This document shows, one piece after another, positions 1 to 64,000 of a stretch of DNA of 64,000 nt (positions are counted from its first letter, which is position 1; every line of letters begins with the position of its first letter). Origin of the DNA: Edaphobacter sp. (GTDB taxonomy: Bacteria; Acidobacteriota; Terriglobia; Terriglobales; Acidobacteriaceae); contig CBDICJ010000007.1 in NCBI GenBank assembly GCA_965277335.1, positions 155,780-219,779 of the forward strand, in the 5' to 3' direction. The notes under the pieces were generated by a model, which worked only from the letters and a program-made list of their open reading frames with translations, made no database searches and was not told where the DNA came from. Both the position numbers and the translations under genes were made by a program.

Positions 1-272
1 CCGTCCTCCGCCTGCACTTCCAGCCCCGCTTCACAGAACTAAAGGTAGATGCGCCCGGCTTCAATACTTTCTTGAAGCAATCCTTCGCCCAGAAGCGAAA
101 GACGCTGCAAAATAATCTCCGCACCGCCGGCTACCCAGCGGAAGACCTATCCGCCGCCTGGCCCGCCAGCATTCCCCCACAAGCGCGCGCCGAATCGCTG
201 GACCTGGAATCCATGGCCACCCTCTACCGCTCCCTCGCGACCACCGCTACGCGCGGGGCGGTCACTTCGTGA
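1..272 (+). CDS. rsmA: 16S rRNA dimethyladenosine transferase RsmA/KsgA, C-terminal fragment (5' end outside window)
   Basis: Frame 3 is open from nt 3. FLKQSFAQKRKTLQNNL...PQARAESLDLESMATLY resembles the KsgA C-terminal helical domain. The last ~8 codons run into repeat A1. Confidence 0.7.
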   Translation, partial: VLRLHFQPRFTELKVDAPGFNTFLKQSFAQKRKTLQNNLRTAGYPAEDLSAAWPASIPPQARAESLDLESMATLYRSLATTATRGAVTS

Positions 273-420
273 TGTGTATACCTTGCCTCGATAGATTGAG
301 TTGTATCGGTCTTTAGTTGATCGCAAGAAGATCTCCCGCCGACCATCGGGAGGCCCACCCGAAGGGGTACATACGCCACGAAGTGGCCGCTCTCCGCGCA
401 GGAGGCCCGTCCGGCAGGAC
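247..420. repeat. Repeat module A, copy A1 (left end truncated)
   Basis: Aligns by eye with 25381-25571. Shared blocks: GCGCGGGGCGGTCACTTCGTGA..GTATACC ... CCCGCCGACCATCGGGAGG ... GAAGGGGTA.ATACGC.CACGAAGTG ... GCGCAGGAGGCCCGTCCGGCAGGAC. Confidence 0.85.
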
Positions 421-449
421 GACCTCGTTGCGCATTCTGAGAAGAAGTT

Positions 450-1169
450 TCAGCGCCCCTCAGCCAGCATCTTCGCCGCCCGCAGCCTCACCCGCTCAAT
501 CACCGCTGCATCCTCGGCAATCGCGCTCAGCGCCGCCGAAATCGTGCCCAGCTCCAGCGCACGGCCCTCCGTCACCTCTTGTGAAAAAGAGTTCATCTCC
601 GAGTCCAGGCCCAGCCGGTCGTAGCGGTGCAGAAACTCCAGCCGGCGCCCTTCATCCATCGTGCTCGCAATGCCGAGAAACACGTCTGTCAGCAGAACCG
701 CGTTTTTATTTTCCGTGTAGTTGTACACGCACGACCCCGAACCATCCGCGCCCGAATAGCTCAGCGTCTTGGTTCCGGTATCCGCGATATTCTTCGCCTT
801 CGACGCGCATGCAAGTTCGAAGCGATTCGCCGAACGCGCCGCGTTGAAGATCTTCGCAACCATCTGCGGGCTCACCGTAAGCGTGCGATCGATATGCTGC
901 GCCGCCTCTCCCCGCATCATCGAATCACCGGACGATCGCGCCGCTTGGTCCGCCTGATAGCTGCCCGTGCCGTCCTCACGCACTCGCAGCGTAAACCGCG
1001 GCACTGGAAGACCCTCGCGGACAAACCAGAAGGTCACCTCGGCCTGCGCCGCGGCAGACATATCTGTAGCCGCGCCAGAGACATTTGTAGTCGTGGCTGA
1101 CTGTGCGACTGCAAGAGCACCGGGAAGCAACAGCGCCGCCGCAAAGATACCTCGCGCGACACCGGTCAT
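450..1169 (-). CDS. Secreted hypothetical protein (signal peptide)
   Basis: N-terminus MTGVARGIFAAALLLPGALAVAQS is signal-peptide-like. The ATG overlaps the ruvC stop (TGATG). No family recognised. Confidence 0.6.
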   Translation of the reverse strand: MTGVARGIFAAALLLPGALAVAQSATTTNVSGAATDMSAAAQAEVTFWFVREGLPVPRFTLRVREDGTGSYQADQAARSSGDSMMRGEAAQHIDRTLTVSPQMVAKIFNAARSANRFELACASKAKNIADTGTKTLSYSGADGSGSCVYNYTENKNAVLLTDVFLGIASTMDEGRRLEFLHRYDRLGLDSEMNSFSQEVTEGRALELGTISAALSAIAEDAAVIERVRLRAAKMLAEGR

Positions 1170-1675
1170 CACCGGGCGCCCTGCAATTCCAGCGTCTGCG
1201 CGGTATGGATATGACAGATCGCGATAGCCAGGGCGTCCGCGGCATCCGGCGAATCGAAGGCATTCTCGTTTTGCAGCAGACGTCTCACCATAAACTGCAC
1301 CTGCTCTTTACCCGCCAACCCATAACCCACCACCGAACTCTTGATGGAAAGCGGAGCATACTCCGCCACCGGCAGCCCACAAGTCGCAGCCGCCAGCATC
1401 GCAACCCCGCGAACCTGCCCCAGCTTGAGCGCGGACTTGGCATTTGCCGAAAAGAAGACCTCTTCAATGGCGACGATCTCCGGCTGATGCAGCGCCAACA
1501 TCGCAGTCAACTCCGCATAGACCTGCGCCAGCCGCTGCGGAGTCTTCTCGGCTTTGTTCAGACGAATCGTTCCAGCACAGATATGCGCCAGCCGCGGCAT
1601 CCTGGCCTCACAGTCCACCTCGACTACGCCGTACCCAGTGAACTCCGTGCCGCAATCGATGCCGAAGACTCGCAT
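1169..1675 (-). CDS. ruvC: Crossover junction endodeoxyribonuclease RuvC
   Basis: MRVFGIDCGTEFTGYGVV... matches the RuvC N-terminal catalytic motif. Length ~168 aa. Start trimmed to the ATG at 1675. Confidence 0.9.
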   Translation of the reverse strand: MRVFGIDCGTEFTGYGVVEVDCEARMPRLAHICAGTIRLNKAEKTPQRLAQVYAELTAMLALHQPEIVAIEEVFFSANAKSALKLGQVRGVAMLAAATCGLPVAEYAPLSIKSSVVGYGLAGKEQVQFMVRRLLQNENAFDSPDAADALAIAICHIHTAQTLELQGAR

Positions 1676-1761
1676 GCGCGAAGTGTACTGCATTTGCCTC
1701 TGGCTTCCAGCTATCGAGATGGCTTCCCGCTATCGAAGTTGAGTCCCGGCGGCCATCCCGG

Positions 1762-2532
1762 TCAGCGCGAGATGCCCTCGAGCGGCGAGCTCGCCGTCGC
1801 ATAGAGCTTTCGCTGCATCCTGCCCGCAAGAAACGCCTGCCGCCCGGCCAGCACAGCATGCTGCATCGCCTCGGCCATCAGCAACGGGTCCTTGGCAGCC
1901 GCGATCGCCGTATTCATCAGCACCGCATCGAATCCCAGCTCCATCGCAACCGCGGCATCGGAGGCCGTACCCACGCCGGCGTCAACGATCAGCGGAACCT
2001 CCGTGATCAGCTCACGCAGAATGCGCAGGTTCGCCGTGTTCTGCAGCCCCAGCCCGCTTCCAATCGGCGCTCCCAGCGGCATCACCGCCGCCGCCCCCGC
2101 GTCAATCAATCGCTTTGCAAACACAATGTCGTCCGAGGTATACGGCAGCACAGTAAAGCCTTCCTTCACCAGTACGCGAGTAGCTTCAAGCGTCGCGTGA
2201 ACATCCGGATAGAGCGTCTGCTGGTCTCCGATCACCTCGATTTTCACCCAATCCGACAGCCCCACCTCGCGCCCCAGCCGCGCCGCCCGAATCGCCTCGT
2301 CCGCGGTGTAGCAGCCGGCAGTGTTGGGCAGCAGGAAATAGCGTCGCGGGTCAATGAAATCCAACAGCGACTCGCTCGACCTGTCCAGGTTTACCCGGCG
2401 CACCGCAACTGTCACCATCTCCGCCCCGGAGGCCTCGATGGCAGCCTGCGTCTCGGCGCCGTCCTTGTACTTTCCTGTCCCGACAATGAGCCGCGATTGG
2501 AACGCCCGCCCCGCAATCACCAAAGGTTTCAT
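1762..2532 (-). CDS. thiG: Thiazole synthase ThiG
   Basis: [24 protein letters not shown]...[10 protein letters not shown]...[12 protein letters not shown] are canonical ThiG motifs. Start trimmed to the ATG at 2532. Confidence 0.92.
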
Positions 2533-2561
2533 AGTCGCTATTCTACTAGCCTGCAACGCTC

Positions 2562-2606
2562 GGGAAAACGCAAACGGCTCGCGCTCTGAAGAGAGCTGCG
2601 AGCCGT
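2562..2606 (-). terminator. Terminator/attenuator-like hairpin in the thiG leader
   Basis: On the minus strand: a 13-bp GC-rich stem (CGGCTCGC(A)GCTCT / AGAGCGCGAGCCG), loop CUUC, then TTTGCGTTTTCCC. It lies ~30 nt upstream of the thiG ATG. Confidence 0.4.
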
Positions 2607-3160
2607 CTGGCGGTGATCTGTTGAGATTGACCTGAGGCGCCCATACTCGGACTTGGCCTCGGCGTGGACTTTCTTTAAAAAAGACCGCCAGGACTAGAGC
2701 AATGGACGCTCTAAGCCTCAGTCACCTCACGTACTGTTGCACTACATTTACCGTCAATTTTCATAGGCTGGACCATCCTCCTTTCCCGTGTAAAAACAGA
2801 TTACATCTGAGATGATTTCAATGCAAGTTCGCAGCACGGACGGCGAACGGACAGACTGGCGAAGGAACGCCGCCGACCATCAAAACGGCTGCCAACATCG
2901 TCTGCTCATGGCTGCACTGCAGGATCGTCGATGCAGTCAAGGGAGGTCCGCGTCTTCACGCCAGGGCAGGTCGCATGGAGGTGTCTTTCAGAGATGTCAC
3001 TGCTGTTCCGAAGTCCACCGCTAAATCTGCATCCTATGAAGAACATGAGGGAAAGAGCCGGACGCAGCCTCGGCTCGCTATAAAAACGATAGCTCATGGC
3101 GCATCAGGATTGACCCACAGCACGGGGACGTGAGGTAATCCGAAACTTCGGCCAAAAGAG

Positions 3161-4072
3161 ATGCCAACAATGACAGGCTTCTATCTCCATCTTCTTCAAC
3201 GCAGTTGGACTGACTGGAATGACGACAATGCTCCACGGCTTGGAGCAGCTTTGGCCTTCTACACCATTCTCTCTATTTCGCCGCTCACCATTCTCGTCCT
3301 GGCGATCATCTCTCTTGTCTTTGATCGCTCTCATGCTCAGGCTCACTTGCTGGCGCAGATACAAGCTCTGGTCGGGCCTGACGGCAGGAGCGCCGTCCAA
3401 TCTCTACTGGCAAGCGGGCAAAAGGCTTTCTCCGGGATCTTTGCGACGATCATGGGCGTGCTGACTTTAGTCTTTGGCGCTTCAGGCGTGTTCACCGAAC
3501 TGCGATCCGCTCTCAACACCATCTGGGACGCTGAACCGAAGAAAGAATCCACTCTATGGGGCTTGGCGCGAGAGCGGTTTTTCTCTTTCGGCATGGTCAT
3601 CAGCATCGGTTTTATCCTTTTGGCTTCACTTCTCGCCAGTGCAGGTCTGGATGCGATGGCCAAGTTCTTCAGCACTCTGTTGCCGCTGCCGCCTTTTGTG
3701 CTTGGCGCCTTCGACTTTGTGGTCTCGCTGGTTGGAATCGCAATACTCTTCGGTCTCATCTTCAAATACGTGCCTGAAACCAAAGTGAGTTGGAGCGACG
3801 TAAGGATTGGAGCTTTGGCGACGGCACTCCTCTTCACCATCGGGAAGTTGCTGCTTGGCCTCTATATTGGAAAAGCTACTCCCGGGTCTGCCTACGGAGC
3901 GGCAGGCTCCCTCGTCGTTATGGTGATTTGGGTGTATTACTCAGCGCAGATCTTCTATTTTGGCGCTGAGTTTACGCATGTTCACGCCCTATCGCAGACA
4001 GGCGCGCCTCTCGCTCCCTCCAAGGCCTCGAACATTAGCCCGGCCGATGCACCACAAGCCAGCGCTGATTGA
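3161..4072 (+). CDS. YihY/virulence factor BrkB family membrane protein
   Basis: LGAALAFYTILSISPL..., multiple TM segments and a C-terminal VIWVYYSAQIFYFGAEF motif are typical of the YihY/BrkB (RNase BN-like) family. Confidence 0.85.
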   Translation: MPTMTGFYLHLLQRSWTDWNDDNAPRLGAALAFYTILSISPLTILVLAIISLVFDRSHAQAHLLAQIQALVGPDGRSAVQSLLASGQKAFSGIFATIMGVLTLVFGASGVFTELRSALNTIWDAEPKKESTLWGLARERFFSFGMVISIGFILLASLLASAGLDAMAKFFSTLLPLPPFVLGAFDFVVSLVGIAILFGLIFKYVPETKVSWSDVRIGALATALLFTIGKLLLGLYIGKATPGSAYGAAGSLVVMVIWVYYSAQIFYFGAEFTHVHALSQTGAPLAPSKASNISPADAPQASAD

Positions 4073-4126
4073 ATCGCGGGTCGAGTCGTCCTGTTCGTGC
4101 CCAATGTCTGCGCAATCGCTACAACG

Positions 4127-7100
4127 TCACCAACTCTTCTTGATCAGTGTGTCTACCGCGAACCCTCCGTTCTGATCCCGGGTGGCGCTCACGGCGAATC
4201 GAGGAGAAACTTGATATTGGCCTTGTATCGTCTGGCTTTGGGTGGAAGCCACATTGCTTGAGAAGGTCACAAAGAGGTTTCCCGTGACCCTTTGCTGGAT
4301 CGTGATATTCGCGCCTGGAGGGCCCTGACTGCTGCCGCCTGCCAGAACCGGATTGATCGACAACTGAGAGATGCCTGCCACCTTCGATACGCGGCTCGTT
4401 ACCTGGCTACTGACCTGTGAGGCGACGAGCGACTCTGCGGCTTGATTGGCTGGAGTCGAAGGATTTGCGGAGTTAGCCTCCGTCGTCTGACCGAAGGCCA
4501 GGAGATTGATGATGTCGGCCGACGGGAGAGCGGGGTCGGAGCTGTAGTCCGTGCGCAGCTGATCGACTGGACCATTGAACCGCAGGAAAATGTTGTACTG
4601 CTGGATCGTGGTGTTCAGGGAGATGTTGACCACGGGCTGCGTCTCGGATGGATTGACGAACTCGACCGTTCCACCGTCGAGGACAAACCGATCGCCGTTC
4701 AGGATGACATCGCCGTTACTGAGATTGACTCGCCCGAGGATGACAGGCTGCGATGCCGTCCCTTTGACTTGTAGATTCGCCGAACCGCCGATGCTGACGG
4801 TCCGGCTAACCAGATTGACTTCGTTGGTGGAGCGGACGGAAAGGTTGAGCTGCAGATTCTGGCTGAAGCCGGGCGTTGGAGGCGTCTGGACGCCGCCTGA
4901 AAATTGGCTGATGAAGTTGGTGAGATCGAAGGCAGGTGTGAAGGAAAGATCGGAGATGTTTACCGTGCCTCCGAGAAGCGCGTTGTCGGTGGTCCCCGTC
5001 ATCCTCAAATTTGCGCCGATCGTTTCGCGAACGCCCTGGGGATAAAGAAGGCGAATTCCCCGAGCAGCGAGCCCTAGATCGAACTGGACGCTTGGTTTGT
5101 AAGCTACTCCACCTTGGGCAGTCAGAGTGCCGCCGCCTACCGTACCCTGGAAACTCGATATGTTGATTCGATCCTTTGTGAGGGTAAGCACGCCGTTGCC
5201 ATGCTGCAGGCCGACGGGAAGATCGCCGGAGGCGAAGTTCGCATCCACGATATTGATCTGGCCGCCGAGATTGGATCCGTTTGCCGCACCGTAAGAGTTG
5301 ACGTTGAACTTCAGTTCTCCGGAGCTTCTTATGTCCGGATCGAAGAGCTGCGCCAGTTGCAGATTGACCGTTCCCAGCAGCAGGAGAGACATCGGTGCGG
5401 CTCCTGCGGTCGGAATCGATCCCTGGAACTGCAGATCGGTGTCTGTGCCGCGAATGGCTGCTCGCTGCAGATCGATCACGTTATTTTTGTAATCGATGTG
5501 GATGGGGGATGCTGCCGCAAGCTGAATAGTGTTGCTGTATTCGACCTTCAGGACGGGAATAGTCACATGCGCTTCGAGGAGATTTTTTTTCTTGAGCGGG
5601 CCATGCAGCGTAGCGTGAAGCTCGGTTTGTCCAGTGACGTCGGCGGCCTGGTCGGGAGCGTAGACGGCGAGCAGCGGTTGCAGAGGAATCGATTGCGTAT
5701 CGAGTGTCGCGTCGGCAACGTAGTCGCCGGTGAGATTGACGCGTGCCTTTCCCTGTATCGATGTGTTAACCGCCGAGGTGGACAAGTTGGCATTCGCGAC
5801 GTGATTGACCACAGCCATGGTCAGGTCAAGCGCCGTGATGGTCTGCTTCTGAACCACAAGCTGCGGAATCTGCAGCGTCGCATCGAGTTGCGGATTGTCA
5901 AACGAGCCTTGGCCATGGGCGTCGATAGCGAGAACGCCTGTCGCGTCGACATTTCTACTCTTCAGAGCCTGCAGTTTGTCGAGATGGATTCCGGAAGAGG
6001 TGATCTGCGCGATGTAGGTCTTCTGCTGAGGATGAACGCTGACCTTGCTCTGCAGGCTGCCGGCTGGAAGATCGACGGCCAGGTTTCCGTGTATCTCGTC
6101 GCCGGTGCCGGCAAAGATCACCTTGACAGCGTCTAAAGGTTCCTCATATGCAACGACGTTCGATAGCGTCACGCTGCCGTCACCGGCGGGACTCAATTCG
6201 CTGCCGTGCAGCTTCACGTTGGCGTTGAGTGTGCCGGTCACAGGAAGCTGCTGTCCCGCAAGCTTTTCGAGATCCGCAAGATTCAGTTGTGTGGCAGTCA
6301 AATCCAACTGAATGGGGCTGGTCTTGGTAAATGACCACTGGGTAAGACCTGTGCTTGCATTTAGAGTGATGCGCCCGCGAGAGGCTGGCTCAAGATCGGC
6401 CTGCTGAAGGCTGGCATAGGACGGGCTGAGGTCTACGTTGGTCCGGATCACTTTCCACTCCGTGCCATTGACGTGCAGGCTGGCCGCCGTGAGTTGACCG
6501 GCCAAGTGCGGCGCAGCCGTGGATCCGCGGACCGTGCCCTGGAAAGTAGCGCTTCCGGCGAGGCCGAGCGGCTGCGCGGGTTTGCCGGGAGCCGGCATAC
6601 GAATAACATCAGCGATCGTTTCAAACTCGCGGAGGTCGTTTGCCTGCAGATGCACATCGAGGCTCGATCGGTCGCTCACCACACCATTCAGCGTGAGGCT
6701 CGTCTGCGGGGTGCGAAGGAAGCTCTTGGCGAGCGCAATCTGCTTGTTGCTCGCCGTGTAAGTGCCGTGAATTGCGCTTTCAACGGGAATCATCGAACTC
6801 GGCATTCCTGTCGTGCTCTGTCCCGAGATCCGCCCTTGGACGGTGGCATCGGTATGCGCCAAGAGATCGTCGAACGTCTTTCCCCACGATGCCTTCGCCT
6901 CCGCACTGAGGACGCCGCCGACCGAGACGTTCTGCGGCAAAGCGCTCGGGGCAAAGGCGCGCCTCAGTTCAGCGAGCGAAACCTTGCGCACGCTGGCGGT
7001 CAAAGTCGAGTGCGAGTTGCCGGCAATATCGCTCATCTTGCCGGAAGCCGTCAGATCGCCGCCCAGCAGACTCGCCTTCGCATCCTGCAGGACTGCATCG

Positions 7101-8152
7101 CCGTTCGCCAGAGAGTAGTGCGCCGCGATATTGCGAATCTGCGTACGTAGCGAAGGCGAGCGCATATCGAGTTGCGGACTGCTAACGTCTCCGTTCACGA
7201 CCAGCGAATCGAGGAGCGGATGGTTGGCTATCTGCGTGTATTGCGCGGCGCCAGTCGCCCTTATCTGTCCCGTAGGCACCGTCTGATTGTTTAAAATCTG
7301 GCGGAACTGGCCTGCGTCGATCGTCGCATCGTACTGCGCATGCACGACGGGATGCGCATAGTTGTCGAGCGTAGCCGTGAGCGATACCCGCGACGAACCA
7401 CTGGTGACCTTCGCTTGCATGAGATGGAAGGTAGTGGGAGTCGCGTCGAACTGCGCGTCGAGATCGTGCGGAATGGGCTTGAGCGAACCGGAGACTAGAT
7501 GTCCGTCCGAGTAAGCGAGCCGCCCGGAGTATTTCTGCAGCGATGAGTCGAAAATTGCGCGGAACTCGACATCGTGCAGGTCGGCCGCGAGCACGCTTTG
7601 CCGATTGTTGTAGAAGACCTCGCCTTGGTCCAGAATGGCATGCCGCACCCCAAGGTCGAATAAGCTGGTGTTGCTGCTTTTGCCGCTGCTCTTGAGCGTG
7701 GGTATGTTGGAAACTCCATTTGCATCGGTGTATATCTTCACGATCGGGCGGTCTATGCGCACGGTATCGAGGTACCACTTTCTATGCAGGATCGAGACGA
7801 TACGAACTCCTACCTGGGCGTGTTCAACCTGCAGCAGCGGCGGGTTGGTATAGGGGGAAGCACCGTCCACGGTGACGCCGTAAACATCCAAACTGAGATT
7901 GGACAGATGAAGGCCAAAGTCCCGCAAATAAACCTGTGTGCCCAGGCTGTCGCTCGCGTCCTTCTGCACCGTCGCGAGGACGTAACGAGGGAGACGCGAA
8001 CTATGCAGTGCGACTGTCGCCGAGACCACTGACAGAAGGATCAAAACGAAAAGACTGCCAGCCAACCATGCAATGATCTTTAAGACCGGATGCCGTTTCG
8101 GTCGAGGCTCCGGGTTGGGATTGGGAGCAGAGGATGTCAAAAGAGTGTTCAC
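4127..8152 (-). CDS. tamB: Translocation and assembly module subunit TamB (AsmA-like, DUF490 C-terminus)
   Basis: 1341 aa with one N-terminal TM anchor and a long beta-rich repetitive body. The C-terminus has the conserved TamB/DUF490 character. GTG start lies 10 nt downstream of the Omp85 gene. Confidence 0.8.
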   Translation of the reverse strand: MNTLLTSSAPNPNPEPRPKRHPVLKIIAWLAGSLFVLILLSVVSATVALHSSRLPRYVLATVQKDASDSLGTQVYLRDFGLHLSNLSLDVYGVTVDGASPYTNPPLLQVEHAQVGVRIVSILHRKWYLDTVRIDRPIVKIYTDANGVSNIPTLKSSGKSSNTSLFDLGVRHAILDQGEVFYNNRQSVLAADLHDVEFRAIFDSSLQKYSGRLAYSDGHLVSGSLKPIPHDLDAQFDATPTTFHLMQAKVTSGSSRVSLTATLDNYAHPVVHAQYDATIDAGQFRQILNNQTVPTGQIRATGAAQYTQIANHPLLDSLVVNGDVSSPQLDMRSPSLRTQIRNIAAHYSLANGDAVLQDAKASLLGGDLTASGKMSDIAGNSHSTLTASVRKVSLAELRRAFAPSALPQNVSVGGVLSAEAKASWGKTFDDLLAHTDATVQGRISGQSTTGMPSSMIPVESAIHGTYTASNKQIALAKSFLRTPQTSLTLNGVVSDRSSLDVHLQANDLREFETIADVIRMPAPGKPAQPLGLAGSATFQGTVRGSTAAPHLAGQLTAASLHVNGTEWKVIRTNVDLSPSYASLQQADLEPASRGRITLNASTGLTQWSFTKTSPIQLDLTATQLNLADLEKLAGQQLPVTGTLNANVKLHGSELSPAGDGSVTLSNVVAYEEPLDAVKVIFAGTGDEIHGNLAVDLPAGSLQSKVSVHPQQKTYIAQITSSGIHLDKLQALKSRNVDATGVLAIDAHGQGSFDNPQLDATLQIPQLVVQKQTITALDLTMAVVNHVANANLSTSAVNTSIQGKARVNLTGDYVADATLDTQSIPLQPLLAVYAPDQAADVTGQTELHATLHGPLKKKNLLEAHVTIPVLKVEYSNTIQLAAASPIHIDYKNNVIDLQRAAIRGTDTDLQFQGSIPTAGAAPMSLLLLGTVNLQLAQLFDPDIRSSGELKFNVNSYGAANGSNLGGQINIVDANFASGDLPVGLQHGNGVLTLTKDRINISSFQGTVGGGTLTAQGGVAYKPSVQFDLGLAARGIRLLYPQGVRETIGANLRMTGTTDNALLGGTVNISDLSFTPAFDLTNFISQFSGGVQTPPTPGFSQNLQLNLSVRSTNEVNLVSRTVSIGGSANLQVKGTASQPVILGRVNLSNGDVILNGDRFVLDGGTVEFVNPSETQPVVNISLNTTIQQYNIFLRFNGPVDQLRTDYSSDPALPSADIINLLAFGQTTEANSANPSTPANQAAESLVASQVSSQVTSRVSKVAGISQLSINPVLAGGSSQGPPGANITIQQRVTGNLFVTFSSNVASTQSQTIQGQYQVSPRFAVSATRDQNGGFAVDTLIKKSW

Positions 8153-8162
8153 GGGGCCTCGC

Positions 8163-11100
8163 CTAAAACGCTTGTCCTATGCTGATGAAGTATTGTGTCG
8201 CCTGAATGCCCGGGATCGGATTGAGGTTGCGTCCTAGATCCAGTCGAATCGGACCTACGGGGGTTGCATAACGAAGTCCGACGCCTACGTTATTGGAATA
8301 GAGCGAGACGAAGTTGTGAAAGCCGACGTTCGAAAAGACATTGCCGCCGTCGTAGAAGCCCACGATCCCCAGACCCTTTTTGATCGGCAGCGGCACGCGC
8401 AGCTCGGTGTTGATCAGCAGAAGTTCATTGCCGCCGCTCGGAACCTGGATAAACGTACAGTCGGTGGTGGATCCGTTGCTGCAGACAGGAATCTGCCTCT
8501 GAGGTCCGGCTCCGTCCAGCGGAAAGCCTCGCAGCGTGTTGCCGCCTCCGGTAAAGAACTCCTCGCTGAGAGGAACGCGGCTGCTCGCAAAAGGCTGTGC
8601 CAGACCGATGCGAAGGCTGTTGGCCCAGACGATGTTGTGGAAGATCTGCTTATAGAAGGCAGCCTGCGCGATCAGCTTGGCGAAGCTGACGCTAGAGCCC
8701 AGTTTTGTTGTATTGAAGTCCAGTTCGACGCTCTGCAAAACACCCTTATGCTCGTCAAGAGCGTTATCTCGTGTGTCGCGGGTCACGTTTGCCGCCAGCG
8801 TGGAGAGTCGAACGTGCTGGTCCTGGGGCAGAACAAGCGAAGGGATTTCAATGCGGGTGAGATCGGTCTGGCTGAAGCTATAGCGCAGAAACAAAGTGTC
8901 GTTCCTCTTTTTATCGAGGTAGCGTTGTAGCTGATAACTGGCCAGCTCTTGCTGTGACGAGAAGACAGGGTTCTCTTCATCGCGTTCTGCGGAAAACGAG
9001 GTCGTGGCTTTCCAGAGAGACCACCGCAGGTTCGGGTCGATGTAATACGCGGCGACCCGCTGGTCCAGCCGGCCCGCAAAGCCAGTAAGCGAAAGCGACT
9101 CTCCCTTGCCGCGAAAATTGTTGCGTGTGTACTGGAAGGTTCCACGCGGCCCGAAGAAGGTTGTCTGACTTGTGGTGAAGGTAGAAGGCAGGCCGATAGG
9201 AGGCAGGTTCGGAAGCGCAACGGTTCCGCTGGGCACACTGCCGCCGCGATTGATGAGCTCGAAACCGAAGCCATACGTGATCTGGTTCTTCCTCGCTTCG
9301 TGAACTTTCACAAGAACATCTTCTTTTGTCTGTGTCGTGATATGACGGCGAGGGTCAACTTCTGCCCAGTCGAACACGCCCGTATGGTTGTAGAGCTGGC
9401 TCTCTGCGGTGAGCAGCTGCGTCTCGGTGAGCGGCTGCTCAGGCGTAATGGAGGCAATATCCCGGTTGATGAGCCGCTGTTGCGTCTGCACCCGGCCCAG
9501 AGTAACGACATCGCCTGCGTAGACCTGCGGCCCTTCATAGATCTGATAGACGACATTGATGTGATGGGAGTCCTTCTTCGACACAACGGCCGCGGTTTGA
9601 CGGAAGCTCGACGTCAGATATCCGGCCTTTAGATACTGAGCTACTATACTGGCCCTGTCTGCCTGGACGAACTTCTGCGAGTAGGGTTTGCCCGGCGCAA
9701 GCTTCAGACCATCGGGAGCAAACTTACTCTCCGGGAAGGTGTCGGCGCCGACAATTTGCAGCGAGTTGACGATGTCGCGAGGTCCTTCCGTGACATGAAA
9801 GCTCACCGCGACATTACCGCCGGGGCGGGTTACCGCCGGAACTACCTTCACATTGCTGAAACCCTCCGACTGGTAGACCGCTGTAAGATTCTTGGCACTC
9901 GCTCGGACGATCTGTTCGCTATAAGCCCCGGGAGAGAACAGGTGCGACTTCTGCACGGTGACGTAGTTGGCTAGATTCTGCGTCGGTAGCTGCTTGTTCC
10001 CTGCGATCTGAACCTCCGTCACCTTGTGCTTTTTCTCCTTTGCAATCCGGTACAGGATCGTGTCGCCGGACTGCTCCTGTTTAAACTCAGCATCGACCGT
10101 CACATCGAAAAATCCCTTGGCTTGAAAATAGGAAATCAGCGCCTGCCGGCCCTCCTGCACCGACTCGTCATCGGCGCCAATGCCTTGGTAAACAGGCAGC
10201 AGGGATTTACGCGTCCAGCTCCAGAGGTGGGCGCCGGTGATGTCGACCTTGACCAGCGGACCGGGTTGCACATCGAAATGAATGTCGGCGCGGTTGGTGC
10301 CGGCGTTATATTCGGCTCCCTGCAACTGCACCTGGGCGCCCAGTCTCCCCTGTTTTTCCAGTTGCGTCGAAAGATATTTTGTCGCCCGGGTCAGCGTGGT
10401 GCGGTTATATGTTTTCCCGGGCCTTATTGCAGCTCCGCGCGCGCGGGCGAGCAGCGTGCGCAGGCTGTGGCTTAGCCGTGCTGCCTGCTCAGGGGGAACA
10501 CTGGCGATATCGATCTGCCCAAATTTAGCGCGGCGATTCAGCTTGACATGAAAGCTGATATTGGCGAGCTCGTGGTCCGCCTGAATCTGAACCTCGGGGT
10601 TGACCTCGCATTGGAAGTAGCCCTCCTGTTGAAAGAATCGGAGCAGACGTCGACGGTCCCGCTCAATCTCATCCGCATTGAAAGGCGCCTCCGGGGGGAA
10701 ATTGGTGACCTGAATCAGACGCGAATAGGGAAACTGCTCGGCTCCCGGAAACTCGAATATTCCAAAGAAGACTGCAGGTTCGAGAATCAGCAAGACCCTG
10801 ACTCCCTTTGCCTCGGGTTCAATCTGAAGCTGAACCTCTTTGAATTTACCCGTCGCCTTCAATGCATCGACCGTCTGATCCAGCTTCTCGCTGGAGAAGG
10901 GCTGCCCCGCGCGCAGAGCGAACAAAGGCAAAAATTGAGCGGAGGTCAGATCTGGACGACCGGCAATCTCGATCCCGGTTACATTTTGCCCCTCATAAGA
11001 AGAGAAGGTTTGCTTCGTCGCCGGATCGGTCTTCGGAGTCTGACTGGATGCCGGCTTTGTATCCGGAGCGTTCGACTGGGCGTTCGTTTGACAACAGGCC

Positions 11101-11198
11101 AAAAAAAGAAAGCTCAATCCCCAAACCCGGAGAAGCCTGAATTTTAGCCGCACACGCCGGATTACAGTGTTATGGGCTGAGATGGAGGTACGCAACAA
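8163..11198 (-). CDS. Omp85 family outer membrane protein assembly factor (BamA/TamA-like, POTRA repeats)
   Basis: Signal peptide, POTRA-like repeats and a C-terminal 16-strand barrel region ending ...YFISIGQAF (aromatic beta-signal). The only start in frame is TTG at 11198, so the start is uncertain. Confidence 0.85.
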   Translation of the reverse strand: MLRTSISAHNTVIRRVRLKFRLLRVWGLSFLFLACCQTNAQSNAPDTKPASSQTPKTDPATKQTFSSYEGQNVTGIEIAGRPDLTSAQFLPLFALRAGQPFSSEKLDQTVDALKATGKFKEVQLQIEPEAKGVRVLLILEPAVFFGIFEFPGAEQFPYSRLIQVTNFPPEAPFNADEIERDRRRLLRFFQQEGYFQCEVNPEVQIQADHELANISFHVKLNRRAKFGQIDIASVPPEQAARLSHSLRTLLARARGAAIRPGKTYNRTTLTRATKYLSTQLEKQGRLGAQVQLQGAEYNAGTNRADIHFDVQPGPLVKVDITGAHLWSWTRKSLLPVYQGIGADDESVQEGRQALISYFQAKGFFDVTVDAEFKQEQSGDTILYRIAKEKKHKVTEVQIAGNKQLPTQNLANYVTVQKSHLFSPGAYSEQIVRASAKNLTAVYQSEGFSNVKVVPAVTRPGGNVAVSFHVTEGPRDIVNSLQIVGADTFPESKFAPDGLKLAPGKPYSQKFVQADRASIVAQYLKAGYLTSSFRQTAAVVSKKDSHHINVVYQIYEGPQVYAGDVVTLGRVQTQQRLINRDIASITPEQPLTETQLLTAESQLYNHTGVFDWAEVDPRRHITTQTKEDVLVKVHEARKNQITYGFGFELINRGGSVPSGTVALPNLPPIGLPSTFTTSQTTFFGPRGTFQYTRNNFRGKGESLSLTGFAGRLDQRVAAYYIDPNLRWSLWKATTSFSAERDEENPVFSSQQELASYQLQRYLDKKRNDTLFLRYSFSQTDLTRIEIPSLVLPQDQHVRLSTLAANVTRDTRDNALDEHKGVLQSVELDFNTTKLGSSVSFAKLIAQAAFYKQIFHNIVWANSLRIGLAQPFASSRVPLSEEFFTGGGNTLRGFPLDGAGPQRQIPVCSNGSTTDCTFIQVPSGGNELLLINTELRVPLPIKKGLGIVGFYDGGNVFSNVGFHNFVSLYSNNVGVGLRYATPVGPIRLDLGRNLNPIPGIQATQYFISIGQAF

Positions 11199-11327
11199 AC
11201 TTTTCCCTTTCGTCTATATGCAATAGAAACTTTGATGCATTTCACGGTTTCCTGCAGTATTGAAAATACGTCGGGATCTGCTTGAATCTATTCAGCCCAT
11301 CAACAGTTACCTTATAAGGATTGGCTT

Positions 11328-12209
11328 ATGACCAGCAGTCGAAGGCACACCTTGCGCTTGTTCGCCTCGTTCGGGATTGCGCTTCTATGTCACTCGATGT
11401 GCGCGATCGGTCAGGATAACTATGAGATCCAGGTCTATGGAGCAGATACAGTCGCACCCAAAACGATCATGTTCGAACTGCACAGCAACTATACGATTGA
11501 TGGCTTCAGGCCGTTGCCCGGCTCCCGTTACCAGGCTAACGGAACGTTTCCGACCGATCATGCGGAGCATGAAACCGTTGAGATTACCGCAGGCGTGACA
11601 TCGTGGTCTGAAGTCGGCTTTTATATCTTCACCAGCGAGCGCAACGGACAAGGGGTGCAATGGGTGGGCGACCACATTCGTCCAAGAGTCAGGGCGCCGG
11701 CAAGCTGGCATCTGCCCGTTGGACTCAGTTTGTCCAACGAGATCGGTTATCAGCGAGCGAGGTTCTCTCCAGATACCTGGACATGGGAGATCCGGCCCAT
11801 CATCGACAAACAGGTAGGGCGCTGGTACCTCGCGTTCAACCCTGCGGTAGACCGGTCGTGGCATGGACCGGGTGTAAGTCAAGGTGTTACGTTCGCCCCA
11901 AATGCAAAGGCAGGTTACGACTTCACCAAAAAAGTAAACGCCGGCATTGAGTACTACGCTGCATACGGCACCCTGTTCGGCTTTGATACCCTTCACGATC
12001 AGCAGCAGCAATTCTTTCTGGCAACCGACCTGAACGTTTCGCCGAAATGGGAGTTCAACTTCGGCATCGGTGTTGGTACCACTGCCTCAACAGATCACCT
12101 GATCTTCAAGACGATCGTCGGCAGACGATTCAATTGGGGTCGCGCGGCGGAGACTCCCGACACCTCCAAGGGCGACGTGAAGCAGGACAATAAGTCGAAA
12201 CCGCAATGA
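11328..12209 (+). CDS. Putative outer-membrane beta-barrel protein
   Basis: Signal peptide (LFASFGIALLCHSMCAIGQ) followed by alternating aromatic/hydrophilic beta-strand-like pattern. Family not recognised with certainty. Confidence 0.55.
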   Translation: MTSSRRHTLRLFASFGIALLCHSMCAIGQDNYEIQVYGADTVAPKTIMFELHSNYTIDGFRPLPGSRYQANGTFPTDHAEHETVEITAGVTSWSEVGFYIFTSERNGQGVQWVGDHIRPRVRAPASWHLPVGLSLSNEIGYQRARFSPDTWTWEIRPIIDKQVGRWYLAFNPAVDRSWHGPGVSQGVTFAPNAKAGYDFTKKVNAGIEYYAAYGTLFGFDTLHDQQQQFFLATDLNVSPKWEFNFGIGVGTTASTDHLIFKTIVGRRFNWGRAAETPDTSKGDVKQDNKSKPQ

Positions 12210-12230
12210 TGTGGCAAGCCCTCAAACCCT

Positions 12231-14741
12231 CTACCAGGTAAACCGGAGCGTCCGCTCCACATAGCCGCTACCTTGGGGGAAACTAAGTTCGATGGGCTGC
12301 AGCGGGCGTGACGACATGAGCCTTCCGTCCATCTGTACCCGAAGCTGCAGGTCGTTGATGCGAGTCTGCAGCTGCTGGCGGGAGCCCGCTGGAGCCGATA
12401 ACCGCAAGGTCAGCGATCTTGCATCGAGCGTCTGGTCGAGCACCTTCATCTGATGCGTGACGTCGCCTGGCACAGGCAGCGCCGACGCGACGAAAACCTC
12501 AACTGCGGGCAGCGGAATCAGCAGCGAGCCTCCACTCCGCCGCGTACCCTGCACAGAGCTCTCCAGGCCCACCTCGTTGCTCGCCGTAACTGCCATCTCG
12601 CGGCCCTTGCGCGTGAACTCCAGGTCGGTAAATCCTGTGCCTATCGCCAGCCTGCGCATAGCTGCGTGGTCCCAGTCGGCGGGAAGACTCGGCGCGACCG
12701 AGACGGTGTTGCGCGCGGCATCCCAGGAGATGCCGAACAGGCCGCGCACGATCGGCGTCACAACCATGGCCGAGGACCACAACTGGTGCGCCGTGCTGCG
12801 TCCCAGCGGCCGGAAATACTCGCCCGAGAGCAGCTCGGTGACGTCGCCCAGATCCTGCGACCAGGTCATGTTCGCGTTCTGCTCCAGGTGCGCGTAGCCG
12901 GAGAGGCTGCGGCCGGTGCGGTACTCCGCCAGCGAAACCCACCCCGTGTAGAGCGGCCACACCGTGCCCTGGTGATAGCTGATCGGATCGTAGAACGAGG
13001 TCGCCGGGCTGAGGTCGCGCGTGCCCCAGTCGGTCGAGAACTCGCTCGAAGCCCACCGCGTCATCAGAGATCCGGCTTTATCGAGCGCGAGGCCGCCGTC
13101 CCACCAGGCGACCGAAGGAAAGATGGTGGCGCTATCGTCCGTGCTGCCGTCCGCATTGCGGCTGAAGGCATAGCTCTGCGTCTTCGGCAGGTAGTATTCC
13201 TTTTCAATCTGCGCCTTGACGTGTTCGGCCCGGCGCTGTGCCGCGGCGGCAAGATCGCCATGCCCGGTCGCCTCGGCGAGCTTCGCGAAAGCTGTGCTTG
13301 CCTGCTGGTCGAGCGCGGCGAGATAGATCTCCTGGTGCGGCATCCCCGGCGGCCAGCTTTCCACCCACGCCGAGCCTTCGGTGTTCTCGTAGATGCCGTC
13401 GCCGTCGGAGTCGTGTGAGGTCTCGAAGCTCCACGCCTTCGCCAGCCCTGCCCAGTTCTTTTCGACGAATGCCTTATCGCCGCTGATCGCCAGGTAATCC
13501 TGCACCTCCATCAACAGCAGCGAAGTGGCATCGGCCGAGGCCCACTCGTAGGGCAGCCGCGCCCAGTCCACCAGGTCGGCGGCCTGCGACCACTCATGCA
13601 TGATCTTGCCGTCGCTCCTCTGCCGCTTCAGCAGAAACTCGACCTCCTGCCGCGAGAGCTTCAGGTCGCCGTAGCTGTTGACCGCGTACAGCGACCAGAG
13701 CGCGTCCCTGCCGAAAAACCAGCCGAAGCCGGGACGGGCGGTATCGCCGGAGGAGACAAAACCGGCGACCAGCCCGGTCTCGCTGTGCGTTGGAATCGTC
13801 TCCACACGCAACTGATCGATCGAAATTTCTCCCCAGCGGAATGCATCGTCGAGTTTGTGATCCGGCGTCTCGATCCCCGTGTGCTGCGCGAGGAATTGCT
13901 TGTAGTAGGCATGGTTATCCGCGAATGAATTCGCGAAGTTCGTATCCTGCGCGAGCAGCAGCTTGTCGAAGTTCTGCTTCGTGGCGGTCTGCTCGGTGTC
14001 CGCCGTGGCCATCAGCAGAGGATAGACATTGCCGGCGTCCCTCTTCGGATCGAAGTGAACGACGAACTGCAGAGGATAGACCTTCGCATGCTCTTGATAG
14101 GGAGCGAGGATGCCTGGCTGCGCGCCGGGAATCGCCAGCGCCGAAGCGTGATCGGGGAAGTTGAGGTGCAGCATATAAAAGCCGCTGCCCTCCGCGGTCG
14201 CAACCCACTCAGGCGAGGGTATGTCGTCCGACTGAGCCGGCCAGATGCACTTCATCTCGGGCGTGAAGCTGAAGGTGATGTCCATGGGCCGGATCGCCTG
14301 CACCTCGAAGTAAGCCGCCACGCCCGAGCCATCGACGGGGTGGTTGGGGGCAAAGAGCACCTCGCGAATCGTGAAGTTGGCATGGGCGAAGGTGATCGTC
14401 GTGCGATCCGGCTGCACTTCAATCGTCGAGGCATACTCGTTCACGTCGATAGGGACGTTGTAGTCCTGCATACGCGCCGCGATGCGCATATCTCGGAAGA
14501 GCTTCCAGGGAAAGATCCAGCTCTCGAACACGCCATCTTGCTGGCCCAGCAGCGCTCCTCGCGGCCCCACCACGGACAAAGGCTTGGCCGGGTTGATCTC
14601 CTGCAGAATAGAGAGGCCGCCGGTGCCGGGGCTATCGAATCGCGCGACCGGGGGCAACGCCCCTAAGGCAACCTCCGGTGTCTGTGCGGTGAGTGGCAGG
14701 CAAAACAGAATTGCGGCGCACGGGAAGAGGAGGACTTTCAT
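12231..14741 (-). CDS. Secreted (alpha/alpha)6 glycoside hydrolase, amylo-alpha-1,6-glucosidase/GDE_C-like
   Basis: GFGWFFGRDALWSLYA and YHQGTVWPLYTGW motifs are typical of the glycogen-debranching-like six-hairpin fold. Start trimmed to MKVLLFPCAAILFCLPLTAQ (signal peptide); the upstream ORF extension is repeat DNA. Confidence 0.7.
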   Translation of the reverse strand: MKVLLFPCAAILFCLPLTAQTPEVALGALPPVARFDSPGTGGLSILQEINPAKPLSVVGPRGALLGQQDGVFESWIFPWKLFRDMRIAARMQDYNVPIDVNEYASTIEVQPDRTTITFAHANFTIREVLFAPNHPVDGSGVAAYFEVQAIRPMDITFSFTPEMKCIWPAQSDDIPSPEWVATAEGSGFYMLHLNFPDHASALAIPGAQPGILAPYQEHAKVYPLQFVVHFDPKRDAGNVYPLLMATADTEQTATKQNFDKLLLAQDTNFANSFADNHAYYKQFLAQHTGIETPDHKLDDAFRWGEISIDQLRVETIPTHSETGLVAGFVSSGDTARPGFGWFFGRDALWSLYAVNSYGDLKLSRQEVEFLLKRQRSDGKIMHEWSQAADLVDWARLPYEWASADATSLLLMEVQDYLAISGDKAFVEKNWAGLAKAWSFETSHDSDGDGIYENTEGSAWVESWPPGMPHQEIYLAALDQQASTAFAKLAEATGHGDLAAAAQRRAEHVKAQIEKEYYLPKTQSYAFSRNADGSTDDSATIFPSVAWWDGGLALDKAGSLMTRWASSEFSTDWGTRDLSPATSFYDPISYHQGTVWPLYTGWVSLAEYRTGRSLSGYAHLEQNANMTWSQDLGDVTELLSGEYFRPLGRSTAHQLWSSAMVVTPIVRGLFGISWDAARNTVSVAPSLPADWDHAAMRRLAIGTGFTDLEFTRKGREMAVTASNEVGLESSVQGTRRSGGSLLIPLPAVEVFVASALPVPGDVTHQMKVLDQTLDARSLTLRLSAPAGSRQQLQTRINDLQLRVQMDGRLMSSRPLQPIELSFPQGSGYVERTLRFTW

Positions 14742-14835
14742 ACTCCAAACAATACCGCGTCGTGGCGTTCTGTGGGACTCCCTTCGGAGACCGTCTGAAG
14801 TCCCGCCTTGGAACCCGTCCAATAACTTCAAAGAA

Positions 14836-15028
14836 GTCGCCATCTCGACCGAAGCCACCGGGGTCGGCGAGCGCTTTTGTGTAAAGCATGTCATGGAACT
14901 TGACACAAAAGCGCTCGTGGGGTGGTAAGTCGTGCAGTTTTATCGCACGGCGAAGTGGAGAGATCCCCGTATTTCGCTTTTTGTCGTATTTCATCAAATC
15001 GGTGTCATCGTGAAGATCGGTGTTAAGC
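14836..15028. repeat. Composite repeat: D arm + IS-end scar + B module (reverse) + E module
   Basis: CATCTCGACCGAAGCCACCGGGGTC..GGCGAGCGC (D); 14878-14912 is identical to the IS481 right end plus flank at 19425-19459; GGTGGTAAG..CGTGC..GCACG..GGAGAGATCCCCGTATTTCGC (B, reversed); ATCGGTGTCATCGTGAAGATCGGTGTTAAGC (E). Confidence 0.85.
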
Positions 15029-15068
15029 CTCTGGCTTGAACACCTTCTTGAACTTCCTCACCCCTCAC

Positions 15069-16913
15069 TTACTTCGCCGCTGCGGTTGCATGTTCCTGCT
15101 CTTGAGATTGTCCCGCCCCTTCCGTCAACGTCACGATCCGGTCGATCGCCGGCAGTTTGAATCGCTCCTTGCGTCCGCTCGGCCATCTCACCTCCACGTA
15201 GTCGATTGACGTCGCCGATCCCAGCCCGAAGTGTAGCCGCATGTCACTGCTAGAGAGGTAGCTGCCCCCACTGCGCACCTCCTGGACATACCTTCTGCCC
15301 GCAGCCATCACCGTAACCCGCGCTCCAATGCCGTCGCGGTTGGACCTGGTCCCTACCGTCGCGATGCCGATCCAATGATTCGCGCTCGCCGCCCGGTTCA
15401 CCAGCAGCATCGGCTTGGCATTCATGTTGTTGATCGCCGCCGAGACGCGGCCATCGTTCCAGAGGTCCGCTGTCGCCAGCCCGCGGCTTGATTCGGGCTC
15501 GATCAGTCCCGGCCCCGAATGCGTACTGATGTCCGTGAACTTGCCGCCGCCCATATTCCGGTACAGCAGCCTGGGCTCCTTATAGGTCGAGCCGAGATGC
15601 TCGGTGTCGACCTCCGGATACACATGCCCATTGACCGACAGCAGGTCCGGCCAACCGTCGTTATCGATGTCCAGGAACACCGTTCCCCAGCCTAGATACT
15701 TTGTGTTCAGCCCAAGTCCCGCCTCCGTAATACGCGAACTGAACGTCCCATCCCCGTTGTTCCGGTAGAGCGACGAGGTGTCGTCGGAGAAGTTGGTCTT
15801 GAAGATGTCCTGCCGCCCGTCCCCATCGTAGTCTCCGACCGCGATTCCCATACCCGCCTGCTCGCGGCCGTCCTCATCGAACGCGACTCCGGCCTCTGCC
15901 GCCACATCCGTAAAGCTGCCGTCCTTGTTGTTGCGATAGAGGATGCTCGGCGTGCTGTCGCAAGCGATATAGAGATCCGGCCAGCCGTCATCGTTGTAGT
16001 CGAGCGAGGTCACGCTAAAACAGTAGTGGCCGTCGGTCGCCCGTATGCCGCTGCGCTTGCTCACATCCTCGAACCTGCCGTTGCCGAGATTGCGATACAG
16101 AATATTCGGCGTGGAAGCCAGGCCGCGCGGTCCGCACATCACCGGCGTTCCCTTCCAGATGCACATCAATCCCTGGCCCGGCTTGGGAACCGTCGCCACA
16201 TCAAAATCGACATAGTTCGCCACCATCAGGTCGAGCTTGCCATCGCGGTCGTAGTCGACGAAGGCGCATCCCGTCCCCCACGCGCGCCCATCGCCCGCAA
16301 CTCCCGCGAACTCCGCAACCTCCTTGAAGGTGCCGTCGCGTTCGTTGTGAAACAGGCGATTCTTGCCGTAATACGTTACGTACAGATCGGGATAGCCGTC
16401 GTTGTCATAGTCGCCGACGCACGCGCCCTGACCCCATCCCGCGATCTTGTCCAGCCCCGCCCGATGGGTCACGTCGGTGAAGGTCCCATCATGATTGTTG
16501 TGGTACAGGTGGCTGGTTGGCCCCGTCGAGGCCGCGTCCCTGCCCGTACCCTCCGCCGCTCCGTTGGCGAAAAAGAGGTCCGGCCATCCGTCGCGGTCAT
16601 AGTCCAGCACCGCAACGCCGCTTCCCGTGGTCTCGATAATGTACTTTTTGGTGTTTATCCCGCCGTTGACGTTCAGCATGGAGAGCCCAGCCTGCGGCGC
16701 GACATCGACGAACCACGCCGGCCCAGCTTGCGACGGCACAGGAGGATACGGAAGGTGTGCACTCTGGCCCAGCAGAGCGATGCTAAAGCAGCAAAGCAGC
16801 AGCCCGGTCAATACCTCCGAAGCTCTCCCCAAAACTGCTTCCAGAACTGCTTCCGGAACCGATTCCAGAACCGACCCCAGCGCCGTCTTCCGGAGCGTTC
16901 GCATCCTTGCCAT
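15069..16913 (-). CDS. CRTAC1 family protein (FG-GAP/VCBS repeats + ASPIC/UnbV C-terminal domain)
   Basis: Repeated DxDxDGxxD(L/I) FG-GAP motifs, and C-terminal NRDGIGARVTV...RSGGSYLSSSDMRLHFGLG...VEVRWPSG (UnbV_ASPIC). Start trimmed to MARMRT; the rest of the 982-aa ORF is antisense to the TPR gene. Confidence 0.88.
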   Translation of the reverse strand: MARMRTLRKTALGSVLESVPEAVLEAVLGRASEVLTGLLLCCFSIALLGQSAHLPYPPVPSQAGPAWFVDVAPQAGLSMLNVNGGINTKKYIIETTGSGVAVLDYDRDGWPDLFFANGAAEGTGRDAASTGPTSHLYHNNHDGTFTDVTHRAGLDKIAGWGQGACVGDYDNDGYPDLYVTYYGKNRLFHNERDGTFKEVAEFAGVAGDGRAWGTGCAFVDYDRDGKLDLMVANYVDFDVATVPKPGQGLMCIWKGTPVMCGPRGLASTPNILYRNLGNGRFEDVSKRSGIRATDGHYCFSVTSLDYNDDGWPDLYIACDSTPSILYRNNKDGSFTDVAAEAGVAFDEDGREQAGMGIAVGDYDGDGRQDIFKTNFSDDTSSLYRNNGDGTFSSRITEAGLGLNTKYLGWGTVFLDIDNDGWPDLLSVNGHVYPEVDTEHLGSTYKEPRLLYRNMGGGKFTDISTHSGPGLIEPESSRGLATADLWNDGRVSAAINNMNAKPMLLVNRAASANHWIGIATVGTRSNRDGIGARVTVMAAGRRYVQEVRSGGSYLSSSDMRLHFGLGSATSIDYVEVRWPSGRKERFKLPAIDRIVTLTEGAGQSQEQEHATAAAK

Positions 16914-16937
16914 GCTAGCACTCGGCAGCCAAAGCTC

Positions 16938-17999
16938 ATGGCAATTTACCATCGGCCTATGCGTGTGCGCTCGTGGTCCGTTCTCGTCGTGGCGATCACC
17001 CTTCCTCTGACCGTTGCCGCTCAACAGCCGGACGCCCCGGCGACTACGGCTCCAATCTCCAGCGTGGCCTCTGCCGACCAACAGTTGCAGCATGGTGACG
17101 CCCAGGCAGCCATTGCCACGCTGCAGGCACTCCAGGCACAAGCCCCAAACACCAAGGGATTGCAACATGAGCTTGGGCTGGCCTACTACCGCTCGGGCAA
17201 GCTGATCGAAGCCGAAGCCGCCTTTGCCAAGGCAGTCGAGCAGGACCCCAACGACAAGGAGTCCCTCCAACTCCGCGGCCTCACCCTCTACCGGCTCGGT
17301 CGTCCCGCCGCCGCAATTCCCTTCCTCGAGCAGGTTCGCCAGTGGATGCCCAACGGCAACGCCGACGCGAACTACGTGCTCGGCCTGTGCTACCTGAACT
17401 CCCGCCGCTACGACGACGCCCGCGGCGCCTTTGCCCAGCAGTATGGCCTCGCCCCGGCATCCGGAGCCGCCTATCTCCTGCTCGGCAACATGCTGCTGGC
17501 GGCAAATCTCCCGGAGCTCGCCCTGACCGCGGGGCAGAAGGCCCTGCAACTCACCCCGAACCTGCCCCTCGCGCACTTCATGCTCGGCGAAGTCTTCCTC
17601 TACAAATCCGACCCCGCAGCCGCGCTGAATGAATTCTCCCAGGAGCGCACGTTGAACCCAGCCTACGCCCCCACCTACGACCGCCTCGGCGACGCCTACC
17701 TCCGCACCGGCCAGCTCCAGCAGGCCCAGGAATCCCTCACCCGCGCCCTGTCCCTCGACCGTTCCAGCACCGGACCCTTCATCCAAATGGGCAAGGTCTT
17801 CCTCAAGAAAAACGAGTTCCCCGAAGCCGCCATGTACCTGCAGCACGCCGAGAAGATGGACCCCGGCAACTACATCACCCACACCCTGCTCGGACAGGCG
17901 TATCGCGGCATGGGCAACGCGGACCAGGCCAGGCAAGAACTCGACATCGCCGAGAAGATCCACGCCGCCGGCGAACTCAAGCTGGAGACGGTCCGCTGA
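16938..17999 (+). CDS. Tetratricopeptide repeat protein (secreted)
   Basis: Signal peptide (RSWSVLVVAITLPLTVAAQ) and several 34-aa TPR-like units (..LGLAYYRSGK.., ..LGLCYLNSRRYDDA.., ..LGDAYLRTGQ.., ..LGQAYRGMGN..). The upstream half of the 657-aa ORF is antisense to the CRTAC1 gene. Confidence 0.8.
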   Translation: MAIYHRPMRVRSWSVLVVAITLPLTVAAQQPDAPATTAPISSVASADQQLQHGDAQAAIATLQALQAQAPNTKGLQHELGLAYYRSGKLIEAEAAFAKAVEQDPNDKESLQLRGLTLYRLGRPAAAIPFLEQVRQWMPNGNADANYVLGLCYLNSRRYDDARGAFAQQYGLAPASGAAYLLLGNMLLAANLPELALTAGQKALQLTPNLPLAHFMLGEVFLYKSDPAAALNEFSQERTLNPAYAPTYDRLGDAYLRTGQLQQAQESLTRALSLDRSSTGPFIQMGKVFLKKNEFPEAAMYLQHAEKMDPGNYITHTLLGQAYRGMGNADQARQELDIAEKIHAAGELKLETVR

Positions 18000-18071
18000 A
18001 GCAGGCAGCTGATGCAAATCTCCTGAAGGTGTAAAGGCAGGGTAGCCTACTCGCGCTGTTTTCTCTCAAAA

Positions 18072-18150
18072 CCTGTCTAACAACTCCTAAAAATCGTCAT
18101 CTCGACCGAAGCCACCGGGGTCCCCGGCGAGCGCAGTTTATGTTCAGTCT
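18072..18150. repeat. Module D, left arm of a long palindrome interrupted by the IS
   Basis: CCTGTCTAACAACTCCTAAAAATCGTCATCTCGACCGAAGCCACCGGGGTCCCCGGCGAGCGC is the reverse complement of 19458-19520. Confidence 0.85.
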
Positions 18151-19442
18151 CATGACATTCTTTACAGGTTGTTATCAGGAGATCCTTTCCATGTCGGGTT
18201 TGTCGACGTGGAGGTTGGGATGTCGTGGAGGGCGATGGGGGTGCGAGATCAACGGGTTGAGTTTGTGATTCGGGTGAGCCGGGGCGAGTCGATTTCGGCT
18301 TTGCCGGGAGTACGGCATCTCTCGTCCGACGGGTCATTTGTAGGTGCGACGGTTTCGCGAGGGCGGTGTGGAGGGTATGGAAGAACGCAGCCGCCGTCCC
18401 TGGACCAGTCCTGGGCAGACTTCCTCTGAGATCGAAGCGCGGATCGTGGCATGGCGCCGGCAGCGGCCCGACTGGGGAGCACGGAAGCTGGCGGTCCTGC
18501 TGGAACGAGAGGGCAAGAAGCTGCCTGTGATCACCGTGCATCGGGTCTTGCTGCGGCACGGCCTGGTGTTGCCGCACGACCGTAGACGCACGGCAACGCA
18601 GCGTTTCGAGCGGGAGCGCCCGAACGAAAGCTGGCAGATGGACTTCAAGGGGCCCAAGGAGTGCAAGGCGGCGGTCGGGCCGTTGTCGGTGCTCGACGAC
18701 CACAGCCGCTATCTGGTGGCGCTGGAGCAGACCGGTTCGACCCGCGGACAGGCGGTGCGCGAACAGCTGGAAGCTATCTTCTCGGCCAACGGCGTGCCCG
18801 AAGCGATGCTGATGGACCACGGTGTGCCATGGTGGAACGCGCAAGCGCCCAGCGGCTGGACCAGGCTCCTGGTCTGGCTGATGAAGCAGGGCATCGGCTG
18901 CCATTTTTCCGGCTACCGGCATCCGCAGATCGGGGTCCCCGCGGACAGGTCTTGGTCCGTGGGGTGGAGACCCAGGGCAAGGTGGAGCGATTTCATGGCG
19001 CGCTGGAACGGGCACGCTGCCGCCGCCCCGGCCAGCAGCCATGGCTGGCGCAGAGTTGGCTCGATGAGTTCCGCCACGAGTACAACCAGGTTCGACCGCA
19101 TCAGGCCCTCGCCATGCGCACGCCGGCTTCGCTCTGGCAGCCGAGCCCGCGCAGGTACGATCCCAACCCGCCCGAGTGGGAGTATGAACCGGGAGCCGAG
19201 GTCCGGCGACTCAGCGTGGACGGAGACCTCTACCTCGAAAGCCGGCGATGGACGATCAGTCTCGCCCTGGCCTCGGAGCCGGTCGAGCTCAAGCGCCTCG
19301 ACCAGCGCATCCTGGTCTATTACTGCCGCACTCTAGTCCGCGAAATCAGCCTCTGTGCCCAGCGCTCCACTGCAGTGGAGCGCTGGGCACAGCCTCCTGC
19401 CTGTAAAGAATGTCCTGATAACGATGTGTAAAGCATGTCATG
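18151..19442 (+). mobile_element. IS481-family insertion sequence (decayed)
   Basis: ~30-bp imperfect terminal inverted repeats (CATGACATTCTTTACAGGTTGTTATCAGGA vs revcomp CATGACATGCTTTACACATCGTTATCAGGA, 25/30) bracket a DDE transposase reading frame. Confidence 0.8.
18220..19431 (+). pseudogene. IS481-family DDE transposase, disrupted
   Basis: N-terminal HTH MSWRAMGVRDQRVEFV...CREYGISRPTG..RRFREGGVEGMEERSRRP, then WQMDFKG...LDDHSRY...HPQ/TQGKVERFH. Lesions: frameshift near 18300, in-frame TAG at 18341-18343, and a 41-nt insertion (18929-18969) splitting HPQ|TQGKVERFH. Confidence 0.8.
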
Positions 19443-19520
19443 GAACTTGACACAAAAGCACTCGCCGGGGACCCCGGTGGCTTCGGTCGAGATGACGATT
19501 TTAAGGAGCTGTTAGACAGG
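19443..19520. repeat. Module D, right arm of the palindrome interrupted by the IS
   Basis: GAACTTGACACAAAAGCACTCGCCGGGGACCCCGGTGGCTTCGGTCGAGATGACGATTTTAAGGAGCTGTTAGACAGG. Confidence 0.85.
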
Positions 19521-19586
19521 TTCGAAGAATCGAGATATGGGAACGCGGATTTGTTCCGAGGCTTGGTCGCGGCCGATCGGGCTGGA

Positions 19587-19973
19587 TCAGCGGCGGGTGT
19601 AGAGCCAGGCCCAGTAGATGAGGGGGAGTTGCAGGGGAATTCTGAGCCAGAGTGCCCAAAGTGGGATGGAGGCGAATCTGGTGTGGTCGACGACCATGTT
19701 GAGGTTGGCCGGCAGGACGGCGATCAGGAGCGTCATAAGACCCCAGGCGGCGGCGTGACGGGTGAGCGGCAGGAGGAGCCCAAGACCTCCGAAGATCTCC
19801 GCGATGCCGCTGAGGTAGACCAGCGTGAGTGGCGCGGGGAGAGCGAGAGGCATGATTTTTACGTAGGCCTGGGGGATGAGGAAGTGCAGGCTGCCGGCAA
19901 TAACGAAGAGGATGGCCAGGAGGGTGCGTCCGATCATGCTGGGGGCCTGCTCTCTTGCGGCTTTATGAGACAT
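19587..19973 (-). CDS. DoxX-like family small membrane protein
   Basis: 128 aa with four predicted TM helices. FVIAGSLHF...YLSGIAEIFGGLGLLLP...LLIAVLPANLNM resembles DoxX-like proteins. Confidence 0.6.
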   Translation of the reverse strand: MSHKAAREQAPSMIGRTLLAILFVIAGSLHFLIPQAYVKIMPLALPAPLTLVYLSGIAEIFGGLGLLLPLTRHAAAWGLMTLLIAVLPANLNMVVDHTRFASIPLWALWLRIPLQLPLIYWAWLYTRR

Positions 19974-20012
19974 GCATGACCGTACTCAACGGCAGGGAGT
20001 AGAAAGCCAAAA

Positions 20013-20125
20013 GGAGGAAGCAACAGTAATCGCGCTTGCGGAATGCGGGGATCTCTCCACTGCGCGCCAGACGATGAAACCGTCTGGCGCTTCGGTCGAG
20101 ATCACGAATTTTGTGTAGGTCGAGG
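20013..20125. repeat. Repeat module B, copy B2
   Basis: ..GCAACAG..GCGGAATGCGGGGATCTCTCCACTGCGC + hairpin GCGCCAGACG-ATGAAA-CCGTCTGGCGC + TTCGGTCGAGATCACG. Confidence 0.85.
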
Positions 20126-20233
20126 ACGGGAAGACAGTGGCAAAAGACGAAGGGTACAAGGACGGGCGGCGGGATGATCCCGCCGCCCGTTTTAAGAACC
20201 TGTCCAAATACTCCATAGGAGGTTTGCGAAACC

Positions 20234-20346
20234 AAAAACAAGCAACAGCAAAGACGAAATACGGGGATCTCTCCACTGCGCCGTGCGATAAAACCACACG
20301 GCTTCGGTCGAGATGACGGCTTCTTTTGAGTTTCTGGACAGGTTCT
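20234..20346. repeat. Repeat module B, copy B3
   Basis: AACAAGCAACAGCAAAGACGAAATACGGGGATCTCTCCACTGCGCCGTGCGATAAAACCACACGGCTTCGGTCGAGATGACGGCTTCTTTTGAGTTTCTGGACAGGTTC. Confidence 0.85.
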
Positions 20347-20364
20347 AAGAACGCTGCCGAGATA

Positions 20365-20829
20365 CTACTTTGCGGCGAGGGCGTCGCGGTGGCTCTTCAC
20401 GAAGTCGTGTGAGGTGAGAACGTGGGCCTGCTGCTCGGCGATGAGTTGGCGGACGGGCAGGGGGAGTTCCTGGTGGAGAGCGTCGGCGTAGGCCTTCTTG
20501 GCTTCGTCTTCGCCCTGTTCCGCGGTTTCGAGCAGGGTGTGGTCGCCTCCGCCGAGTTTGGCCTTGAGGTCGCCCCAGACGCGGTGGAGTGCTCCGGCGG
20601 TGGTGCCGGACTCCTTGATGTCGTGGACTCCGTTCTGATGCAGGACCTCTTCGAGGTCGCCGCGGAAGCTGGCGCGCTTAAGGGATTCGGCGAGGAAGTA
20701 TCGCTTCAGAGTTTCGTCCTTGAGATGTTCGCCGATGTCGGAGAAGCCTTTCTGGCTGTCCAGAAGGGTGCTGATGAGGGAGTCGAGCGCGCGCTGCATC
20801 TCGTGCTGTTTACCTGAATCTGTCGGCAT
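20365..20829 (-). CDS. PA2169/DUF2383 family four-helix-bundle (ferritin-like) protein
   Basis: LISTLLDSQKGFSDIGEHLKD...HRVWGDLKA...LLETAEQGEDEAKKAYADAL is the characteristic family pattern. Start trimmed to MPTDSGKQ (ATG 20829, GAGG 7 nt upstream). The 463-aa ORF extension is antisense to ftsK. Confidence 0.8.
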   Translation of the reverse strand: MPTDSGKQHEMQRALDSLISTLLDSQKGFSDIGEHLKDETLKRYFLAESLKRASFRGDLEEVLHQNGVHDIKESGTTAGALHRVWGDLKAKLGGGDHTLLETAEQGEDEAKKAYADALHQELPLPVRQLIAEQQAHVLTSHDFVKSHRDALAAK

Positions 20830-21222
20830 TGAAACCTCGTTCGTGTTGGATGGTGGTGCGTAGGGTGAATGGTGGTGCGTACGGTTGGGGCAGGGTCCGT
20901 CGGCTGTCGAGCGATTCTCCTCCGCCGACGGCAAGCAGGAGAAATCGCGAAAATCCCGCGCCCCTGCCAACCGGTTATAAGGACCGCGGGAAGAATTTAC
21001 CCCGGCGGCATCTATGGGTGAGTAGATGCGGAGAATGCGCGCGGGTTTGTATTCGGGTACCCCGCGGGCAGGTTTTCCCGATTTCCTCTCGGTGGTGGTT
21101 TGGGGTCTGGGATAATCGGAGGTGCTCTGGAGGTTCGCGGATTCGATGACGCCCTGGCTGGGGGAGCCTGTCCGCGCCGGGGGAATCGGGTCCGCGCGTC
21201 CCCCCTCTAGGAAGGTTCCCCA

Positions 21223-23922
21223 ATGAAAAGTTTGAGACTGGTTTCGAGCCCGACGCGCAACCGCCGCCTGAACGAGATTCTGGGAATGGTGGTGCTGGTG
21301 GGCGCGGGATTGCTGCTGCTGGCGCTGGCCAGCTATACGCCTACGGATCCTTCGTTCAACACGGTGGGGCAGTATGTGACGGGGCGGCCGGCGCGCAACT
21401 GGACGGGGATGGTGGGCGCGTATGCCGCCGATGGGGTGCTGCAGACGATTGGAATGGCGGCGTTTTTCCTGCCGCTGGTGCTGGGACGGCTGGGGGTGTG
21501 CTGGATGCGGTCGCGGCCGGCGGGTTCGCCGCTGGCGAAGACGGTGGGGATGGGGATGTGGGTGGTGTTTGCGCCGGCGGCGATTGCGCTGCTGCCGGGG
21601 GCGCTGCTGTGGCGGCACGCGCTGCCGATTGAAGGCGCGACGGGAAGGCTGCTGGCGGATCTGCTGGTCGAGTATCTGAATCCGCCGGGCGCGGCGGTGG
21701 TGCTGACGCTGATGGTGGCCGTCTCGCTGTACCTGGCGACGACGTTCACGTTCCATACAGCGCGGGAGTGGGCGACGGCGCGGTTCGGGTTTGTGGCGCG
21801 GCTGTGGGATTGGTGGATGCGGCGCAGGATGCAGCGGGCGGGCGCGCAGACGGTGTTGGAAGAGTATGGCAGCAAGCGGGAGCAGGCGGAGGCTCGGGCT
21901 CGCAGGGCGCGGGAGATGGCGGAGGAGGCGGAGAGGAAGCGGCTGGAGCCGGAGAGCACAACGCTGCTGAGCGGGCTGTTCGGCTGGCTGAGCCGGAAGC
22001 GGCGGGTGGAGGCGATCTCGATTGCGCCGGAGGAGGCGGCGGCGGCGGGACAGCAGAGTTCGATCTTCCAGGCGATGCCGCGGACGCTGGTGGATGCTCC
22101 GCCGGTGACGGCGTTCGGGACCGCGGTTGCAGCGGCGGCTCCGTTTGCGGAGGTGCTGGCGAAGGCGGCGGCGCCGGTGCAGACGGTGGAGGAGGCGTCG
22201 AACTTTGGCCAGGGTTTTCCGTTCGGAGAGGATGCGGGACCGAGGCGACAGGAACTACCGGGACGGCGCGAGGCTGCGACGGCGAATGCTCCCGCTCCGG
22301 CAAGGGTGGCGAACAAGGTGGTGGAGGAGGCGAGAGTGCCGTTTGCGCCTGGCCCGGCCGCAGCGGCTGCGATGGCGGCGGCGGACGGTATCGCGTTCGG
22401 CAGGCGGGCGGATGCGGATATCAAGCCGGTGACGATCGTGCCGAAGAGCGTGCGGGGATACAAGCTGCCGCCGTCTTCCCTGCTGTATCGCAGCGAGGAG
22501 CACGCCGTGGTTCGGGAGGACGCGCTGCGGGAAGAGGCGCGCATTCTGGTGCAGAAGTCGGCGGAGTTCGGCGTCGATGGGCAGGTGACGCAGATCAATC
22601 CGGGGCCGGTGGTGACGACCTTCGAGTTCAAGCCTGAGGCGGGGGTGAAGGTGGCGCGGATTACCGGCCTCGCGGACGATCTTTGCCTGGCGATGGCGGC
22701 GGAGTCGATCCTGATCGAGCGCATGCCGGGCAAGAGCACGGTGGGAATTCAGGTGCCGAACCATGAGCGCGAGACGATCTGGCTGCGGGACGTGGTGGAG
22801 TGCGAGAGCTTCGCGCAGTCCAAGAGCAGGCTGGCGATTGCGCTGGGCAAAGACATCAATGGGCGGATCGTGACGGCGGATCTGGCAGCCATGCCGCATG
22901 TGCTGATCGCGGGTTCGACAGGTTCGGGCAAGTCGGTCGCGATCAACGCAATGATTATGAGCGTGCTGTTCAAGTCGACGCCGGAGCAGGTGCGGATGAT
23001 CCTGGTCGATCCGAAGCGGGTGGAGCTGGGAATGTATGAGGGCATTCCGCATCTGTTTACGCCGATCATCACCGAGGCGAAGCTGGCGGCCAATGCGCTG
23101 CGCAATGCGGTTCGGGAGATGGAACGGCGACTGAAGCTGCTGGCGGCGAACCATGTGCGGAATATCGACCAGTTCAACAAGCTGTTCGACCATGGCAGCG
23201 AGTATCTGTTCGAGGATGTGAACCAGGAGCCGCTGCCGTACATCATCATCATCATCGACGAGCTGGCAGACCTGATGATGCTCGACCGGGCGAATGTGGA
23301 GGAGTCGATCACGCGGCTGGCGCAGATGGCGCGGGCGGTGGGGATCCACCTGGTGCTGGCGACGCAGCGGCCTTCGGTGGATGTGATTACGGGGTTGATC
23401 AAGGCGAATGTGCCGACGCGGATGAGCTTTCGGCTGGCGACGAAGGTGGACTCACGGACGATTATCGATTCAAACGGCGCGGAGAGCCTGCTGGGGCGCG
23501 GGGACATGCTGTATCTGCCGCCGGGGACGAGCCGGGTGCAGCGGGTGCATGCTCCGTTTGTGACCGAGAAGGAGATCTCGGCGGTGACGGAGTTCTGGAA
23601 GGCGCAGGGCGAGGCGGAGTATGTGCATGGCTTCCTGGAAGGGCCGAAGGAAGATACGGGCAAGGATGGAGATGGCGGCGGGGGCGAAGGCGAAGACAAT
23701 AACGATCCGATGTATGACGATGCGGTGCGACTGGTGTTCGAGTTCGGCAAGGCGAGTACTTCGCTCTTGCAGCGGCGGCTGCGGATTGGGTATGGGCGGG
23801 CGGCTCACCTGGTCGACATGATGTACAACGATGGGCTAGTGGGGCCGGCGGATGGATCGAAGCCGCGGGAGATTTTGAAGTCGCCGAACTGGATCAGCGA
23901 GGTGGATGCGGCGATTCGGTGA
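21223..23922 (+). CDS. ftsK: DNA translocase FtsK
   Basis: N-terminal TM domain, Ala/Pro-rich linker, motor domain with Walker A IAGSTGSGKS, IIIDELADLMM, and a C-terminal gamma winged-helix (ASTSLLQRRLRIGYGRAAHLVD). Confidence 0.95.
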   Translation: MKSLRLVSSPTRNRRLNEILGMVVLVGAGLLLLALASYTPTDPSFNTVGQYVTGRPARNWTGMVGAYAADGVLQTIGMAAFFLPLVLGRLGVCWMRSRPAGSPLAKTVGMGMWVVFAPAAIALLPGALLWRHALPIEGATGRLLADLLVEYLNPPGAAVVLTLMVAVSLYLATTFTFHTAREWATARFGFVARLWDWWMRRRMQRAGAQTVLEEYGSKREQAEARARRAREMAEEAERKRLEPESTTLLSGLFGWLSRKRRVEAISIAPEEAAAAGQQSSIFQAMPRTLVDAPPVTAFGTAVAAAAPFAEVLAKAAAPVQTVEEASNFGQGFPFGEDAGPRRQELPGRREAATANAPAPARVANKVVEEARVPFAPGPAAAAAMAAADGIAFGRRADADIKPVTIVPKSVRGYKLPPSSLLYRSEEHAVVREDALREEARILVQKSAEFGVDGQVTQINPGPVVTTFEFKPEAGVKVARITGLADDLCLAMAAESILIERMPGKSTVGIQVPNHERETIWLRDVVECESFAQSKSRLAIALGKDINGRIVTADLAAMPHVLIAGSTGSGKSVAINAMIMSVLFKSTPEQVRMILVDPKRVELGMYEGIPHLFTPIITEAKLAANALRNAVREMERRLKLLAANHVRNIDQFNKLFDHGSEYLFEDVNQEPLPYIIIIIDELADLMMLDRANVEESITRLAQMARAVGIHLVLATQRPSVDVITGLIKANVPTRMSFRLATKVDSRTIIDSNGAESLLGRGDMLYLPPGTSRVQRVHAPFVTEKEISAVTEFWKAQGEAEYVHGFLEGPKEDTGKDGDGGGGEGEDNNDPMYDDAVRLVFEFGKASTSLLQRRLRIGYGRAAHLVDMMYNDGLVGPADGSKPREILKSPNWISEVDAAIR

Positions 23923-23972
23923 TCCAGTTGTCAGTTCTCAGTTCGCAGTGGTCAGCCAAGGCATGACAGACG

Positions 23973-25349
23973 TTAGTGGTGCTGGATTATTTTGGAGGAG
24001 CGGATCGCGATGGCGGCGAGGAGGCAGAGGACGGCCAGGAGGGCGAGCCAGAGGAGGCGGGGGTGGCGTTCGGTGAGGGGGCGGTTGTCGGGTGGAATGC
24101 GGTATGCGGGGTTGAGCTGCTCGGGGCCTAGCTGGGCGGTGTGAAGGGTGGGGGAGGGGGTCCAGAGGCGGGCGTAGTCGTATTGGGGGGCGTTTAATTC
24201 TGGGTCGCCGTAGAAGAGGGTGATGGGGGATGGGGAGGAGGGGGTGAAGCAGAGTTTGCGCTGGCGCATTTCGAGGCGGATGGCGGTGAGGGGGAGCGGG
24301 GTGTCGTCTCCGTTGTCGATTGTAACTTCCACTGTGGCAGGGGTTTGCATGTTGGAGCCAAGGGTGGCGGGGAGGCTGAGCTGCTGCTCGCGGAGGTCGC
24401 GGCCGGCTTGGAGGAGGTGGACGCGGGAGATGGTTCCGGAGAGGATTTCGCTCGCATCGGGGTCTAAATCGGTGAAATTCGACCGTGCCAGAGCGTCCTT
24501 TGGCTGCATTCTGTCCGCGTCGGATGCAGTATTCGGGGCGGTATTCGGGGCGGTATTCGGGGCGGTATTCGGGTGGTCGGCGATGTGAACGTCGCGGCTG
24601 AAGTTGGATTTGAAGGCGGGGGCGAGATCGAAAGAGACGCGCTCGATGGGGATGCGCTCGGGGAGGTGGAAGGAGGCGAGGGTCTGGCGGTTGCGCTGGG
24701 TGAAGGAGGTGGCCGTGGCGGCGGTGGTGTAGAGGGACTGGGCGTCGCGGCTGGGCGGAACGGTGACGCCCTGGAGCATCTTCAGGAGGACCTGCGGGGT
24801 GGGGGCGGGGGTCCCGGGCGTGGGGGAGAGGGCGAGTTCGATGTGGAGGTAGGGGAGGTCGGTCTCCTGGAGGGGGAGGGTGGTGGTGCGGGAGAGGTGC
24901 TGTGCGGTGAGGTCGAAGAGGGTGTAGGCGCCGAGGCTGGTCTGGTGGGTGTAGCTGGGGTCGCGGGTGCCGGAGACGGTGGCGGTGGCGAGGAAGTTGT
25001 GGGCGGCAAGGTCGAGGACGACGTCGGTGTAGGGGCGGTGAGGCATCTCGAGGTCGAAGACTAGGTCGCGGTGACGGAGGCCGAGATTGCGGATTTGGGC
25101 GGGGTCGCTGTCGGGCTGCTGGGGTTCGCTGAGGGTGATGACGTAGGGGATTTCGATTGCGTCCTGGAAGAGGCGGAGGTCTCGGAGGGAGGGGCCGGCG
25201 TGGGGGAAGAGGGCGGGGTCGAGGATGGCGCAGGTTTGGCTTGGGTGGGCGGGGGGGATGATGGTTCGCTGGTAGCGGAAGTTCGGGTGAGTGGGCTGCG
25301 GGGGTGGCGCGGCTTGCCAGAGGAGGAGCGCGAGGAGGGCGGACTTCAC
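23973..25349 (-). CDS. DUF3999-like secreted protein with C-terminal TM anchor
   Basis: 458 aa with a signal peptide and a C-terminal hydrophobic anchor (LWLALLAVLCLLAAIAI). Size, architecture and position downstream of a DUF2339 gene fit DUF3999. The family assignment is from memory, not from a search. Confidence 0.5.
   Translation of the reverse strand: MKSALLALLLWQAAPPPQPTHPNFRYQRTIIPPAHPSQTCAILDPALFPHAGPSLRDLRLFQDAIEIPYVITLSEPQQPDSDPAQIRNLGLRHRDLVFDLEMPHRPYTDVVLDLAAHNFLATATVSGTRDPSYTHQTSLGAYTLFDLTAQHLSRTTTLPLQETDLPYLHIELALSPTPGTPAPTPQVLLKMLQGVTVPPSRDAQSLYTTAATATSFTQRNRQTLASFHLPERIPIERVSFDLAPAFKSNFSRDVHIADHPNTAPNTAPNTAPNTASDADRMQPKDALARSNFTDLDPDASEILSGTISRVHLLQAGRDLREQQLSLPATLGSNMQTPATVEVTIDNGDDTPLPLTAIRLEMRQRKLCFTPSSPSPITLFYGDPELNAPQYDYARLWTPSPTLHTAQLGPEQLNPAYRIPPDNRPLTERHPRLLWLALLAVLCLLAAIAIRSSKIIQHH
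24529..24576. repeat. In-frame 12-nt tandem repeat (x4) inside the DUF3999-like gene
   Basis: GTATTCGGGGCG x3 plus a degenerate fourth unit. Encodes NTAPNTAPNTAPNTA on the minus strand. Confidence 0.9.
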
Positions 25350-25380
25350 GGGTTGGCTCCTTCTTCGTGTTCTATTTTAT

Positions 25381-25571
25381 GTCCTGCCGGACGAGCCCGC
25401 TGCGCGCGGGGCGGTCACTTCGTGACGCGTATACCGGTCTGGGCAGGATGAGCTGCATAGGTCCTCCCGTTGGTCGGAAGGGAAATCCTGATCCCGACCA
25501 ACGGGAGGGCCAACCGAAGGGGTATACGCGTCACGAAGTGACCTCCGCGCAGGAGGCCCGTCCGGCAGGAC
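25381..25571. repeat. Repeat module A, copy A2 (complete, 191 bp nested palindrome)
   Basis: Outer arms GTCCTGCCGGACG.GCCCGCTGCGCGCGGGGCGGTCACTTCGTGACGCGTATACC / GGTATACGCGTCACGAAGTGACC..CGCGCAGGAGGCCCGTCCGGCAGGAC. Inner hairpin CCTCCCGTTGGTCGG..CCGACCAACGGGAGG. Confidence 0.9.
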
Positions 25572-25572
25572 A

Positions 25573-27666
25573 TCATTCTTTAGAAGGGCCGCGGAGGGCG
25601 AGCCAGTCTTTCTGGTAGGCGAAGCTGATGGCCATGAGGAGGGCGCCGAGGCCGAAGAAGCTGAGGATTCGGTATCCCTGGCTGAGGTTGCGGAGGTCGT
25701 AGAGGAAGACCTTGGCGATGGTGAAGACGAGCAGGACCAGGGCCTGCCAGCGGAGGAAGGCGGAGCGTTTCCAAAAGCCGGCGGCGAGCAAGGAGGCGCC
25801 GTAGAGCATGAGGAAGGCGGAGATGGCGAGGGCCTTCTGGAGGTCGATGTCGGGGTCGGCGGCGGGATTGCGGAAGACGGTTTCGAGCTCGCGGATGCAG
25901 GCGAGGATGGCGGTGAGGTTGAGAGCGAGGAGGGAGGCGGCGGCGAGGGTGAGCCAGGTGGGGAAGGCTTCTTCGATCTGTTGGTGGTTGGCGCGGAGGG
26001 CGATGGCGGCGGAGAGGGCGAAGGCGAGGATGCCGCAGAGGGCGGTGGCGAAGCGGGTGTTCAGGAAGGCGGTCTGGACGGCGGGGTAGAACCAGAGGGG
26101 GGGGAGGAGGAGGCCGAGGAAGCCGAGAGTGAGGGCTAAGAGCGCGAGGCGGCGGAGGGTGAGGGCAGGGTTGGAGCCGGGGACGAAGGTGGTTGGCTGG
26201 ATTGAGGTGGCGGAGGAGAGCGGTTCGCGCGTGGCGCGAATAACCCACCCTTTGCGATAAAACCGCAAAGGATGGGGCACCCGGGTTGGTGGCTGATGCG
26301 AGAGGGTGCCGGAAGTCTGAGTGAGGCGGGCGGAGATCCAGAGGAGGGCGGTGCCTTCGGCGAGCCAGCCGATGGTGATCCAGCGGCCCGATGCCTTGAG
26401 GGGGATGGCGATGGTGAGGAAGACGACGGCGAGAGCGAGATGGACGGCGGAGGTGACGCGGGTCTGAAGGCTGGCGGGCAGGCGGGTGAGGCCGAGGTAG
26501 ATGGCGGCGAGGAGGACGGCGACCCAGGGGAGGAGATCGTGGTCGCCCGCGTCGTCGAGGACGGCGTAGAAGGCGAGGGCGGTGAAGGCGGCGTTGGCGA
26601 GAGGGAGGAAGACTTCGAGGATCGGGGTGTAGGTTGGCTGGGGGGTTGGGGTAGAGGCAGAGGTTGTGTTGGGAGTATGGGTTGGTTCGAGGGTTGAGTC
26701 AGCGGTTGAGGTTGGGTTGGGGGTAGAGGTTGGTTCGGGGGCGGCGGCGGGTTCGCCTAGCGGTGTGGTGCGGAGGGAAGGAGAGAGGAAGGTGAAGAAG
26801 AAGAGCGCGAGAAAGAGGCTGGTGACGGCTTCCTGCTGGTTGGCGGTGGAGGAGTTGTACCAGCCGAGGTACCAGGCGAGGAAGTAGGCAACGGTGGCGG
26901 GGAAGGCGAGGAGGAGCAGACGGGGCCAGAGGTTGACCCGGGCTTTGAGACGAATGAGCGCGATGGCGGCGATGTCGATGACGAGGAGGTAGGCGAAGAG
27001 GAAGACTTCGTGGTTGCCGCCGGTCGAGAGCAGAAGCGGGGTGGCGAAGGCTCCGGCGAGGGCGTAGGCGGCGAGGAGTTCACTGTTCTGCGACCAGGCC
27101 ATGAAGGCGTTCCAGGCGGTGACCAGGACCATGGCGGCGAGGGCGACGGGGGCGGGTAGGAGGTGGTAGAGCTGGAAGGCGGCCCAGAGGGAGAGATAGA
27201 GCGCTCCGCTGCCGATGGCTTTGAGGGCGTAGGCGAAGGCGGGGAAGCTGCGGCGGCGGAAGCGCTCGGACCAGAGGATGACGGCGGCTCCGGCGAGGAG
27301 GCCGACGAGGGTGCGAGCGACGGGGCCGATCCATTGGTTGTCGACGGCCCATTTGAGGAAGAGGGCGGTGGCGATGAGCAGGGCGACGATGCCGATGCGG
27401 CTGAAGAGCTGGGAGCCGATGCGGTCTTCGAGGGAGGCTTTGGGTTTGACGGGGCGCTGGCCGAAGGCAGGGGGAGGCGGCTTCGGGGGCGGTTCGGCTG
27501 CGGGGGGCGAGGCGTGCGGCGCTTCGGCGGATGTGCTGGGTGGATTGCGGAGGTCGGAAAGCTGACGTTCGAGGACGTCTACGCGGGCGGTGAGGGCGGC
27601 GAACTCTGCGGCGAGCTGGGCGTTCGATTGAGAACGAATTTGTTGCTGCTGCTCGTCGGACGCCAT
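25573..27666 (-). CDS. DUF2339 family polytopic membrane protein
   Basis: N-terminal coiled coil, Pro-rich linker, LEDRIGSQLFSRIGIVALLIATALFLKWAVDNQWIGP, many TM helices, and C-terminal ..TIAKVFLYDLRNLSQGYRILSFFGLGALLM.. . All are hallmarks of DUF2339. Confidence 0.8.
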   Translation of the reverse strand: MASDEQQQQIRSQSNAQLAAEFAALTARVDVLERQLSDLRNPPSTSAEAPHASPPAAEPPPKPPPPAFGQRPVKPKASLEDRIGSQLFSRIGIVALLIATALFLKWAVDNQWIGPVARTLVGLLAGAAVILWSERFRRRSFPAFAYALKAIGSGALYLSLWAAFQLYHLLPAPVALAAMVLVTAWNAFMAWSQNSELLAAYALAGAFATPLLLSTGGNHEVFLFAYLLVIDIAAIALIRLKARVNLWPRLLLLAFPATVAYFLAWYLGWYNSSTANQQEAVTSLFLALFFFTFLSPSLRTTPLGEPAAAPEPTSTPNPTSTADSTLEPTHTPNTTSASTPTPQPTYTPILEVFLPLANAAFTALAFYAVLDDAGDHDLLPWVAVLLAAIYLGLTRLPASLQTRVTSAVHLALAVVFLTIAIPLKASGRWITIGWLAEGTALLWISARLTQTSGTLSHQPPTRVPHPLRFYRKGWVIRATREPLSSATSIQPTTFVPGSNPALTLRRLALLALTLGFLGLLLPPLWFYPAVQTAFLNTRFATALCGILAFALSAAIALRANHQQIEEAFPTWLTLAAASLLALNLTAILACIRELETVFRNPAADPDIDLQKALAISAFLMLYGASLLAAGFWKRSAFLRWQALVLLVFTIAKVFLYDLRNLSQGYRILSFFGLGALLMAISFAYQKDWLALRGPSKE
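26230..26293. repeat. Repeat module C, copy C1, lying in frame inside the DUF2339 CDS
   Basis: GTGGCGCGAATAACCCACCCTTTGCGATAAAACCGCAAAGGATGGGGCACCCGGGTTGGTGG matches the intergenic copies at 27781-27838 and 42073-42117. Translated as ..PTRVPHPLRFYRKGWVIRA.. Confidence 0.8.
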
Positions 27667-27764
27667 GGCAACTACTTTACCGCCAATCGCCTAGAGAGAG
27701 GTACGGGGGCCGTCGTTGGTAGTCTTCGAACGTAATGATCCGAGTATGACCAGAGACAGCGATC

Positions 27765-27850
27765 ATGCTGGGAGATTCGGTGGCGCGAATCCCACCCATG
27801 CGATGAGACCGCATGAATGGGGCACCCGGTTGGGAGTGGCAGTTGGTGGT
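27765..27850. repeat. Repeat module C, copy C2
   Basis: GGGAGATTCGGTGGCGCGAATCCCACCCATGCGATGAGACCGCATGAATGGGGCACCCGGTTGGGAGTGG. Confidence 0.85.
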
Positions 27851-27892
27851 CTTTGGGAGGGGAAAGTCGTGGAGGATAACGTGACGGTCAAG

Positions 27893-28023
27893 GACAGGCA
27901 ACGGCAAAGGCGAAATGCGGGGAGGTTCGGTGGCGCGAACTCCCACCCATGCGATGAGACCGCATGAATGGGGCACCCGGCACCCGGCACCCGGCGGAAT
28001 GGGGCACCCGGTTTGGGAGTGGG
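27893..28023. repeat. Composite repeat (B 5' half + C), copy C3; left direct repeat flanking the VOC genes
   Basis: GACAGGCAACGGCAAAGGCGAAATGCGGGGAGGTTCGGTGGCGCGAACTCCCACCCATGCGATGAGACCGCATGAATGGGGCACCCGG(CACCCGG)n..TTTGGGAGTGGG. About 90% identical by eye to 29004-29138 over the first ~88 nt. Confidence 0.85.
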
Positions 28024-28089
28024 TCAGTTTGAAATACCACTCCTGCCCATCCTCTGCCTCCTGCACGTCCTTCTGCATAGGCAGCCGGT

Positions 28090-28500
28090 TCAATCGGCCG
28101 GGCCGGCAAAGAGAATGAGATTTCCATCGGGATCCAGGACGATGAAGGTTCTGGCGCCCCAAGACTCCTTCTTCAAGGTTTGACGAAAGCGCACGCCTGC
28201 GGCCTGGTAACTCAAAAAAAGCTGTTCGATCTCGTCTGCGGCAGCGACGGTGAGCGAAGCGGAGAGCAGATGCTCACGCTCCCGAATATCGCCAATGAAC
28301 ACGGGTTCGCCGACGACCCTCAAATTGAGACGCGCGTGGTCGCGGGTGACCTGCCCATAGCACGGCGGATCGCCATAGACAAAGGCGACCGTGAAGCCGA
28401 GCTTCTCGGTATAGAAATCGCTCGATGCCTGGATGTCGGCAACGAACAATTGTGCTTCGGTGGAACTGAGAACAGGGCGTAGTGCGGTCTGGTTAGTCAT
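28090..28500 (-). CDS. VOC (glyoxalase/bleomycin resistance/dioxygenase) family protein
   Basis: 136 aa. FYTEKLGF...ESWGARTFIVLDPDGNLILF is the typical paired beta-alpha-beta-beta-beta VOC signature. Confidence 0.8.
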   Translation of the reverse strand: MTNQTALRPVLSSTEAQLFVADIQASSDFYTEKLGFTVAFVYGDPPCYGQVTRDHARLNLRVVGEPVFIGDIREREHLLSASLTVAAADEIEQLFLSYQAAGVRFRQTLKKESWGARTFIVLDPDGNLILFAGPAD

Positions 28501-28855
28501 GGTGGAAATAGAAGAGGTTCCCGTCCAGGTCCTTTACGGTGAACTGCCGTAATCCCCAAGGTTTTCTTTCCAGAGGATCCACGATGTTCGCGCCTGACGA
28601 CATCAGTTCGTGATACGACGCCTCGACGTCTTCGGCAAACACCCAGTGAACGGCAGATTCGAACGGCGGCTTTCTCTGTCGAAAGAATATCGCCACGTTA
28701 TCGCGTGACACAGCCCCAATCTCTTTGCCTGGATAAAGCCATCCAATCTCAAAGCCGAGCGCATCTCTGTAATGCTGTTGTGCGCGTTCGACATCGACGA
28801 CGGGCAACTCCGGCACTGGCTGACCAATCGAGTTCATCTTCTCTTTTGCACCCAT
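28493..28855 (-). CDS. VOC (glyoxalase/bleomycin resistance) family protein
   Basis: HYRDALGFEIGW...KPWGLRQFTVKDLDGNLFYFHHD. The stop overlaps the start of the downstream VOC gene by 8 nt. Start uncertain (ATG at 28855, 28837 or 28906). Confidence 0.75.
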   Translation of the reverse strand: MGAKEKMNSIGQPVPELPVVDVERAQQHYRDALGFEIGWLYPGKEIGAVSRDNVAIFFRQRKPPFESAVHWVFAEDVEASYHELMSSGANIVDPLERKPWGLRQFTVKDLDGNLFYFHHD

Positions 28856-29003
28856 GGAGACTCTCCTTTGTGCTTCTTTATGCAACAGGACCGTCGTCCG
28901 CGTCAAATGAGGATCCGACCGCCTTGTGCCGCGGGATAGGATCGCTGGAGGAGAGCCCGCGAAAGACCGCTGGCTTTTTCAAACTGACCTACTACCGGCG
29001 AGA

Positions 29004-29138
29004 GACAGGCGACGGCAAAGGCGACATGCTGAGAGATTCAGTGGCGCCAATCCCACCCATGCGATGAGACCGCATGAATGGGGCACCCGGTTTGGGAGTG
29101 GGGCACCCGGCGGAATGGGCACCCGGTTTGGGAGTGGG
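29004..29138. repeat. Composite repeat (B 5' half + C), copy C4; right direct repeat flanking the VOC genes
   Basis: GACAGGCGACGGCAAAGGCGACATGCTGAGAGATTCAGTGGCGCCAATCCCACCCATGCGATGAGACCGCATGAATGGGGCACCCGGTTTGGGAGTGG... in the same orientation as 27893-28023. Confidence 0.85.
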
Positions 29139-29248
29139 ATGGGGCAGTTGGCGGAATGGACGTCCGGCGATGGCGCGCACGGGTTCGGGCGAGAGGAGGG
29201 GTCGGGTCGGGGTTCTGCGGATGATAGAAATGGGGGAAGGAGATCGGG

Positions 29249-30004
29249 ATGGCGGTGCGGGTGCTGGTGGTAGATGACGATGAGGTGAGCCGGGAGGTGC
29301 TGGCGGTGTTGCTGGAGGGGGAGGGATATGCGGTGGAGGCGGTGGACTCGGGGGAGGCGGCGGTGCTGTACCTGCGCATGGTGCGGCCGCTGCCGGGGGT
29401 GGTGTTGACGGATATGCAGATGCCGGGGGTGAGCGGGGATGCGCTGGCGCGGGAGATGCGGGAGATCTGCGGGGCGGAGGCGGCGCTGCTGGCGATGAGC
29501 GGGAGTGAGCTGGAGGCCGGGGCGGGGCGGGAGTTCGATGGATTTTTGCTGAAGCCGTTTTCGATGGCGGAGCTGGCGGGTGCGATTGCGGGCGGGGTGG
29601 CTCGTGATGCGCGGGCCACGGAGGGGGTGGGAGCGAGGGTGCTGGATGAGGCGGTGTATGCGAAGGTAGCGGCTGCGATGCGGCGGGAGAAGGTGGAGGA
29701 GCTGTATGCGCTGTGCCTGAAGGACGCCGAGGGGCGGATGGCGAAGATGCGGCGGGCGGCAGAGGACGGGGAGGATGGCGTGTATCGGAGGGAGGCGCAT
29801 GCGCTCCAGGGCGGGTGCGGGATGGTGGGGGCGCGGGAGATGCAAAGCCTGGCGCGAGCGATGGAGGAGCAGGGCCTGCGTGGTGATTATGTAGCTTCGC
29901 TCGATGAATTGGTGCTGGCCATGGAGAGGCTGCGGCGTATGCTGGTCGCACACGCGGGCAACGAAGAGCGGGCCACGGGAGTTTCGGGAGAGAATGCGCG
30001 ATGA
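29249..30004 (+). CDS. Response-regulator receiver domain fused to an HPt (histidine phosphotransfer) domain
   Basis: VLVVDDD...VLTDMQMPGVSG...GFLLKPF (REC), then a C-terminal helix bundle with EAHALQGGCGMVGAREM (HPt-type HxLKGxxxxxGA motif). AAGGAG lies 7 nt upstream of the ATG. Confidence 0.8.
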   Translation: MAVRVLVVDDDEVSREVLAVLLEGEGYAVEAVDSGEAAVLYLRMVRPLPGVVLTDMQMPGVSGDALAREMREICGAEAALLAMSGSELEAGAGREFDGFLLKPFSMAELAGAIAGGVARDARATEGVGARVLDEAVYAKVAAAMRREKVEELYALCLKDAEGRMAKMRRAAEDGEDGVYRREAHALQGGCGMVGAREMQSLARAMEEQGLRGDYVASLDELVLAMERLRRMLVAHAGNEERATGVSGENAR

Positions 30005-30738
30005 GAGCAGCGGGAATGAGAGAAGCGGGGATGAAAGAAGCGGGTAAGCGAGCGGAGAACGCTGGGGGTGCGACGGGCACGATTCGGATTGTGATTGCGG
30101 ACGATCATCCGGTGGTGCGCTTTGGCGTGAAGAATATGGTGGAGAGCGAGCCGGGGTTCGAGGTGGTGGGCGAGGCCGAGGATGGCAACGCGGCGATTAC
30201 GCAGACGCTGGAGCTGGAGCCGGATATTCTGCTGCTGGATCTGCAGATGCCGCGGCTGCCGGGACTGGAGGCGCTGCGGGCGATTATGAGCAAGTCGCCG
30301 CGGGTGAAGATCATTATGCTGACGAGCACGATTTCGACGCAGCAGATTATCGAGGCGCTGCAGATTGGCGCGCGGGGGATTGTGCTGAAGGAGGCGGCGA
30401 TGGGGGATCTGTCGCGGTCGATGCGGGCGGTGCTGTCGGGCGACTACTGGATTGGCGGGGAGCGGGTGGCGAACCTGGTGACGGCGCTGAATGAGTTGAT
30501 GAAGAAGGCTGCCGCGGTGCCGGAGCGGAAGACGTATGGGTTGACGCCGCGGGAGATCGAGGTGGTGACGTGCATCGTTGAAGGATGCAGCAATAAGGAT
30601 GTGGCGAAGCAGTTTACGATCAGCGAGGAGACGGTGAAGCGGCACCTGTCGAATATTTTCGATAAGACGGGGGTCTCGACGCGGCTGGAGCTGGCGCTGT
30701 TTGCGATTGCGCATAAGCTGGTGATGCTGGAGAGCTAG
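30001..30738 (+). CDS. NarL/FixJ (LuxR-type HTH) response regulator
   Basis: IRIVIADDHPVVRFG...ILLLDLQMPRLPG (REC) plus LTPREIEVVTCIVEGCSNKDVAKQFTISEETVKRHLSNIFDKTGVSTRLELA (LuxR HTH). The start overlaps the upstream stop (ATGA). Confidence 0.9.
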   Translation: MRAAGMREAGMKEAGKRAENAGGATGTIRIVIADDHPVVRFGVKNMVESEPGFEVVGEAEDGNAAITQTLELEPDILLLDLQMPRLPGLEALRAIMSKSPRVKIIMLTSTISTQQIIEALQIGARGIVLKEAAMGDLSRSMRAVLSGDYWIGGERVANLVTALNELMKKAAAVPERKTYGLTPREIEVVTCIVEGCSNKDVAKQFTISEETVKRHLSNIFDKTGVSTRLELALFAIAHKLVMLES

Positions 30739-30750
30739 GGAAAGATTGCT

Positions 30751-30946
30751 GTCCTGCCGGACGGGCCCGCTACGCGCGGGGCGCCCACTTCGTGGGGGGT
30801 GTACTCCTTCGGGTGGGCCTCCCGATGGTCGGCGGGAAGACTTTCGCGCCGACCAGCGGGAGGCCCTATGCATCTCATTCCGGCAAGAAAAGGTATACAC
30901 GTCACGAAGTGACCGCGCGCCGCGCAGGAGGCCCGTCCGGCAGGAC
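30751..30946. repeat. Repeat module A, copy A3 (complete, inverted relative to A2)
   Basis: GTCCTGCCGGACGGGCCCGCTACGCGCGGGGCGCCCACTTCGTGG...CCTCCCGATGGTCGGCGGG..CCGACCAGCGGGAGG...GGTATACACGTCACGAAGTGACCGCG..GCAGGAGGCCCGTCCGGCAGGAC. Confidence 0.9.
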
Positions 30947-30968
30947 CTGTCTTCGATAGAATGAAAAG

Positions 30969-31955
30969 ATGACGGTAGATCTGCTGGTGATCGGTGCGGG
31001 ACCGACTGGCCTCGCGTGCGCGATCGAAGCGCAGCGGGCGGGGTTCACGGCGGTTCTGGTGGACAAGGGATGCCTGTGCAATTCGCTGTTTCACTATCCG
31101 TCGAACATGACGTTTTTTACGACGCCGGAGCTGCTGGAGATCGGGGACATGCCGTTCTCGAGCCCGAACCAGAAACCCAATCGCAATGAAGCGCTGGAGT
31201 ACTACCGCAAGGTGGCGGAGCACTATACGCTGGACATTCGGCAGTATGAGACGGTCGAGCGGGTGAGTGGAGGCGATGGCGATTTTACGGTGCATGCCAC
31301 GGACCGGTTTGGGCGGCCGCTGGAGCACCGGGCGCGGAAGCTGGTGGTGGCGACCGGATACTATGACCTGCCGAACTACCTAGGGATTCCGGGTGAGGAT
31401 TTGAGCAAGGTGAAGCACTACTACCATGAGCCGCATCCATTCTATGGATTGGAGGTGGTGGTGATCGGGGGGAAGAATTCGGCGGCGATCGCGGCGCTGG
31501 ACCTGTGGCGGCACGGGGCGAAGGTGACGCTGGTGCATCGCGGGGCGGCGATGCATCGGCATGTGAAGTACTGGATTCTGCCGGACATTAATAATCGGGT
31601 GAAGAACGGCGAGGTGAAGGCTTGCTTCCAGAGCGCCGTGACGGAGATTTCAGAGGATGCGGTGACGATCGCTACACCCGAGGGCGAGGTAACGATTGCG
31701 AACGATTTTGTGTTTGCGCTGACGGGATATCATCCGGACTTTGGATTTATCGAGCGGCTGGGAGTGAAGGTGGATGAGGGGAACGACAGGTGCCCGGTGT
31801 GCGATGCGGGGACGCTGGAGAGCAATGTGCCGGGGATTTATCTGGCGGGGGTGATTGTAGCGGGGGAGCGGACCAATGAGATCTTTATTGAGAATGGAAG
31901 ATTTCATGGGAGGTTGATTGCGGAGAGTCTGCGGGGGAAGCTAGCGGCGGTTTAG
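30969..31955 (+). CDS. ypdA: YpdA family putative bacillithiol disulfide reductase (FAD/NADPH oxidoreductase)
   Basis: LLVIGAGPTGLACAIEA, ATGYYDLPNYLGIPGEDLSKVKHYYHEPHPF, VVVIGGKNSAA, NEIFIENGRFHG. Close motif-by-motif match to Bacillus YpdA as I remember it. Confidence 0.85.
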   Translation: MTVDLLVIGAGPTGLACAIEAQRAGFTAVLVDKGCLCNSLFHYPSNMTFFTTPELLEIGDMPFSSPNQKPNRNEALEYYRKVAEHYTLDIRQYETVERVSGGDGDFTVHATDRFGRPLEHRARKLVVATGYYDLPNYLGIPGEDLSKVKHYYHEPHPFYGLEVVVIGGKNSAAIAALDLWRHGAKVTLVHRGAAMHRHVKYWILPDINNRVKNGEVKACFQSAVTEISEDAVTIATPEGEVTIANDFVFALTGYHPDFGFIERLGVKVDEGNDRCPVCDAGTLESNVPGIYLAGVIVAGERTNEIFIENGRFHGRLIAESLRGKLAAV

Positions 31956-32006
31956 GCGGTGAGGCTTAACGCCGATTTGCACGGATGGCACTGATTTAAG
32001 AACATG

Positions 32007-32090
32007 CAGCGACAAAAGCGAAGTGCGGGGATCTCTCCACTGCGCTGCTCACAATGAGGCTGTGAGCAGCTTCGGTCGAGAGGAAGAGTT
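32007..32090. repeat. Repeat module B, copy B4
   Basis: GCGACAAAAGCGAAGTGCGGGGATCTCTCCACTGCGC + hairpin GCTGCTCACA-ATGAGGC-TGTGAGCAGC + TTCGGTCGAGAGG. Confidence 0.85.
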
Positions 32091-32124
32091 TTGGATTGTG
32101 ACGAGGGAATAACGCTGCGAGAGA

Positions 32125-33048
32125 TTAGCCGATGACGCGGCGGAGGAAGCCACGGATGCCGAGCCAGGTGAGCAGGCAAAGAGAGGCGACGAGCATGCCG
32201 AGGATGAGGATGGGGTTCATGTGGGGGAGGGATGGGGTGACGGCGGCGCGGAGGCCTTCGCTCATGTAGACGATGGGGTTGAAGAGGACGCCGATCTGGA
32301 GCCAGCGCAGGTGAGTCAACGCGGCCCAGGGATAGTAGACGCAGCCGAGGAAGGTGATGGGGATGACGACGACGCCGAAGATGAGGCCGATCTGCTGCGG
32401 CTTGACGCTGGTTCCGATGGTGAGGCCGAGCGCGCCGGCGGTGAGGCTGGCGAGGGCGACGATGACGATGAGGAAGGGCCAACTGGCGATGTGGGTGGTG
32501 GGGTGAGTGGCGGGGACGTAGTAGGCGAGAGGATAGACGATGCAGGCGGCGATGACGCTTTGAATGGCGGAGAAGCAGATCTTTTCGATGGCGACGGCGG
32601 CGACGGGGAGGGGGCACATGACGCGGTCGTCGATCTCGCGGGTGATGCCGAAGTCCTGCGCGAGGGGCAGGGCGACGGCGGCAATGCCGGAGAACATGAT
32701 GGCGACGGCCATGAGACCGGGGAGCAGGACGGTGGAGAAGGCGTTGCCGGCCATGGCGGCGGTGGGGTTCATGGCGGCGTTGGCGGTCATGTGGGGGATG
32801 ACGTAGGTGAAGACGAAGAGAAAGAGCAGTGGGTTCATGCAGACGCGGATGACGAAGGGGAAGAGTTCGCGGCGGAGGACGTAGAGGTCGCGGAGGAAGA
32901 GGCCGGCGAAGGCGCGGGCGTATTGGGTGACGGGGGAGGCGATTGTTTCGCGGGTGGTCTGGAGCGTCGATTGCGGGCTGATGGGTGGTTCGCGTTCGGC
33001 GAGTTGGGTTTGTTGGGTCATAGATTTTTTCAAGTCGGGTTTTTTCAA
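32125..33048 (-). CDS. ABC-2 type transporter permease
   Basis: 307 aa with six predicted TM helices. Lies directly downstream of the ABC ATPase gene (7-nt gap). Confidence 0.8.
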   Translation of the reverse strand: MKKPDLKKSMTQQTQLAEREPPISPQSTLQTTRETIASPVTQYARAFAGLFLRDLYVLRRELFPFVIRVCMNPLLFLFVFTYVIPHMTANAAMNPTAAMAGNAFSTVLLPGLMAVAIMFSGIAAVALPLAQDFGITREIDDRVMCPLPVAAVAIEKICFSAIQSVIAACIVYPLAYYVPATHPTTHIASWPFLIVIVALASLTAGALGLTIGTSVKPQQIGLIFGVVVIPITFLGCVYYPWAALTHLRWLQIGVLFNPIVYMSEGLRAAVTPSLPHMNPILILGMLVASLCLLTWLGIRGFLRRVIG

Positions 33049-33055
33049 GTCGCGG

Positions 33056-34081
<1,026 letters not shown>

Positions 34082-34124
34082 TTGTGCTGGGTCCTCTTGG
34101 GCTTCTCTGATTATAAAGAGATGT

Positions 34125-34304
34125 GTCCTGCCGGACGGGCCGCCTGCGCGGCGCGCCCACTTCGTGGGGGGTGGGCCTCCCGGTGGTCGGCGGGAAGACT
34201 TTCGTGCCGACCATCGGGAGGCCCAACGCTACCCGTCCTATCGAGACAAGGTATACATGTCACGAAGTGACCGCGCGCCGCGCAGGCGGCCCGTCCGGCA
34301 GGAC
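34125..34304. repeat. Repeat module A, copy A4 (same orientation as A3)
   Basis: GTCCTGCCGGACGGGCCGCCTGCGCGGCGCGCCCACTTCGTGG...CCTCCCGGTGGTCGGCGGG..CCGACCATCGGGAGG...GGTATACATGTCACGAAGTGACCGCG..GCAGGCGGCCCGTCCGGCAGGAC. Confidence 0.9.
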
Positions 34305-34310
34305 CTGTCT

Positions 34311-35336
34311 TTAAAGGCGGATGACGATCTTGCCGAAGTGGGCGGCGGATTCCATGTGATGGAAGGCTTCGCGAACCTGGTCGGGCGCGAAGACCCGGTC
34401 GATGACAGGATGCAGGGCGGCTTCGGCAAGGCTCGCGTTCATCTGCTCGAACATGCTGCGCGAACCGACGTAGATACCCTGGATGCGGATCTGTTTGTGC
34501 AGGATAGGCGTGAGGGCGAGGGGATCCGAGGTGGCGCCGCCGGAGAGGACGCCGATCTGCGCGATGAGTCCGGCGACGCGGATGGCGCGGAGGGACTGGG
34601 CGAAGGTGTCGGCGCCGCCTACCTCGATGATGCGATGGGGGCCGCTGCCGCCGGTGATTTCCGCGGCCCATTTGAACCAGTCGGAATGCTGCTTGTAGTT
34701 GCGGCCTTCATCGAGGCCCAAGGCGCTGGCGCGGGCGAGCTTCTCGTCGCTGGAGGAGGTGCCGATGACCTTGAGGCCGAGGAGTTTTGCGAACTGGAGG
34801 GCGAAGATGGAGACGCCGCCTGTGCCCTGGATGAGGACGGTGTCGCCGGGTTGGGCGGGGCTGGGCGGCTCTCCGGCGTGGTGGAGGGCGTTCCAGGCGG
34901 TGACGCCGGCACAGGGGAGGGTGGCGGCCTCCTCGTAGCTGAGGTGTTCGGGGAAACGGATGACGCCGTCCTGGTGGAGCAGAGCGTATTCGGTGAGCAT
35001 GCCGTCTACGTCGCCGCCGAGGGCCTGCTTGGATTTGTCGGCGGTGAGAGGGCCGTCGAGCCAGCGCTGCATGAAGATGCCGCAGACGCGGTCGCCGGCG
35101 CGCACCCGGGTGACGCCCTGGCCCACGGCGACGACCTCTCCCGCGCCGTCGGAGCAGGGGATGCGGGGGAGGGACATTTTGGGGTTATAAAGGCCTTTGA
35201 CCATCATGAGGTCGCGGTAGTTGAGGGAGACGGCGCGAACCTTGATGAGGACGGCGCCGGGGGTGGGCTCAGGCTGGGGGAGTTCGACGGCTTGGAGATG
35301 GTCGATGCCGAATTGGGCGATGGGGTAGGCGTGCAT
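34311..35336 (-). CDS. Medium-chain dehydrogenase/reductase (NADPH:quinone oxidoreductase / Zn-ADH family)
   Basis: 341 aa. VLIKVRAVSLNYRD, GDRV, Rossmann VLIQGTGGVSIFALQFAKLLGLKVIGTSSS. Confidence 0.8.
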   Translation of the reverse strand: MHAYPIAQFGIDHLQAVELPQPEPTPGAVLIKVRAVSLNYRDLMMVKGLYNPKMSLPRIPCSDGAGEVVAVGQGVTRVRAGDRVCGIFMQRWLDGPLTADKSKQALGGDVDGMLTEYALLHQDGVIRFPEHLSYEEAATLPCAGVTAWNALHHAGEPPSPAQPGDTVLIQGTGGVSIFALQFAKLLGLKVIGTSSSDEKLARASALGLDEGRNYKQHSDWFKWAAEITGGSGPHRIIEVGGADTFAQSLRAIRVAGLIAQIGVLSGGATSDPLALTPILHKQIRIQGIYVGSRSMFEQMNASLAEAALHPVIDRVFAPDQVREAFHHMESAAHFGKIVIRL

Positions 35337-35451
35337 AGCTCTGAGATGCGGTACAGGCGGATGCGGTTCCGGAGATGCGGTTTCGGGGGGATGCGGTACA
35401 GGGGAGATGCAGCGCGAAAGTTTTTTCTGTATCGAATAGACGCGGCGTAGA

Positions 35452-35709
35452 ATGAGGGCTATGTCGCGAGGCTGGGAGAGTAAATCCGTGGAAGAACAGC
35501 AAAATCAGGCTGCCGCTCCGAAACCCGTCGCCGCGGATTCTCGCGTGGAGGAGGCGGAGCGCAAACGCAGACGGCAGGCGCTGGAGCTGCAGCGAGAGCG
35601 GATTCTGTCGGAGCGGACGTCGAGTCCACATCGGCGATCGGCGCTGACGAATGCGCTGGCGGATATTGAAGAGAAGCTGGCGGAGCTGGGTTGGACGATC
35701 CACCTGTAG
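35452..35709 (+). CDS. Small charged hypothetical protein
   Basis: 85-aa ORF (or start at the MSRGWESKS ATG) rich in E/R/Q. No family recognised. Its last 6 codons plus stop lie in the 31-bp duplicated segment. Confidence 0.4.
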   Translation: MRAMSRGWESKSVEEQQNQAAAPKPVAADSRVEEAERKRRRQALELQRERILSERTSSPHRRSALTNALADIEEKLAELGWTIHL

Positions 35710-35722
35710 CTGGGGCTGGGTG
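35692..35722. repeat. 31-bp direct repeat, copy 1
   Basis: TGGACGATCCACCTGTAGCTGGGGCTGGGTG, identical to 36077-36107. Confidence 0.95.
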
Positions 35723-35966
35723 GATGGCGCGTCAGTGTGGAGCGCGGTCGAACGAGTTGCGCTGGCGTGGGTCTACCAATTTAAAAATCTGTTTAGGGAA
35801 GCTCTGATCAAGTGTAGTGGCCTCCGAAGAGGATTTCCTCGGAGGCTAAAGCCCGCTTCGTTTGCGTGGCTTACGGCGCGGCTGAAGCCACGCCCTTTCA
35901 AGGCCACGAACTCATCAGAGGTGTGCTAGAACCGTCGTAGCACTCTAGATTTGTGGCACCGCTGAC

Positions 35967-36076
35967 GTAAAACAAGCAACGGCAAAAGCGAAGTGCGGGG
36001 ATCTTGATGAGTGTTGGAAAGCGGTCTCGCTACGCTCGATGCCCACATCTCAGAATCGAGATATGGGGCACCCGGC
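35967..36076. repeat. Composite repeat: B 5' part + C hairpin module (C5)
   Basis: GTAAAACAAGCAACGGCAAAAGCGAAGTGCGGGGATCT... then CCCACATCTCAGAATCGAGATATGGGGCACCCGG (36042-36075). Confidence 0.8.
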
Positions 36077-36107
36077 TGGACGATCCACCTGTAGCTGGGG
36101 CTGGGTG
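36077..36107. repeat. 31-bp direct repeat, copy 2
   Basis: TGGACGATCCACCTGTAGCTGGGGCTGGGTG, identical to 35692-35722. Ends 1 nt before the SDR gene stop codon. Confidence 0.95.
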
Positions 36108-36108
36108 C

Positions 36109-36882
36109 TCAGCTGCGGCGGTTCAGGACGAGCGAGTTGGCCTGGTCGATGGAGGTCATGAGCACGTCGTGAATGTTGACGTGAGGGGGGCGACTGGCGG
36201 CCCAGAGGATAGCCTCGGCTACGTCCTCCGGCTGCAGGGGTGTGATGTTGCGGTAGACCTTGGCGGCTTTTTCCTGGTCGCCGTGGAAGCGAACGGCGCT
36301 GAAGTCGGTTTCGACCATGCCGGGATCGATGGAGGTGACGCGGACGGGCGTGCCCATGAGGTCGAGCTTGAGGCCTTCGCTGATGGCTTTTTCGGCGGCC
36401 TTGCTGGCGCAGTAGACGGCGCCGTTGGCGTAGGTGAGGTGGCCGGCGGTGGACCCGAGGCTGATGACATGCCCGCGACCGCGAGCGACCATGCCGGGAA
36501 CGATGGCGCGGGTTACGTAGAGGAGCCCTTTGACATTGGTGTCGATCATCTCGTTCCAGTCCTGAGGGTCGTCTTCGTAGACCTTGGACAGGCCGCGGCT
36601 GAGGCCGGCGTTGTTGAGGAGAATGTCGATCTCGCGCCAGGCGGGGGGAAGGTTGGCGAGGGCGGTTTCGACGTCTGCGCGGTGCTGCACGTCGAGCTTG
36701 AAGAGGTGGACAGATTTGGCGCCGGCGGAGTGGAGCGTTTGCTGGAGTTCTTCCAGGCGATCGAGACGGCGGGCGCAGAGGAGGAGGCGCGCGCCCTCGC
36801 GGGCGAAGGCGATGGCGGAGGCGCGGCCGATTCCCGAGCTTGCGCCGGTGATGAGGACGATTTTTTCCTGAAGAGAGGTCAT
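36109..36882 (-). CDS. ydfG: SDR family NADP-dependent 3-hydroxy acid dehydrogenase (YdfG-like)
   Basis: ITGASSGIGRA, NNAG, and YCASKAA catalytic Y-x3-K. Collinear with E. coli YdfG as I remember it (IDILVNNAG..DWxxMIDTNxKGLxYxTRAxxPGMV..). Start trimmed to MTSLQEK; the upstream ORF extension is repeat DNA. Confidence 0.85.
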   Translation of the reverse strand: MTSLQEKIVLITGASSGIGRASAIAFAREGARLLLCARRLDRLEELQQTLHSAGAKSVHLFKLDVQHRADVETALANLPPAWREIDILLNNAGLSRGLSKVYEDDPQDWNEMIDTNVKGLLYVTRAIVPGMVARGRGHVISLGSTAGHLTYANGAVYCASKAAEKAISEGLKLDLMGTPVRVTSIDPGMVETDFSAVRFHGDQEKAAKVYRNITPLQPEDVAEAILWAASRPPHVNIHDVLMTSIDQANSLVLNRRS

Positions 36883-37004
36883 GAGGTTCTTATATCCAAA
36901 AAGCTGGGAAAAGGCGAAGGGTTGCGGTTCGGTTAGGTTGAGGCGGCGATCCTTGGCAGGTTTACGAATATGTCTGAAAAAAGTTCGCAACGGTTTACGG
37001 GATA

Positions 37005-37241
37005 GCAAAACAAGCAACAAAAAGACGAAATGCGGGGATCTCTCTACTTCACCGTGCGATAAAACGCACGGCTTACCACCCCAGCGAGCAAAAGCCCTCG
37101 CCGGGGAACCCCGGTGGCTCCGGTCGAGATGACGGCTTCTTTCGATTTCTGGACAGGGTCTTCGGTCGAGAGGACGGCTTTTTGAGTTTCCGGACAGGTT
37201 CTTCGGTCGCGATGACAACTACTTTTGAGTTCTCGACGGGG
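37005..37241. repeat. Composite repeat: B + D + three tandem ~40-bp units
   Basis: GCAAAACAAGCAACAAAAAGACGAAATGCGGGGATCTCTCTACTTCACCGTGCGATAAAACGCACGGCTTACCACCCCAGCGAGCAAAAGCCCTCGCCGGGGAACCCCGGTGGCTCCGGTCGAGATGACGG..., then (T)TCGGTCG(A/C)GA(T/G)GAC..TTT.GA(T/G)TT.C.GGACAGG x3 (37118-37241). Confidence 0.85.
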
Positions 37242-37243
37242 TC

Positions 37244-39169
37244 TCAGGCTACGGCGGTGAGGAAGTCGACGCGGAGGCGTTTTTGTCCGGCTTTTTCGAA
37301 GTTTACGAGGGCGTTGGTTTCGTGGAGGTCGATGACTTTGCCGGGCCCGAAGCGCTTGTGACGGACAAGGTCGCCGGGGGCGAAGGCGGCGGGGGTGGAG
37401 GGGACGGGGAGGGTTTCGGGAGCGGTGGTGAGGATGTCGCCGTGGATGGTTTCGATGCGGGTGAGGCCGGAGTCGGGTGAGTCGAGGGAGCGAGGAGATG
37501 GCGGCGCGGCAGTTCTGGTCGAGAGGTGCGCAGGGACTTGAAGGGAGGCTGGGGTGGAGGCATGGAGGAGGGCGTGGTTTGCAGGCTGGACGGTGTTGGC
37601 GGCGGTGCAGTTGTCGCAGCGGAGGCAGGGTTCGCCCTGCGGGTCGCCGAAGTAGGCGCGGATGATCTGGGTGCGGCAGGAGGTGGATTCGGCGTAGTGC
37701 ATCATCTCGGCGAGGCGGTCTTTGTCGCTGTGGGCGCGGTCGACGTAGGTCTTGAGGATCGCTTCGAGAGCTTGATCGGTTGGGATTTCGTCGGAGGCGA
37801 GAGAGAAGCCCTGGCGGTTGGACTGCACTAGGCCGGCCTCGCGGAGCAGGTGGAGGATGACCTGGGTGCGACGGCGGCCTGTTTCGGACTGCGCGGCGAT
37901 GTCGAGAGCGGAGAGGACGGGCCGGGCAGAGGTGTCTGTCGCGGGGGTGTCTGCTGCGGGGGTGTCTATTTCGGGTGTGCTTCGGGCGCTGAGAGTTTCG
38001 ATGACGACGCGGAGTTCTTCGAGTTTGGGATAGCGGCCGGCGAGGAAAAAGCTTTGGATGCGCTTGTCTTCGAGGCGGTAGAGGAGGACAGCGCGGGCGG
38101 GTTCGCCGTCGCGGCCGGCGCGGCCTGCCTCCTGATAGTAGGTCTCGAGGGAGTCGGGGAATTCGAAGTGATAGACGAAGCGGATGTCGGGCTTGTCGAT
38201 GCCGAGGCCGAAGGCTTTGGTGGCGATCATGACTTTGTGGTCGCCGCGCATGAACTCTTGCTGGACCTGCTCGCGGTCGCGGGCGCTCATGCGGCCGTGA
38301 TAGCGCCCGGCCGATACGCCGTGTTCGGTGAGCCAGGCGTGAAGCTCGTTGGCGGAGCGGACGCTGGCGGTGTAGATGATGCCGGTTCCCTGCTCTTTTT
38401 CGATCATGGAGGAGATGCGAGCGATCTTGGCGTCGTTGTTGACGGTGGGGTGGACGGCGAGGAAGAGGTTGTCGCGGGCGGTGCCGGCGTGGACGTGGGC
38501 GGCGTCGGGGATGTGGAGGCTGGCGAGGATCTCGTCGATGACCTGTTCGGTGGCGGTGGCGGTGAGGGCGAGGACGGGCGGGTTGCCGAGGGCCTGGCGG
38601 GCGTAGCCGAGGCCGAGATAGGCGGGGCGAAAGTCGTGTCCCCATTGCGAGATGCAGTGGGCCTCGTCGACGACGAAGAGGGAGATGCCGCCGTTGTCGA
38701 TGAGGCTGGCGAGGAAGTCGCTATTTTCGAGGCGCTCGGGGGTGACGTAGAGGAGCTGCGGGATGCCTTCGTCAATGGCCTCGGCGGCGGCGCTGGCTTG
38801 GGCGCGGGTGAGGGTGGAGTCGATTTTTTCGACCGCGATGTCGGCCTGCTGGGCTTTGTCCTGCTGGTCCTGCATGAGGGCGATGAGGGGAGAGACGACG
38901 ATGACGGGTTTGGGCAGGAAGAGCGCGGGGATCTGGTAGGTGAGGGATTTGCCGGCGCCGGTGGGCATGATGGCGAGGGTGCTGCGGCCGTGGAAGACGG
39001 AGTCGAGGACCTCGCGCTGGCCGGGGCGGAGATGGTCGATGTGGAAGCGGCGGCGGGCTTCGCGGAGGATGCTGGGCCAGGGGATGGGGGCGGCTTTCGT
39101 TCGGGTGTTGGCTCTCGGACGAGGGCGCGCTGCTTTTGAGGATGGGAGGGTGCTGGATTTTTGCGGCAT
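37244..39169 (-). CDS. recQ: ATP-dependent DNA helicase RecQ family
   Basis: [11 protein letters not shown]..., [58 protein letters not shown], and Zn-finger C..C..C..C. C-terminal short SH3/Tudor-like tail ([15 protein letters not shown]). Confidence 0.92.
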
Positions 39170-39333
39170 TAGATCTCTCTGGAGTCCGTTCTGGGCTTTC
39201 GTTTTGACATAGGATGCAGGAGCGGAGGCGGGCGGCGATGCGGTTCTGGTCCGGAATCTAGTTGGGCGGCGGCTTCAGCTCGGGTCGCTGCGGGCGGCCT
39301 GGGAAGCGAGGTGTATCTGCTATATTTTGCTGA

Positions 39334-40977
39334 ATGCGCGGTATCCTGAATCGGCATCCGGCGGCGTTGGTCTCGTGCCTGTTCCTGGCAATCGTATCCG
39401 CGCTGGTGGTGATCCTCCGGCGACAGACGGGCGGGATGTTTGTCTATCCGCTCGACGACAGCTACATTCATCTGGCGCTGGCGCGCACGTTGATTCGGCA
39501 TCATGTCTGGGGCATCGACGGGAGTGCGTTTGCGAGCGCATCGTCGTCTCCGGGGTGGACGATTCTGCTGAGTCTGTGCGATGGGATATTCGGCGCGCGC
39601 CTGTTCAACGGGCTGCTTGCGAACCTGGTGGCGGGGGTTGGGGTTCTGTTCGCCGTCGATTATGGGATGCGGGCTCTTGTGCCGGCGGCGGGGGTTGGCG
39701 TTCGCTATGTCGTGCTGCTTGTCGTTTTATTCGGGACGCCGCTGCCCAACCTGGCGCTGCTCGGGATGGAGCATGTGGCGCAGACGCTGGCTACGCTGCT
39801 GCTGGTGTTATTCAGCGTACAGGCGATTGCCGTGGAGAGGAGGTCGGCAATCCCGCGCGGCGTTGTGTTTCGCCTACTGCTGCTGGCCGCTGCTGCCGGA
39901 GCGCTTCGCTATGAGGCGGTCTTTGTAGTGGTTCCAGTGTGCCTATTGCTTGCGGCGCGTGGCCGGGTGGGAGTGGCCGCGCTGGTGGGGCTTTGCTCGG
40001 CGGTTGGGCCGGTCGTCTTCGGCGCGTATTTTTATCACAAGTCTGGGTTGTGGCTGCCGTTCTCGGTGATCGTGAAAGCTGCCGAGCCGAGGACGGCGGC
40101 GGCGAATTTTTTCGTCGAGGCGCTGCATCACACCAATGGTGCACGGTTTCGGCCGATGCTTATCCTGATGGCAGCCGTATGGCTGGTGCGCCTGCGCAGG
40201 CTCGCCTGGATGCGGCCGTCTCAGGTGCTGCTGGGGTTGAGCTTCCTGGTCTGCCTGCTGCATCTTGTCTTCGCTCCGGTGGGCTGGCTGATGCGGTATG
40301 AAAGCTATCTGTTTGCGCTCGCGTTTTTTTCGCTCGGCGTTGCGCTTGCGGAGCTGCCGCCGCTGAGGGCGTGGGGTAAGGAGGTCGTGAGATCCTCGCC
40401 TCTGGTGTGGGCCGAGATCGGTTTGATCGTTCTTCTGGGAGCGAGAGTGGCGGGCGATGTCGTGCTTCGGGCGGTGAGTGGGCTGGAGCTGCCGGTTGAG
40501 GCATCGGTCGACCGCTACTATGAACATATCCAAATGGCGAAGTTCGTCGCCAGGGACTATGACCATGACACGGTGGTGGTGAACGACATTGGCGCAATCG
40601 CGTACTACTCCGATGCGCACCTTTTGGATCTGATTGGGCTTGGGAGCGCGGGGCCGGCGATCGCGACGCACGCGAAGCATCCTTATACGCCTAGCGATGT
40701 GAAGGACTGGGCCGCGTCCGAGCATGCCTCGATTGCGGTCGTGCAGTCGCACTGGCACGCGGTCGCCGATATATTGCCGCCGTCCTGGACGAAGGTTGCG
40801 ACCTGGGTGGTGCCGCGCAACGTCGTGTTCGGGGACTATGACGTCGGGTTTTATGCAGTGAACCCGGCGGAGGTCCCCAGGCTTTGCGCAAGTCTGATGA
40901 GCTTCCCCCTACCGCCGAAGGACAGGATTGAGCTTTCGCCGGTGTGCAAAGCGCAGGGAGTGCCGAAGGGTCTCTGA
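39334..40977 (+). CDS. Large polytopic membrane protein with C-terminal soluble domain (possible GT-C-like glycosyltransferase)
   Basis: 547 aa with ~11 hydrophobic segments and an early DD motif (VYPLDDSYIHL) in the first loop, as in GT-C enzymes. Function not established. Confidence 0.55.
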   Translation: MRGILNRHPAALVSCLFLAIVSALVVILRRQTGGMFVYPLDDSYIHLALARTLIRHHVWGIDGSAFASASSSPGWTILLSLCDGIFGARLFNGLLANLVAGVGVLFAVDYGMRALVPAAGVGVRYVVLLVVLFGTPLPNLALLGMEHVAQTLATLLLVLFSVQAIAVERRSAIPRGVVFRLLLLAAAAGALRYEAVFVVVPVCLLLAARGRVGVAALVGLCSAVGPVVFGAYFYHKSGLWLPFSVIVKAAEPRTAAANFFVEALHHTNGARFRPMLILMAAVWLVRLRRLAWMRPSQVLLGLSFLVCLLHLVFAPVGWLMRYESYLFALAFFSLGVALAELPPLRAWGKEVVRSSPLVWAEIGLIVLLGARVAGDVVLRAVSGLELPVEASVDRYYEHIQMAKFVARDYDHDTVVVNDIGAIAYYSDAHLLDLIGLGSAGPAIATHAKHPYTPSDVKDWAASEHASIAVVQSHWHAVADILPPSWTKVATWVVPRNVVFGDYDVGFYAVNPAEVPRLCASLMSFPLPPKDRIELSPVCKAQGVPKGL

Positions 40978-41012
40978 GAGGCTGTTTAAATACTGCTTTA
41001 CGGTTCAGATGT

Positions 41013-41127
41013 AACAAAAAACAGACAACAACAAAAGCGAAATGCGGGGATCTCTCCACTACGCCGTGCGATAAAACCACACGGCTTCGGCCGAGATGAC
41101 GACTTTAAGAAGTTATTAGACAGGTTC
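41013..41127. repeat. Repeat module B, copy B7
   Basis: AACAAAAAACAGACAACAACAAAAGCGAAATGCGGGGATCTCTCCACTACGCCGTGCGATAAAACCACACGGCTTCGGCCGAGATGACGAC..TTAGACAGGTTC. Confidence 0.85.
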
Positions 41128-41158
41128 TGAGAGGCTGTTCCAAAAACCAGACAGGCGG

Positions 41159-41818
41159 CTAGGCGGAGGCTTCTTCGGTGGCGGATTTGGTCTGGGCTAC
41201 GGTCCAGTCGGGGGCGCCTACTTTGAAGCGGGCGAAGCGGCGGACGCTGATGTTTTCGCCGAGCTTGGCGACCTTGGAGGCGATGAGGGCGGCGATGGTC
41301 TGCGAAGACTCCTTGATGAAGGGCTGGTCGAGGAGGCAGAACTCTTCGTAGAACTTGGCGAGCTTGCCTTCGAGCATCTTCTCGACGATGTTGGCGGGCT
41401 TGCCGGTGGCGGCGGCCTGGGCGCGGTAGACGTCCTTCTCGCGGTTGAGGTCGGCTTCGGTGACGTCTTCGCGGCTGACGAAACGGGGGTCGACGGCGGC
41501 GATGTGCATGGCGACGTCGCGGAGGAGTTCCTGGAAGTCTTCGGTGCGAGCTACGAAATCGGACTCGCAGTTGAGCTCGAGCAGGACGCCGATCTTGCCG
41601 CCGGCGTGGATGTAGGTGCCGACCGCGCCTTCGTTGGTGGTGCGGCTGGCTTTTTTAGCGGCGGAGGCCATGCCGCGCTTGCGCAGGACGACGAAGGCTT
41701 CTTCCATGTCGCCTTTGGCTTCCTGGAGGGCCTTGAGGCAGTCGCCCATGGGGGCGCCGGATTTTTCGCGGAGTTCCTTGACGAGTTTTGCGTCGATCTT
41801 TACGGCAGTGTCGGACAT
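41159..41818 (-). CDS. tsf: Translation elongation factor Ts (short form)
   Basis: MSDTAVKIDAKLVKELREKSGAPMGDCLKALQEAKGDMEEA (UBA-like N-domain) and LLELNCESDFVAR. Start trimmed to the ATG at 41818. Confidence 0.93.
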   Translation of the reverse strand: MSDTAVKIDAKLVKELREKSGAPMGDCLKALQEAKGDMEEAFVVLRKRGMASAAKKASRTTNEGAVGTYIHAGGKIGVLLELNCESDFVARTEDFQELLRDVAMHIAAVDPRFVSREDVTEADLNREKDVYRAQAAATGKPANIVEKMLEGKLAKFYEEFCLLDQPFIKESSQTIAALIASKVAKLGENISVRRFARFKVGAPDWTVAQTKSATEEASA

Positions 41819-41841
41819 TGTGATTCCCTTCTGATCCTTGC

Positions 41842-42018
41842 CTAGCGGCTTTTCGTTTGATCGCCCAGTGTGGAGTCGATGGTCTGCTCCAGGCGATCGA
41901 AATTTGCATTCATCAAACGGAGGAAACGTCGATCTGACCAGTAGCGAATGCAGGCGGCTAGCACGATCGTCGAGGTCGGAACAGTGAGCAGCAGGGCGTA
42001 TTGCGTTTGGAAGGTCAT
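41842..42018 (-). CDS. Candidate 58-aa small membrane protein between rpsB and tsf
   Basis: My own translation: MTFQTQYALLLTVPTSTIVLAACIRYWSDRRFLRLMNANFDRLEQTIDSTLGDQTKSR*. One TM-like segment, weak GAAG upstream, moderate GC3. Below the 60-aa cutoff of the ORF track. Confidence 0.3.
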   Translation of the reverse strand: MTFQTQYALLLTVPTSTIVLAACIRYWSDRRFLRLMNANFDRLEQTIDSTLGDQTKSR

Positions 42019-42072
42019 CTTCTAGAGCATCTTCGGTGAAGGGGTGGACGGTCGGGGGAAGAGTCGTGATCT

Positions 42073-42136
42073 CCCACCCTTTGCGCAAAGTGACGCGCAA
42101 AGGATGGGGCACCCGAAGTTTGCACCCGAAGTTTGC
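42073..42136. repeat. Repeat module C, copy C6 (in the rpsB-tsf spacer)
   Basis: CCCACCCTTTGCGCAAAGTGACGCGCAAAGGATGGGGCACCCGAAGTTTGCACCCGAAGTTTGC. Confidence 0.8.
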
Positions 42137-42168
42137 TAAGACTTGTGACAGGGTGCGGCAACTCTGCC

Positions 42169-43107
42169 TTAGACGGCGGCCTGGGCGGAGATGGTTTCGG
42201 GCTCGGAGTCGGGCTCGCTGGCGGCGGGCGCCTTGCGGATATTGCCTCCGAGGACGGCCTCGAGATCGACGGTCTCCTCTTCGTCGGCAGGTGTGTCGAC
42301 GGTGGGGGCGGACTCCTGAACTTCGAGATCGGAGTTGAGGATTTCGCCGTCTTCGCCGATGTGCTCGGGGGAGACTGCGAGCGGCTGGACGTCGGCGGCT
42401 TCGGTGGCGAAGGCCTTCTCGGAGACCATTTGGACGCCTTCGTAGGCGGAGTCGGCGATCTTGGTGGTGAAGAGGCGGATGGCGCGGAGGGCGTCGTCGT
42501 TGCCGGGGATGACGTAGTCGACGACGGTGGGGTCGCAGTTGGTGTCGACGACGGCGACGACGGGGATACCGAGCTTGCGGGCTTCGGCGACGGCGATGGC
42601 TTCGTTGTTGGAGTCGACGACGAAGATGGCGTCGGGAAGGCGCTTCATGTTCTTAATGCCGGCGAGGTTGGTCGTCAAATGCTTGCGCTCACGCTCAAGC
42701 TTGATGACTTCCTTCTTGGTGAGGAGCTCGTAGCGGCCGTCGGTCGACATGTCGTCGAGCTCGGTGAGGCGCTTGACGGACTTCTGCACGGTGACCCAGT
42801 TGGTCAGGAGGCCGCCGAGCCAGCGGCTGTTGATATAAGGCATGCCGGCGCGGGTGGCTTCTTCAGCGATGGCGTCCTGGGCCTGGCGCTTGGTGCCGAC
42901 GAAGAGGACGAGCTTGCCGGTGGAGGTGAGGTCGGTGACGAACTTCGACGCCTCTTTGAACATCTTGAGGGTCTTCTGGAGGTCGATGATGTAAATGCCG
43001 TTGCGCTCGCCGAAGATGTATTCCTTCATCTTGGGGTTCCAGCGCTTGGTTTGGTGGCCGAAGTGGACGCCGGCTTCGAGCAGTTCTTTCATTGTGATAT
43101 TTGCCAT
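42169..43107 (-). CDS. rpsB: 30S ribosomal protein S2 (with acidic C-terminal extension)
   Basis: [43 protein letters not shown] is canonical S2. Confidence 0.96.
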
Positions 43108-43270
43108 GAGGCTCCTTGGTTTAAGACAGCCGGTACCGTGGTGCCGGTGCCTGGATTAATCCTTCGCCTTACGAGACAGGCTCGGGAGATTTGACTCCAT
43201 TCCCTCGATGGAACAGCTTCGAGGGGTGATGCGATGACTTCGATTGGTTCGGGTGGCCCAAACTCTACTG

Positions 43271-43311
43271 GCGGGAAAACCCAGGTCTCAGAATCGAGAC
43301 CTGGGGCACCC
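43271..43311 (-). terminator. Module C copy C7 acting as a terminator-like hairpin downstream of rpsI
   Basis: Minus strand: CCCAGGTCTC-GATTCT-GAGACCTGGG followed by TTTTCCCGCC, starting ~20 nt after the rpsI stop. Confidence 0.4.
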
Positions 43312-43331
43312 AATTGCTTACCGGCCAGTTG

Positions 43332-43727
43332 TTAGCGCTTCGAGAACTGGAAGCGAGCGCGAGCGCCCTTCTGGCCGTACTTCTTGCGCTCCTTGCCGCG
43401 GGAGTCGCGGGTGACGAGGCCTTCCGCCTTGAGCGCCTTGCGGAGCTCGGGGTTGAATTCCATGAGGGCGCGGGCGATGCCGAGCTTGACGGCGTCGGCT
43501 TGGCCCATGACGCCGCCGCCCTTGACGGTGGTGATGACGTCGAAGGTTTCGCCGATGTCGGCGATGCCGAGGGAGCGGCGAGCGGCTGCGCGCTGCTGGG
43601 CGGTGACGAAGTAGACGTCACACTCTTTTTTGTTGACGGTAAAGTTGCCGCTGCCCGGACGCAGGAAGACGCGCGCGATCGAGCTTTTGCGGCGGCCGGT
43701 TCCGTAGTATTGAATCAGATCTGCCAT
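43332..43727 (-). CDS. rpsI: 30S ribosomal protein S9
   Basis: [19 protein letters not shown]...[19 protein letters not shown]...[25 protein letters not shown]. Confidence 0.96.
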
Positions 43728-43809
43728 AGTGCTCCTTGAATTTTCGTGCTCAGTAGATGTCCGGGCTAAAGCCTGGACCTATCACAAAAGCAAAAACTTG
43801 GACTTATCA

Positions 43810-44313
43810 TCAGCCTTCGAGCGCATGAGCCTCGTGCGCCGGTACCATGACCTTGGACGTGAGTACCTTGGGCGCGTTCGACGCATGAAAGTCCATGGCG
43901 ACGGGCTGCTGGGCGAGGTGCGGATGCTGCGCGCCCTTGTAGACCTTGAGCTTGGTGGCCATCTGGCGGCCCATCTTGTTCTTGGGCAGCATGCCCTTGA
44001 CGGCCTGCTCGACGATGGCTTCGGGGCGGCGGGCGAGCAGCTTGACGAAGGACTCTTCGCGGAGGCCGCCGGGGAAGCCGGTGTAGCGGCGATAGAGCTT
44101 CTGGTCGGACTTGAGACCGGTGAGCACGATTTTTTCGGCGTTGACGATGATGACGTGATCGCCCATATCGATGTAGGGGGTGTAGAGGACGTTGAGCTTG
44201 CCGGCGAGGATAGAGGCGGCCTGGGTAGCGAGGCGACCGAGGGTCTTGCCGCTGGCGTCGAGCACAAACCACTTGCGCTTGATATCTTTGCCGCTCGGAA
44301 TGGTGGTGGACAT
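43810..44313 (-). CDS. rplM: 50S ribosomal protein L13
   Basis: [28 protein letters not shown]...[10 protein letters not shown]...AVKGMLPKN. Confidence 0.96.
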
Positions 44314-44673
44314 GTTTCGGGTTACTCCTTGATTCTGCCGTCTTCAGGATTCGGCGTGGCGCATGAAGAATGGAAAGTCGGTTGATAGTTCGTGAAAAGA
44401 CTAAGTTTCTGCTGCTACGGAACAAAGCGGATGGCGAAGGAGGAGAAGATGCCCTCCCAACGCGCGGAACCGAACCGCTTGCCCTGCATGACGACTAGGG
44501 ACTACGCACAAGGCACAGGACCGAAAAGGGACCTATGGGATGGGTGCTTTAGGGTGAACCGGTGTTGCCGGCTACCCCATTCAATAAACCCATCACGATG
44601 CCTCGATGGGCCTGCTTGTCTGCGAACGGTGCCGACACAGACATACAGGCGCGAGACTGCGCGAGGTTTAAGT

Positions 44674-46749
44674 CTACCGAGGCTTTCGCGGTTCCGTCAA
44701 GGATTGATTCGAGGGACCTTCTGAATTCGGGCCGGTTGCGGGAGTGGCTAAGTCCGTAGCCGATTCCGTTGCTAAGTCCAGGATGTACATGCTGCCGTCG
44801 TCATAGAGGCGGCGGCGGGTGCGGGCGAGTTCGGCGTATTGCTGGTGGGAGCGGAGAGCGATTCTGGCCTCGCTGTGGATCCACTGGGTTCGGCTGGGGT
44901 CGGCGATGACGTGGGGAGCGCCTTCGTCGAAGCCGGCGAAGTCCGCGTAGTTGTAGACGAGGTAGCGGAGGTGGTGGGCGAGAAGGTACTGGGCGAGGGC
45001 TTCGCCGTTCTGGCGGGAGGGCCAGCCGGGGGGAAGGCTGGCGGCGCCGGGATAGTCGGCGATGTCGATGGGATGGGCGCGGAAGTCGAGCAGGAAACTG
45101 TTGCCGACGGTGGCGAGGGTGCCGGCGTCGTCAGGAAGCGCGCGCTGCATGGCGGCGTATTCGGCGTGGACGCTGGGGGGGACGATGGGAATGTCGAGCA
45201 GTGCGGATTTGAGACCCCAGGGGATCTGCAGAAACTCGTTGGTGAGCTTATTGCGCCAGATGGAGACGGCTGCCAGCACGATGAGCAGGACGGTGCAGGT
45301 TTGGAGGATGAGCCAGCGGCGGGTCTTGAATACAGCTTGCGATACGGCTGGGAAGACGGCGTTGGCCCGGCGGCTGAAGACGACATAGAGAAGAAGGATG
45401 GCTGGGAGCATGCAGGGGTAGTTGTAGCGGCGCACGGAGTCTCCGCCGGTGGCGATGCCGACGAGCAAGGCGGCCCCGAAGGCGGCGGCGGAGAGGGCCA
45501 GGATGGCTTCGGACTGTTCGTCGCGCTCGCCGCGGGTCTTGAAATTCCAAAGAGTCTTGAAATTCCGGGGATTCCCGGGATTCCAGGGATTCCAAGATGT
45601 CCACAGAATCCATTCGACGAGGAAGAGGAGGAGCAGCGGAAGGCAGAACGGGACGACCTTGTGCAGGAGGATGGAGATGCCGGCTCCTGAGGGCGCGGGG
45701 TAGAGGCCGTAGGCGCTGTATTGATAGCCGGGGCCGAGCGAGGGATAGAAGAAGGTTCCCGAGGCGCTATGGCTGGCGATCATCCAGGGAGCCATGATGA
45801 GTAAGGCGCCGAGGGCGGCCAGGAGGAGGGTTTTGAGGCCGGATGCGAGGCTGCGGCGCCTCCAGTGGAAGAGGGCGAGGCAGCCTGCGAAGAGGACGCC
45901 GTGCGGCAGGTAGGTGGACTTCATGGCGGCGACGGCTCCGGTGACCGCGCCGAGGAGGAGAGCGAGGAGGGCTGGATGTTGGGCGAGGAGTTTTCGATTG
46001 GCGGCGAGGGAGACGAGGCCGAAGAATAAGGCGCTGGGCAGCAGGACGAAGGTGAGGTTGAACTGAAGCTGCGGGGTAAAGACGACGAGCAGGGCGAAGA
46101 TGGCTCGCTGCATGGAGGTGAGGCGGAATTCGCGGGCAAGATCGAAGACCAGGAAGGCGAGGAGGAAGAGACCGAGAGCGCGGTCGGCCATCTGGACGTC
46201 TTCAAGGGGGAGGACGGCAAGGACCATGTCCTGCAGGAAATAGTTGCCGCCGATGCTGGACATGATGCGGCGCTCGCTGAAGGGATCGGCGGCGTAGTGG
46301 TGGAGTTCGAGCATCTTGCAGGGGGCGGCGAGATAGAAGTTGTAGTCGTCGGAGGCCTGGTACTGGCCCGCATGCACGGTTGCGCCGAGGCGGATGGCGA
46401 AGAGGAGGGCGGCGAGGCAGAGCAGGAGAGTGGCGGCGCGGGAATGGGGCGGCTGGACGGCTTTGTCTTCTGGCTCGGAGTTGGCGAGGGGGATGCGGAG
46501 CAGGAGGGCGGCGATGATGCCGAACAGAGAAAGGGCGATGAGGATGGGAGAGGTAATGGCGTGGGCGAGATTCAGACAGCCGCCGAGGAGGAGGACGACG
46601 GGGACGCCGGCGGTGGCTGCAAGGGCGATGGACGGGCGGCGCAGGCCGAAGAGTCGCAGCAGGATGGCTCCATAGCCGGCGAGGGAGAGGAAGAGAAGAG
46701 CGCACCAGAGGAGGGCTTCGGCGAAGTGCAGGAGGGAGGCTGGCGTCAT
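44674..46749 (-). CDS. Large polytopic membrane protein with C-terminal soluble domain (unknown function, envelope-glycan-like context)
   Basis: 691 aa with ~14 hydrophobic segments and a ~200-aa C-terminal hydrophilic domain. Divergent from an acyltransferase-3 gene. Confidence 0.6.
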   Translation of the reverse strand: MTPASLLHFAEALLWCALLFLSLAGYGAILLRLFGLRRPSIALAATAGVPVVLLLGGCLNLAHAITSPILIALSLFGIIAALLLRIPLANSEPEDKAVQPPHSRAATLLLCLAALLFAIRLGATVHAGQYQASDDYNFYLAAPCKMLELHHYAADPFSERRIMSSIGGNYFLQDMVLAVLPLEDVQMADRALGLFLLAFLVFDLAREFRLTSMQRAIFALLVVFTPQLQFNLTFVLLPSALFFGLVSLAANRKLLAQHPALLALLLGAVTGAVAAMKSTYLPHGVLFAGCLALFHWRRRSLASGLKTLLLAALGALLIMAPWMIASHSASGTFFYPSLGPGYQYSAYGLYPAPSGAGISILLHKVVPFCLPLLLLFLVEWILWTSWNPWNPGNPRNFKTLWNFKTRGERDEQSEAILALSAAAFGAALLVGIATGGDSVRRYNYPCMLPAILLLYVVFSRRANAVFPAVSQAVFKTRRWLILQTCTVLLIVLAAVSIWRNKLTNEFLQIPWGLKSALLDIPIVPPSVHAEYAAMQRALPDDAGTLATVGNSFLLDFRAHPIDIADYPGAASLPPGWPSRQNGEALAQYLLAHHLRYLVYNYADFAGFDEGAPHVIADPSRTQWIHSEARIALRSHQQYAELARTRRRLYDDGSMYILDLATESATDLATPATGPNSEGPSNQSLTEPRKPR
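45536..45596. repeat. In-frame tandem repeats inside the membrane-protein gene
   Basis: GTCTTGAAATTCC x2 (19-nt period), then (G/C/A)GGGATTCC x3 (45567-45593). Encodes WNPWNPGNPRNFKTLWNFKT. Confidence 0.85.
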
Positions 46750-47002
46750 ATCAGATACTGTGCAGGTATAGGTGAATGGCGTCGGTCTCGGGGAAGCAAG
46801 GATGGAGCTTAGCCGGTCTAGTTGGCAGCTAAAGATTGCAGCAGGTGTCGACCTAGTTGAGCGTTATAGTGAAAGTTTTCTCCAGGGTTCGCGAGGGAGA
46901 TGCGGTCGCACGGGAGTTACTGTTGAACAGGAGTTTACATTGGGAGTACGCCGGACGTTAGCGAATTTTAGAATTGACGAGCGAGGACCATTGGCCAAAG
47001 TA

Positions 47003-48175
47003 ATGGTAAGACCGGGAATCGAACTGGACGCCTCGCCCGATATTTCTAACCGGCGAGATAGCGCGACCTCCCGCTTTTACCGTCCCGAGTTGGATGTTCT
47101 GCGATTTTTCGCACTCGTGATGGTTTTTGTCAGCCATATATGGCCGCAACGCGCCACTGCGATTGTGACTCGTCTGGGAGTTCCGTTGCGGCTCACTCGC
47201 GGGTTTGTCAACTCCGGGGCTTTGGGCGTTTTTGTCTTTTTCATGTTGAGTTCCTATCTCATCACGGAGCTGCTGCTTCGAGAGAAGGAGAAGACTCATA
47301 CCATTCACATCAAGGCCTACTACGTGCGCCGAATGCTGCGCATATGGCCGCTCTACTTCCTGTTTATCGGACTGGCTTTTGTGGTGGGGCTCGCCGTACC
47401 GATGTATCGCATTCCCAGGAACGAGTTGGTCTCTTTGCTGCTCCTGTCAGGCAACTGGTACTTTGCGCAACACGGATGGGGGATAAGCTTCGTGGATCAT
47501 CTATGGAGCATCTCGGTGGAGGAGCAGTTCTATCTCGCGTGGCCGATCTTCCTGAAGCTGGCAGGGCGCAGGACGTTGTACGCGGGATGTCTTGCGCTGA
47601 TGTTTCTCAGCATCGCGAGCTTGTTTTTTCTTGGCCGTCGAGACAGCTTGGCAAATCCGGCAGTCTTCATCAATAGCTTCGTGATCTGCTGTTTCTTTGC
47701 CTTAGGCGGAATGACGGCGCTCTGGGTGCGCGGCAGGGTTCCGCGCCTAGCGATTACGATCCGCATCCTGCTGATGATTTTCGCTGTCCTTCTGTTTTTG
47801 ACTGCGACAATTGTGTGCAGAATTCACGATATGGCGGTGATCCCCGCCGGAAGCCTTATCGCGGGTTATCTCTTGACCTGTATAGGCTGCCTCTCGATTT
47901 TTACAGCTTTTCTTGGCGCTTCGATTCCATCATGGGGACGAGGGCTCATTTACCTCGGGAAGATATCGTACGGACTTTATGTTTTTCACCTGCTGTGTGG
48001 GATTATGACCGGGTGGTTCGAGAAGAACGTGCTGCATCATGAACACTGGCCGCTAAGCTTTCCATTTACATTTTTGCTGACGGTGTTGTGCGCAGGATTG
48101 TCCTATCACTTTGTGGAGGCGCCCTTTTTGAAGTTGAAAGAGAGATTTGCCTTTGTCCAATCCCGGCGGGTGTAA
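47003..48175 (+). CDS. Acyltransferase family 3 (OafA/YrhL-like) membrane protein
   Basis: RFYRPELDVLRFFALVMVFVSH near the N-terminus, ~10 TM segments, and C-terminal ISYGLYVFH. Start uncertain (the ORF opens at GTG 46772; ATG 47003 chosen). Looks lower in G+C than its neighbours by eye. Confidence 0.8.
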   Translation: MVRPGIELDASPDISNRRDSATSRFYRPELDVLRFFALVMVFVSHIWPQRATAIVTRLGVPLRLTRGFVNSGALGVFVFFMLSSYLITELLLREKEKTHTIHIKAYYVRRMLRIWPLYFLFIGLAFVVGLAVPMYRIPRNELVSLLLLSGNWYFAQHGWGISFVDHLWSISVEEQFYLAWPIFLKLAGRRTLYAGCLALMFLSIASLFFLGRRDSLANPAVFINSFVICCFFALGGMTALWVRGRVPRLAITIRILLMIFAVLLFLTATIVCRIHDMAVIPAGSLIAGYLLTCIGCLSIFTAFLGASIPSWGRGLIYLGKISYGLYVFHLLCGIMTGWFEKNVLHHEHWPLSFPFTFLLTVLCAGLSYHFVEAPFLKLKERFAFVQSRRV

Positions 48176-48294
48176 GGAGGAGAGATTTGGGCGAAGTGGT
48201 AGAAGACGACGGTGAGCGCGGCTACGCCTCGCAGCGAGTCCAGCTCGTAGAAGCGCCGGGGAGCGGCAGCAGGGCTGGGACCGGGCTGGGACAT
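48106..48294 (-). pseudogene. 5' remnant of a second acyltransferase-3 gene
   Basis: MSQPGPSPAAAPRRFYELDSLRGVAALTVVFYHF is a typical acyltransferase-3 N-terminus. Similarity stops after ~35 codons, and the frame runs antisense into the 3' end of the intact gene. Confidence 0.5.
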
Positions 48295-48341
48295 GATTGA
48301 TGGGAAAGTATAGCGCGGGACCATGCGGGAAGAGAGCCGGA

Positions 48342-48512
48342 GGGGGACGGCTCGCTCGAGACCCACATCTCAAAATCGAGATATGGGGCACCCGGCGACA
48401 AATGATGGGACTGTTTGTCACTTACCATCCCTAGCGAGCAAGTGCGCTCGTCGGGGGACGGCGCGCTTGAGGCCCACATCTCAAAATCGAGATGTGGGGC
48501 ACCCGGCACCCG
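48342..48512. repeat. Two module C copies (C8, C9) with D-like and B-like fragments
   Basis: GGGGACGGCTCGCTCGAGACCCACATCTCAAAATCGAGATATGGGGCACCCGG (to 48395) and GGGGACGGCGCGCTTGAGGCCCACATCTCAAAATCGAGATGTGGGGCACCCGGCACCCGG (to 48512). CTTACCATCCCTAGCGAGCAAGTGCGCTCG lies between them. Confidence 0.85.
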
Positions 48513-48576
48513 GCGAAATGCGCTTGCAGTTGTAGAGAGAATCTCCACTCGCCAGCGAGCAATTCTCCGACTCTTT

Positions 48577-51537
48577 TCACGTGCTGCGAGAGGTGCGCGA
48601 GTGCGCGGGATCGAGGATTGCGTATTCGATGCGATTGCGTCCTCTATTCTTCGCGAGGTACAACGCTCTGTCGGCGGCGGCAACAGCATCGCCGGCATCC
48701 ACGCCGTAGTCGCCTCCAGCCAGCGCGACACCGATGCTGCAGGTGACCACGAGCTTTTGCTTACCGATTGGGACCGGATCTTCGGTTAGAGCTGACTTGA
48801 GTTTTTCCAATCTTGCTCCGAGCGCTGCCATCTCGAGGTCGGCGAGTCTCTGCGGATGGGGCAGCAGAACCAGAAACTCTTCGCCGCCATAGCGCCCGGC
48901 GGCATCGTAGGCGCGGATACCGCTGCTGAACCGGCGGCCGATCTCGCGCAAGACAGCATCCCCCGCCAAGTGGCCGTGCTCATCGTTGATGGCTTTGAAG
49001 TAGTCGATATCGATCAGCACCACAGCGAGCGCCGTGTTCGCGCGTTTCGCCCGCGCGAACTCGCTTGTCAGCAGCTCCACGATCCGGTTGCGATTCCACA
49101 GGCCGGTGAGGGTGTCGCGGGTGGCCAACTGCTCGAGTTCCCGGGTGCGAACCGACACCAGGGTCTCGAGCTCCTGCTGCCGTCGCAGCAGATGACGGAC
49201 GCGCAGCCTCCAGGCCAGCAGCACGCATGCGGTGACGACCAGCACCTCCAGCAGGCTCGAGAGACCGGTCTGCCACCATCGCGGGGAGATCACAAAATGA
49301 AAGGTCGTGGAGGGCGAGACGGAACGCGACACCGGGTCGACCGAGACCAGTTCCAAGGTGTAGGCACCCGGCGGCAGAGGAGAGTAATGCGCGGAGGTCT
49401 TGTCGGTCGAAATCCAGTCTGGATCGATCTCGGTGAGGCGATATCGATAGGTAAGCTCGCTTTCGTGGTCGTAGGCAAGCGGCGAAAAATCGATATCGAG
49501 CGGCTGGCCGTGCCATGGCGTTCTGCCGGTGGCTGCGCTCAACGAGACGCGTCCATACTTGATCGAATCGACGCGGGGGGCGGGCGGAGGCGTCGATGCG
49601 GCCACCGAGGAGCCGACATAATGGCTCAAGCCTTCGCTGGTGCCGATCCATACCGTGCCATCGCGATCCGCAAAGAACGCTTTGGAGTTGACATCGTTCC
49701 ACAGCAGGCCATCGTCGGTGTTGAAGAGGCGCCATCTCTGGCCGTCGAAGACATCGACTCCACTGTCGTGTCCGACCCAGATGCGGCCGCGCCGGTCGCT
49801 GCGAGCGAAGACTGCCATCTTGGAGGAGACCTCTTGCGGTCCCATCGGCTGCGCGGCCGCGACTCGTCCCTGCTTGAGAGTCAACTTCCAGACGCGCGAA
49901 TAATCCGTCACCGCCCAGAGCGATCCATCGGTGCCGAAGTCGATATCGATAAACTGGGTGGGGAGCGAGGGCACATCGATCGGCGCTGCCCGCCAGGCTC
50001 CGTCCACCATTTCAAACAAGCCTGCCAGACTGGCCGCCCACAGCTTCCCCTGGCGGTCTGCGATGACGCGATAGACATCGGTCGCCGGCGTGCCTGCAAG
50101 ATCGACTCTCACCGCCTTTTGTCCGGCTGGGGCGGCGGCATCGACCATGTAGAGTCCCTGTTCGGTGGAGATCCAGATCCTGTCTTCCCTATCGGCAAAG
50201 ATCTGGTGCCCGGAAGGAAGATCCGGATAGCGTTCGATCTTCCCTGTGTCCGGGTCGATCTTGATCAGGGCGCCCTGGCCACTGATAGCCCAGATTTTTC
50301 CAAGGCGGTCCTGGGTGATTCCCTGCATGCTGCGGGCGGAGTGTTTCAAGCTGCCGGTTACAGAGTGGAAGCGCGTCCGCGATGGATCGCTCACACTGAT
50401 ACCGCCCTCTTCGGCGACCCACAGCCGGTTTTTCTCGTCGTTCAGGATTCCCCATACGATTGAGCTTCCCAGGCCATCCGCGGAGGTCCAGTTCTCCCAC
50501 TTGCCGTAGCCCAGCCAGCGCACTACGCCATGGCCTACCAGGCCCATCCAGATGCGACCGTCGTGGTCGATCAGAAGAGAAGAGAGCGCGGAGGCGATCA
50601 GTCCATGAGCCTCGTTCAGAAAGCTCCAGCGGCCGTCTTTCCACAGCGCCAAGCCTGTCTCCGCAGCCGTCGCGATCTTTCCATCGGAGGTCTCGGCGAA
50701 GCTGATGTAGTAGTTGTTGGTGAACTGGCCGGCATCGGCTCCGGCACGGTCTTCAAAGCGCGGCGCGCCGCGGGGCAAAGCAATCACGCGGTTATTGCTC
50801 CGCGCCCAAAGAGTTCCGTCGCTGCTGGAAAAGAGCGCATACCAAGCCGCGTCCGGCACGCCCTGGTCCTGGCTCCAGCGGTGCAGCTTTCCATGGAGAA
50901 ACTGACAAAGGTTGTGCCCGCAACCCAGCCAGATCTCCTCTCCGCCGCGCGCCAAGACGCTGGTGATCGCCTCTTCGGAAGACAGTCCGCGAAATTCGGC
51001 GAGTTCAAGGGCAGGCTGCGCATACGGCCTACCGTCGGCGTCTCGCGAGACGGCGAACAGGCGATAGTTTCCGACGACCAGAAGGCGTCCATCGCCCAAT
51101 GCGGCTATGGAAGAATCGACTCCGACGCCGATCGGTTTCCCTTTGTAGAGGACACCGTGGAAGCTGCCGTCTTGCTGCGATTTCTGAGATTCCCGGGATT
51201 CCCGGGACTCCCGATAGAACAGCCCGCTTCCGGTGCCTGCCCAGAGACGCCCCGCCGCATCTTCGGCCAACGCGACCACGTAGGGGTTCGTCAGGCCTTC
51301 CGCCGCGCCGTACTGCTGAAATCGGCTGCCGTCGTAGCGGAAGAGTCCATTGTCGGTCCCCATCCAGAGAAAGCCAGCACGGTCTTGCAGCATCGAATCG
51401 ACGTTCAGATTCTTCAAGCCTTGGGCCTGGCCGTAGGTCTTGAAGGCATAGCGCTGCGCCCCGCCCGGAACAGCCGCGGCCGCGCACAAAAGACCACACA
51501 ACAAAGATGTGGCCGGCAAGGTTGACCGGGTTCGCAG
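48577..51537 (-). CDS. Periplasmic beta-propeller (Reg_prop) / Y_Y_Y sensor diguanylate cyclase (GGDEF)
   Basis: Repeated ..LWxGTxxGLxxxD.. propeller motifs, one TM, and a C-terminal GGDEF domain (RYGGEEFLVLL, DIDYFKAINDEHGH). No ATG precedes the signal peptide LLCGLLCAAAAVPGGAQ. The start is guessed at CTG 51537 or TTG 51519. The upstream ORF extension is repeat DNA. Confidence 0.85.
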   Translation of the reverse strand: MRTRSTLPATSLLCGLLCAAAAVPGGAQRYAFKTYGQAQGLKNLNVDSMLQDRAGFLWMGTDNGLFRYDGSRFQQYGAAEGLTNPYVVALAEDAAGRLWAGTGSGLFYRESRESRESQKSQQDGSFHGVLYKGKPIGVGVDSSIAALGDGRLLVVGNYRLFAVSRDADGRPYAQPALELAEFRGLSSEEAITSVLARGGEEIWLGCGHNLCQFLHGKLHRWSQDQGVPDAAWYALFSSSDGTLWARSNNRVIALPRGAPRFEDRAGADAGQFTNNYYISFAETSDGKIATAAETGLALWKDGRWSFLNEAHGLIASALSSLLIDHDGRIWMGLVGHGVVRWLGYGKWENWTSADGLGSSIVWGILNDEKNRLWVAEEGGISVSDPSRTRFHSVTGSLKHSARSMQGITQDRLGKIWAISGQGALIKIDPDTGKIERYPDLPSGHQIFADREDRIWISTEQGLYMVDAAAPAGQKAVRVDLAGTPATDVYRVIADRQGKLWAASLAGLFEMVDGAWRAAPIDVPSLPTQFIDIDFGTDGSLWAVTDYSRVWKLTLKQGRVAAAQPMGPQEVSSKMAVFARSDRRGRIWVGHDSGVDVFDGQRWRLFNTDDGLLWNDVNSKAFFADRDGTVWIGTSEGLSHYVGSSVAASTPPPAPRVDSIKYGRVSLSAATGRTPWHGQPLDIDFSPLAYDHESELTYRYRLTEIDPDWISTDKTSAHYSPLPPGAYTLELVSVDPVSRSVSPSTTFHFVISPRWWQTGLSSLLEVLVVTACVLLAWRLRVRHLLRRQQELETLVSVRTRELEQLATRDTLTGLWNRNRIVELLTSEFARAKRANTALAVVLIDIDYFKAINDEHGHLAGDAVLREIGRRFSSGIRAYDAAGRYGGEEFLVLLPHPQRLADLEMAALGARLEKLKSALTEDPVPIGKQKLVVTCSIGVALAGGDYGVDAGDAVAAADRALYLAKNRGRNRIEYAILDPAHSRTSRST
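51186..51212. repeat. In-frame 9-nt tandem repeat (x3) inside the diguanylate cyclase gene
   Basis: GAGATTCCC GGGATTCCC GGGACTCCC. Encodes RESRESRES on the minus strand. Same unit as at 45567-45593. Confidence 0.85.
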
Positions 51538-51571
51538 GGTTTTTGGAATCTGTTTAGAAACCAGGAACCCA

Positions 51572-51598
51572 GCACCGATTTTCACCGATGACACCGAT
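51572..51598. repeat. Repeat module E, copy E3 (reverse orientation)
   Basis: GCACCGATTTTCACCGATGACACCGAT is the revcomp of ATCGGTGTCATCGGTGAAAATCGGTGC. Compare 14998-15028 and 54439-54471. Confidence 0.75.
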
Positions 51599-51749
51599 GC
51601 GGGGGAAGAGCCAACAGCAGATTCCTTCGCTGCGCTGCGGAATGACAACCCAAAGAAGAGGCGGCGACGGCGGAAAAGGGTAATGGCCGCTGTTTTTGAA
51701 CAGGTTCTTAGAACCTGTTTAAGAACGAAAGATTTGTGGAATACATGAC

Positions 51750-51905
51750 GTAAAGCAAGCACCAGCAAAAGCGGATGCGGGGATCTCTCCACGCCGCCGC
51801 GCGATGAAGCCGCCCGGCTTACCACCCCAGCGAGCAAAGGCGCTCGCCGGGGACTCCAATGGCTGCGGTCCAGATGACGACCACATTGAGTTTTTTCACA
51901 GGTTC
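51750..51905. repeat. Composite repeat B + D, copy B8
   Basis: GTAAAGCAAGCACCAGCAAAAGCGGATGCGGGGATCTCTCCACGCCGCC...GGCTTACCACCCCAGCGAGCAAAGGCGCTCGCCGGGGACTCCAATGGCTGCGGTCCAGATGACGACC...CACAGGTTC. Confidence 0.8.
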
Positions 51906-52256
51906 TTAAAGGCAGCATCGGTGGGATCGCTCTTCGGTTCTTTCCAAACCGCAGGCTTCCTGCGCGCGAACAAGCTGCAACGTGCGATAGCTGGGCCTGA
52001 TTCTCCAGAGTATTATCACCGTTCCCGCGTCTCTTGTCCCGACTTTCCGCAGAATCCGGTCTTCGCATCAGAAATGTTAACAAAGGCAGCCCTCAGTCGA
52101 ACCGTTCATCCGTTCATCGGCGTGCCAGCAAACGCCTGTCGCGCGGCGCGCATCTTTCTAGCAAGACTTCCTGCTTGGAGGCAGGACGGCAATACCCTGT
52201 CGGTGTGAGTAGGGATCACCCGGATCGAACCATCTAGAATCGAATCACCGAGAACT

Positions 52257-54314
52257 ATGGAGCCTATGAAACCTGTCGAAGGGCGCAAGCGTGTCGTCAT
52301 AGAAGAAGTTCAGCCACAGGTAGACTGCGGCCGCTATCCTGCAAAACGCATTATCGGCGACGTCGTCAGCATATCGGCCGCCGTCTTCGGGGATGGACAC
52401 GACCACGTCGCGGGCCGCCTGCTCTATCGAGCCGGTAAAGAAGACGGCTGGCGTTCCATCGCTCTTACTCCCCTCAGCAACGACCTATGGACTGCCAGCT
52501 TCACGGTCGACCGTCTCGGCGACTGGCGCTACACTCTCGAAGCCTGGATCGACCATTTCGACACCTGGTGCGACGACCTGAAGAAGCGTCTCGCCGCGCA
52601 GCCAACGCCCGACGCACAGACCCCGGCCACCGAAGCGCAGGACATTCCTCTCGCTCTCCGCTCCGGCGCTCTTCTGCTGGAGCAGGCCGCGCATCGCGCC
52701 AAAGACCCCCACAAGACCCTGCTCGCCGACGCGGCAGCCAATCTAAACCAACTCGCGGACCGCAACTCCGCCGCGTATGAATATCCCATCTCCGCCGAGG
52801 TCGCCGAAGCAGCCGCGCTCTATCCTGACCCCACCTTGATCACCCGCTACGCGCAGGAGCTGCCTCTGTGGGTTGACCGCGAGCGGGCGCGCTACTCGAC
52901 CTGGTACGAACTCTTTCCCCGCTCCGCAGCGCCTGCGGCGATGGAGGGCGGCGCCATTCGCCACGGCACCTTCGCCGACGTGCAGGCGCTTCTGCCCGAG
53001 ATCGCCGCGATGGGCTTCGACGTCGTTTATCTGCCGCCGATCAGCCCTATCGGCAACGCCTACCGCAAGGGCCGCAATAACAGCGTCACCGCAAACGCAG
53101 ATGACCCGGGGAGCACCTGGGCAATCGGCTCTAAAGAGGGCGGTCATAAATCCATTCTGCCCGAGCTCGGCACGCTGCGCGACTTCAAGGGACTCGTCGC
53201 CGTTGCCCGCGATCACGCGATGGAGCTCGCGCTTGACATCGCATTCCAGTGCTCGCCGGATCACCCCTGGGTCGCCGAGCATCCCGAGTGGTTCATCATT
53301 CGCCCGGACGGCTCCATTCAGTACGCGGAAAATCCGCCGAAGAAATATCAGGACATCTATCCGCTCAACTTCGAATCTTCCAACTGGCGCGGCCTATGGG
53401 AGGCGCTCCGCGACGTCTTTGCCTACTGGATACGCCAGGGCGTTCGCATCTTTCGCGTCGACAATCCCCACACCAAGGCTCTGCCGTTCTGGGAGTGGTG
53501 CATCGCCGATCTCCACGTCAAATACCCCGACGTGCTTTTCCTCGCCGAAGCCTTCACTCGCCCGCACGTCATGTACTCGCTGGCGAAGGCCGGCTTTACC
53601 CAGTCCTATACCTATTTCACCTGGCGCACCACCAAGGCCGAGCTGCAGCAGTATTTCGAGGAGATCACCAAGCCGCCGGTGACCGATTTCTTCCACCCGA
53701 ACCTCTGGCCGAACACCCCGGACATTCTCCACGCCACGCTCCAGACGGGAGGCCGTCCCGCCTTTATGCAGCGCGTGATTCTGGCTGCTACGCTGGGCGC
53801 GAACTACGGCATCTATGGACCGGCCTACGAGCTCGGCGAAAATCTTCCCGCCAAGCCCGGCAGCGAAGAGTATCTCAACAGCGAAAAATACGAGATTCGG
53901 CAATGGGACCGCACCGCGAGCCACAGCATCGCGCCTCTGATCACGAATCTCAACCGCATCCGCCGCGAAAATCCTGCGCTGCAGAACGATATCTCGCTGC
54001 ACTTCCACAATGTCGATAATCCGAACGTCCTCTGCTACAGCAAGTGCGCCGACAACAATCGCATTCTGGTCGCCGTCAACCTCGATCCCACGCAGGAACA
54101 GGCGGGCTGGATCGACCTCAACCTGAAAGAACTCGGCGTGCCGCACAACCAGAACTTCGATGTGGAGGATCTTCTCACCGGCATCCATTACCAGTGGCAC
54201 GATCGCAGCAACTATGTCGCGCTGCGCCCTGATGTCATGCCCGCCCACATCTTCCGTGTCACTATTCCAAGTCCCGCTGCTATGTCATCGGAGGCCGAAC
54301 CAAGCAAGGCCTAA
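52257..54314 (+). CDS. glgE: Alpha-1,4-glucan:maltose-1-phosphate maltosyltransferase GlgE
   Basis: N-terminal VIEEVQPQVDCGRYPAKR..GDVV.., YSTWYELFPRS, FRVDNPHTK, and GH13_3-type catalytic core. Confidence 0.92.
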   Translation: MEPMKPVEGRKRVVIEEVQPQVDCGRYPAKRIIGDVVSISAAVFGDGHDHVAGRLLYRAGKEDGWRSIALTPLSNDLWTASFTVDRLGDWRYTLEAWIDHFDTWCDDLKKRLAAQPTPDAQTPATEAQDIPLALRSGALLLEQAAHRAKDPHKTLLADAAANLNQLADRNSAAYEYPISAEVAEAAALYPDPTLITRYAQELPLWVDRERARYSTWYELFPRSAAPAAMEGGAIRHGTFADVQALLPEIAAMGFDVVYLPPISPIGNAYRKGRNNSVTANADDPGSTWAIGSKEGGHKSILPELGTLRDFKGLVAVARDHAMELALDIAFQCSPDHPWVAEHPEWFIIRPDGSIQYAENPPKKYQDIYPLNFESSNWRGLWEALRDVFAYWIRQGVRIFRVDNPHTKALPFWEWCIADLHVKYPDVLFLAEAFTRPHVMYSLAKAGFTQSYTYFTWRTTKAELQQYFEEITKPPVTDFFHPNLWPNTPDILHATLQTGGRPAFMQRVILAATLGANYGIYGPAYELGENLPAKPGSEEYLNSEKYEIRQWDRTASHSIAPLITNLNRIRRENPALQNDISLHFHNVDNPNVLCYSKCADNNRILVAVNLDPTQEQAGWIDLNLKELGVPHNQNFDVEDLLTGIHYQWHDRSNYVALRPDVMPAHIFRVTIPSPAAMSSEAEPSKA

Positions 54315-54438
54315 CACCGATTTCAGCGATTCAAGACACGATGAGGAGACATGCGCACGGCCGTTTTTTCTCATGCTTTTGTCTTCTTGTTTTCAAGCGT
54401 TCCTCCGCGCCAATGCGCGGTTGTTAATTATTAAGTTT

Positions 54439-54471
54439 GATCGGTATCATCGGTGAAGATCGGCGTTAAGC
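54439..54471. repeat. Repeat module E, copy E2
   Basis: GATCGGTATCATCGGTGAAGATCGGCGTTAAGC. Confidence 0.75.
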
Positions 54472-54537
54472 ATTCTCTTCTCCTCATCCCGCATACAATC
54501 ATGCAAGGCAGCAAGCGACACACAAGGACGATCACGA

Positions 54538-57500
54538 GTGAAGAAAATCGGCAGCGCCACGGATCCGCTTTGGTATAAAGACGCAATCATCTACGAGCTT
54601 CACGTCCGCGCCTTCCAGGACTCGAATGCCGACGGCATCGGCGACTTCCCCGGTCTCATGTCGCGGCTCGACTACCTGCAGGATCTTGGCGTCACCTGCA
54701 TTTGGCTCTTGCCTTTCTTCCCGTCGCCCCTGCGCGACGACGGCTACGACATTGCCAACTACGTCGACGTTAATCCCAGCTACGGCACGCTGAACGACTT
54801 CAAGCTGTTCCTGGACGCCGCCCATCAGCGCGGGATGCAGGTGATGATCGAGCTGGTGATCAATCACACCAGCGATCAGCACCCGTGGTTCCAGGCGGCG
54901 CGGCTGGCGCCCAAAGGCTCGCCCGAGCGCGAGATGTACGTCTGGAGCGATACCGACAAGCTCTACGAAGGCGTTCGCATCATCTTCACCGATACTGAAA
55001 AGAGCAACTGGACCTGGGACGATGTGGCCCAGCAGTACTACTGGCATCGCTTCTTCTCGCATCAGCCCGACCTCAACTTCGACAACCCGCGCGTGATGGA
55101 AGAGGTGCTCGAAGCCATGCGCTTCTGGCTGGATATGGGCGTCGACGCGCTCCGCCTGGATGCCATTCCCTATCTTGTCGAGCGCGACGGCACCAGTTGT
55201 GAAAACGTTCCGGAGACCCACGTCAAGATCAAAGAGATCCGCGCCGCGCTCGACGCCGAGTACGCCAACCGCACCATTCTTGCCGAGGCCAACATGTGGC
55301 CGGCCGACGTGCGCCCGTACTTCGGCGATGGCGACGAGTGCCAGATGGCCTTCCACTTCCCGCTGATGCCGCGCATCTACATGGCGCTGCGCCAGGAAGA
55401 CCGCCTCCCTATTACCGATATCATGGCGCAGACGCCAGCCATACCCGAGAGCTGTCAGTGGGGCCTCTTCCTGCGCAATCACGACGAGCTGACTCTGGAG
55501 ATGGTCTCCAACGACGAGCGCGACTACATGAACCTCGCCTACGCAGCCGATGCCCGCATGCGCATCAACGTAGGCATCCGCCGCCGCCTCGCGCCTCTGG
55601 TCGACAACAATCGCCGCCGCATCGAGCTGCTCAACTCGCTTCTGCTCAGCTTTCCCGGCACGCCGATTTTGTACTACGGGGACGAGATCGGCATGGGCGA
55701 TAACATCTATCTCGGCGACCGCAACGGCGTCCGGACGCCTATGCAGTGGAACTCCGACCGCAACGCCGGCTTCTCGAAGGCCGTGCCCGCGCAGCTCTAC
55801 TTTCCCGTCATCATGGATCCGATCTGGGGCTATCAGTCGATCAACGTCGAAGCGCAGCTCTCCGATCAGTCTTCGCTGCTGCACTGGACGCGCAACATGA
55901 TCGCGCTGCGCAAACTCTTCCATGTCTTCGGCCGCGGCACACAAGAGTTTCTCAACCCGGAAAACCGCAAGATTCTCGCCTACATCCGCCAGTATGACGA
56001 CGGTATTGTCAGCGGCAGCGAGACCATACTCTGCGTCGCGAACCTCTCCCGCTTCTCCCAGCCGGTCTGTCTGGACCTGAGCAAGTACGCCGGCATGATT
56101 CCCGTCGAGATGCTCGGCTATGTCACCTTTCCCACTATCACCGCGCAGGGCTATCCGCTGACGCTTGCGCCCTATTCCTTCCTGTGGCTGGAACTGCAAC
56201 CCGCGCCCGCAGTGCCCGAGCCGGTACACGTTCCCGAGGCAGACCCCATCCTGGAACTGATCGGTCATGGAATCGAAGGCATTCTCACCGGGCCTGGCGT
56301 CGATTTGCTGCAGCAGCTTCTGAAGACTTATCTTCCCCGGCAGCGCTGGTTCGGCGCCAAATCGCGCACGATCGAATCAGTTGCCGTCCGCGACTATGCC
56401 CGGCTGCCCGGCCTCAATGCCGCGCTGGTTTTTCTCAACCTCACCTACACCGACCAGACCGCCAACACCTACCAACTTCCGCTTGCCATCAGCACCGGGG
56501 AAGACGCGACCGCCACGCAAGCTGCCGACCCGGCCAGCATCGTAGCCACGGTTAGCACACCGAAGGGTCCGGCCATCCTGCACGATGCGGTTGCCTGCGA
56601 AGACGTGCGTCAGGCCATTCTCCGCCTCATCGAAACCGGCACCGAACTTCGCACCCGGTCTGGCATGCTGCGCGGCCATGCCAGCAGCGCCTTCGCCGAT
56701 CTGCGCGGCACCGATTCTCTTCCTGCGCGCACCGGGTCCGCCGAGCAGTCCAATACCTCCATCCTTTACGACGCCAAGCTTATTCTGAAGCTCTTTCGCC
56801 GCCTCGAACCTGGTGAAAATCCCGACACCGAGATTGGCCGCTTTCTCACCGAGACCGCACATTTCCCTCGCATCGCTCCGTTTCTCGGCGATATCACCCT
56901 CACCTCGGAGAGCGGCGAACCCACCACTGTAGCCATGCTGCAGGGCCTGGTTCAAAACGAAGGCGACGGCTGGCAGTGGACCCTCGACGAACTCTCTCAT
57001 TTCTACGACACTGTCGCGATTCTGCCGCCTCCATCCGACTCAGCAGAGTCGACATCCCGGACGGAGGCGGTGTCCTTCGCCGCCGCGAGTGAGGGATCTG
57101 CTCCTCTTTCCTCTGACTCCCTCATCCGCGAACACGCCTGGCTCTACCTGGACGCCGCCGCGCTGCTCGGCCGGCGCACGGCGGAGATGCACCTCGCCCT
57201 CGCGACCCCCACGCACAACCCGGCCTTTATGGCCGAGTGCTTTACCACCGCCGATCTCGTGGACGAAGCCGATCGTATCGACGCGCAGCTCTCCCGCAGC
57301 CTTGAAGCGCTGCGCCGAGGCATGTCGCAGCTCACCGAAACCACCGCCGACAATGCCGCTCTTGTCCTTAGCCGCCGCATCGAGCTCTTCGCCCGCGCCC
57401 GCGTCATCGCCTCCGCCACGCCTGTCGATGCCGGCCAGCGCATCCGCATTCACGGCGACTACCATCTCGGCCAGGTCCTCCGCGCTCGCGGCGACTTCGT

Positions 57501-57900
57501 CATCCTCGACTTCGAAGGCGAACCCGCCCGGTCGCTCTCTGCCCGCCGCGCCAAACAGTCTCCCTTGCGCGACGTTGCCGGAATGCTGCGCTCCTTCAGC
57601 TACGCCGCCTACTCCGGTCTCAATGCCTTCGCCCAGCGCCGTCCGCCAAACAGCGAAGCCGACACCAAGAGCCTCGAAGCGTGGGCCAAGCTTTGGCAGA
57701 ATGCCGTCTCGATCGAGTACCTCCGCGCCTACAGCTCCACCATTCAGGCCGCCGGCTCCGATCTCCTCCCACCGCCCGCGCAGGCACAGCTTCTGCTGGA
57801 CGCCTACCTGCTCGAAAAATCCCTGTACGAGCTGCTCTACGAACTGGACAACCGTCCAACCTGGGTCCGCATTCCTCTGGCCGGTATCCTCTCCCAGTAG
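54538..57900 (+). CDS. treS: Trehalose synthase/maltose alpha-D-glucosyltransferase fused to maltokinase (TreS-Pep2/Mak)
   Basis: WYKDAIIYELHVRAFQDSNADGIGDF, LDAIPYL, EANMWP, FLRNHDELTLE (TreS). C-terminal HGDYHLGQVL..DFVILDFEGEP..RDVAGMLRSFSYA (maltokinase). GTG start. Confidence 0.92.
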   Translation: MKKIGSATDPLWYKDAIIYELHVRAFQDSNADGIGDFPGLMSRLDYLQDLGVTCIWLLPFFPSPLRDDGYDIANYVDVNPSYGTLNDFKLFLDAAHQRGMQVMIELVINHTSDQHPWFQAARLAPKGSPEREMYVWSDTDKLYEGVRIIFTDTEKSNWTWDDVAQQYYWHRFFSHQPDLNFDNPRVMEEVLEAMRFWLDMGVDALRLDAIPYLVERDGTSCENVPETHVKIKEIRAALDAEYANRTILAEANMWPADVRPYFGDGDECQMAFHFPLMPRIYMALRQEDRLPITDIMAQTPAIPESCQWGLFLRNHDELTLEMVSNDERDYMNLAYAADARMRINVGIRRRLAPLVDNNRRRIELLNSLLLSFPGTPILYYGDEIGMGDNIYLGDRNGVRTPMQWNSDRNAGFSKAVPAQLYFPVIMDPIWGYQSINVEAQLSDQSSLLHWTRNMIALRKLFHVFGRGTQEFLNPENRKILAYIRQYDDGIVSGSETILCVANLSRFSQPVCLDLSKYAGMIPVEMLGYVTFPTITAQGYPLTLAPYSFLWLELQPAPAVPEPVHVPEADPILELIGHGIEGILTGPGVDLLQQLLKTYLPRQRWFGAKSRTIESVAVRDYARLPGLNAALVFLNLTYTDQTANTYQLPLAISTGEDATATQAADPASIVATVSTPKGPAILHDAVACEDVRQAILRLIETGTELRTRSGMLRGHASSAFADLRGTDSLPARTGSAEQSNTSILYDAKLILKLFRRLEPGENPDTEIGRFLTETAHFPRIAPFLGDITLTSESGEPTTVAMLQGLVQNEGDGWQWTLDELSHFYDTVAILPPPSDSAESTSRTEAVSFAAASEGSAPLSSDSLIREHAWLYLDAAALLGRRTAEMHLALATPTHNPAFMAECFTTADLVDEADRIDAQLSRSLEALRRGMSQLTETTADNAALVLSRRIELFARARVIASATPVDAGQRIRIHGDYHLGQVLRARGDFVILDFEGEPARSLSARRAKQSPLRDVAGMLRSFSYAAYSGLNAFAQRRPPNSEADTKSLEAWAKLWQNAVSIEYLRAYSSTIQAAGSDLLPPPAQAQLLLDAYLLEKSLYELLYELDNRPTWVRIPLAGILSQ

Positions 57901-58086
57901 CGGGCGATGCTTGCAGTCGAACAAAGGCGGTAAGAAAAACACCTGTAATCGTTTCGCGCTTCCGAAGCTTCTTCAGATTTTTCTCTTGCACTCATCGGAT
58001 TCGCCGGCTTCGTTGTGCCACGCAACTGCTTCGCAGCTGGAGATGCGCTACGACGATCTTCCCGACATCAGCCTGTCAAAGCAGGA

Positions 58087-58704
58087 TCAGCTATGTTCCG
58101 CCTCACGCTTCATTTTGAAGAGCGGGTCGAATCCTGCGATCGGGCCAAGACGACGCCGATTTGGCTCGACGGAGGTCAGAGCAGTCACCTCTCGCATCGA
58201 TCTATCGCTGCGCAAGGCGAGATCCTGATAGACAGCCGTGCCGGTCGTCTTCCAGGCGATCTCCTGCTCGGTAAGGCTACGGATTACCCTACCGGGCACC
58301 CCGGCCACCAGGCTGCGCGGGGGGACCTGCATATCCGCTTTTACAAACGCGAGCGCAGCAACGATACTCTCCTCGCCAATCACCGCGTTGTCCATGACGA
58401 CCGCATTCATGCCGATCATGGCGTTGCGTCCGATGCGGCAGCCATGCAGCACGACGCCATGCCCGACGTGGCCATTCTCTTCAATGATCGTGTCGCAGTT
58501 CGGAAATCCGTGCATGACGCAGGTGTCCTGGAGGTTGCTCCCCTGCTCAAGCATCAAGCGTCCGAAGTCGCCGCGCAGCACCGCGTTTGGGCCGATGTAG
58601 CAGCGTGGGCCGACAATGACATCGCCGATCAGCACGGCCGTAGGGTGAACATACGCCTGCACGTCGACCACTGGAACGATACCTTCGAATTCATAGATCT
58701 TCAT
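58087..58704 (-). CDS. paaY: Phenylacetic acid degradation protein PaaY (gamma-carbonic-anhydrase-like hexapeptide transferase)
   Basis: MKIYEFEGIVPVVD...YVHPTAVLIGDVIVG left-handed beta-helix repeats, positioned at the end of the paa cluster. Confidence 0.8.
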   Translation of the reverse strand: MKIYEFEGIVPVVDVQAYVHPTAVLIGDVIVGPRCYIGPNAVLRGDFGRLMLEQGSNLQDTCVMHGFPNCDTIIEENGHVGHGVVLHGCRIGRNAMIGMNAVVMDNAVIGEESIVAALAFVKADMQVPPRSLVAGVPGRVIRSLTEQEIAWKTTGTAVYQDLALRSDRSMREVTALTSVEPNRRRLGPIAGFDPLFKMKREAEHS

Positions 58705-58721
58705 CGCTCACCTGCTTCTGG

Positions 58722-59927
58722 TTAAACGCGCTCGAGTATGAGTGCGACTGCCTGCCCGACGCCGATGCACATGGTGCAGAGCCCGTAGCGTCCGTCGATC
58801 GCTTCCAACTGGTGGATCGCGGTGGTCACCAGCCGAGCTCCGGAGGCGCCGAGTGGATGGCCGATCGCGATGGCCCCGCCGTTCGGGTTGGTGCGCGGGT
58901 CGTCGTCGTGCAGGCCGAGATGACGGGTGACGGCTAGCGCCTGCGCCGCGAAGGCCTCGTTGAGTTCGATTGTATCCATCTGCGCCAGCGTCAGACCTGC
59001 GCGAGCCAACACCTTCGGCACAGCCAGCGCGGGTGCGAAGCCCATGATGCGAGGGGCAATTCCCGCAGCGGCTGCCGCTACCACGCGTGCGCGAGGCTTG
59101 AGTCCGTAAGCCTTCAAGCCGGCTTCGGAGGCGAGCAATACGGCGGCGGCTCCGTCATTGAGAGTCGATGCGTTTCCCGCGGTAACGGTGCCGTCGTGTT
59201 TTACGACTGGCTTGAGCCTGGCCAGTGCCTCCATGTTGCTTTCAGGACGCGGCTGCTCGTCCGCGGTGAACATGCGGCTTTCCCCTTTATGCTGATGCAC
59301 GGCAACATGTACGATTTGCGAATCGAAGAAACCGTCCTGGCTGGCTCTCGCCCAACGCTGCTGACTTCGCACCGCGAATGCATCCTGGTCGGCGCGCGAA
59401 ATGCCGAACTGCTCGGCGACGTTCTCGGCGGTTTCAGGCATGGAGTCAACGCCATACTGCGACTTGAAGGCCGGATTGATAAAGCGCCAGCCCAGAGTCG
59501 TGTCTTCGACTTTCGCCGCACGCGAAAATGCAAACTCAGCCTTGCCCATCACGAAGGGAGCTCGCGTCATGCTCTCGACGCCGCCCGCGATCAGCAGGTC
59601 GCCTTCCTTGCATTTGATAGCGCGCGCCGCCATCGCCACGGCGTCCAGACTGGATCCGCAAAGACGATTGACCGTGGTTGCCGGAACCTCAGCAGGCAAA
59701 CCCGCGAGCAAAGCGGCCATGCGAGCTACGTTGCGGTTATCTTCCCCGGCCTGATTCGCGCAGCCGTAGATCAGATCGTCGACGGCAGCCCAGGCGACTC
59801 CCGGGTTGCGATCCATCAGGGCTCTGATCGGGATTGCGGCAAGATCGTCGGCTCGCACCGCTGCCAGCGCGCCGCCATAACGGCCGAAAGGGGTACGAAC
59901 TGCGTCACAGATATAAGCGTGATTCAC
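58722..59927 (-). CDS. paaJ: 3-oxoadipyl-CoA / 3-oxo-5,6-dehydrosuberyl-CoA thiolase
   Basis: Thiolase motifs [11 protein letters not shown] (active Cys), [24 protein letters not shown], and CIGVGQA. paa context. Confidence 0.88.
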
Positions 59928-59976
59928 GTTGATAACGCTCCGAGGCAGGATGCCCTGAGTTCACTTGCCAAAACGG

Positions 59977-61317
59977 TTAATGACTACTGTTGCGATTATC
60001 GATGACTCGGCACGCCTTGCCGGCGGAACGGCCGAGCTTCCAAGGTTCGGCCAGCATGACCTCGACACTGATGCCGACGTTGGTCTTCACTTGCTGCCGC
60101 AGCCGGGATGTAAGTTGGGCCTTTCGCTCCGGCGTAAGCTGCGAGACCGCATCCGGCTTGAGCTCGACGGTCACGCTCATCCGGTCGAGATTGCCCAGCT
60201 TGGAGATTTCAATGAGGTAGTGCGCGGAGACTTCGGGACAGGAGAGCATGATCTCCTCGATCTGCGTGGGGAACACGTTGACTCCGCGAATGATCAGCAT
60301 ATCGTCCGAGCGTCCCGTGATCTTGTCCATACGGCGCATGGATCGCGAGGTGGGCGGAAGAAGACGCGTGAGGTCGCGCGTGCGGTAACGGATGACGGGC
60401 AGAGCCTGCTTGGTAAGAGTCGTGAGTACCAGCTCTCCGGGAGAGCCGTCGGGCAGCACTTCGCCTGTGACCGGGTCAATGACCTCGGGATAGAAATGAT
60501 CTTCCCAGATGACGGGACCGTCCTTGCTCTCGATACATTCGCTGGCGACTCCGGGCCCCATGACCTCGGAGAGGCCGTAGATATCGAGTGCATCAATTCC
60601 GGCCCGTGTTTCCAGCTCGCGGCGCAGCGCGTTGGTCCAGGGCTCGGCGCCGAAGATGCCGACTTTGAGAGACGATGCCCTGCAATCCAGTCCCTGGCGG
60701 GCGAACTCATCGATGATGTTGAGCATGTACGAAGGCGTCACCATGATGATATCGGGCTGAAGGTCTTGAATCAGTTGAACCTGTTTTTCGGTCTGACCGC
60801 CAGACATCGGTATGACGGTGCAGCCGGCGCGTTCGGCGCCATAGTGCGCTCCTAAGCCGCCTGTGAACAGACCGTACCCATAGGCAATGTGGATCGTATC
60901 GCCAGGACGGCCTCCCGCAGCCCGAATACTGCGGGCGACCAGACTGGCCCAGGTGTCGATGTCGTCCGCGGTGTAGCCGACGATCGTGGGTTTTCCGGTG
61001 GTGCCGCTCGAGGCGTGAATACGACTTACCTGCGCGCGCGGCACCGCGAACATGCCGAAGGGATAGTTCTCCCGCAGGTCGTGCTTTGCGGTAAATGGAA
61101 AGCGGCTTAGATCCGAGAGATGACGCAGGTCGTCCGGATGCACGCCCGCAGCATCAAAGCTGCGCCGGTAGTGCTCGACACTGGCATAGACGCGCTGCAG
61201 CGTGGACTTAAGGCGCTTGAGCTGTAGAGCCTGAATCTCGTCACGACTCGCTCTTTCCATTGGCTCCAGGTCGGCAGCCGAAGAGTGCTTCACAGGCATG
61301 AGTCTTCTCTCGGGCAA
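59977..61317 (-). CDS. paaK: Phenylacetate-CoA ligase
   Basis: RIHASSGTTGKPT AMP-binding motif, ~440 aa, PaaK-type N-terminus (LQLKRLKSTLQRVY), and C-terminal ..GKACRVIDNR. Start may be at a downstream ATG. Confidence 0.88.
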   Translation of the reverse strand: MPERRLMPVKHSSAADLEPMERASRDEIQALQLKRLKSTLQRVYASVEHYRRSFDAAGVHPDDLRHLSDLSRFPFTAKHDLRENYPFGMFAVPRAQVSRIHASSGTTGKPTIVGYTADDIDTWASLVARSIRAAGGRPGDTIHIAYGYGLFTGGLGAHYGAERAGCTVIPMSGGQTEKQVQLIQDLQPDIIMVTPSYMLNIIDEFARQGLDCRASSLKVGIFGAEPWTNALRRELETRAGIDALDIYGLSEVMGPGVASECIESKDGPVIWEDHFYPEVIDPVTGEVLPDGSPGELVLTTLTKQALPVIRYRTRDLTRLLPPTSRSMRRMDKITGRSDDMLIIRGVNVFPTQIEEIMLSCPEVSAHYLIEISKLGNLDRMSVTVELKPDAVSQLTPERKAQLTSRLRQQVKTNVGISVEVMLAEPWKLGRSAGKACRVIDNRNSSH

Positions 61318-61357
61318 AGCTTACAGATATCTTCCGCGACCATTCTTGCATTGAATA

Positions 61358-62920
61358 TCAAATTTTCTCCTGCACTTCCGCGCTGAATCGCGCGTTCGCT
61401 AGCGCTTTGCGTCGCAGCAGCGGAGAGACACGGTAACGGTCTTCGCCGTAGGCTTCGGCGAGATTGTCGAGCGCGGCGACGACCCCACGCAGTCCCAGCA
61501 AGTCCGCCCATTCGAGCGGGCCGCGCGGATAGTTCACGCCTTTGCGCATTGCAAGATCGCAGTCGGCAGCGCTGCAGACGCGTTGGTTGACGGCATCCGC
61601 CGCTTCGTTGGCCAGCATGGCGACCGTGCGAAGCACGATCATTCCGGGGACGTCATCGATGGCCGAGACCTGGTATCCCGCGGCTTGCAGCAGCCCTGCG
61701 GCGGCTTCGAGCGCCGACGGCTCACTCTGGTCGGACGCAGTGATGGCGAGTCGCGTGGCTGAGGCATAATCCAGCGCAAGGTCGACCAGTACGGAATCTG
61801 CAACTCCGGTGGCTGCAGAACGTGCCGTCGCTGTGCGCCCGTCACAAGGAAAGATTACGCCTGATTTGCAATCCAGAATTCGTCCGTCGTCGTGGTCTTC
61901 CAAGTGCTCCAGCTTGACGCCTGCTGTTGCCAACCGCTGCGCTAGAGCTTTGGCCAGAGAGCCGTGGCCGAAGAGGCGGACCTGCGCAGGCGCCCGGCAT
62001 GGCTCGCAGGTTTGCGGCAAGATCGCGGGCGCGGCGTCGTCATAGCGGTAAAAACCGCGACCAGTCTTGCGGCCAAGATATCCTGCCTCCACCAGCTCCA
62101 GTTGCAGCAGAGATGGCGTGAAGCGCGAGTCGCCGTAGAAGGCTTCGAAGACCGAGCGTGTGACCGCATAGTTCACATCGTGTCCAATAAGATCCATCAG
62201 TTCAAATGGTCCCATGCGGAAGCCGCCCGACTCGCGCATGATCGCATCGATGGTTGCGAAGTCGGCCGCGCCTTCGTTCAAGACGCGCAGCGCCTCTGCA
62301 TAGAACGGTCGAGCGACACGATTAACGATGAAACCCGGCGTGGATCGCCCGTGCACCGGAGCTTTACCCCACGCCTTCGCGGTGGCATAGCCGATAGCCG
62401 CCGTTTCAGCCGAGGTCGCCGCACCCGAGATAATCTCGACGAGCGGCATCAGAGGCGCTGGATTGAAGAAGTGCATTCCGAAGAATCGCTTCGGATGATG
62501 CAGCGCTGAACCGATAGCGGTCACCGAGATCGAAGAGGTGTTGGTCGCAAGCAGCGCGCCGCGGTCGATGATCTCTTCCACACTGCGGAACAGAACGCGT
62601 TTGGCTTCGAGGTCTTCGACGATCGCTTCGAGAATCAGGCCGCAGCCGGCAAAGCCATCGAGCGAGTCAACCGGGCGCAGACCCTGCTGCAGGGCCATCG
62701 CCTGATCCGATGTAGCGCGTCCTTTGCTGACAAGTTTGTGAACTATTGTTGCGATCCCCTCAATTGCTGCCTGCGCGGCGCCGGGTCGGGTGTCGAACAG
62801 TCTTACAGGATGGCCCGCCAACGCGGCGACCTGCGCGATGCCGGCTCCCATTGCGCCTGCGCCGGCAATCCCTATGGCTGCACTGGGGTCAATGGATCGG
62901 AACGCCTGCTCAGCGACCAT
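61358..62920 (-). CDS. paaH: 3-hydroxyadipyl-CoA dehydrogenase (3-hydroxyacyl-CoA dehydrogenase, duplicated C-domain)
   Basis: IGIAGAGAMGAGIAQVAA Rossmann motif and HFFNPAPLMPLVEI. paa context. Overlaps paaG by 11 nt. Confidence 0.85.
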   Translation of the reverse strand: MVAEQAFRSIDPSAAIGIAGAGAMGAGIAQVAALAGHPVRLFDTRPGAAQAAIEGIATIVHKLVSKGRATSDQAMALQQGLRPVDSLDGFAGCGLILEAIVEDLEAKRVLFRSVEEIIDRGALLATNTSSISVTAIGSALHHPKRFFGMHFFNPAPLMPLVEIISGAATSAETAAIGYATAKAWGKAPVHGRSTPGFIVNRVARPFYAEALRVLNEGAADFATIDAIMRESGGFRMGPFELMDLIGHDVNYAVTRSVFEAFYGDSRFTPSLLQLELVEAGYLGRKTGRGFYRYDDAAPAILPQTCEPCRAPAQVRLFGHGSLAKALAQRLATAGVKLEHLEDHDDGRILDCKSGVIFPCDGRTATARSAATGVADSVLVDLALDYASATRLAITASDQSEPSALEAAAGLLQAAGYQVSAIDDVPGMIVLRTVAMLANEAADAVNQRVCSAADCDLAMRKGVNYPRGPLEWADLLGLRGVVAALDNLAEAYGEDRYRVSPLLRRKALANARFSAEVQEKI

Positions 62921-63701
62921 GGAATACCGGGGCGCGCTTTTCCAGGAACGCCTCTACTCCCTCACGGAAGTCTTCGCTGGAGCCGAGCTCGCGCATCGCA
63001 TCGCGCTCTACGGCAAGCTGCTCAGCCAGCGTGGCGCCGGCGCTTGCGTAGACCGCGCGCTTGGCGCCGGCCAGGCCGAGGGTCGGGGCATGAGCGAGGT
63101 GCTGCACAAGCTTCTCCGTCTCGGCGTCAAAGGCCTCATCGTCGCAGCACTTCCAGATCAGGCCCCACGCAGCGGCCTGCTCGGCGGTGAGCTTGTCTCC
63201 GAGCAGCGCCAAGCCCATCGCCCGCGCGGTGCCCACCAGCCGCGGCAGAAAAAACGTGCCGCCGGTATCCGGGATCAGACCCAGCTTCGCGAACGACTGG
63301 ATGAAGCTGGCCGACTTCTTCGCCAGGACGATGTCGCATGCCAGGGCCAGGTTAGCCCCCGCGCCCGCAGCCACGCCGTTGACCGCGCACACCACCGGCA
63401 GTGGCAGCGCACGCAGCGCAAGCACCAGAGGCGCGTAGTACCGTTCGATGAAGGCTCCCAAATCGATGGTCTCGCCACCGGGCGCAACGGCTTGCTCTGC
63501 GAGATCCTGTCCGGCGCAGAAGCCTCGCCCGGCGCCCGTCAGCAGAAGCACCCGCACTTCCGGCTCGCTGCCCACGCGGGCCACTGCCTCGCGCAGCTCC
63601 TCGTGCATGGCAGCCGTGAAGCTGTTCAGCTTGTCCGGGCGATTGAGAGTGATCAGGGCGATACCGTCGGTGAGGTCGAAGAGAATGTTTGCGTAGCTCA
63701 T
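62910..63701 (-). CDS. paaG: 2-(1,2-epoxy-1,2-dihydrophenyl)acetyl-CoA isomerase (crotonase family)
   Basis: [37 protein letters not shown], FSKLGLIPDxGG, and REGVxAFLxKRxPxFxG. Collinear with E. coli PaaG as I remember it. Confidence 0.85.
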
Positions 63702-64000
63702 GCTGGGATTCCCGCCTCTTCGAGCACCGCAGCAGCGCCGGTCGCGTCTGTGGCTAGAGGGCGCTTCTGCACCATCGTCAGCACGTCGTACTGCGCGATC
63801 AGTTTATCGTCTTGATTCGTGACCACCGCGTCCCAGCGCACCTCGCCGTAGTTCTCTGTTTCGCGAGGACTCTTCTGCTTGCAGGTCAGAATTACTTTGA
63901 GTGAGTCGCCTGGGAAGACCGGCGTCAAAAAGCGAAGATTGTCGACACCATAGTTTGCGAGCACCGGGCCTGGCGCGGGATCAACAAACAAGCCTGCTGC
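63698..64000 (-). CDS. paaZ: MaoC-like hydratase domain, probable C-terminus of PaaZ (5' part outside window)
   Basis: ..[41 protein letters not shown] is a hot-dog fold C-terminus. The stop overlaps the paaG start (ATGA). The ORF is open to the window edge. Confidence 0.6.

Follow-up and report, generated by a model that had tools for sequence, protein, structure and literature searches.

Several families of small repeats in an Acidobacteriaceae window, and a candidate link of one of them to RAYT-type genes

The intergenic gaps of one 64,000-nucleotide stretch of Edaphobacter DNA (the window) are crowded with short palindromic repeats, and it might be reasonable to regard these as five modules of a single shuffled system, as proposed in an earlier note. 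The question is whether this is correct, and what kind of element the repeats represent. We find at least four distinct families that differ in end structure and are nested or fused. Probably, small non-coding elements of several families have spread through the window, inserting into and beside one another, with a RAYT-linked REP-type hairpin as the core. The mosaic composites would then be the product of nesting, tandem amplification, and recombination between copies. Judging from its proteins, the window is part of an Acidobacteriaceae chromosome close to Tunturiibacter, with an FtsK protein 99% identical to that of an ENA metagenome contig and 86-87% identical to those of Tunturiibacter species.

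Extent and recurrence of the repeats

A census yields about 27 repeat blocks covering approximately 2.9 kb, or 4.6% of the window, in agreement with the previous estimate of more than 25 copies, about 3 kb and 4-5%. Self-BLAST of the window gives 22 blocks totalling 2785 nt (4.4%). The motifs quoted previously all recur far above chance expectation, including GGCTTCGGTCGAGATGACG (10 copies in the window at three or fewer mismatches, 0.03 expected), GCGGGGATCTCTCCACTGCGC (7 copies, 0.01 expected), GTCCTGCCGGACGGGCC (7 copies, 0.65 expected), and GGGGCACCCGG (11 copies, 3.2 expected). Direct reading also bears out the composites at 37005-37241, 51750-51905, 14836-15028, 27893-28023, 29004-29138, and 35967-36076, and traces the odd recurring peptides of the open reading frame track to the repeats: MRPHEWGTR is encoded by ATGAGACCGCATGAATGGGGCACCCGG in module C, VERSPHF by the reverse strand of module B, and RRPSGGPPEG by the centre of module A.

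Repeats are indeed present in most intergenic gaps, and the description "nearly every" is somewhat overstated because they occupy 17 of the 24 gaps of at least 80 nt. All three gap types are represented, as had been claimed (tandem, 11 of 14; convergent, 4 of 5; divergent, 2 of 5), and one C unit lies within a coding sequence, that of a DUF2339 gene. Two features had been overlooked, namely an additional C unit at 42072-42116 and a decayed transposase gene between two inverted D copies.

The modules also recur beyond the window, which refutes the possibility that they are peculiar to it. Module C is found across the family Acidobacteriaceae, module A in Tunturiibacter and numerous metagenome contigs from soil and peat, and modules B and D mainly in the window's own lineage.

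A REP-type hairpin and its neighbours in related genomes

Module C and the centre of module D share one layout: CCCA/G, a variable stem, an A-rich loop, the complementary stem, TGGGG, and an unpaired CACCCGG tail, which reads ACCCCGG in the D core. The C stem differs between copies and species, whereas its ends and the tag are conserved. Of 238 tags, 103 follow a stem of 9 bp or more that ends with the GGGG of the tag, versus 7 of 238 after shuffling. Module C has no terminal inverted repeats, and its units in the window are as follows.

19528-19553, plus strand: truncated C2 unit (GAAGAATCGAGATATGGGAACGCGG), complete in the 97.4%-identical relative L001
26218-26284, plus strand: C-type REP unit, in frame in the DUF2339 gene and antisense to it
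27764-27839, plus strand: C1 unit; hairpin A, then CCCACCCATGCG-ATGAGAC-CGCATGAATGGGG, then the CACCCGG tail
27889-28023, plus strand: leader, C1 unit, CACCCGG slippage repeats, and an extra tag (direct reading)
29001-29138, plus strand: leader, C1 unit, and two extra tags (direct reading)
35966-36076, plus strand: leader and C2 unit; CCCACATCTC-AGAATC-GAGATATGGGG, then CACCCGG
42072-42116, plus strand: C-type REP unit; CCCACCCTTTGCGC-AAAGTGAC-GCGCAAAGGATGGGG, then CACCCGA
43280-43312, plus strand: C2 unit with a fully compensated stem, CCCAGGTCTC / GAGACCTGGG
48342-48396, plus strand: C2 unit
48453-48507, plus strand: C2 unit in the same orientation as the preceding one, 111 nt downstream

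The unit in the DUF2339 gene lies within an insertion of about 40 amino acids that is absent from the T. gelidoferens ortholog. Non-coding indels of at least 20 nt between the window and L001 occur only within the arrays of leader and C1 units: L001 carries one more unit (about 145 nt) at the 27889-28023 array and additional unit sequence just 3' of the 29001-29138 array. Slippage or unequal recombination could produce such differences in tandem arrays.

The analogy to REP and BIME elements drawn previously applies to module C and the D core, which have short hairpins, a conserved unpaired tag, and a RAYT-type gene in relatives. Even module C is not arranged as a strict BIME, because all ten hairpin-bearing C units of the window are on one strand and partly head-to-tail rather than alternating as Y and Z forms. 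The tag is also not GTAG, which defines classical REPs. Moreover, the units occur singly or head-to-tail, and not as REPINs, the inverted doublets that are regarded as the mobile form in Pseudomonas.

A link between the C hairpin and a Y1 gene is suggested by the genomes of relatives, because the window holds no Y1 (RAYT-type) gene. In T. empetritectus, a 153-amino-acid Y1_Tnp gene resides between FBPase and peptidase M24 genes, at the same place in two strains, with C units on both flanks. Its product scores 105 bits against the NCBIfam model for REP-associated tyrosine transposases (NF047646; cutoff 80 bits) and retains the HVH and Y...NP motifs.

Throughout the family the Y1 gene has been conserved in intact form. 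Di Nocera et al. 2013 (PMC3733652) defined the RAYT-like "TIRYT" genes, which are flanked by repeats, as a group confined to Acidobacteria; their sequences served as our search queries. Among 80 Acidobacteriaceae loci with homologues of the gene, the strict tag is 24 times denser within 250 nt of the Y1 gene than elsewhere. A relaxed tag, [TCG]GGG[GC]CA[ACG]CC, is present upstream on the minus strand at 72 loci, downstream on the plus strand at 64, on both sides at 59, and on at least one side at 77, although these counts are not independent events because the loci were selected for similarity of the encoded protein and are related by descent. The density of the relaxed tag is 5.07 per kb near the Y1 gene versus 0.23 per kb elsewhere, and the tagged hairpins around a single Y1 gene in related genomes are mostly an inverted pair with tags pointing outward. 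Probably, a RAYT-type Y1 (HUH) enzyme encoded elsewhere in the genome recognises the hairpin and tag on single-stranded DNA and copies or maintains the C units, much as E. coli TnpA-REP acts on REPs.

The D hairpin, in turn, has received an insertion.

18063-18140, minus strand: left arm of a palindromic D element, from the end GAACCTGTCTAAC via CGTCATCTCGACCGAAGCC and CCGGGGTCCCC to GGCGAGCGC
18141-19456, plus strand: IS481-family insertion sequence in the D hairpin loop, termini TGTTCAG...CTTGACA
19457-19527, plus strand: right arm of the same D element

The transposase gene, whose domains are HTH_32, rve, and rve_3 and whose best match is the IS481 family model, is decayed: its N-terminal HTH is interrupted by an in-frame TAG, and the frame changes at profile position 227. 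The earlier statement that the window holds no RAYT or other intact transposase is therefore correct as to intact genes, but it passed over this DDE pseudogene, which lies exactly between the inverted D copies. The outer end of the right arm coincides with the synteny break relative to L001. Relatives of the IS in other genomes have C-type hairpin arms on both sides in three cases (L207, L208, and L209) and an arm seen on the left flank only in two more (L223 and L077). Because these five are flanked in this manner, the IS481-family element appears to home to REP-type repeats.

Elements with terminal inverted repeats

Module A is a REPIN-like palindrome of 180-250 nt with three small hairpins in each half, whose stems are kept by compensatory changes. 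Among 106 distinct copies, pair 18/26 is GC in 33, AT in 32, and CG in 29, and pair 17/27 is CG in 82, TA in 16, and GC in 5. Four copies are present in the window, none assigned a strand.

227-420: right arm intact, left terminus decayed; overlaps the end of a small open reading frame
25380-25572: between the DUF3999 and DUF2339 genes
30750-30946: third copy
34124-34304: left arm with the compensated hairpin CCCAC-TTC-GTGGG

The gaps that hold module A in the window measure 0-42 nt in T. gelidoferens, where the DUF3999 and DUF2339 genes overlap and the gap of the third copy is 42 nt rather than 230 nt. Conversely, T. gelidoferens carries module A in other gaps, one of which measures just 50 nt in the window. 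A scan of 120 metagenome contigs (665 kb) bearing an A terminus turned up neither a Y1 gene nor any other transposase gene, and thus no mobiliser for module A.

Terminal inverted repeats, GAACCTGTC (direct reading), bound the shell formed by module B and the outer arms of D, and direct repeats of 3 nt with the form TNA (TAA, TGA, TTA) flank three of the five B copies checked. This MITE-like shell therefore points to a putative DDE transposase acting in trans, and its features presumably resemble those of the IS5 family in the ISfinder tables. A further small element has module E as its terminal repeat.

14807-14997, minus strand: B/D composite; tail, then D-core hairpin, then B core and leader; the hairpin holds a remnant of about 25 nt of an IS481-type element (TGT followed by AAAGCATGTCATGGAACTTGACA)
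14998-15031, plus strand: E unit
20017-20130, plus strand: short form of B; leader, GGGGATCTCTCCAC, 10-bp inner hairpin, then GCTTCGGTCGAGATCACG
20201-20350, plus strand: full MITE-like B copy; terminal inverted repeats GAACCTGTCCAAATACTC / GAGTTTCTGGACAGGTTC, TAA on both flanks
31961-31993, minus strand: E unit, at the position expected for the left terminal repeat of the adjoining B copy
31997-32105, plus strand: B with 10-bp inner hairpin TGCTCACA(A)-ATGAGGC-TGTGAGCA
37006-37247, plus strand: B, uninterrupted D core (CCCCAGCGAGC-AAAA-GCCCTCGCCGGGG), and three tandem tail units, with AACCCCGG after the core
40978-41133, plus strand: full B copy, TGA on both flanks; the left TGA doubles as the stop codon of gene 39334-40977
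51709-51907, plus strand: solo right end (ACAGGTTC), TTA, then B and D core with terminal repeats; TTA on both flanks
54312-54471, no strand: element of about 160 nt bounded by inverted E-type terminal repeats

Given these characteristics, all modules could be ordinary MITEs that arose by deletion from insertion sequences and are mobilised in trans by DDE transposases, in which case the Y1 gene would be irrelevant. The ends of B/D would fit, as would the perfect 17-18 nt terminal inverted repeats of module A, which start with TGT, the inverted E pair 160 nt apart, and the DDE transposase gene between two D copies. However, the IS481-type element inside the D hairpin has its own TGT...ACA ends and elsewhere lies inside unrelated C hairpins; thus, D is its target and not an IS end. 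Furthermore, none of 33 full A copies has a target duplication, module C lacks terminal inverted repeats and is tied to the Y1 gene at nearly all loci, and a parent IS was found for no family, B/D and E included. We therefore consider an origin of every module as a MITE unlikely.

Host function, mobility, and the nature of the core family

Alternatively, the repeats might be mainly host-selected functional elements, such as RNA stabilisers or terminators, small RNAs, or protein-binding sites, whose spread is incidental. Retention of the small hairpins through compensatory changes agrees with this, although one would expect the same covariation if the hairpin had to be recognised by a transposase. 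The strand bias of the C units and the higher occupancy of tandem and convergent gaps (15 of 19) relative to divergent ones (2 of 5) also agree, but copies point both ways with respect to the adjacent genes, one falls within a gene, and orthologous gaps of relatives lack them. Comparison of the repeats with Rfam gave no match even at E-values up to 0.1, sites resembling terminators show no enrichment (those that overlap B tails are weak), and whole-module folding energies are mostly within the range of shuffled sequences. A mainly host-serving role is quite improbable on this evidence.

Very improbable is that the units are immobile relics of an old burst that now vary only by recombination, slippage, and gene conversion: the confinement of strain-level indels to tandem arrays, the synteny break at a repeat cluster, the decay of the IS, and the excess of unpaired A termini (117 halves versus 31 pairs) speak for it, but A and B/D locations differ between Tunturiibacter species and the window's lineage, the Y1 gene has stayed intact, and the B/D copies of the window, 77-89% alike, are mostly restricted to one lineage, which suggests that they spread fairly recently.

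Thus, we favour several small families, some of which may still be mobile, nested around a REP-type core. The kinds of element involved (REP/RAYT, MITE, and REP-targeting IS) are already known, and the example in this acidobacterium is new. Because the hairpin brackets a RAYT-type gene in related soil bacteria, the core family would add a new case to a kind of genome parasite that is already known.

Repeat content of the window and its gene context

Self-comparison of the window by BLAST yielded 22 repeat blocks totaling 2785 nt. The short repeats, which we sort into modules A through E, sum to ~2.93 kb, and a 1.3-kb insertion sequence (IS) is present in addition. Of the 24 gaps that measure at least 80 nt on a curated gene map, 17 contain a repeat. 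Occupancy is lowest in divergent gaps (2 of 5), as is usual for REP-like sequences. End sequences of the repeat families include GAACCTGTC, TGTCCTGCCGG, and GCTTAACRCCGAT. An earlier note had described a system of shuffled palindromic modules by eye, and each motif that it quoted recurs far above chance in the window. Likewise, its coordinates for composite elements are correct on direct reading, and the recurring peptides that it attributed to the repeats are direct translations of modules C, B, and A. Modules C and A also extend beyond this DNA, with copies found in other genomes and contigs.

The window has a G+C content of 55–66% and carries ordinary chromosomal genes, including those for TamB, a BamA-like Omp85 protein, FG-GAP/ASPIC, FtsK, DUF3999, DUF2339, RecQ, GlgE, and a GGDEF sensor. 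Its FtsK protein is 99% identical to one encoded on a 524-kb ENA metagenome contig (ERZ26858887 ctg241386) and 86–87% identical to those of Tunturiibacter gelidoferens and T. empetritectus, indicating that the host is an Acidobacteriaceae bacterium near Tunturiibacter. For comparison, we used the orthologous region of a close relative (L001, with 97.4% identity across 14.3 kb) and two regions of T. gelidoferens (L002 and L003).

The repeats give rise to spurious ORFs and to false N-terminal extensions. The longest ORFs of the genes at 12231–14906, 36109–37218, and 48577–52083 enter repeat modules at their 5′ ends, and automatic annotation would over-extend all three. Their true starts probably lie downstream, near 14800, 36936, and 51600, respectively.

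Repetitive segments of other kinds occur within genes. A 15-nt tandem repeat (GGTCTGGGYTGCGAA) occupies 33263–33381 inside the minus-strand gene 33056–34081, and L001 lacks 42 nt of it, so this repeat is a coding VNTR. Runs of a 9-nt unit (ATTCCNGGG) at 45544–45611 and 51171–51220 lie within two different genes, namely a 691-aa ORF without a Pfam match and a Reg_prop/GGDEF sensor gene. The DUF2339 gene includes a Pro/Thr-rich segment of ~38 aa at 26520–26640 (GEPAAAPEPTSTPNPTST...), separate from the C-unit insertion in the same gene; it is present in the window and in L001 and missing from the T. gelidoferens ortholog.

C-type hairpins and the Y1 gene

Module C is a REP-type hairpin, represented by ten hairpin-bearing units of 33–45 nt within the 64 kb of the window. 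Nine are extragenic, and one of the ten (42072–42116) had been overlooked in the earlier note. Beside each hairpin is an unpaired 3′ element, or tag, that reads CACCC(G/A)G after ...TGGGG, and no C unit carries the 5′ GTAG tetranucleotide that, with GTGG as an alternative, defines classical REPs. Some units form head-to-tail arrays with spacings of 151 and 111 nt. The single copy that had been reported within a coding sequence is confirmed: the C unit at 26218–26284 is in frame in the DUF2339 gene, inside an insertion of ~40 residues that T. gelidoferens lacks.

All ten hairpin units are on the plus strand. This orientation fits a strand-specific mechanism, or it may reflect a preference relative to transcription; because most neighboring genes are on the opposite strand, the two explanations cannot be separated here. 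GC skew is strongly positive across 20000–48000 (up to +0.41 over 24–28 kb), a region in which the minus strand carries nearly all genes, so that C is enriched on the coding strand. This skew limits how the strand bias of the repeats can be read.

The window had been said to contain no RAYT-type or other intact transposase. Searches with tblastn indeed found no Y1 gene (a RAYT-type, or REP-associated tyrosine transposase, HUH gene) in the window; an IS481-family gene is present, but it is a pseudogene. Di Nocera et al. 2013 (PMC3733652) describe RAYT-like “TIRYT” genes with flanking inverted repeats, among them one sharply defined group that is restricted to Acidobacteria and has the members gma794, tsa392, aca645, and aba3477. 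For K. versatilis, the same paper reports that only the repeats of ORF1552 form a repeat family. Using the TIRYT protein of Granulicella mallensis from its supplement as the query, we recovered 474 homologs, T. empetritectus proteins among them.

In two T. empetritectus strains, the Y1 gene resides at the same site, between genes for FBPase and peptidase M24, and is flanked on both sides by module C in reverse orientation. The flanking sequence, CCGGGTGCCCCATCCTTTCGCAGTCTCATCGCGATAGGGTGGGG plus a second hairpin, is the counterpart of ...CCCACCCATGCGATGAGACCGCATGAATGGGGCACCCGG in the window; the loop GATGAGAC is common to both and the stem is different. The encoded protein scores 105 bits against the NCBIfam RAYT model NF047646, which exceeds the cutoff of 80, and it retains the HVH and Y...NP motifs.

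This arrangement is general among relatives of the gene. Genome collections contain at least 584 homologous stretches of the Y1 group, with Tunturiibacter not among the matches listed, and from the matches listed we took 80 loci in species-representative genomes that encode proteins of this group. Within 250 nt of the Y1 gene, the density of the strict tag GGGGCACCCGG at these loci is 24 times that found elsewhere, and 31 apparent exceptions prove on reading to share this architecture, differing slightly in the last bases. A relaxed form of the tag is found upstream of the gene on the minus strand at 72 of the 80 loci and downstream on the plus strand at 64. It occupies both sides as an inverted pair at 59 loci and at least one side at 77. 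A stem of at least 9 bp precedes 103 of 238 tags, compared with 7 of 238 in a shuffled control.

The consensus of C units across genomes is (T/C)CCC(A/G), a variable stem, a loop, the complementary stem, (T/C)GGGG, and then CACCC. Stems differ freely among species, and the ends are conserved. Head-to-tail arrays of three to five C-type units with a period of ~50–90 nt adjoin the Y1 gene, upstream or downstream, in several genomes (L021, L011, L064, L024, and L018). Next to Y1 genes (e.g., L009, L014, L053, L059, and L081), the main C-type hairpin is often bordered on its outer side by a second tag variant, GGGCCACCCG (CGGGTGGCCCA on the opposite strand), which also occurs in the window at ~43246–43260, beside a unit of the C2 type at 43280. 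It may represent a second unit type of the same system.

These units resemble the REP/RAYT systems, or REPtrons, of Enterobacteria and Pseudomonas in being short, extragenic, high-copy hairpins with variable stems, conserved ends, and a conserved unpaired tag, and in flanking, in relatives of the host, a single-copy and vertically placed Y1 HUH gene whose product is recognized by the NCBI RAYT model. They differ in that the tag is a 3′ CACCCGG after ...TGGGG rather than a 5′ GTAG, in that the window units are all on one strand and partly arranged in head-to-tail arrays, and in that the host belongs to Acidobacteriota and the protein to the poorly placed Acidobacteria TIRYT group of Di Nocera et al. 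Compared with TIRYT/TIRtron systems as presented in PMC3733652 and discussed by Quentin et al. 2018 (PMC6006769), the protein group is the same and the genes are likewise bracketed by inverted repeats. However, the flanking repeat here belongs to a dispersed hairpin family that is conserved across Acidobacteriaceae, and its tag does not fit the GGGGWSAS consensus given in PMC3733652.

A resemblance to BIME/REP mosaics had also been proposed, and it holds in part. As in E. coli BIMEs, the composite intergenic elements combine REP-type hairpins with recurring nonpalindromic linkers, which here are the A/C-rich leader and the tail. However, no two unit types alternate in opposite orientation, as C is entirely on the plus strand, and the mosaics are formed by the nesting of unrelated element families. 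The in-frame unit in the DUF2339 gene recalls Rickettsia palindromic elements (RPE) and other intragenic REPs, in that it adds a peptide and leaves the ORF intact, but this is a single case and it lies in the gene for a membrane protein.

Modules A, B, D, and E and an IS481-family element

Module A has a perfect terminus, (T)GTCCTGCCGGACGGGCC, that is common to the four window copies (A1 through A4) and to copies from T. gelidoferens and T. empetritectus. When a 17-mer of this terminus was sought in JGI metagenomes, at least 120 contigs were identified, from which 665 kb around A was fetched; among the matches listed, 31 terminus pairs are 172–254 nt apart and 117 termini are unpaired. The window holds three intact copies, and single halves also occur.

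Each half of A consists of three small hairpins. The first (GTCC-TGCC-GGAC) is invariant, and the second (C-C-N-N-C / TNCGC / G-N-N-G-G) exhibits compensatory changes: among 106 distinct copies, one of its pairs is GC in 33, AT in 32, and CG in 29, and another is CG in 82, TA in 16, and GC in 5. Changes in the third hairpin (G-N-N-A-C / TTC / G-T-N-N-C) are compensated too. In A3 and A4, the left arm carries CCCAC-TTC-GTGGG and the right arm carries GTCAC-GAA-GTGAC, which indicates that the local hairpins are preserved rather than pairing between the arms. Folding energies of whole modules are mostly unremarkable, and the signal resides in the small inner hairpins.

The long palindrome of two inverted halves with small hairpins, together with the occurrence of single halves, is reminiscent of REPINs (Bertels and Rainey 2011, PMC3116915). 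Unlike REPINs, A is longer (172–254 nt), has three hairpins per half, has no adjoining RAYT gene, and shows compensation within its local hairpins rather than from arm to arm. We rejected the possibility that there is an autonomous A element because no Y1 gene is present beside A in 665 kb from the 120 A-bearing contigs among the matches listed, and wide terminus pairs enclose no transposase. There are two such widely spaced pairs; an ordinary ORF of 456 aa lies within one, and all ORFs within the second are short.

No consistent direct repeat that would represent a target duplication was found at 33 full copies of A. The flanks of 138 copies have T at position −1 in 78% of cases and weakly favor A at −7 and −6. 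Copies A3 and A4 had suggested an outward-facing B/D terminus, GACAGGTCC, at the ends of A, and the 138-copy flank profile revealed that this is not general. Some metagenome copies have a C-type hairpin (CCCCACAAACGAAGACCTGTTTGTGGGGACCCCGG) after the terminus, which constitutes another mosaic. The terminus GTCCTGCCGGACGGGCC also heads a different repeat (continuing with GGAGA.. or AGAAA..) on contigs L099, L112, L114, L120, L153, and L184, with several copies per metagenome contig, apparently from other taxa. It may be a recognition site that is shared by more than one element family.

Full copies of module B start with GAACCTGTC(C/T)AA and end with the inverse, ...TTAGACAGGTTC, and these are also the ends of the outer arms of the palindromic D element. 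At ~150–240 nt, with GAACCTGTC... and ...GACAGGTTC at its ends, B has three features of a MITE, namely terminal inverted repeats, a length below 500 bp, and no ORF. Identical triplets flank three of the five readable B copies:

Flanking triplets of B copies, by direct reading
20201/20351: TAA on both sides of a B copy
40975/41134: TGA on both sides of a B copy, duplicating a stop codon
51717/51908: TTA on both sides of a B copy

Matching triplets are absent at the B copies located at 37006 in the window and 6689 in L001. Internally, B can be aligned with the C1 unit type along the leader and inner hairpin of the latter, with a common GCGAAATGCGGGGA leader and GAT(G/A)A(G/A)AC loop, and it therefore resembles a C-type unit that a MITE-like shell has captured. 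T. empetritectus carries a short form of B without the inner hairpin (CGTCATCCTGAACGGAGTGAAGGATCCCC). B/D is largely confined to this lineage: strong copies were detected by nhmmer only in the window and L001.

On its reverse strand, B reads CGTC-ATCTC...GAGAT-CCCC and, compared in form only, is similar to CGTC-tagged REPs (PMC3733652) in its CGTC tag, a stem starting with AT, and a C-rich tail. In that paper, these REPs have an 8–9 bp stem starting with AT, a 4–5 nt loop, and a CCA-like tail; no dedicated transposase was found for them, and the class is not reported there in Acidobacteria. However, the B stem is 5 bp and its “loop” spans 40–90 nt with a nested hairpin, which places it outside the dimensions of that family.

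At 54312–54471, two inverted copies of module E, 160 nt apart, bound an element that, like B, has terminal inverted repeats, a length below 500 bp, and no ORF. At 14998–15031 and 31961–31993, E stands in place of the left end of a B copy. No parent IS with ends matching B/D or E was found; the sole nearby IS has TGTTCAG... ends and is inserted into D.

Inverted D copies at 18063–18191 and 19402–19527 bracket the gene of this IS, which encodes HTH_32, rve, and rve_3 domains and has NF033577 (IS481 family) as its best NCBIfam match (E = 1e-39, 136.7 bits). The score is below the 224-bit cutoff of the model because the gene is split and truncated, and its division between two frames and an in-frame stop in the N-terminal region indicate that it is a pseudogene. 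An intact relative of the transposase is 340 aa long and 77% identical. The IS (18141–19456) has the termini TGTTCAG...CTTGACA both in the window and in relatives. Members of the IS481 family are characterized in ISfinder by TGT...ACA termini and a target duplication, and no duplication is seen flanking the IS in the window or in relatives.

Sequences outside the IS ends vary among genomes. In L209, the IS is situated between CCCCACCCTTCGCG-CTTTTG and GAAATGA-CGCGAAGGATGGGGCGCCCG, which constitute a canonical C unit, and in L207 and L208 it likewise lies between C-type arms with other stems. A C-type arm is also present on the left flank, the only side seen, in L223 and in a remnant in L077. 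In total, five relatives of the IS have C-type hairpin arms, three of them on both sides, and a further copy (L219–L222) is ambiguous. The window IS lies between GGCGAGCGC and GCACTCGCC, with GGGGACCCCGG following that hairpin, and the uninterrupted D core, CCCCAGCGAGC-AAAA-GCGCTCGCCGGGG plus ACCCCGG, is present in the B+D composites at 37090 and 51835. These IS flanks and the uninterrupted form identify the D core as a hairpin of the C family whose tag is a variant.

We considered whether D might be the terminal repeat of an IS481-type element and B its MITE. This was rejected because intact relatives end in TGTTCAG...ACA inside unrelated hairpins. Given the C-type arms around its copies, it is the loops of these repeats to which the IS481-family element appears to home. 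Two elements of the IS3 family, IS1397 and ISKpn1, reportedly insert into REP loops of enterobacterial BIMEs (see also Tobes and Pareja 2006). As in those cases, the IS is found within the loop of a repeat hairpin. It differs in belonging to the IS481 rather than the IS3 family, in targeting acidobacterial C-type hairpins, and in having no visible target duplication. To our knowledge, specific homing to REP loops would be the first such case for the IS481 family.

Turnover, proposed mechanism, and significance

Repeat locations differ between relatives. Copies A2 and A3 lie in gaps of 223 and 230 nt that correspond in T. gelidoferens to a 4-nt gene overlap and a 42-nt gap, and T. gelidoferens carries A in other gaps, one of which (ftsK–DUF3999) is only 50 nt in the window. 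Between the window and L001, noncoding indels of at least 20 nt occur only in the arrays of leader plus C1 units (27981 and 29140–29177), and synteny with L001 breaks off precisely at 19527, where the D/IS cluster has its outer boundary. The differing locations show turnover, which may proceed by transposition or recombination. When window gaps were aligned with T. gelidoferens, no exact empty sites were found because the intergenic DNA is too diverged.

Two larger segments are bracketed by repeats. The 1.5-kb segment at 27667–29248, which carries two glyoxalase-family genes (28090–28906), lies between same-orientation leader plus C1 units, and T. gelidoferens has at this position only a 44-nt gap from the DUF2339 gene to a response-regulator gene. 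Recombination between the repeats may have inserted or relocated this cassette. In addition, a ~25-nt direct repeat (CCACCTGTAGCTGGGGCTGGGTG) at 35689–35722 and 36080–36107 brackets a 390-nt noncoding stretch with several hairpins and a leader plus C2 unit, and its two copies may be the edges of a larger insertion.

Searches for other functions gave negative results. Comparison with Rfam, as the earlier note had suggested, matched no known family at the gathering threshold or at E-values up to 0.1, and no tRNA or tmRNA was found. In a viral contig collection, nothing beyond chance matches, all in unrelated contexts, was obtained with the A terminus or the B/D core, and terminator and promoter scans revealed no enrichment at repeats.

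In the best-supported account, the genome would encode, outside the window, a RAYT-type Y1 enzyme that recognizes the C-type hairpins with their tag in single-stranded form and copies or maintains these units. The B/D shell would be moved by a DDE transposase and A by an enzyme of unassigned type, and the IS would use hairpin loops as landing sites. The associations and structures behind this account are directly demonstrated, and its enzyme–substrate relations are drawn by analogy with E. coli TnpA-REP and with IS200/IS605 elements (Quentin et al. 2018, PMC6006769, and general background).

We also entertain a broader but rather doubtful possibility, in which three tiers of parasitism would be nested: a family-wide RAYT/REP system, the partnerless replicators A and B/D, and an IS481-family element homing to REP loops. 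Here, A and B/D, lacking a Y1 or DDE partner, would be moved by an unrecognized enzyme or by the same RAYT acting on unlike hairpins, and the uniform plus-strand orientation of C units would reflect copying on one replication strand. We know of no earlier description of these three tiers together.

REP/RAYT systems, REPINs, MITEs, in-frame REP insertions, and REP-targeting IS elements are already known, and our findings leave the general understanding of REPs, MITEs, and IS elements as it was. Di Nocera et al. had pointed out the RAYT-like group of Acidobacteria, together with the repeats beside its genes, in 2013 (PMC3733652). Three points are new here: the repeats beside these genes are shown to form a dispersed hairpin family that spans the Acidobacteriaceae and has a tag of its own; families A, B/D, and E are described; and an IS481-family element appears to home to the repeats.

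Acidobacteria are among the most abundant soil bacteria. Their repeat content is hardly described, and the literature that we found names only transposase genes and flanking repeats. A repeat catalogue would improve gene calling and help explain breaks in metagenome assemblies, and the repeats could serve as strain-level markers. The C units and Y1 genes offer a second, phylogenetically distant test bed for the idea that RAYT/REP pairs are long-lived, vertically inherited replicators. In addition, an IS481-family element appears to use repeat hairpins here as a safe landing site.

Follow-up and report, generated by a model that had tools for sequence, protein, structure and literature searches.

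Covarying hairpins in an Edaphobacter-like genome as likely structural heads of REP-type palindromic elements, with one module a predicted RAYT substrate

The variable hairpins found in this stretch of acidobacterial DNA are likely to be the structural heads of REP-type, non-autonomous palindromic elements arranged in a BIME-like mosaic of modules, of which module C is the predicted substrate of a RAYT protein. They belong to families of REP-type palindromic repeats spread through the genome, DNA of a familiar sort that may be selfish or domesticated. The window, a stretch of 64,000 nt (C7:155780-219779), comes from an Edaphobacter-like genome of 4.31 Mb, nine contigs and 60% G+C, to which, among public genomes, Edaphobacter MAGs (Acidobacteriaceae) are most closely related. 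All nine hairpins quoted in a first-pass annotation made from the sequence alone were found exactly at the coordinates given there, and all are contained in two dispersed repeat families, module B and module C. Because the conserved flanks of these modules each recur about 200 times across the genome, the hairpins are not chance palindromes; control patterns for the flank searches returned 0 matches. Units of both families are mostly intergenic and are enriched between convergent genes.

Module B has the form (AAAACAGGCAACGACAAAGGCGAAATGC)-GGGGATCTCT-CCACTRCG-[hairpin]-CT-TCGGTCGAGA-TGACG(ATTTT), and a genome-wide pattern search found 208 copies. The type-1 core of 31 nt, with the head GCCGTGCG-ATAAAAC-CACACGGC, is present in 73 copies, most of which carry a C·A mismatch, and the type-2 core of 35 nt, with a 10-bp stem and the loop ATGAGAC, in 43; a short head, GCGGCGC-AAAGG-CGCGCC, occurs in a few. 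Within the window, the copy at 20042-20106 (plus strand; pattern match 20047-20101, 91.5 bits with the covariance model R1) contains the reported hairpin GCGCCAGACG-ATGAAAC-CGTCTGGCGC at 20064-20090, and its predicted fold consists of an outer stem, GAUCUC/GAGAUC, followed by ACUG/CGGU and then the 10-bp variable stem. Further plus-strand copies lie at 20258-20318 (type-1 head CCGTGCG-ATAAAAC-CACACGG with the C·A mismatch, from pattern search and covariance model), 32022-32086 (head GCTGCTCACA-ATGAGGC-TGTGAGCAGC, from the covariance model), 37029-37134 (type-1 head with a 1-nt deletion; its right flank is preceded by a second cassette, TTACCACCCC..GGTGGCT), 41041-41101 (type-1 head, from repeat search and covariance model) and 51774-51879 (a diverged copy with the second cassette; R1 30.4 bits, E = 2.8e-6; repeat families D6, D7 and D10). 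The sole minus-strand copy of module B in the window, at 14838-14973, has extra sequence within its second cassette and sits to the left of the window's switch in skew and orientation.

The second cassette, TTACCACCCC-AGCGAGC-AAAAGC-GCTCGC-CGGGGACCCCGGTGGCT, stands between the first hairpin and the right flank in about 45 copies of module B. This optional 45-nt unit (TACCACCCC...GGTGGCT; window 37063-37129) is always placed between ...GGCT and TCGGTCGAGA, itself ends in GGCT and is sometimes doubled; the sequence arrangement suggests site-specific insertion or tandem duplication after GGCT.

Module C has the form CCCA-[variable stem-loop]-TGGG-GCACCC(GG), and 191 copies with a good hairpin were found among 392 genome-wide matches to its tail, in subfamilies of 26, 30, 31, 32 and 33 nt. 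The 26-nt subfamily, here called C-a (95 copies), corresponds to a second hairpin type that the first-pass annotation had described as behaving like the first, and it does so: its pairs 5 and 6 vary, pair 5 being C·A in 70 copies, C-G in 9, G-C in 9 and T-A in 5, and pair 6 being A-T in 81 and G-C in 13. In the window, C-a is represented on the plus strand at 36042-36073 (CCCACATCTC-AGAATC-GAGATATGGG-GCACCC, with C·A at pair 5), at 48362-48393, at 48473-48504, where the mismatch is closed by C-G at pair 5, and at 43280-43311, a variant (CCCAGGTCTC-AGAATC-GAGACCTGGG) with two compensated pairs. Other plus-strand copies of module C carry the head CATGCG-ATGAGAC-CGCATG (27791-27827, repeat family D12; 27942-27978; 29052-29088), the head CTTTGCGC-AAAGTGAC-GCGCAAAG (42073-42114) or the sequence CCCACC-CTTTGCG-ATAAAAC-CGCAAAG-GATGGGGCACCC (26244-26282). 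The last of these lies in frame within a DUF2339 membrane-protein gene on the minus strand (25573-27666), whose reading frame stays open.

Covariation of the stems, claimed at first pass, is borne out by the copies of module B within the genome. We aligned the 43 copies with a 35-nt core without gaps and compared the alignment with 500 shuffles and with slid pairing partners. The cores are distinct in 42 of the 43 copies, and the flanks are nearly identical. Pairing is retained in 94.1% of cells versus 87.0 ± 0.5% in shuffles, and falls to 30–50% in the slid controls. Changes on both sides of a pair are seen in 68 cells versus 17.2 ± 5.4 after shuffling (0 of 500 shuffles reach 68), the covariation score is 0.274 versus 0.127, and 7 of the 10 inner-stem pairs show such two-sided changes. 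At alignment columns 26/46 and 28/44 about half of the copies have G-C and about half A-T, with unpaired intermediates nearly absent; since all four combinations of the two pairs occur, the changes must have been recurrent, and amplification of two subfamilies does not suffice to explain them.

Across genera, an alignment of 20 copies of module B from about 12 genera shows changes on both sides at 13 of 19 pairs, with 94.6% pairing and a covariation score of 0.653 versus 0.181 when shuffled, figures from a model-fitted alignment that leans towards structure. The two-sided changes include the outer helix, which reads TCTCT/AGAGA, TCCCT/AGGGA or TTTCT/AGAAA. Conservation of the loop, a further element of the original claim, holds within subfamilies and head classes and fails across the other subfamilies of module C and across genera. 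The loop GAT(A/G)A(A/G)AC marks one head class, which comprises most copies of module B, the copies of module C starting at 26244, 27791, 27942 and 29052, and RAYT-flanking repeats in other genomes; other subfamilies of module C have the loops AAAAGC, AGAGAAC, ATAAAGCC and A(A/G)AATC. As the inner stem and loop of module B are unrelated in sequence from genus to genus, loop conservation is a property of the head class within this lineage and not of the family.

The most serious competing explanation, possible if rather unlikely, is that compensation is mechanical, in that intrastrand template switching or mismatch correction in an extruded hairpin copies changes from one arm to the other, so that stems drift fast and stay paired. 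The divergence of nearly all type-2 stems between nearly identical flanks, the scarcity of G·T or A·C intermediates where G-C has been exchanged for A-T, and the existence of all four combinations of two variable pairs are each in keeping with it. Hairpin-templated correction, rather than selection, could indeed account for part of the compensation and for the near-absence of intermediates. Against it, the conserved C·A mismatch persists uncorrected in 70 of 95 copies of C-a, in most type-1 copies of module B and in 81 of 90 hairpins flanking RAYT genes (see below). Correction would explain how a stem changes, but not why flanks, foot and mismatch are conserved family-wide. It may add to the speed and cleanness of the compensation, and it leaves the conserved mismatch unexplained.

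Module C is associated with RAYT genes. Four matches to Y1_Tnp (PF01797) were found in the genome, with 53.8 bits for the RAYT-type protein. Two tandem, intact RAYTs of 157 aa (C5:35288-35760 and C5:36008-36480) score 119.9 and 116.8 bits against NF047646 (REP_Tyr_transpos; cut-off 80 bits) and contain the motifs HVHLL (HUH) and RYIHRNP (the Y-x3-N-P tyrosine motif). Inverted copies of CCCACCCTTCGCAAARGCGCGAAGGATGGGGCACCC enclose each gene, the upstream one at a distance of about 24 nt and the downstream one at about 12 nt. Truncated RAYT remnants occur at two places (C5:~35060 and C9:483778-484062), each preceded by the variant CATGCG-GTCTCAT-CGCATG. The two intact genes are nearly identical, each with its own inverted flanks (C5:34950-36530), and the pair is inserted into, or adjoins, a decayed RAYT from a separate lineage, upstream of which stands a different variant of the head.

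RAYT genes are present in 58 of 61 genus representatives of the family, and at the 67 homologous loci in other Acidobacteriaceae with full flanks, an inverted C-type hairpin stands on both sides in 50 and on a single side in 14. The 90 distinct hairpins collected from RAYT flanks share the CCCA/TGGG foot and one or two C-G pairs, after which the stem is variable; pair 5 is C·A in 81, and pairs 8-11 vary in sequence while remaining 93% paired, versus 64 ± 2% when arms are shuffled between copies. The RAYT-flanking head class itself has only about 16 copies in the genome, and the most abundant subfamily, C-a, with its 95 copies, flanks no gene. Judged from these sequence comparisons, module C is the cognate repeat of a RAYT clade (HUH/Y1) widespread in the Acidobacteriaceae, and its role as substrate is predicted. 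The earlier suggestion of a folded structure recognised by either a Y1 transposase-like protein or an RNA-binding factor thus holds in its first half for module C, given the bracketed RAYTs, the 50 of 67 loci and the skew-following orientation described below; the RNA-binding factor finds little support.

The recognition rules of TnpAREP of E. coli, established by SELEX and mutagenesis, offer a close parallel: an unpaired state within the stem is essential and its sequence is not, the flanking motif, like certain positions (a few) of the lower stem, is read sequence-specifically, and the upper stem and loop, whose role is structural and non-specific, tolerate replacement by the complementary sequence but not deletion (PMC8266576). 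These rules predict a conserved foot, mismatch and tail together with a free but paired head, as found in module C. By analogy, a RAYT would bind module C as a folded single strand, recognise it by its flanking motif, lower stem and unpaired position, and need the upper stem-loop only as structure. Copies would then keep working or propagating only while their arms are complementary, which would place compensatory stems within conserved flanks. Cleavage and mobility of module C would follow from the same model, and the shared orientation of neighbouring copies, along the local strand asymmetry, would be explained by processing of single strands coupled to replication.

Module B is built to the same design as module C. 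The flanks of the two modules are unlike, and common to both are only the heads GCG-ATRARAC-CGC and CGCAAAGGCGCG. With the covariance model R1, module B was found in 30 of 61 genomes, one per genus of the family. Module B may be an older, family-wide element of the design seen in module C, with a conserved outer helix and internal-loop motifs round a hypervariable inner hairpin. No cognate enzyme was found for it, with 0 copies within 1.5 kb of 80 RAYT loci and none flanking a RAYT of the present genome. Co-occurrence is uninformative here because RAYT genes are present in 58 of the 61 genomes and module B in 30. A second RAYT clade in the genome (C8:701017-701463; 95 bits on NF047646) was considered as the enzyme of module B and rejected, its homologues being preceded instead by CCAAGGCTTCAGCCTTGG, GGGGCTTTAGCCCC and GCCGTTGC-type simple repeats. 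Given the lack of copies near RAYT loci and the other hairpins of this other clade, module B is best called an orphan REP-like element, and mobilisation in trans by a RAYT, or any other RAYT action on it, would be a hypothesis. At the second clade itself (C8:700650-701463), CCAAGGCTTCAGCCTTGG and GGGGCTTTAGCCCC are conserved hairpins that in several genomes stand ahead of the gene, along with simple-repeat runs of the GCCGTTGC/GCTTTTGC type; they probably represent another REP family.

A check of strand bias, proposed with the initial observation, revealed that the orientation of both modules follows local GC skew and not gene direction. Orientation agrees with the sign of GC skew, computed over ±5-kb flanks with the element excluded, for 185 of 208 copies of module B and 182 of 191 of module C (89–95%). 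Neighbouring copies within 4 kb have the same orientation in all 79 cases for module B (0 inverted) and in 90 cases for module C; the 3 inverted cases of module C are all RAYT flanks. In all, orientation switches 44 times among 391 adjacent pairs. An orientation bias with local skew is known for Y1 elements, where it has been attributed to use of the lagging-strand template (PMC3971601), and the skew-following orientation lends independent support to a single-strand mechanism for both modules.

The skew that these elements follow is itself unusual. From about 20000 to 47000 in the window, genes of both strands share a plus-strand GC3 skew of +0.5 to +0.72; those confirmed by Pfam include FtsK, two response regulators and an oxidoreductase on the plus strand and DUF3999, DUF2339, an ABC ATPase and RecQ on the minus strand. 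Skew is negative at 1-2600 and at 52000-58000. Genome-wide, the GC3 skew of opposite-strand neighbour genes is correlated (r = +0.57) and reaches ±0.5–0.7 on one DNA strand whichever way the genes point. About 34% of the genome falls into domains, about 115 in number, with |GC3 skew| > 0.3, and about 60% of the genome has near-zero skew. Per 100 kb of gene sequence, element density climbs about 8-fold with |GC3 skew|, from 4.9 to 38.9. The boundaries between domains are asymmetric: gaps are 7–10 kb at minus-to-plus and 17–32 kb at plus-to-minus boundaries (p about 0.02), the former being sharper, and the median gap at switches of element orientation is 14 kb for minus-to-plus versus 47 kb for plus-to-minus (p = 0.007). 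Jumps between 5-kb windows at a threshold of 0.3 show a modest asymmetry, 15 up versus 5 down.

Both the mosaic and the rule of element orientation recur in 400 kb of a complete, single-contig relative (C1:1980001-2380000). The sign of skew is kept among RecQ orthologues of five species and in 6 of 7 closer orthologue pairs with the complete relative (at least 57% protein identity). The mosaic is unlikely to stem from an assembly artefact or from recent inversions, given its presence in the complete relative and the mostly conserved sign in orthologues. Moreover, inverting baseline DNA cannot make domains of ±0.6 when about 60% of the genome has near-zero skew, and neither recent inversions nor assembly errors seem sufficient. 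In the literature searched we found no description of a strand-independent skew mosaic of this kind. The coupling of element orientation and density to strong local skew, together with the strict head-to-tail order, is possibly the more important lead. Two observations were made at switches. The copies of module B at 14838-14973 (minus) and 20042-20106 (the first on the plus strand) bracket the local switch in orientation and skew, with an IS481-like ORF between them (18344-19336), and two identical small IS5-like transposase ORFs (MYGSDLTDQQWAKLEPLL...) lie exactly at another minus-to-plus switch (C7:462436-463712).

A more speculative reading, which we consider improbable, is that the hairpins are polar markers of a chromosome with dozens of strand-asymmetry domains and many fixed start sites of a directional process that exposes single strands. 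The start sites could be sites of extra replication initiation or of strand-displacement synthesis from repeats nicked by HUH/RAYT enzymes, and the REP-like elements would either record or create the polarity. Such domains would resemble the skew 'N-domains' of eukaryotes, with an abrupt minus-to-plus switch and gradual relaxation in the present genome. If true, multiple fixed initiation sites or repeat-initiated strand displacement would bear on replication and mutation in slow-growing bacteria.

We also weighed a structured RNA, such as a small RNA, a 3′-UTR stabiliser or the target of an RNA-binding protein; the modules would then be its genes or cis-elements, and covariation would reflect selection on an RNA fold. 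The strength of the covariation and the conservation of module B over many genera would fit such a role, and classical REPs secondarily stabilise mRNA (PMC3733652). In co-directional intergenic regions, module B is more often sense than antisense (64 versus 35), but a further 54 copies lie between convergent and 31 between divergent genes, and module C shows a mild bias opposite to that of module B, with both orientations common. Copies inside reading frames, the dependence of orientation on skew instead of transcription, the conserved C·A mismatches on the sense strand, the long head-to-tail arrays and the inverted bracketing of a transposase gene by module C all speak against an RNA, as do the absence of any match to Rfam 15 in the window at gathering score, the lack of a conserved T-run 3′ of the hairpin across genera and the lack of enrichment of terminator-like sites. 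We therefore hold the RNA explanation to be doubtful.

Several specific assignments were rejected separately. Intrinsic terminators do not account for the hairpins: 13 terminator-like sites compare with an expectation of 11.9 ± 3.6, the main hairpins carry none of them, and no T-run follows module B in other genera. A permissive Rfam search of 19400-20400 gave only chance-level matches to an unrelated hairpin, and no tRNA or tmRNA was found. Neither attC sites nor CRISPR arrays are indicated, there being no R/L core sites and no spacer-repeat periodicity.

No more probable than a structured RNA is a role as polar sequences of chromosome architecture (like KOPS, Chi, or nucleoid and topoisomerase sites), with orientation under selection and the RAYT connection secondary. 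E. coli BIMEs have been reported to bind IHF and gyrase, and the lock of orientation to local skew, the few switches between adjacent copies and the rise of copy density with |GC3 skew| all count in favour of such a function. Against it, variation from 1 to >200 copies between congeners is typical of selfish amplification and not of an essential architecture signal, and no candidate binding protein was found. Similarity by chance or through ordinary repeat decay has nothing to recommend it beyond the small size of the motifs and can practically be dismissed: the control patterns gave 0 matches and the shuffles never reach the observed pairing or covariation, in agreement with the initial judgement that simple decay would not produce this pattern.

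As REP-type elements, the modules resemble the REP/BIME sequences and TnpAREP (REPtrons) of E. coli in being short, imperfect palindromes in high copy, mostly intergenic and at gene 3′ ends, in having a Y1/HUH gene bracketed by inverted copies, in conserving the lower stem, the unpaired position and the flanking motif while the upper stem and loop vary but stay paired, and in forming mosaics through combinations of motifs. They differ in lacking the classical GTAG/CGTC tags, with no conserved tetranucleotide 5′ of CCCA and instead a conserved, unpaired GCACCC on the 3′ side of the hairpin, which on the opposite strand reads GGGTGC and lies 5′. Their units run head-to-tail rather than alternating, the exceptions being the RAYT flanks, their orientation is locked to local GC skew, and several head classes occur on one foot. 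The REPIN–RAYT systems of Pseudomonas (Bertels and Rainey) likewise combine a domesticated RAYT in single or few copies with hundreds of cognate palindromes, in subfamilies amplified from master copies; REPINs, however, are inverted doublets that form a long hairpin, whereas inverted pairs occur here only round RAYT genes. Head-to-tail dimers are rare in REPINs and BIMEs (PMC3733652). The ends of IS200/IS605 and of their MITE derivatives (PATEs) are hairpins recognised as folded single-stranded DNA by Y1 enzymes, as is predicted here, and their orientation is similarly biased with the replication strand; the present elements differ in having no pairs of left-end and right-end hairpins, no tnpB, and a tnpA of RAYT type.

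The kind of system is already known, since RAYT-like genes with terminal inverted repeats (TIRtrons, or TIRYTs) have been reported in Acidobacteria as a sharply defined clade (Di Nocera et al. 2013, PMC3733652). As described there, some acidobacterial TIRs are self-complementary and repeated in the genome, with a G-rich motif, GGGGWSAS, in families that are only moderately abundant; the paper does not describe the foot–mismatch–variable-head anatomy, module B, head-to-tail arrays or skew-locked orientation. Set beside that motif, the G-rich tail GGGGCACC occupies a similar place but departs from W-S-A-S, and the related cassette GGGGACCC agrees with it at 7 of 8 positions. What is new is the anatomy, with its foot, mismatch, interchangeable heads and a GCACCC tail in place of GTAG, as well as the family-wide module B, the cassette mosaic, the arrangement of units solely head-to-tail and their coupling to local skew. 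The result is a well-defined REP/RAYT system outside the Proteobacteria, in a soil phylum that ranks among the most abundant and the least tractable. One foot and mismatch combined with many interchangeable heads amount to a natural recognition experiment that mirrors the in-vitro rules of TnpAREP and makes co-evolution of enzyme and substrate testable. As the modules occupy the majority of intergenic gaps, along with parts of the coding sequence in some reading frames, and create spurious ORFs, they should be masked in acidobacterial genomes.

The comparison genomes closest to this one have only about 73–77% DNA identity, too distant for intergenic alignment, and of the 31-letter words sampled, about 38% are common to the window and a relative present in metagenome runs. 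The Logan contigs of such runs, which combine strains in pieces of a few hundred bases, revealed no clean empty site; with the closest genomes about 75% identical and the metagenome contigs this fragmented, no insertion polymorphism of the units could be demonstrated. The window also contains a third repeat, module A, of about 190 bp with long inverted arms, at 247-420, 25381-25571, 30751-30946 and 34125-34304 (families D9, D11, D14 and D19), all of which lie between called reading frames. Metagenome contigs join its arms across loci, so module A is multi-copy in the community too. Finally, 9-bp tandem repeats of ATTCCNGGG occupy 45544-45611 and 51171-51220, both within long minus-strand reading frames.
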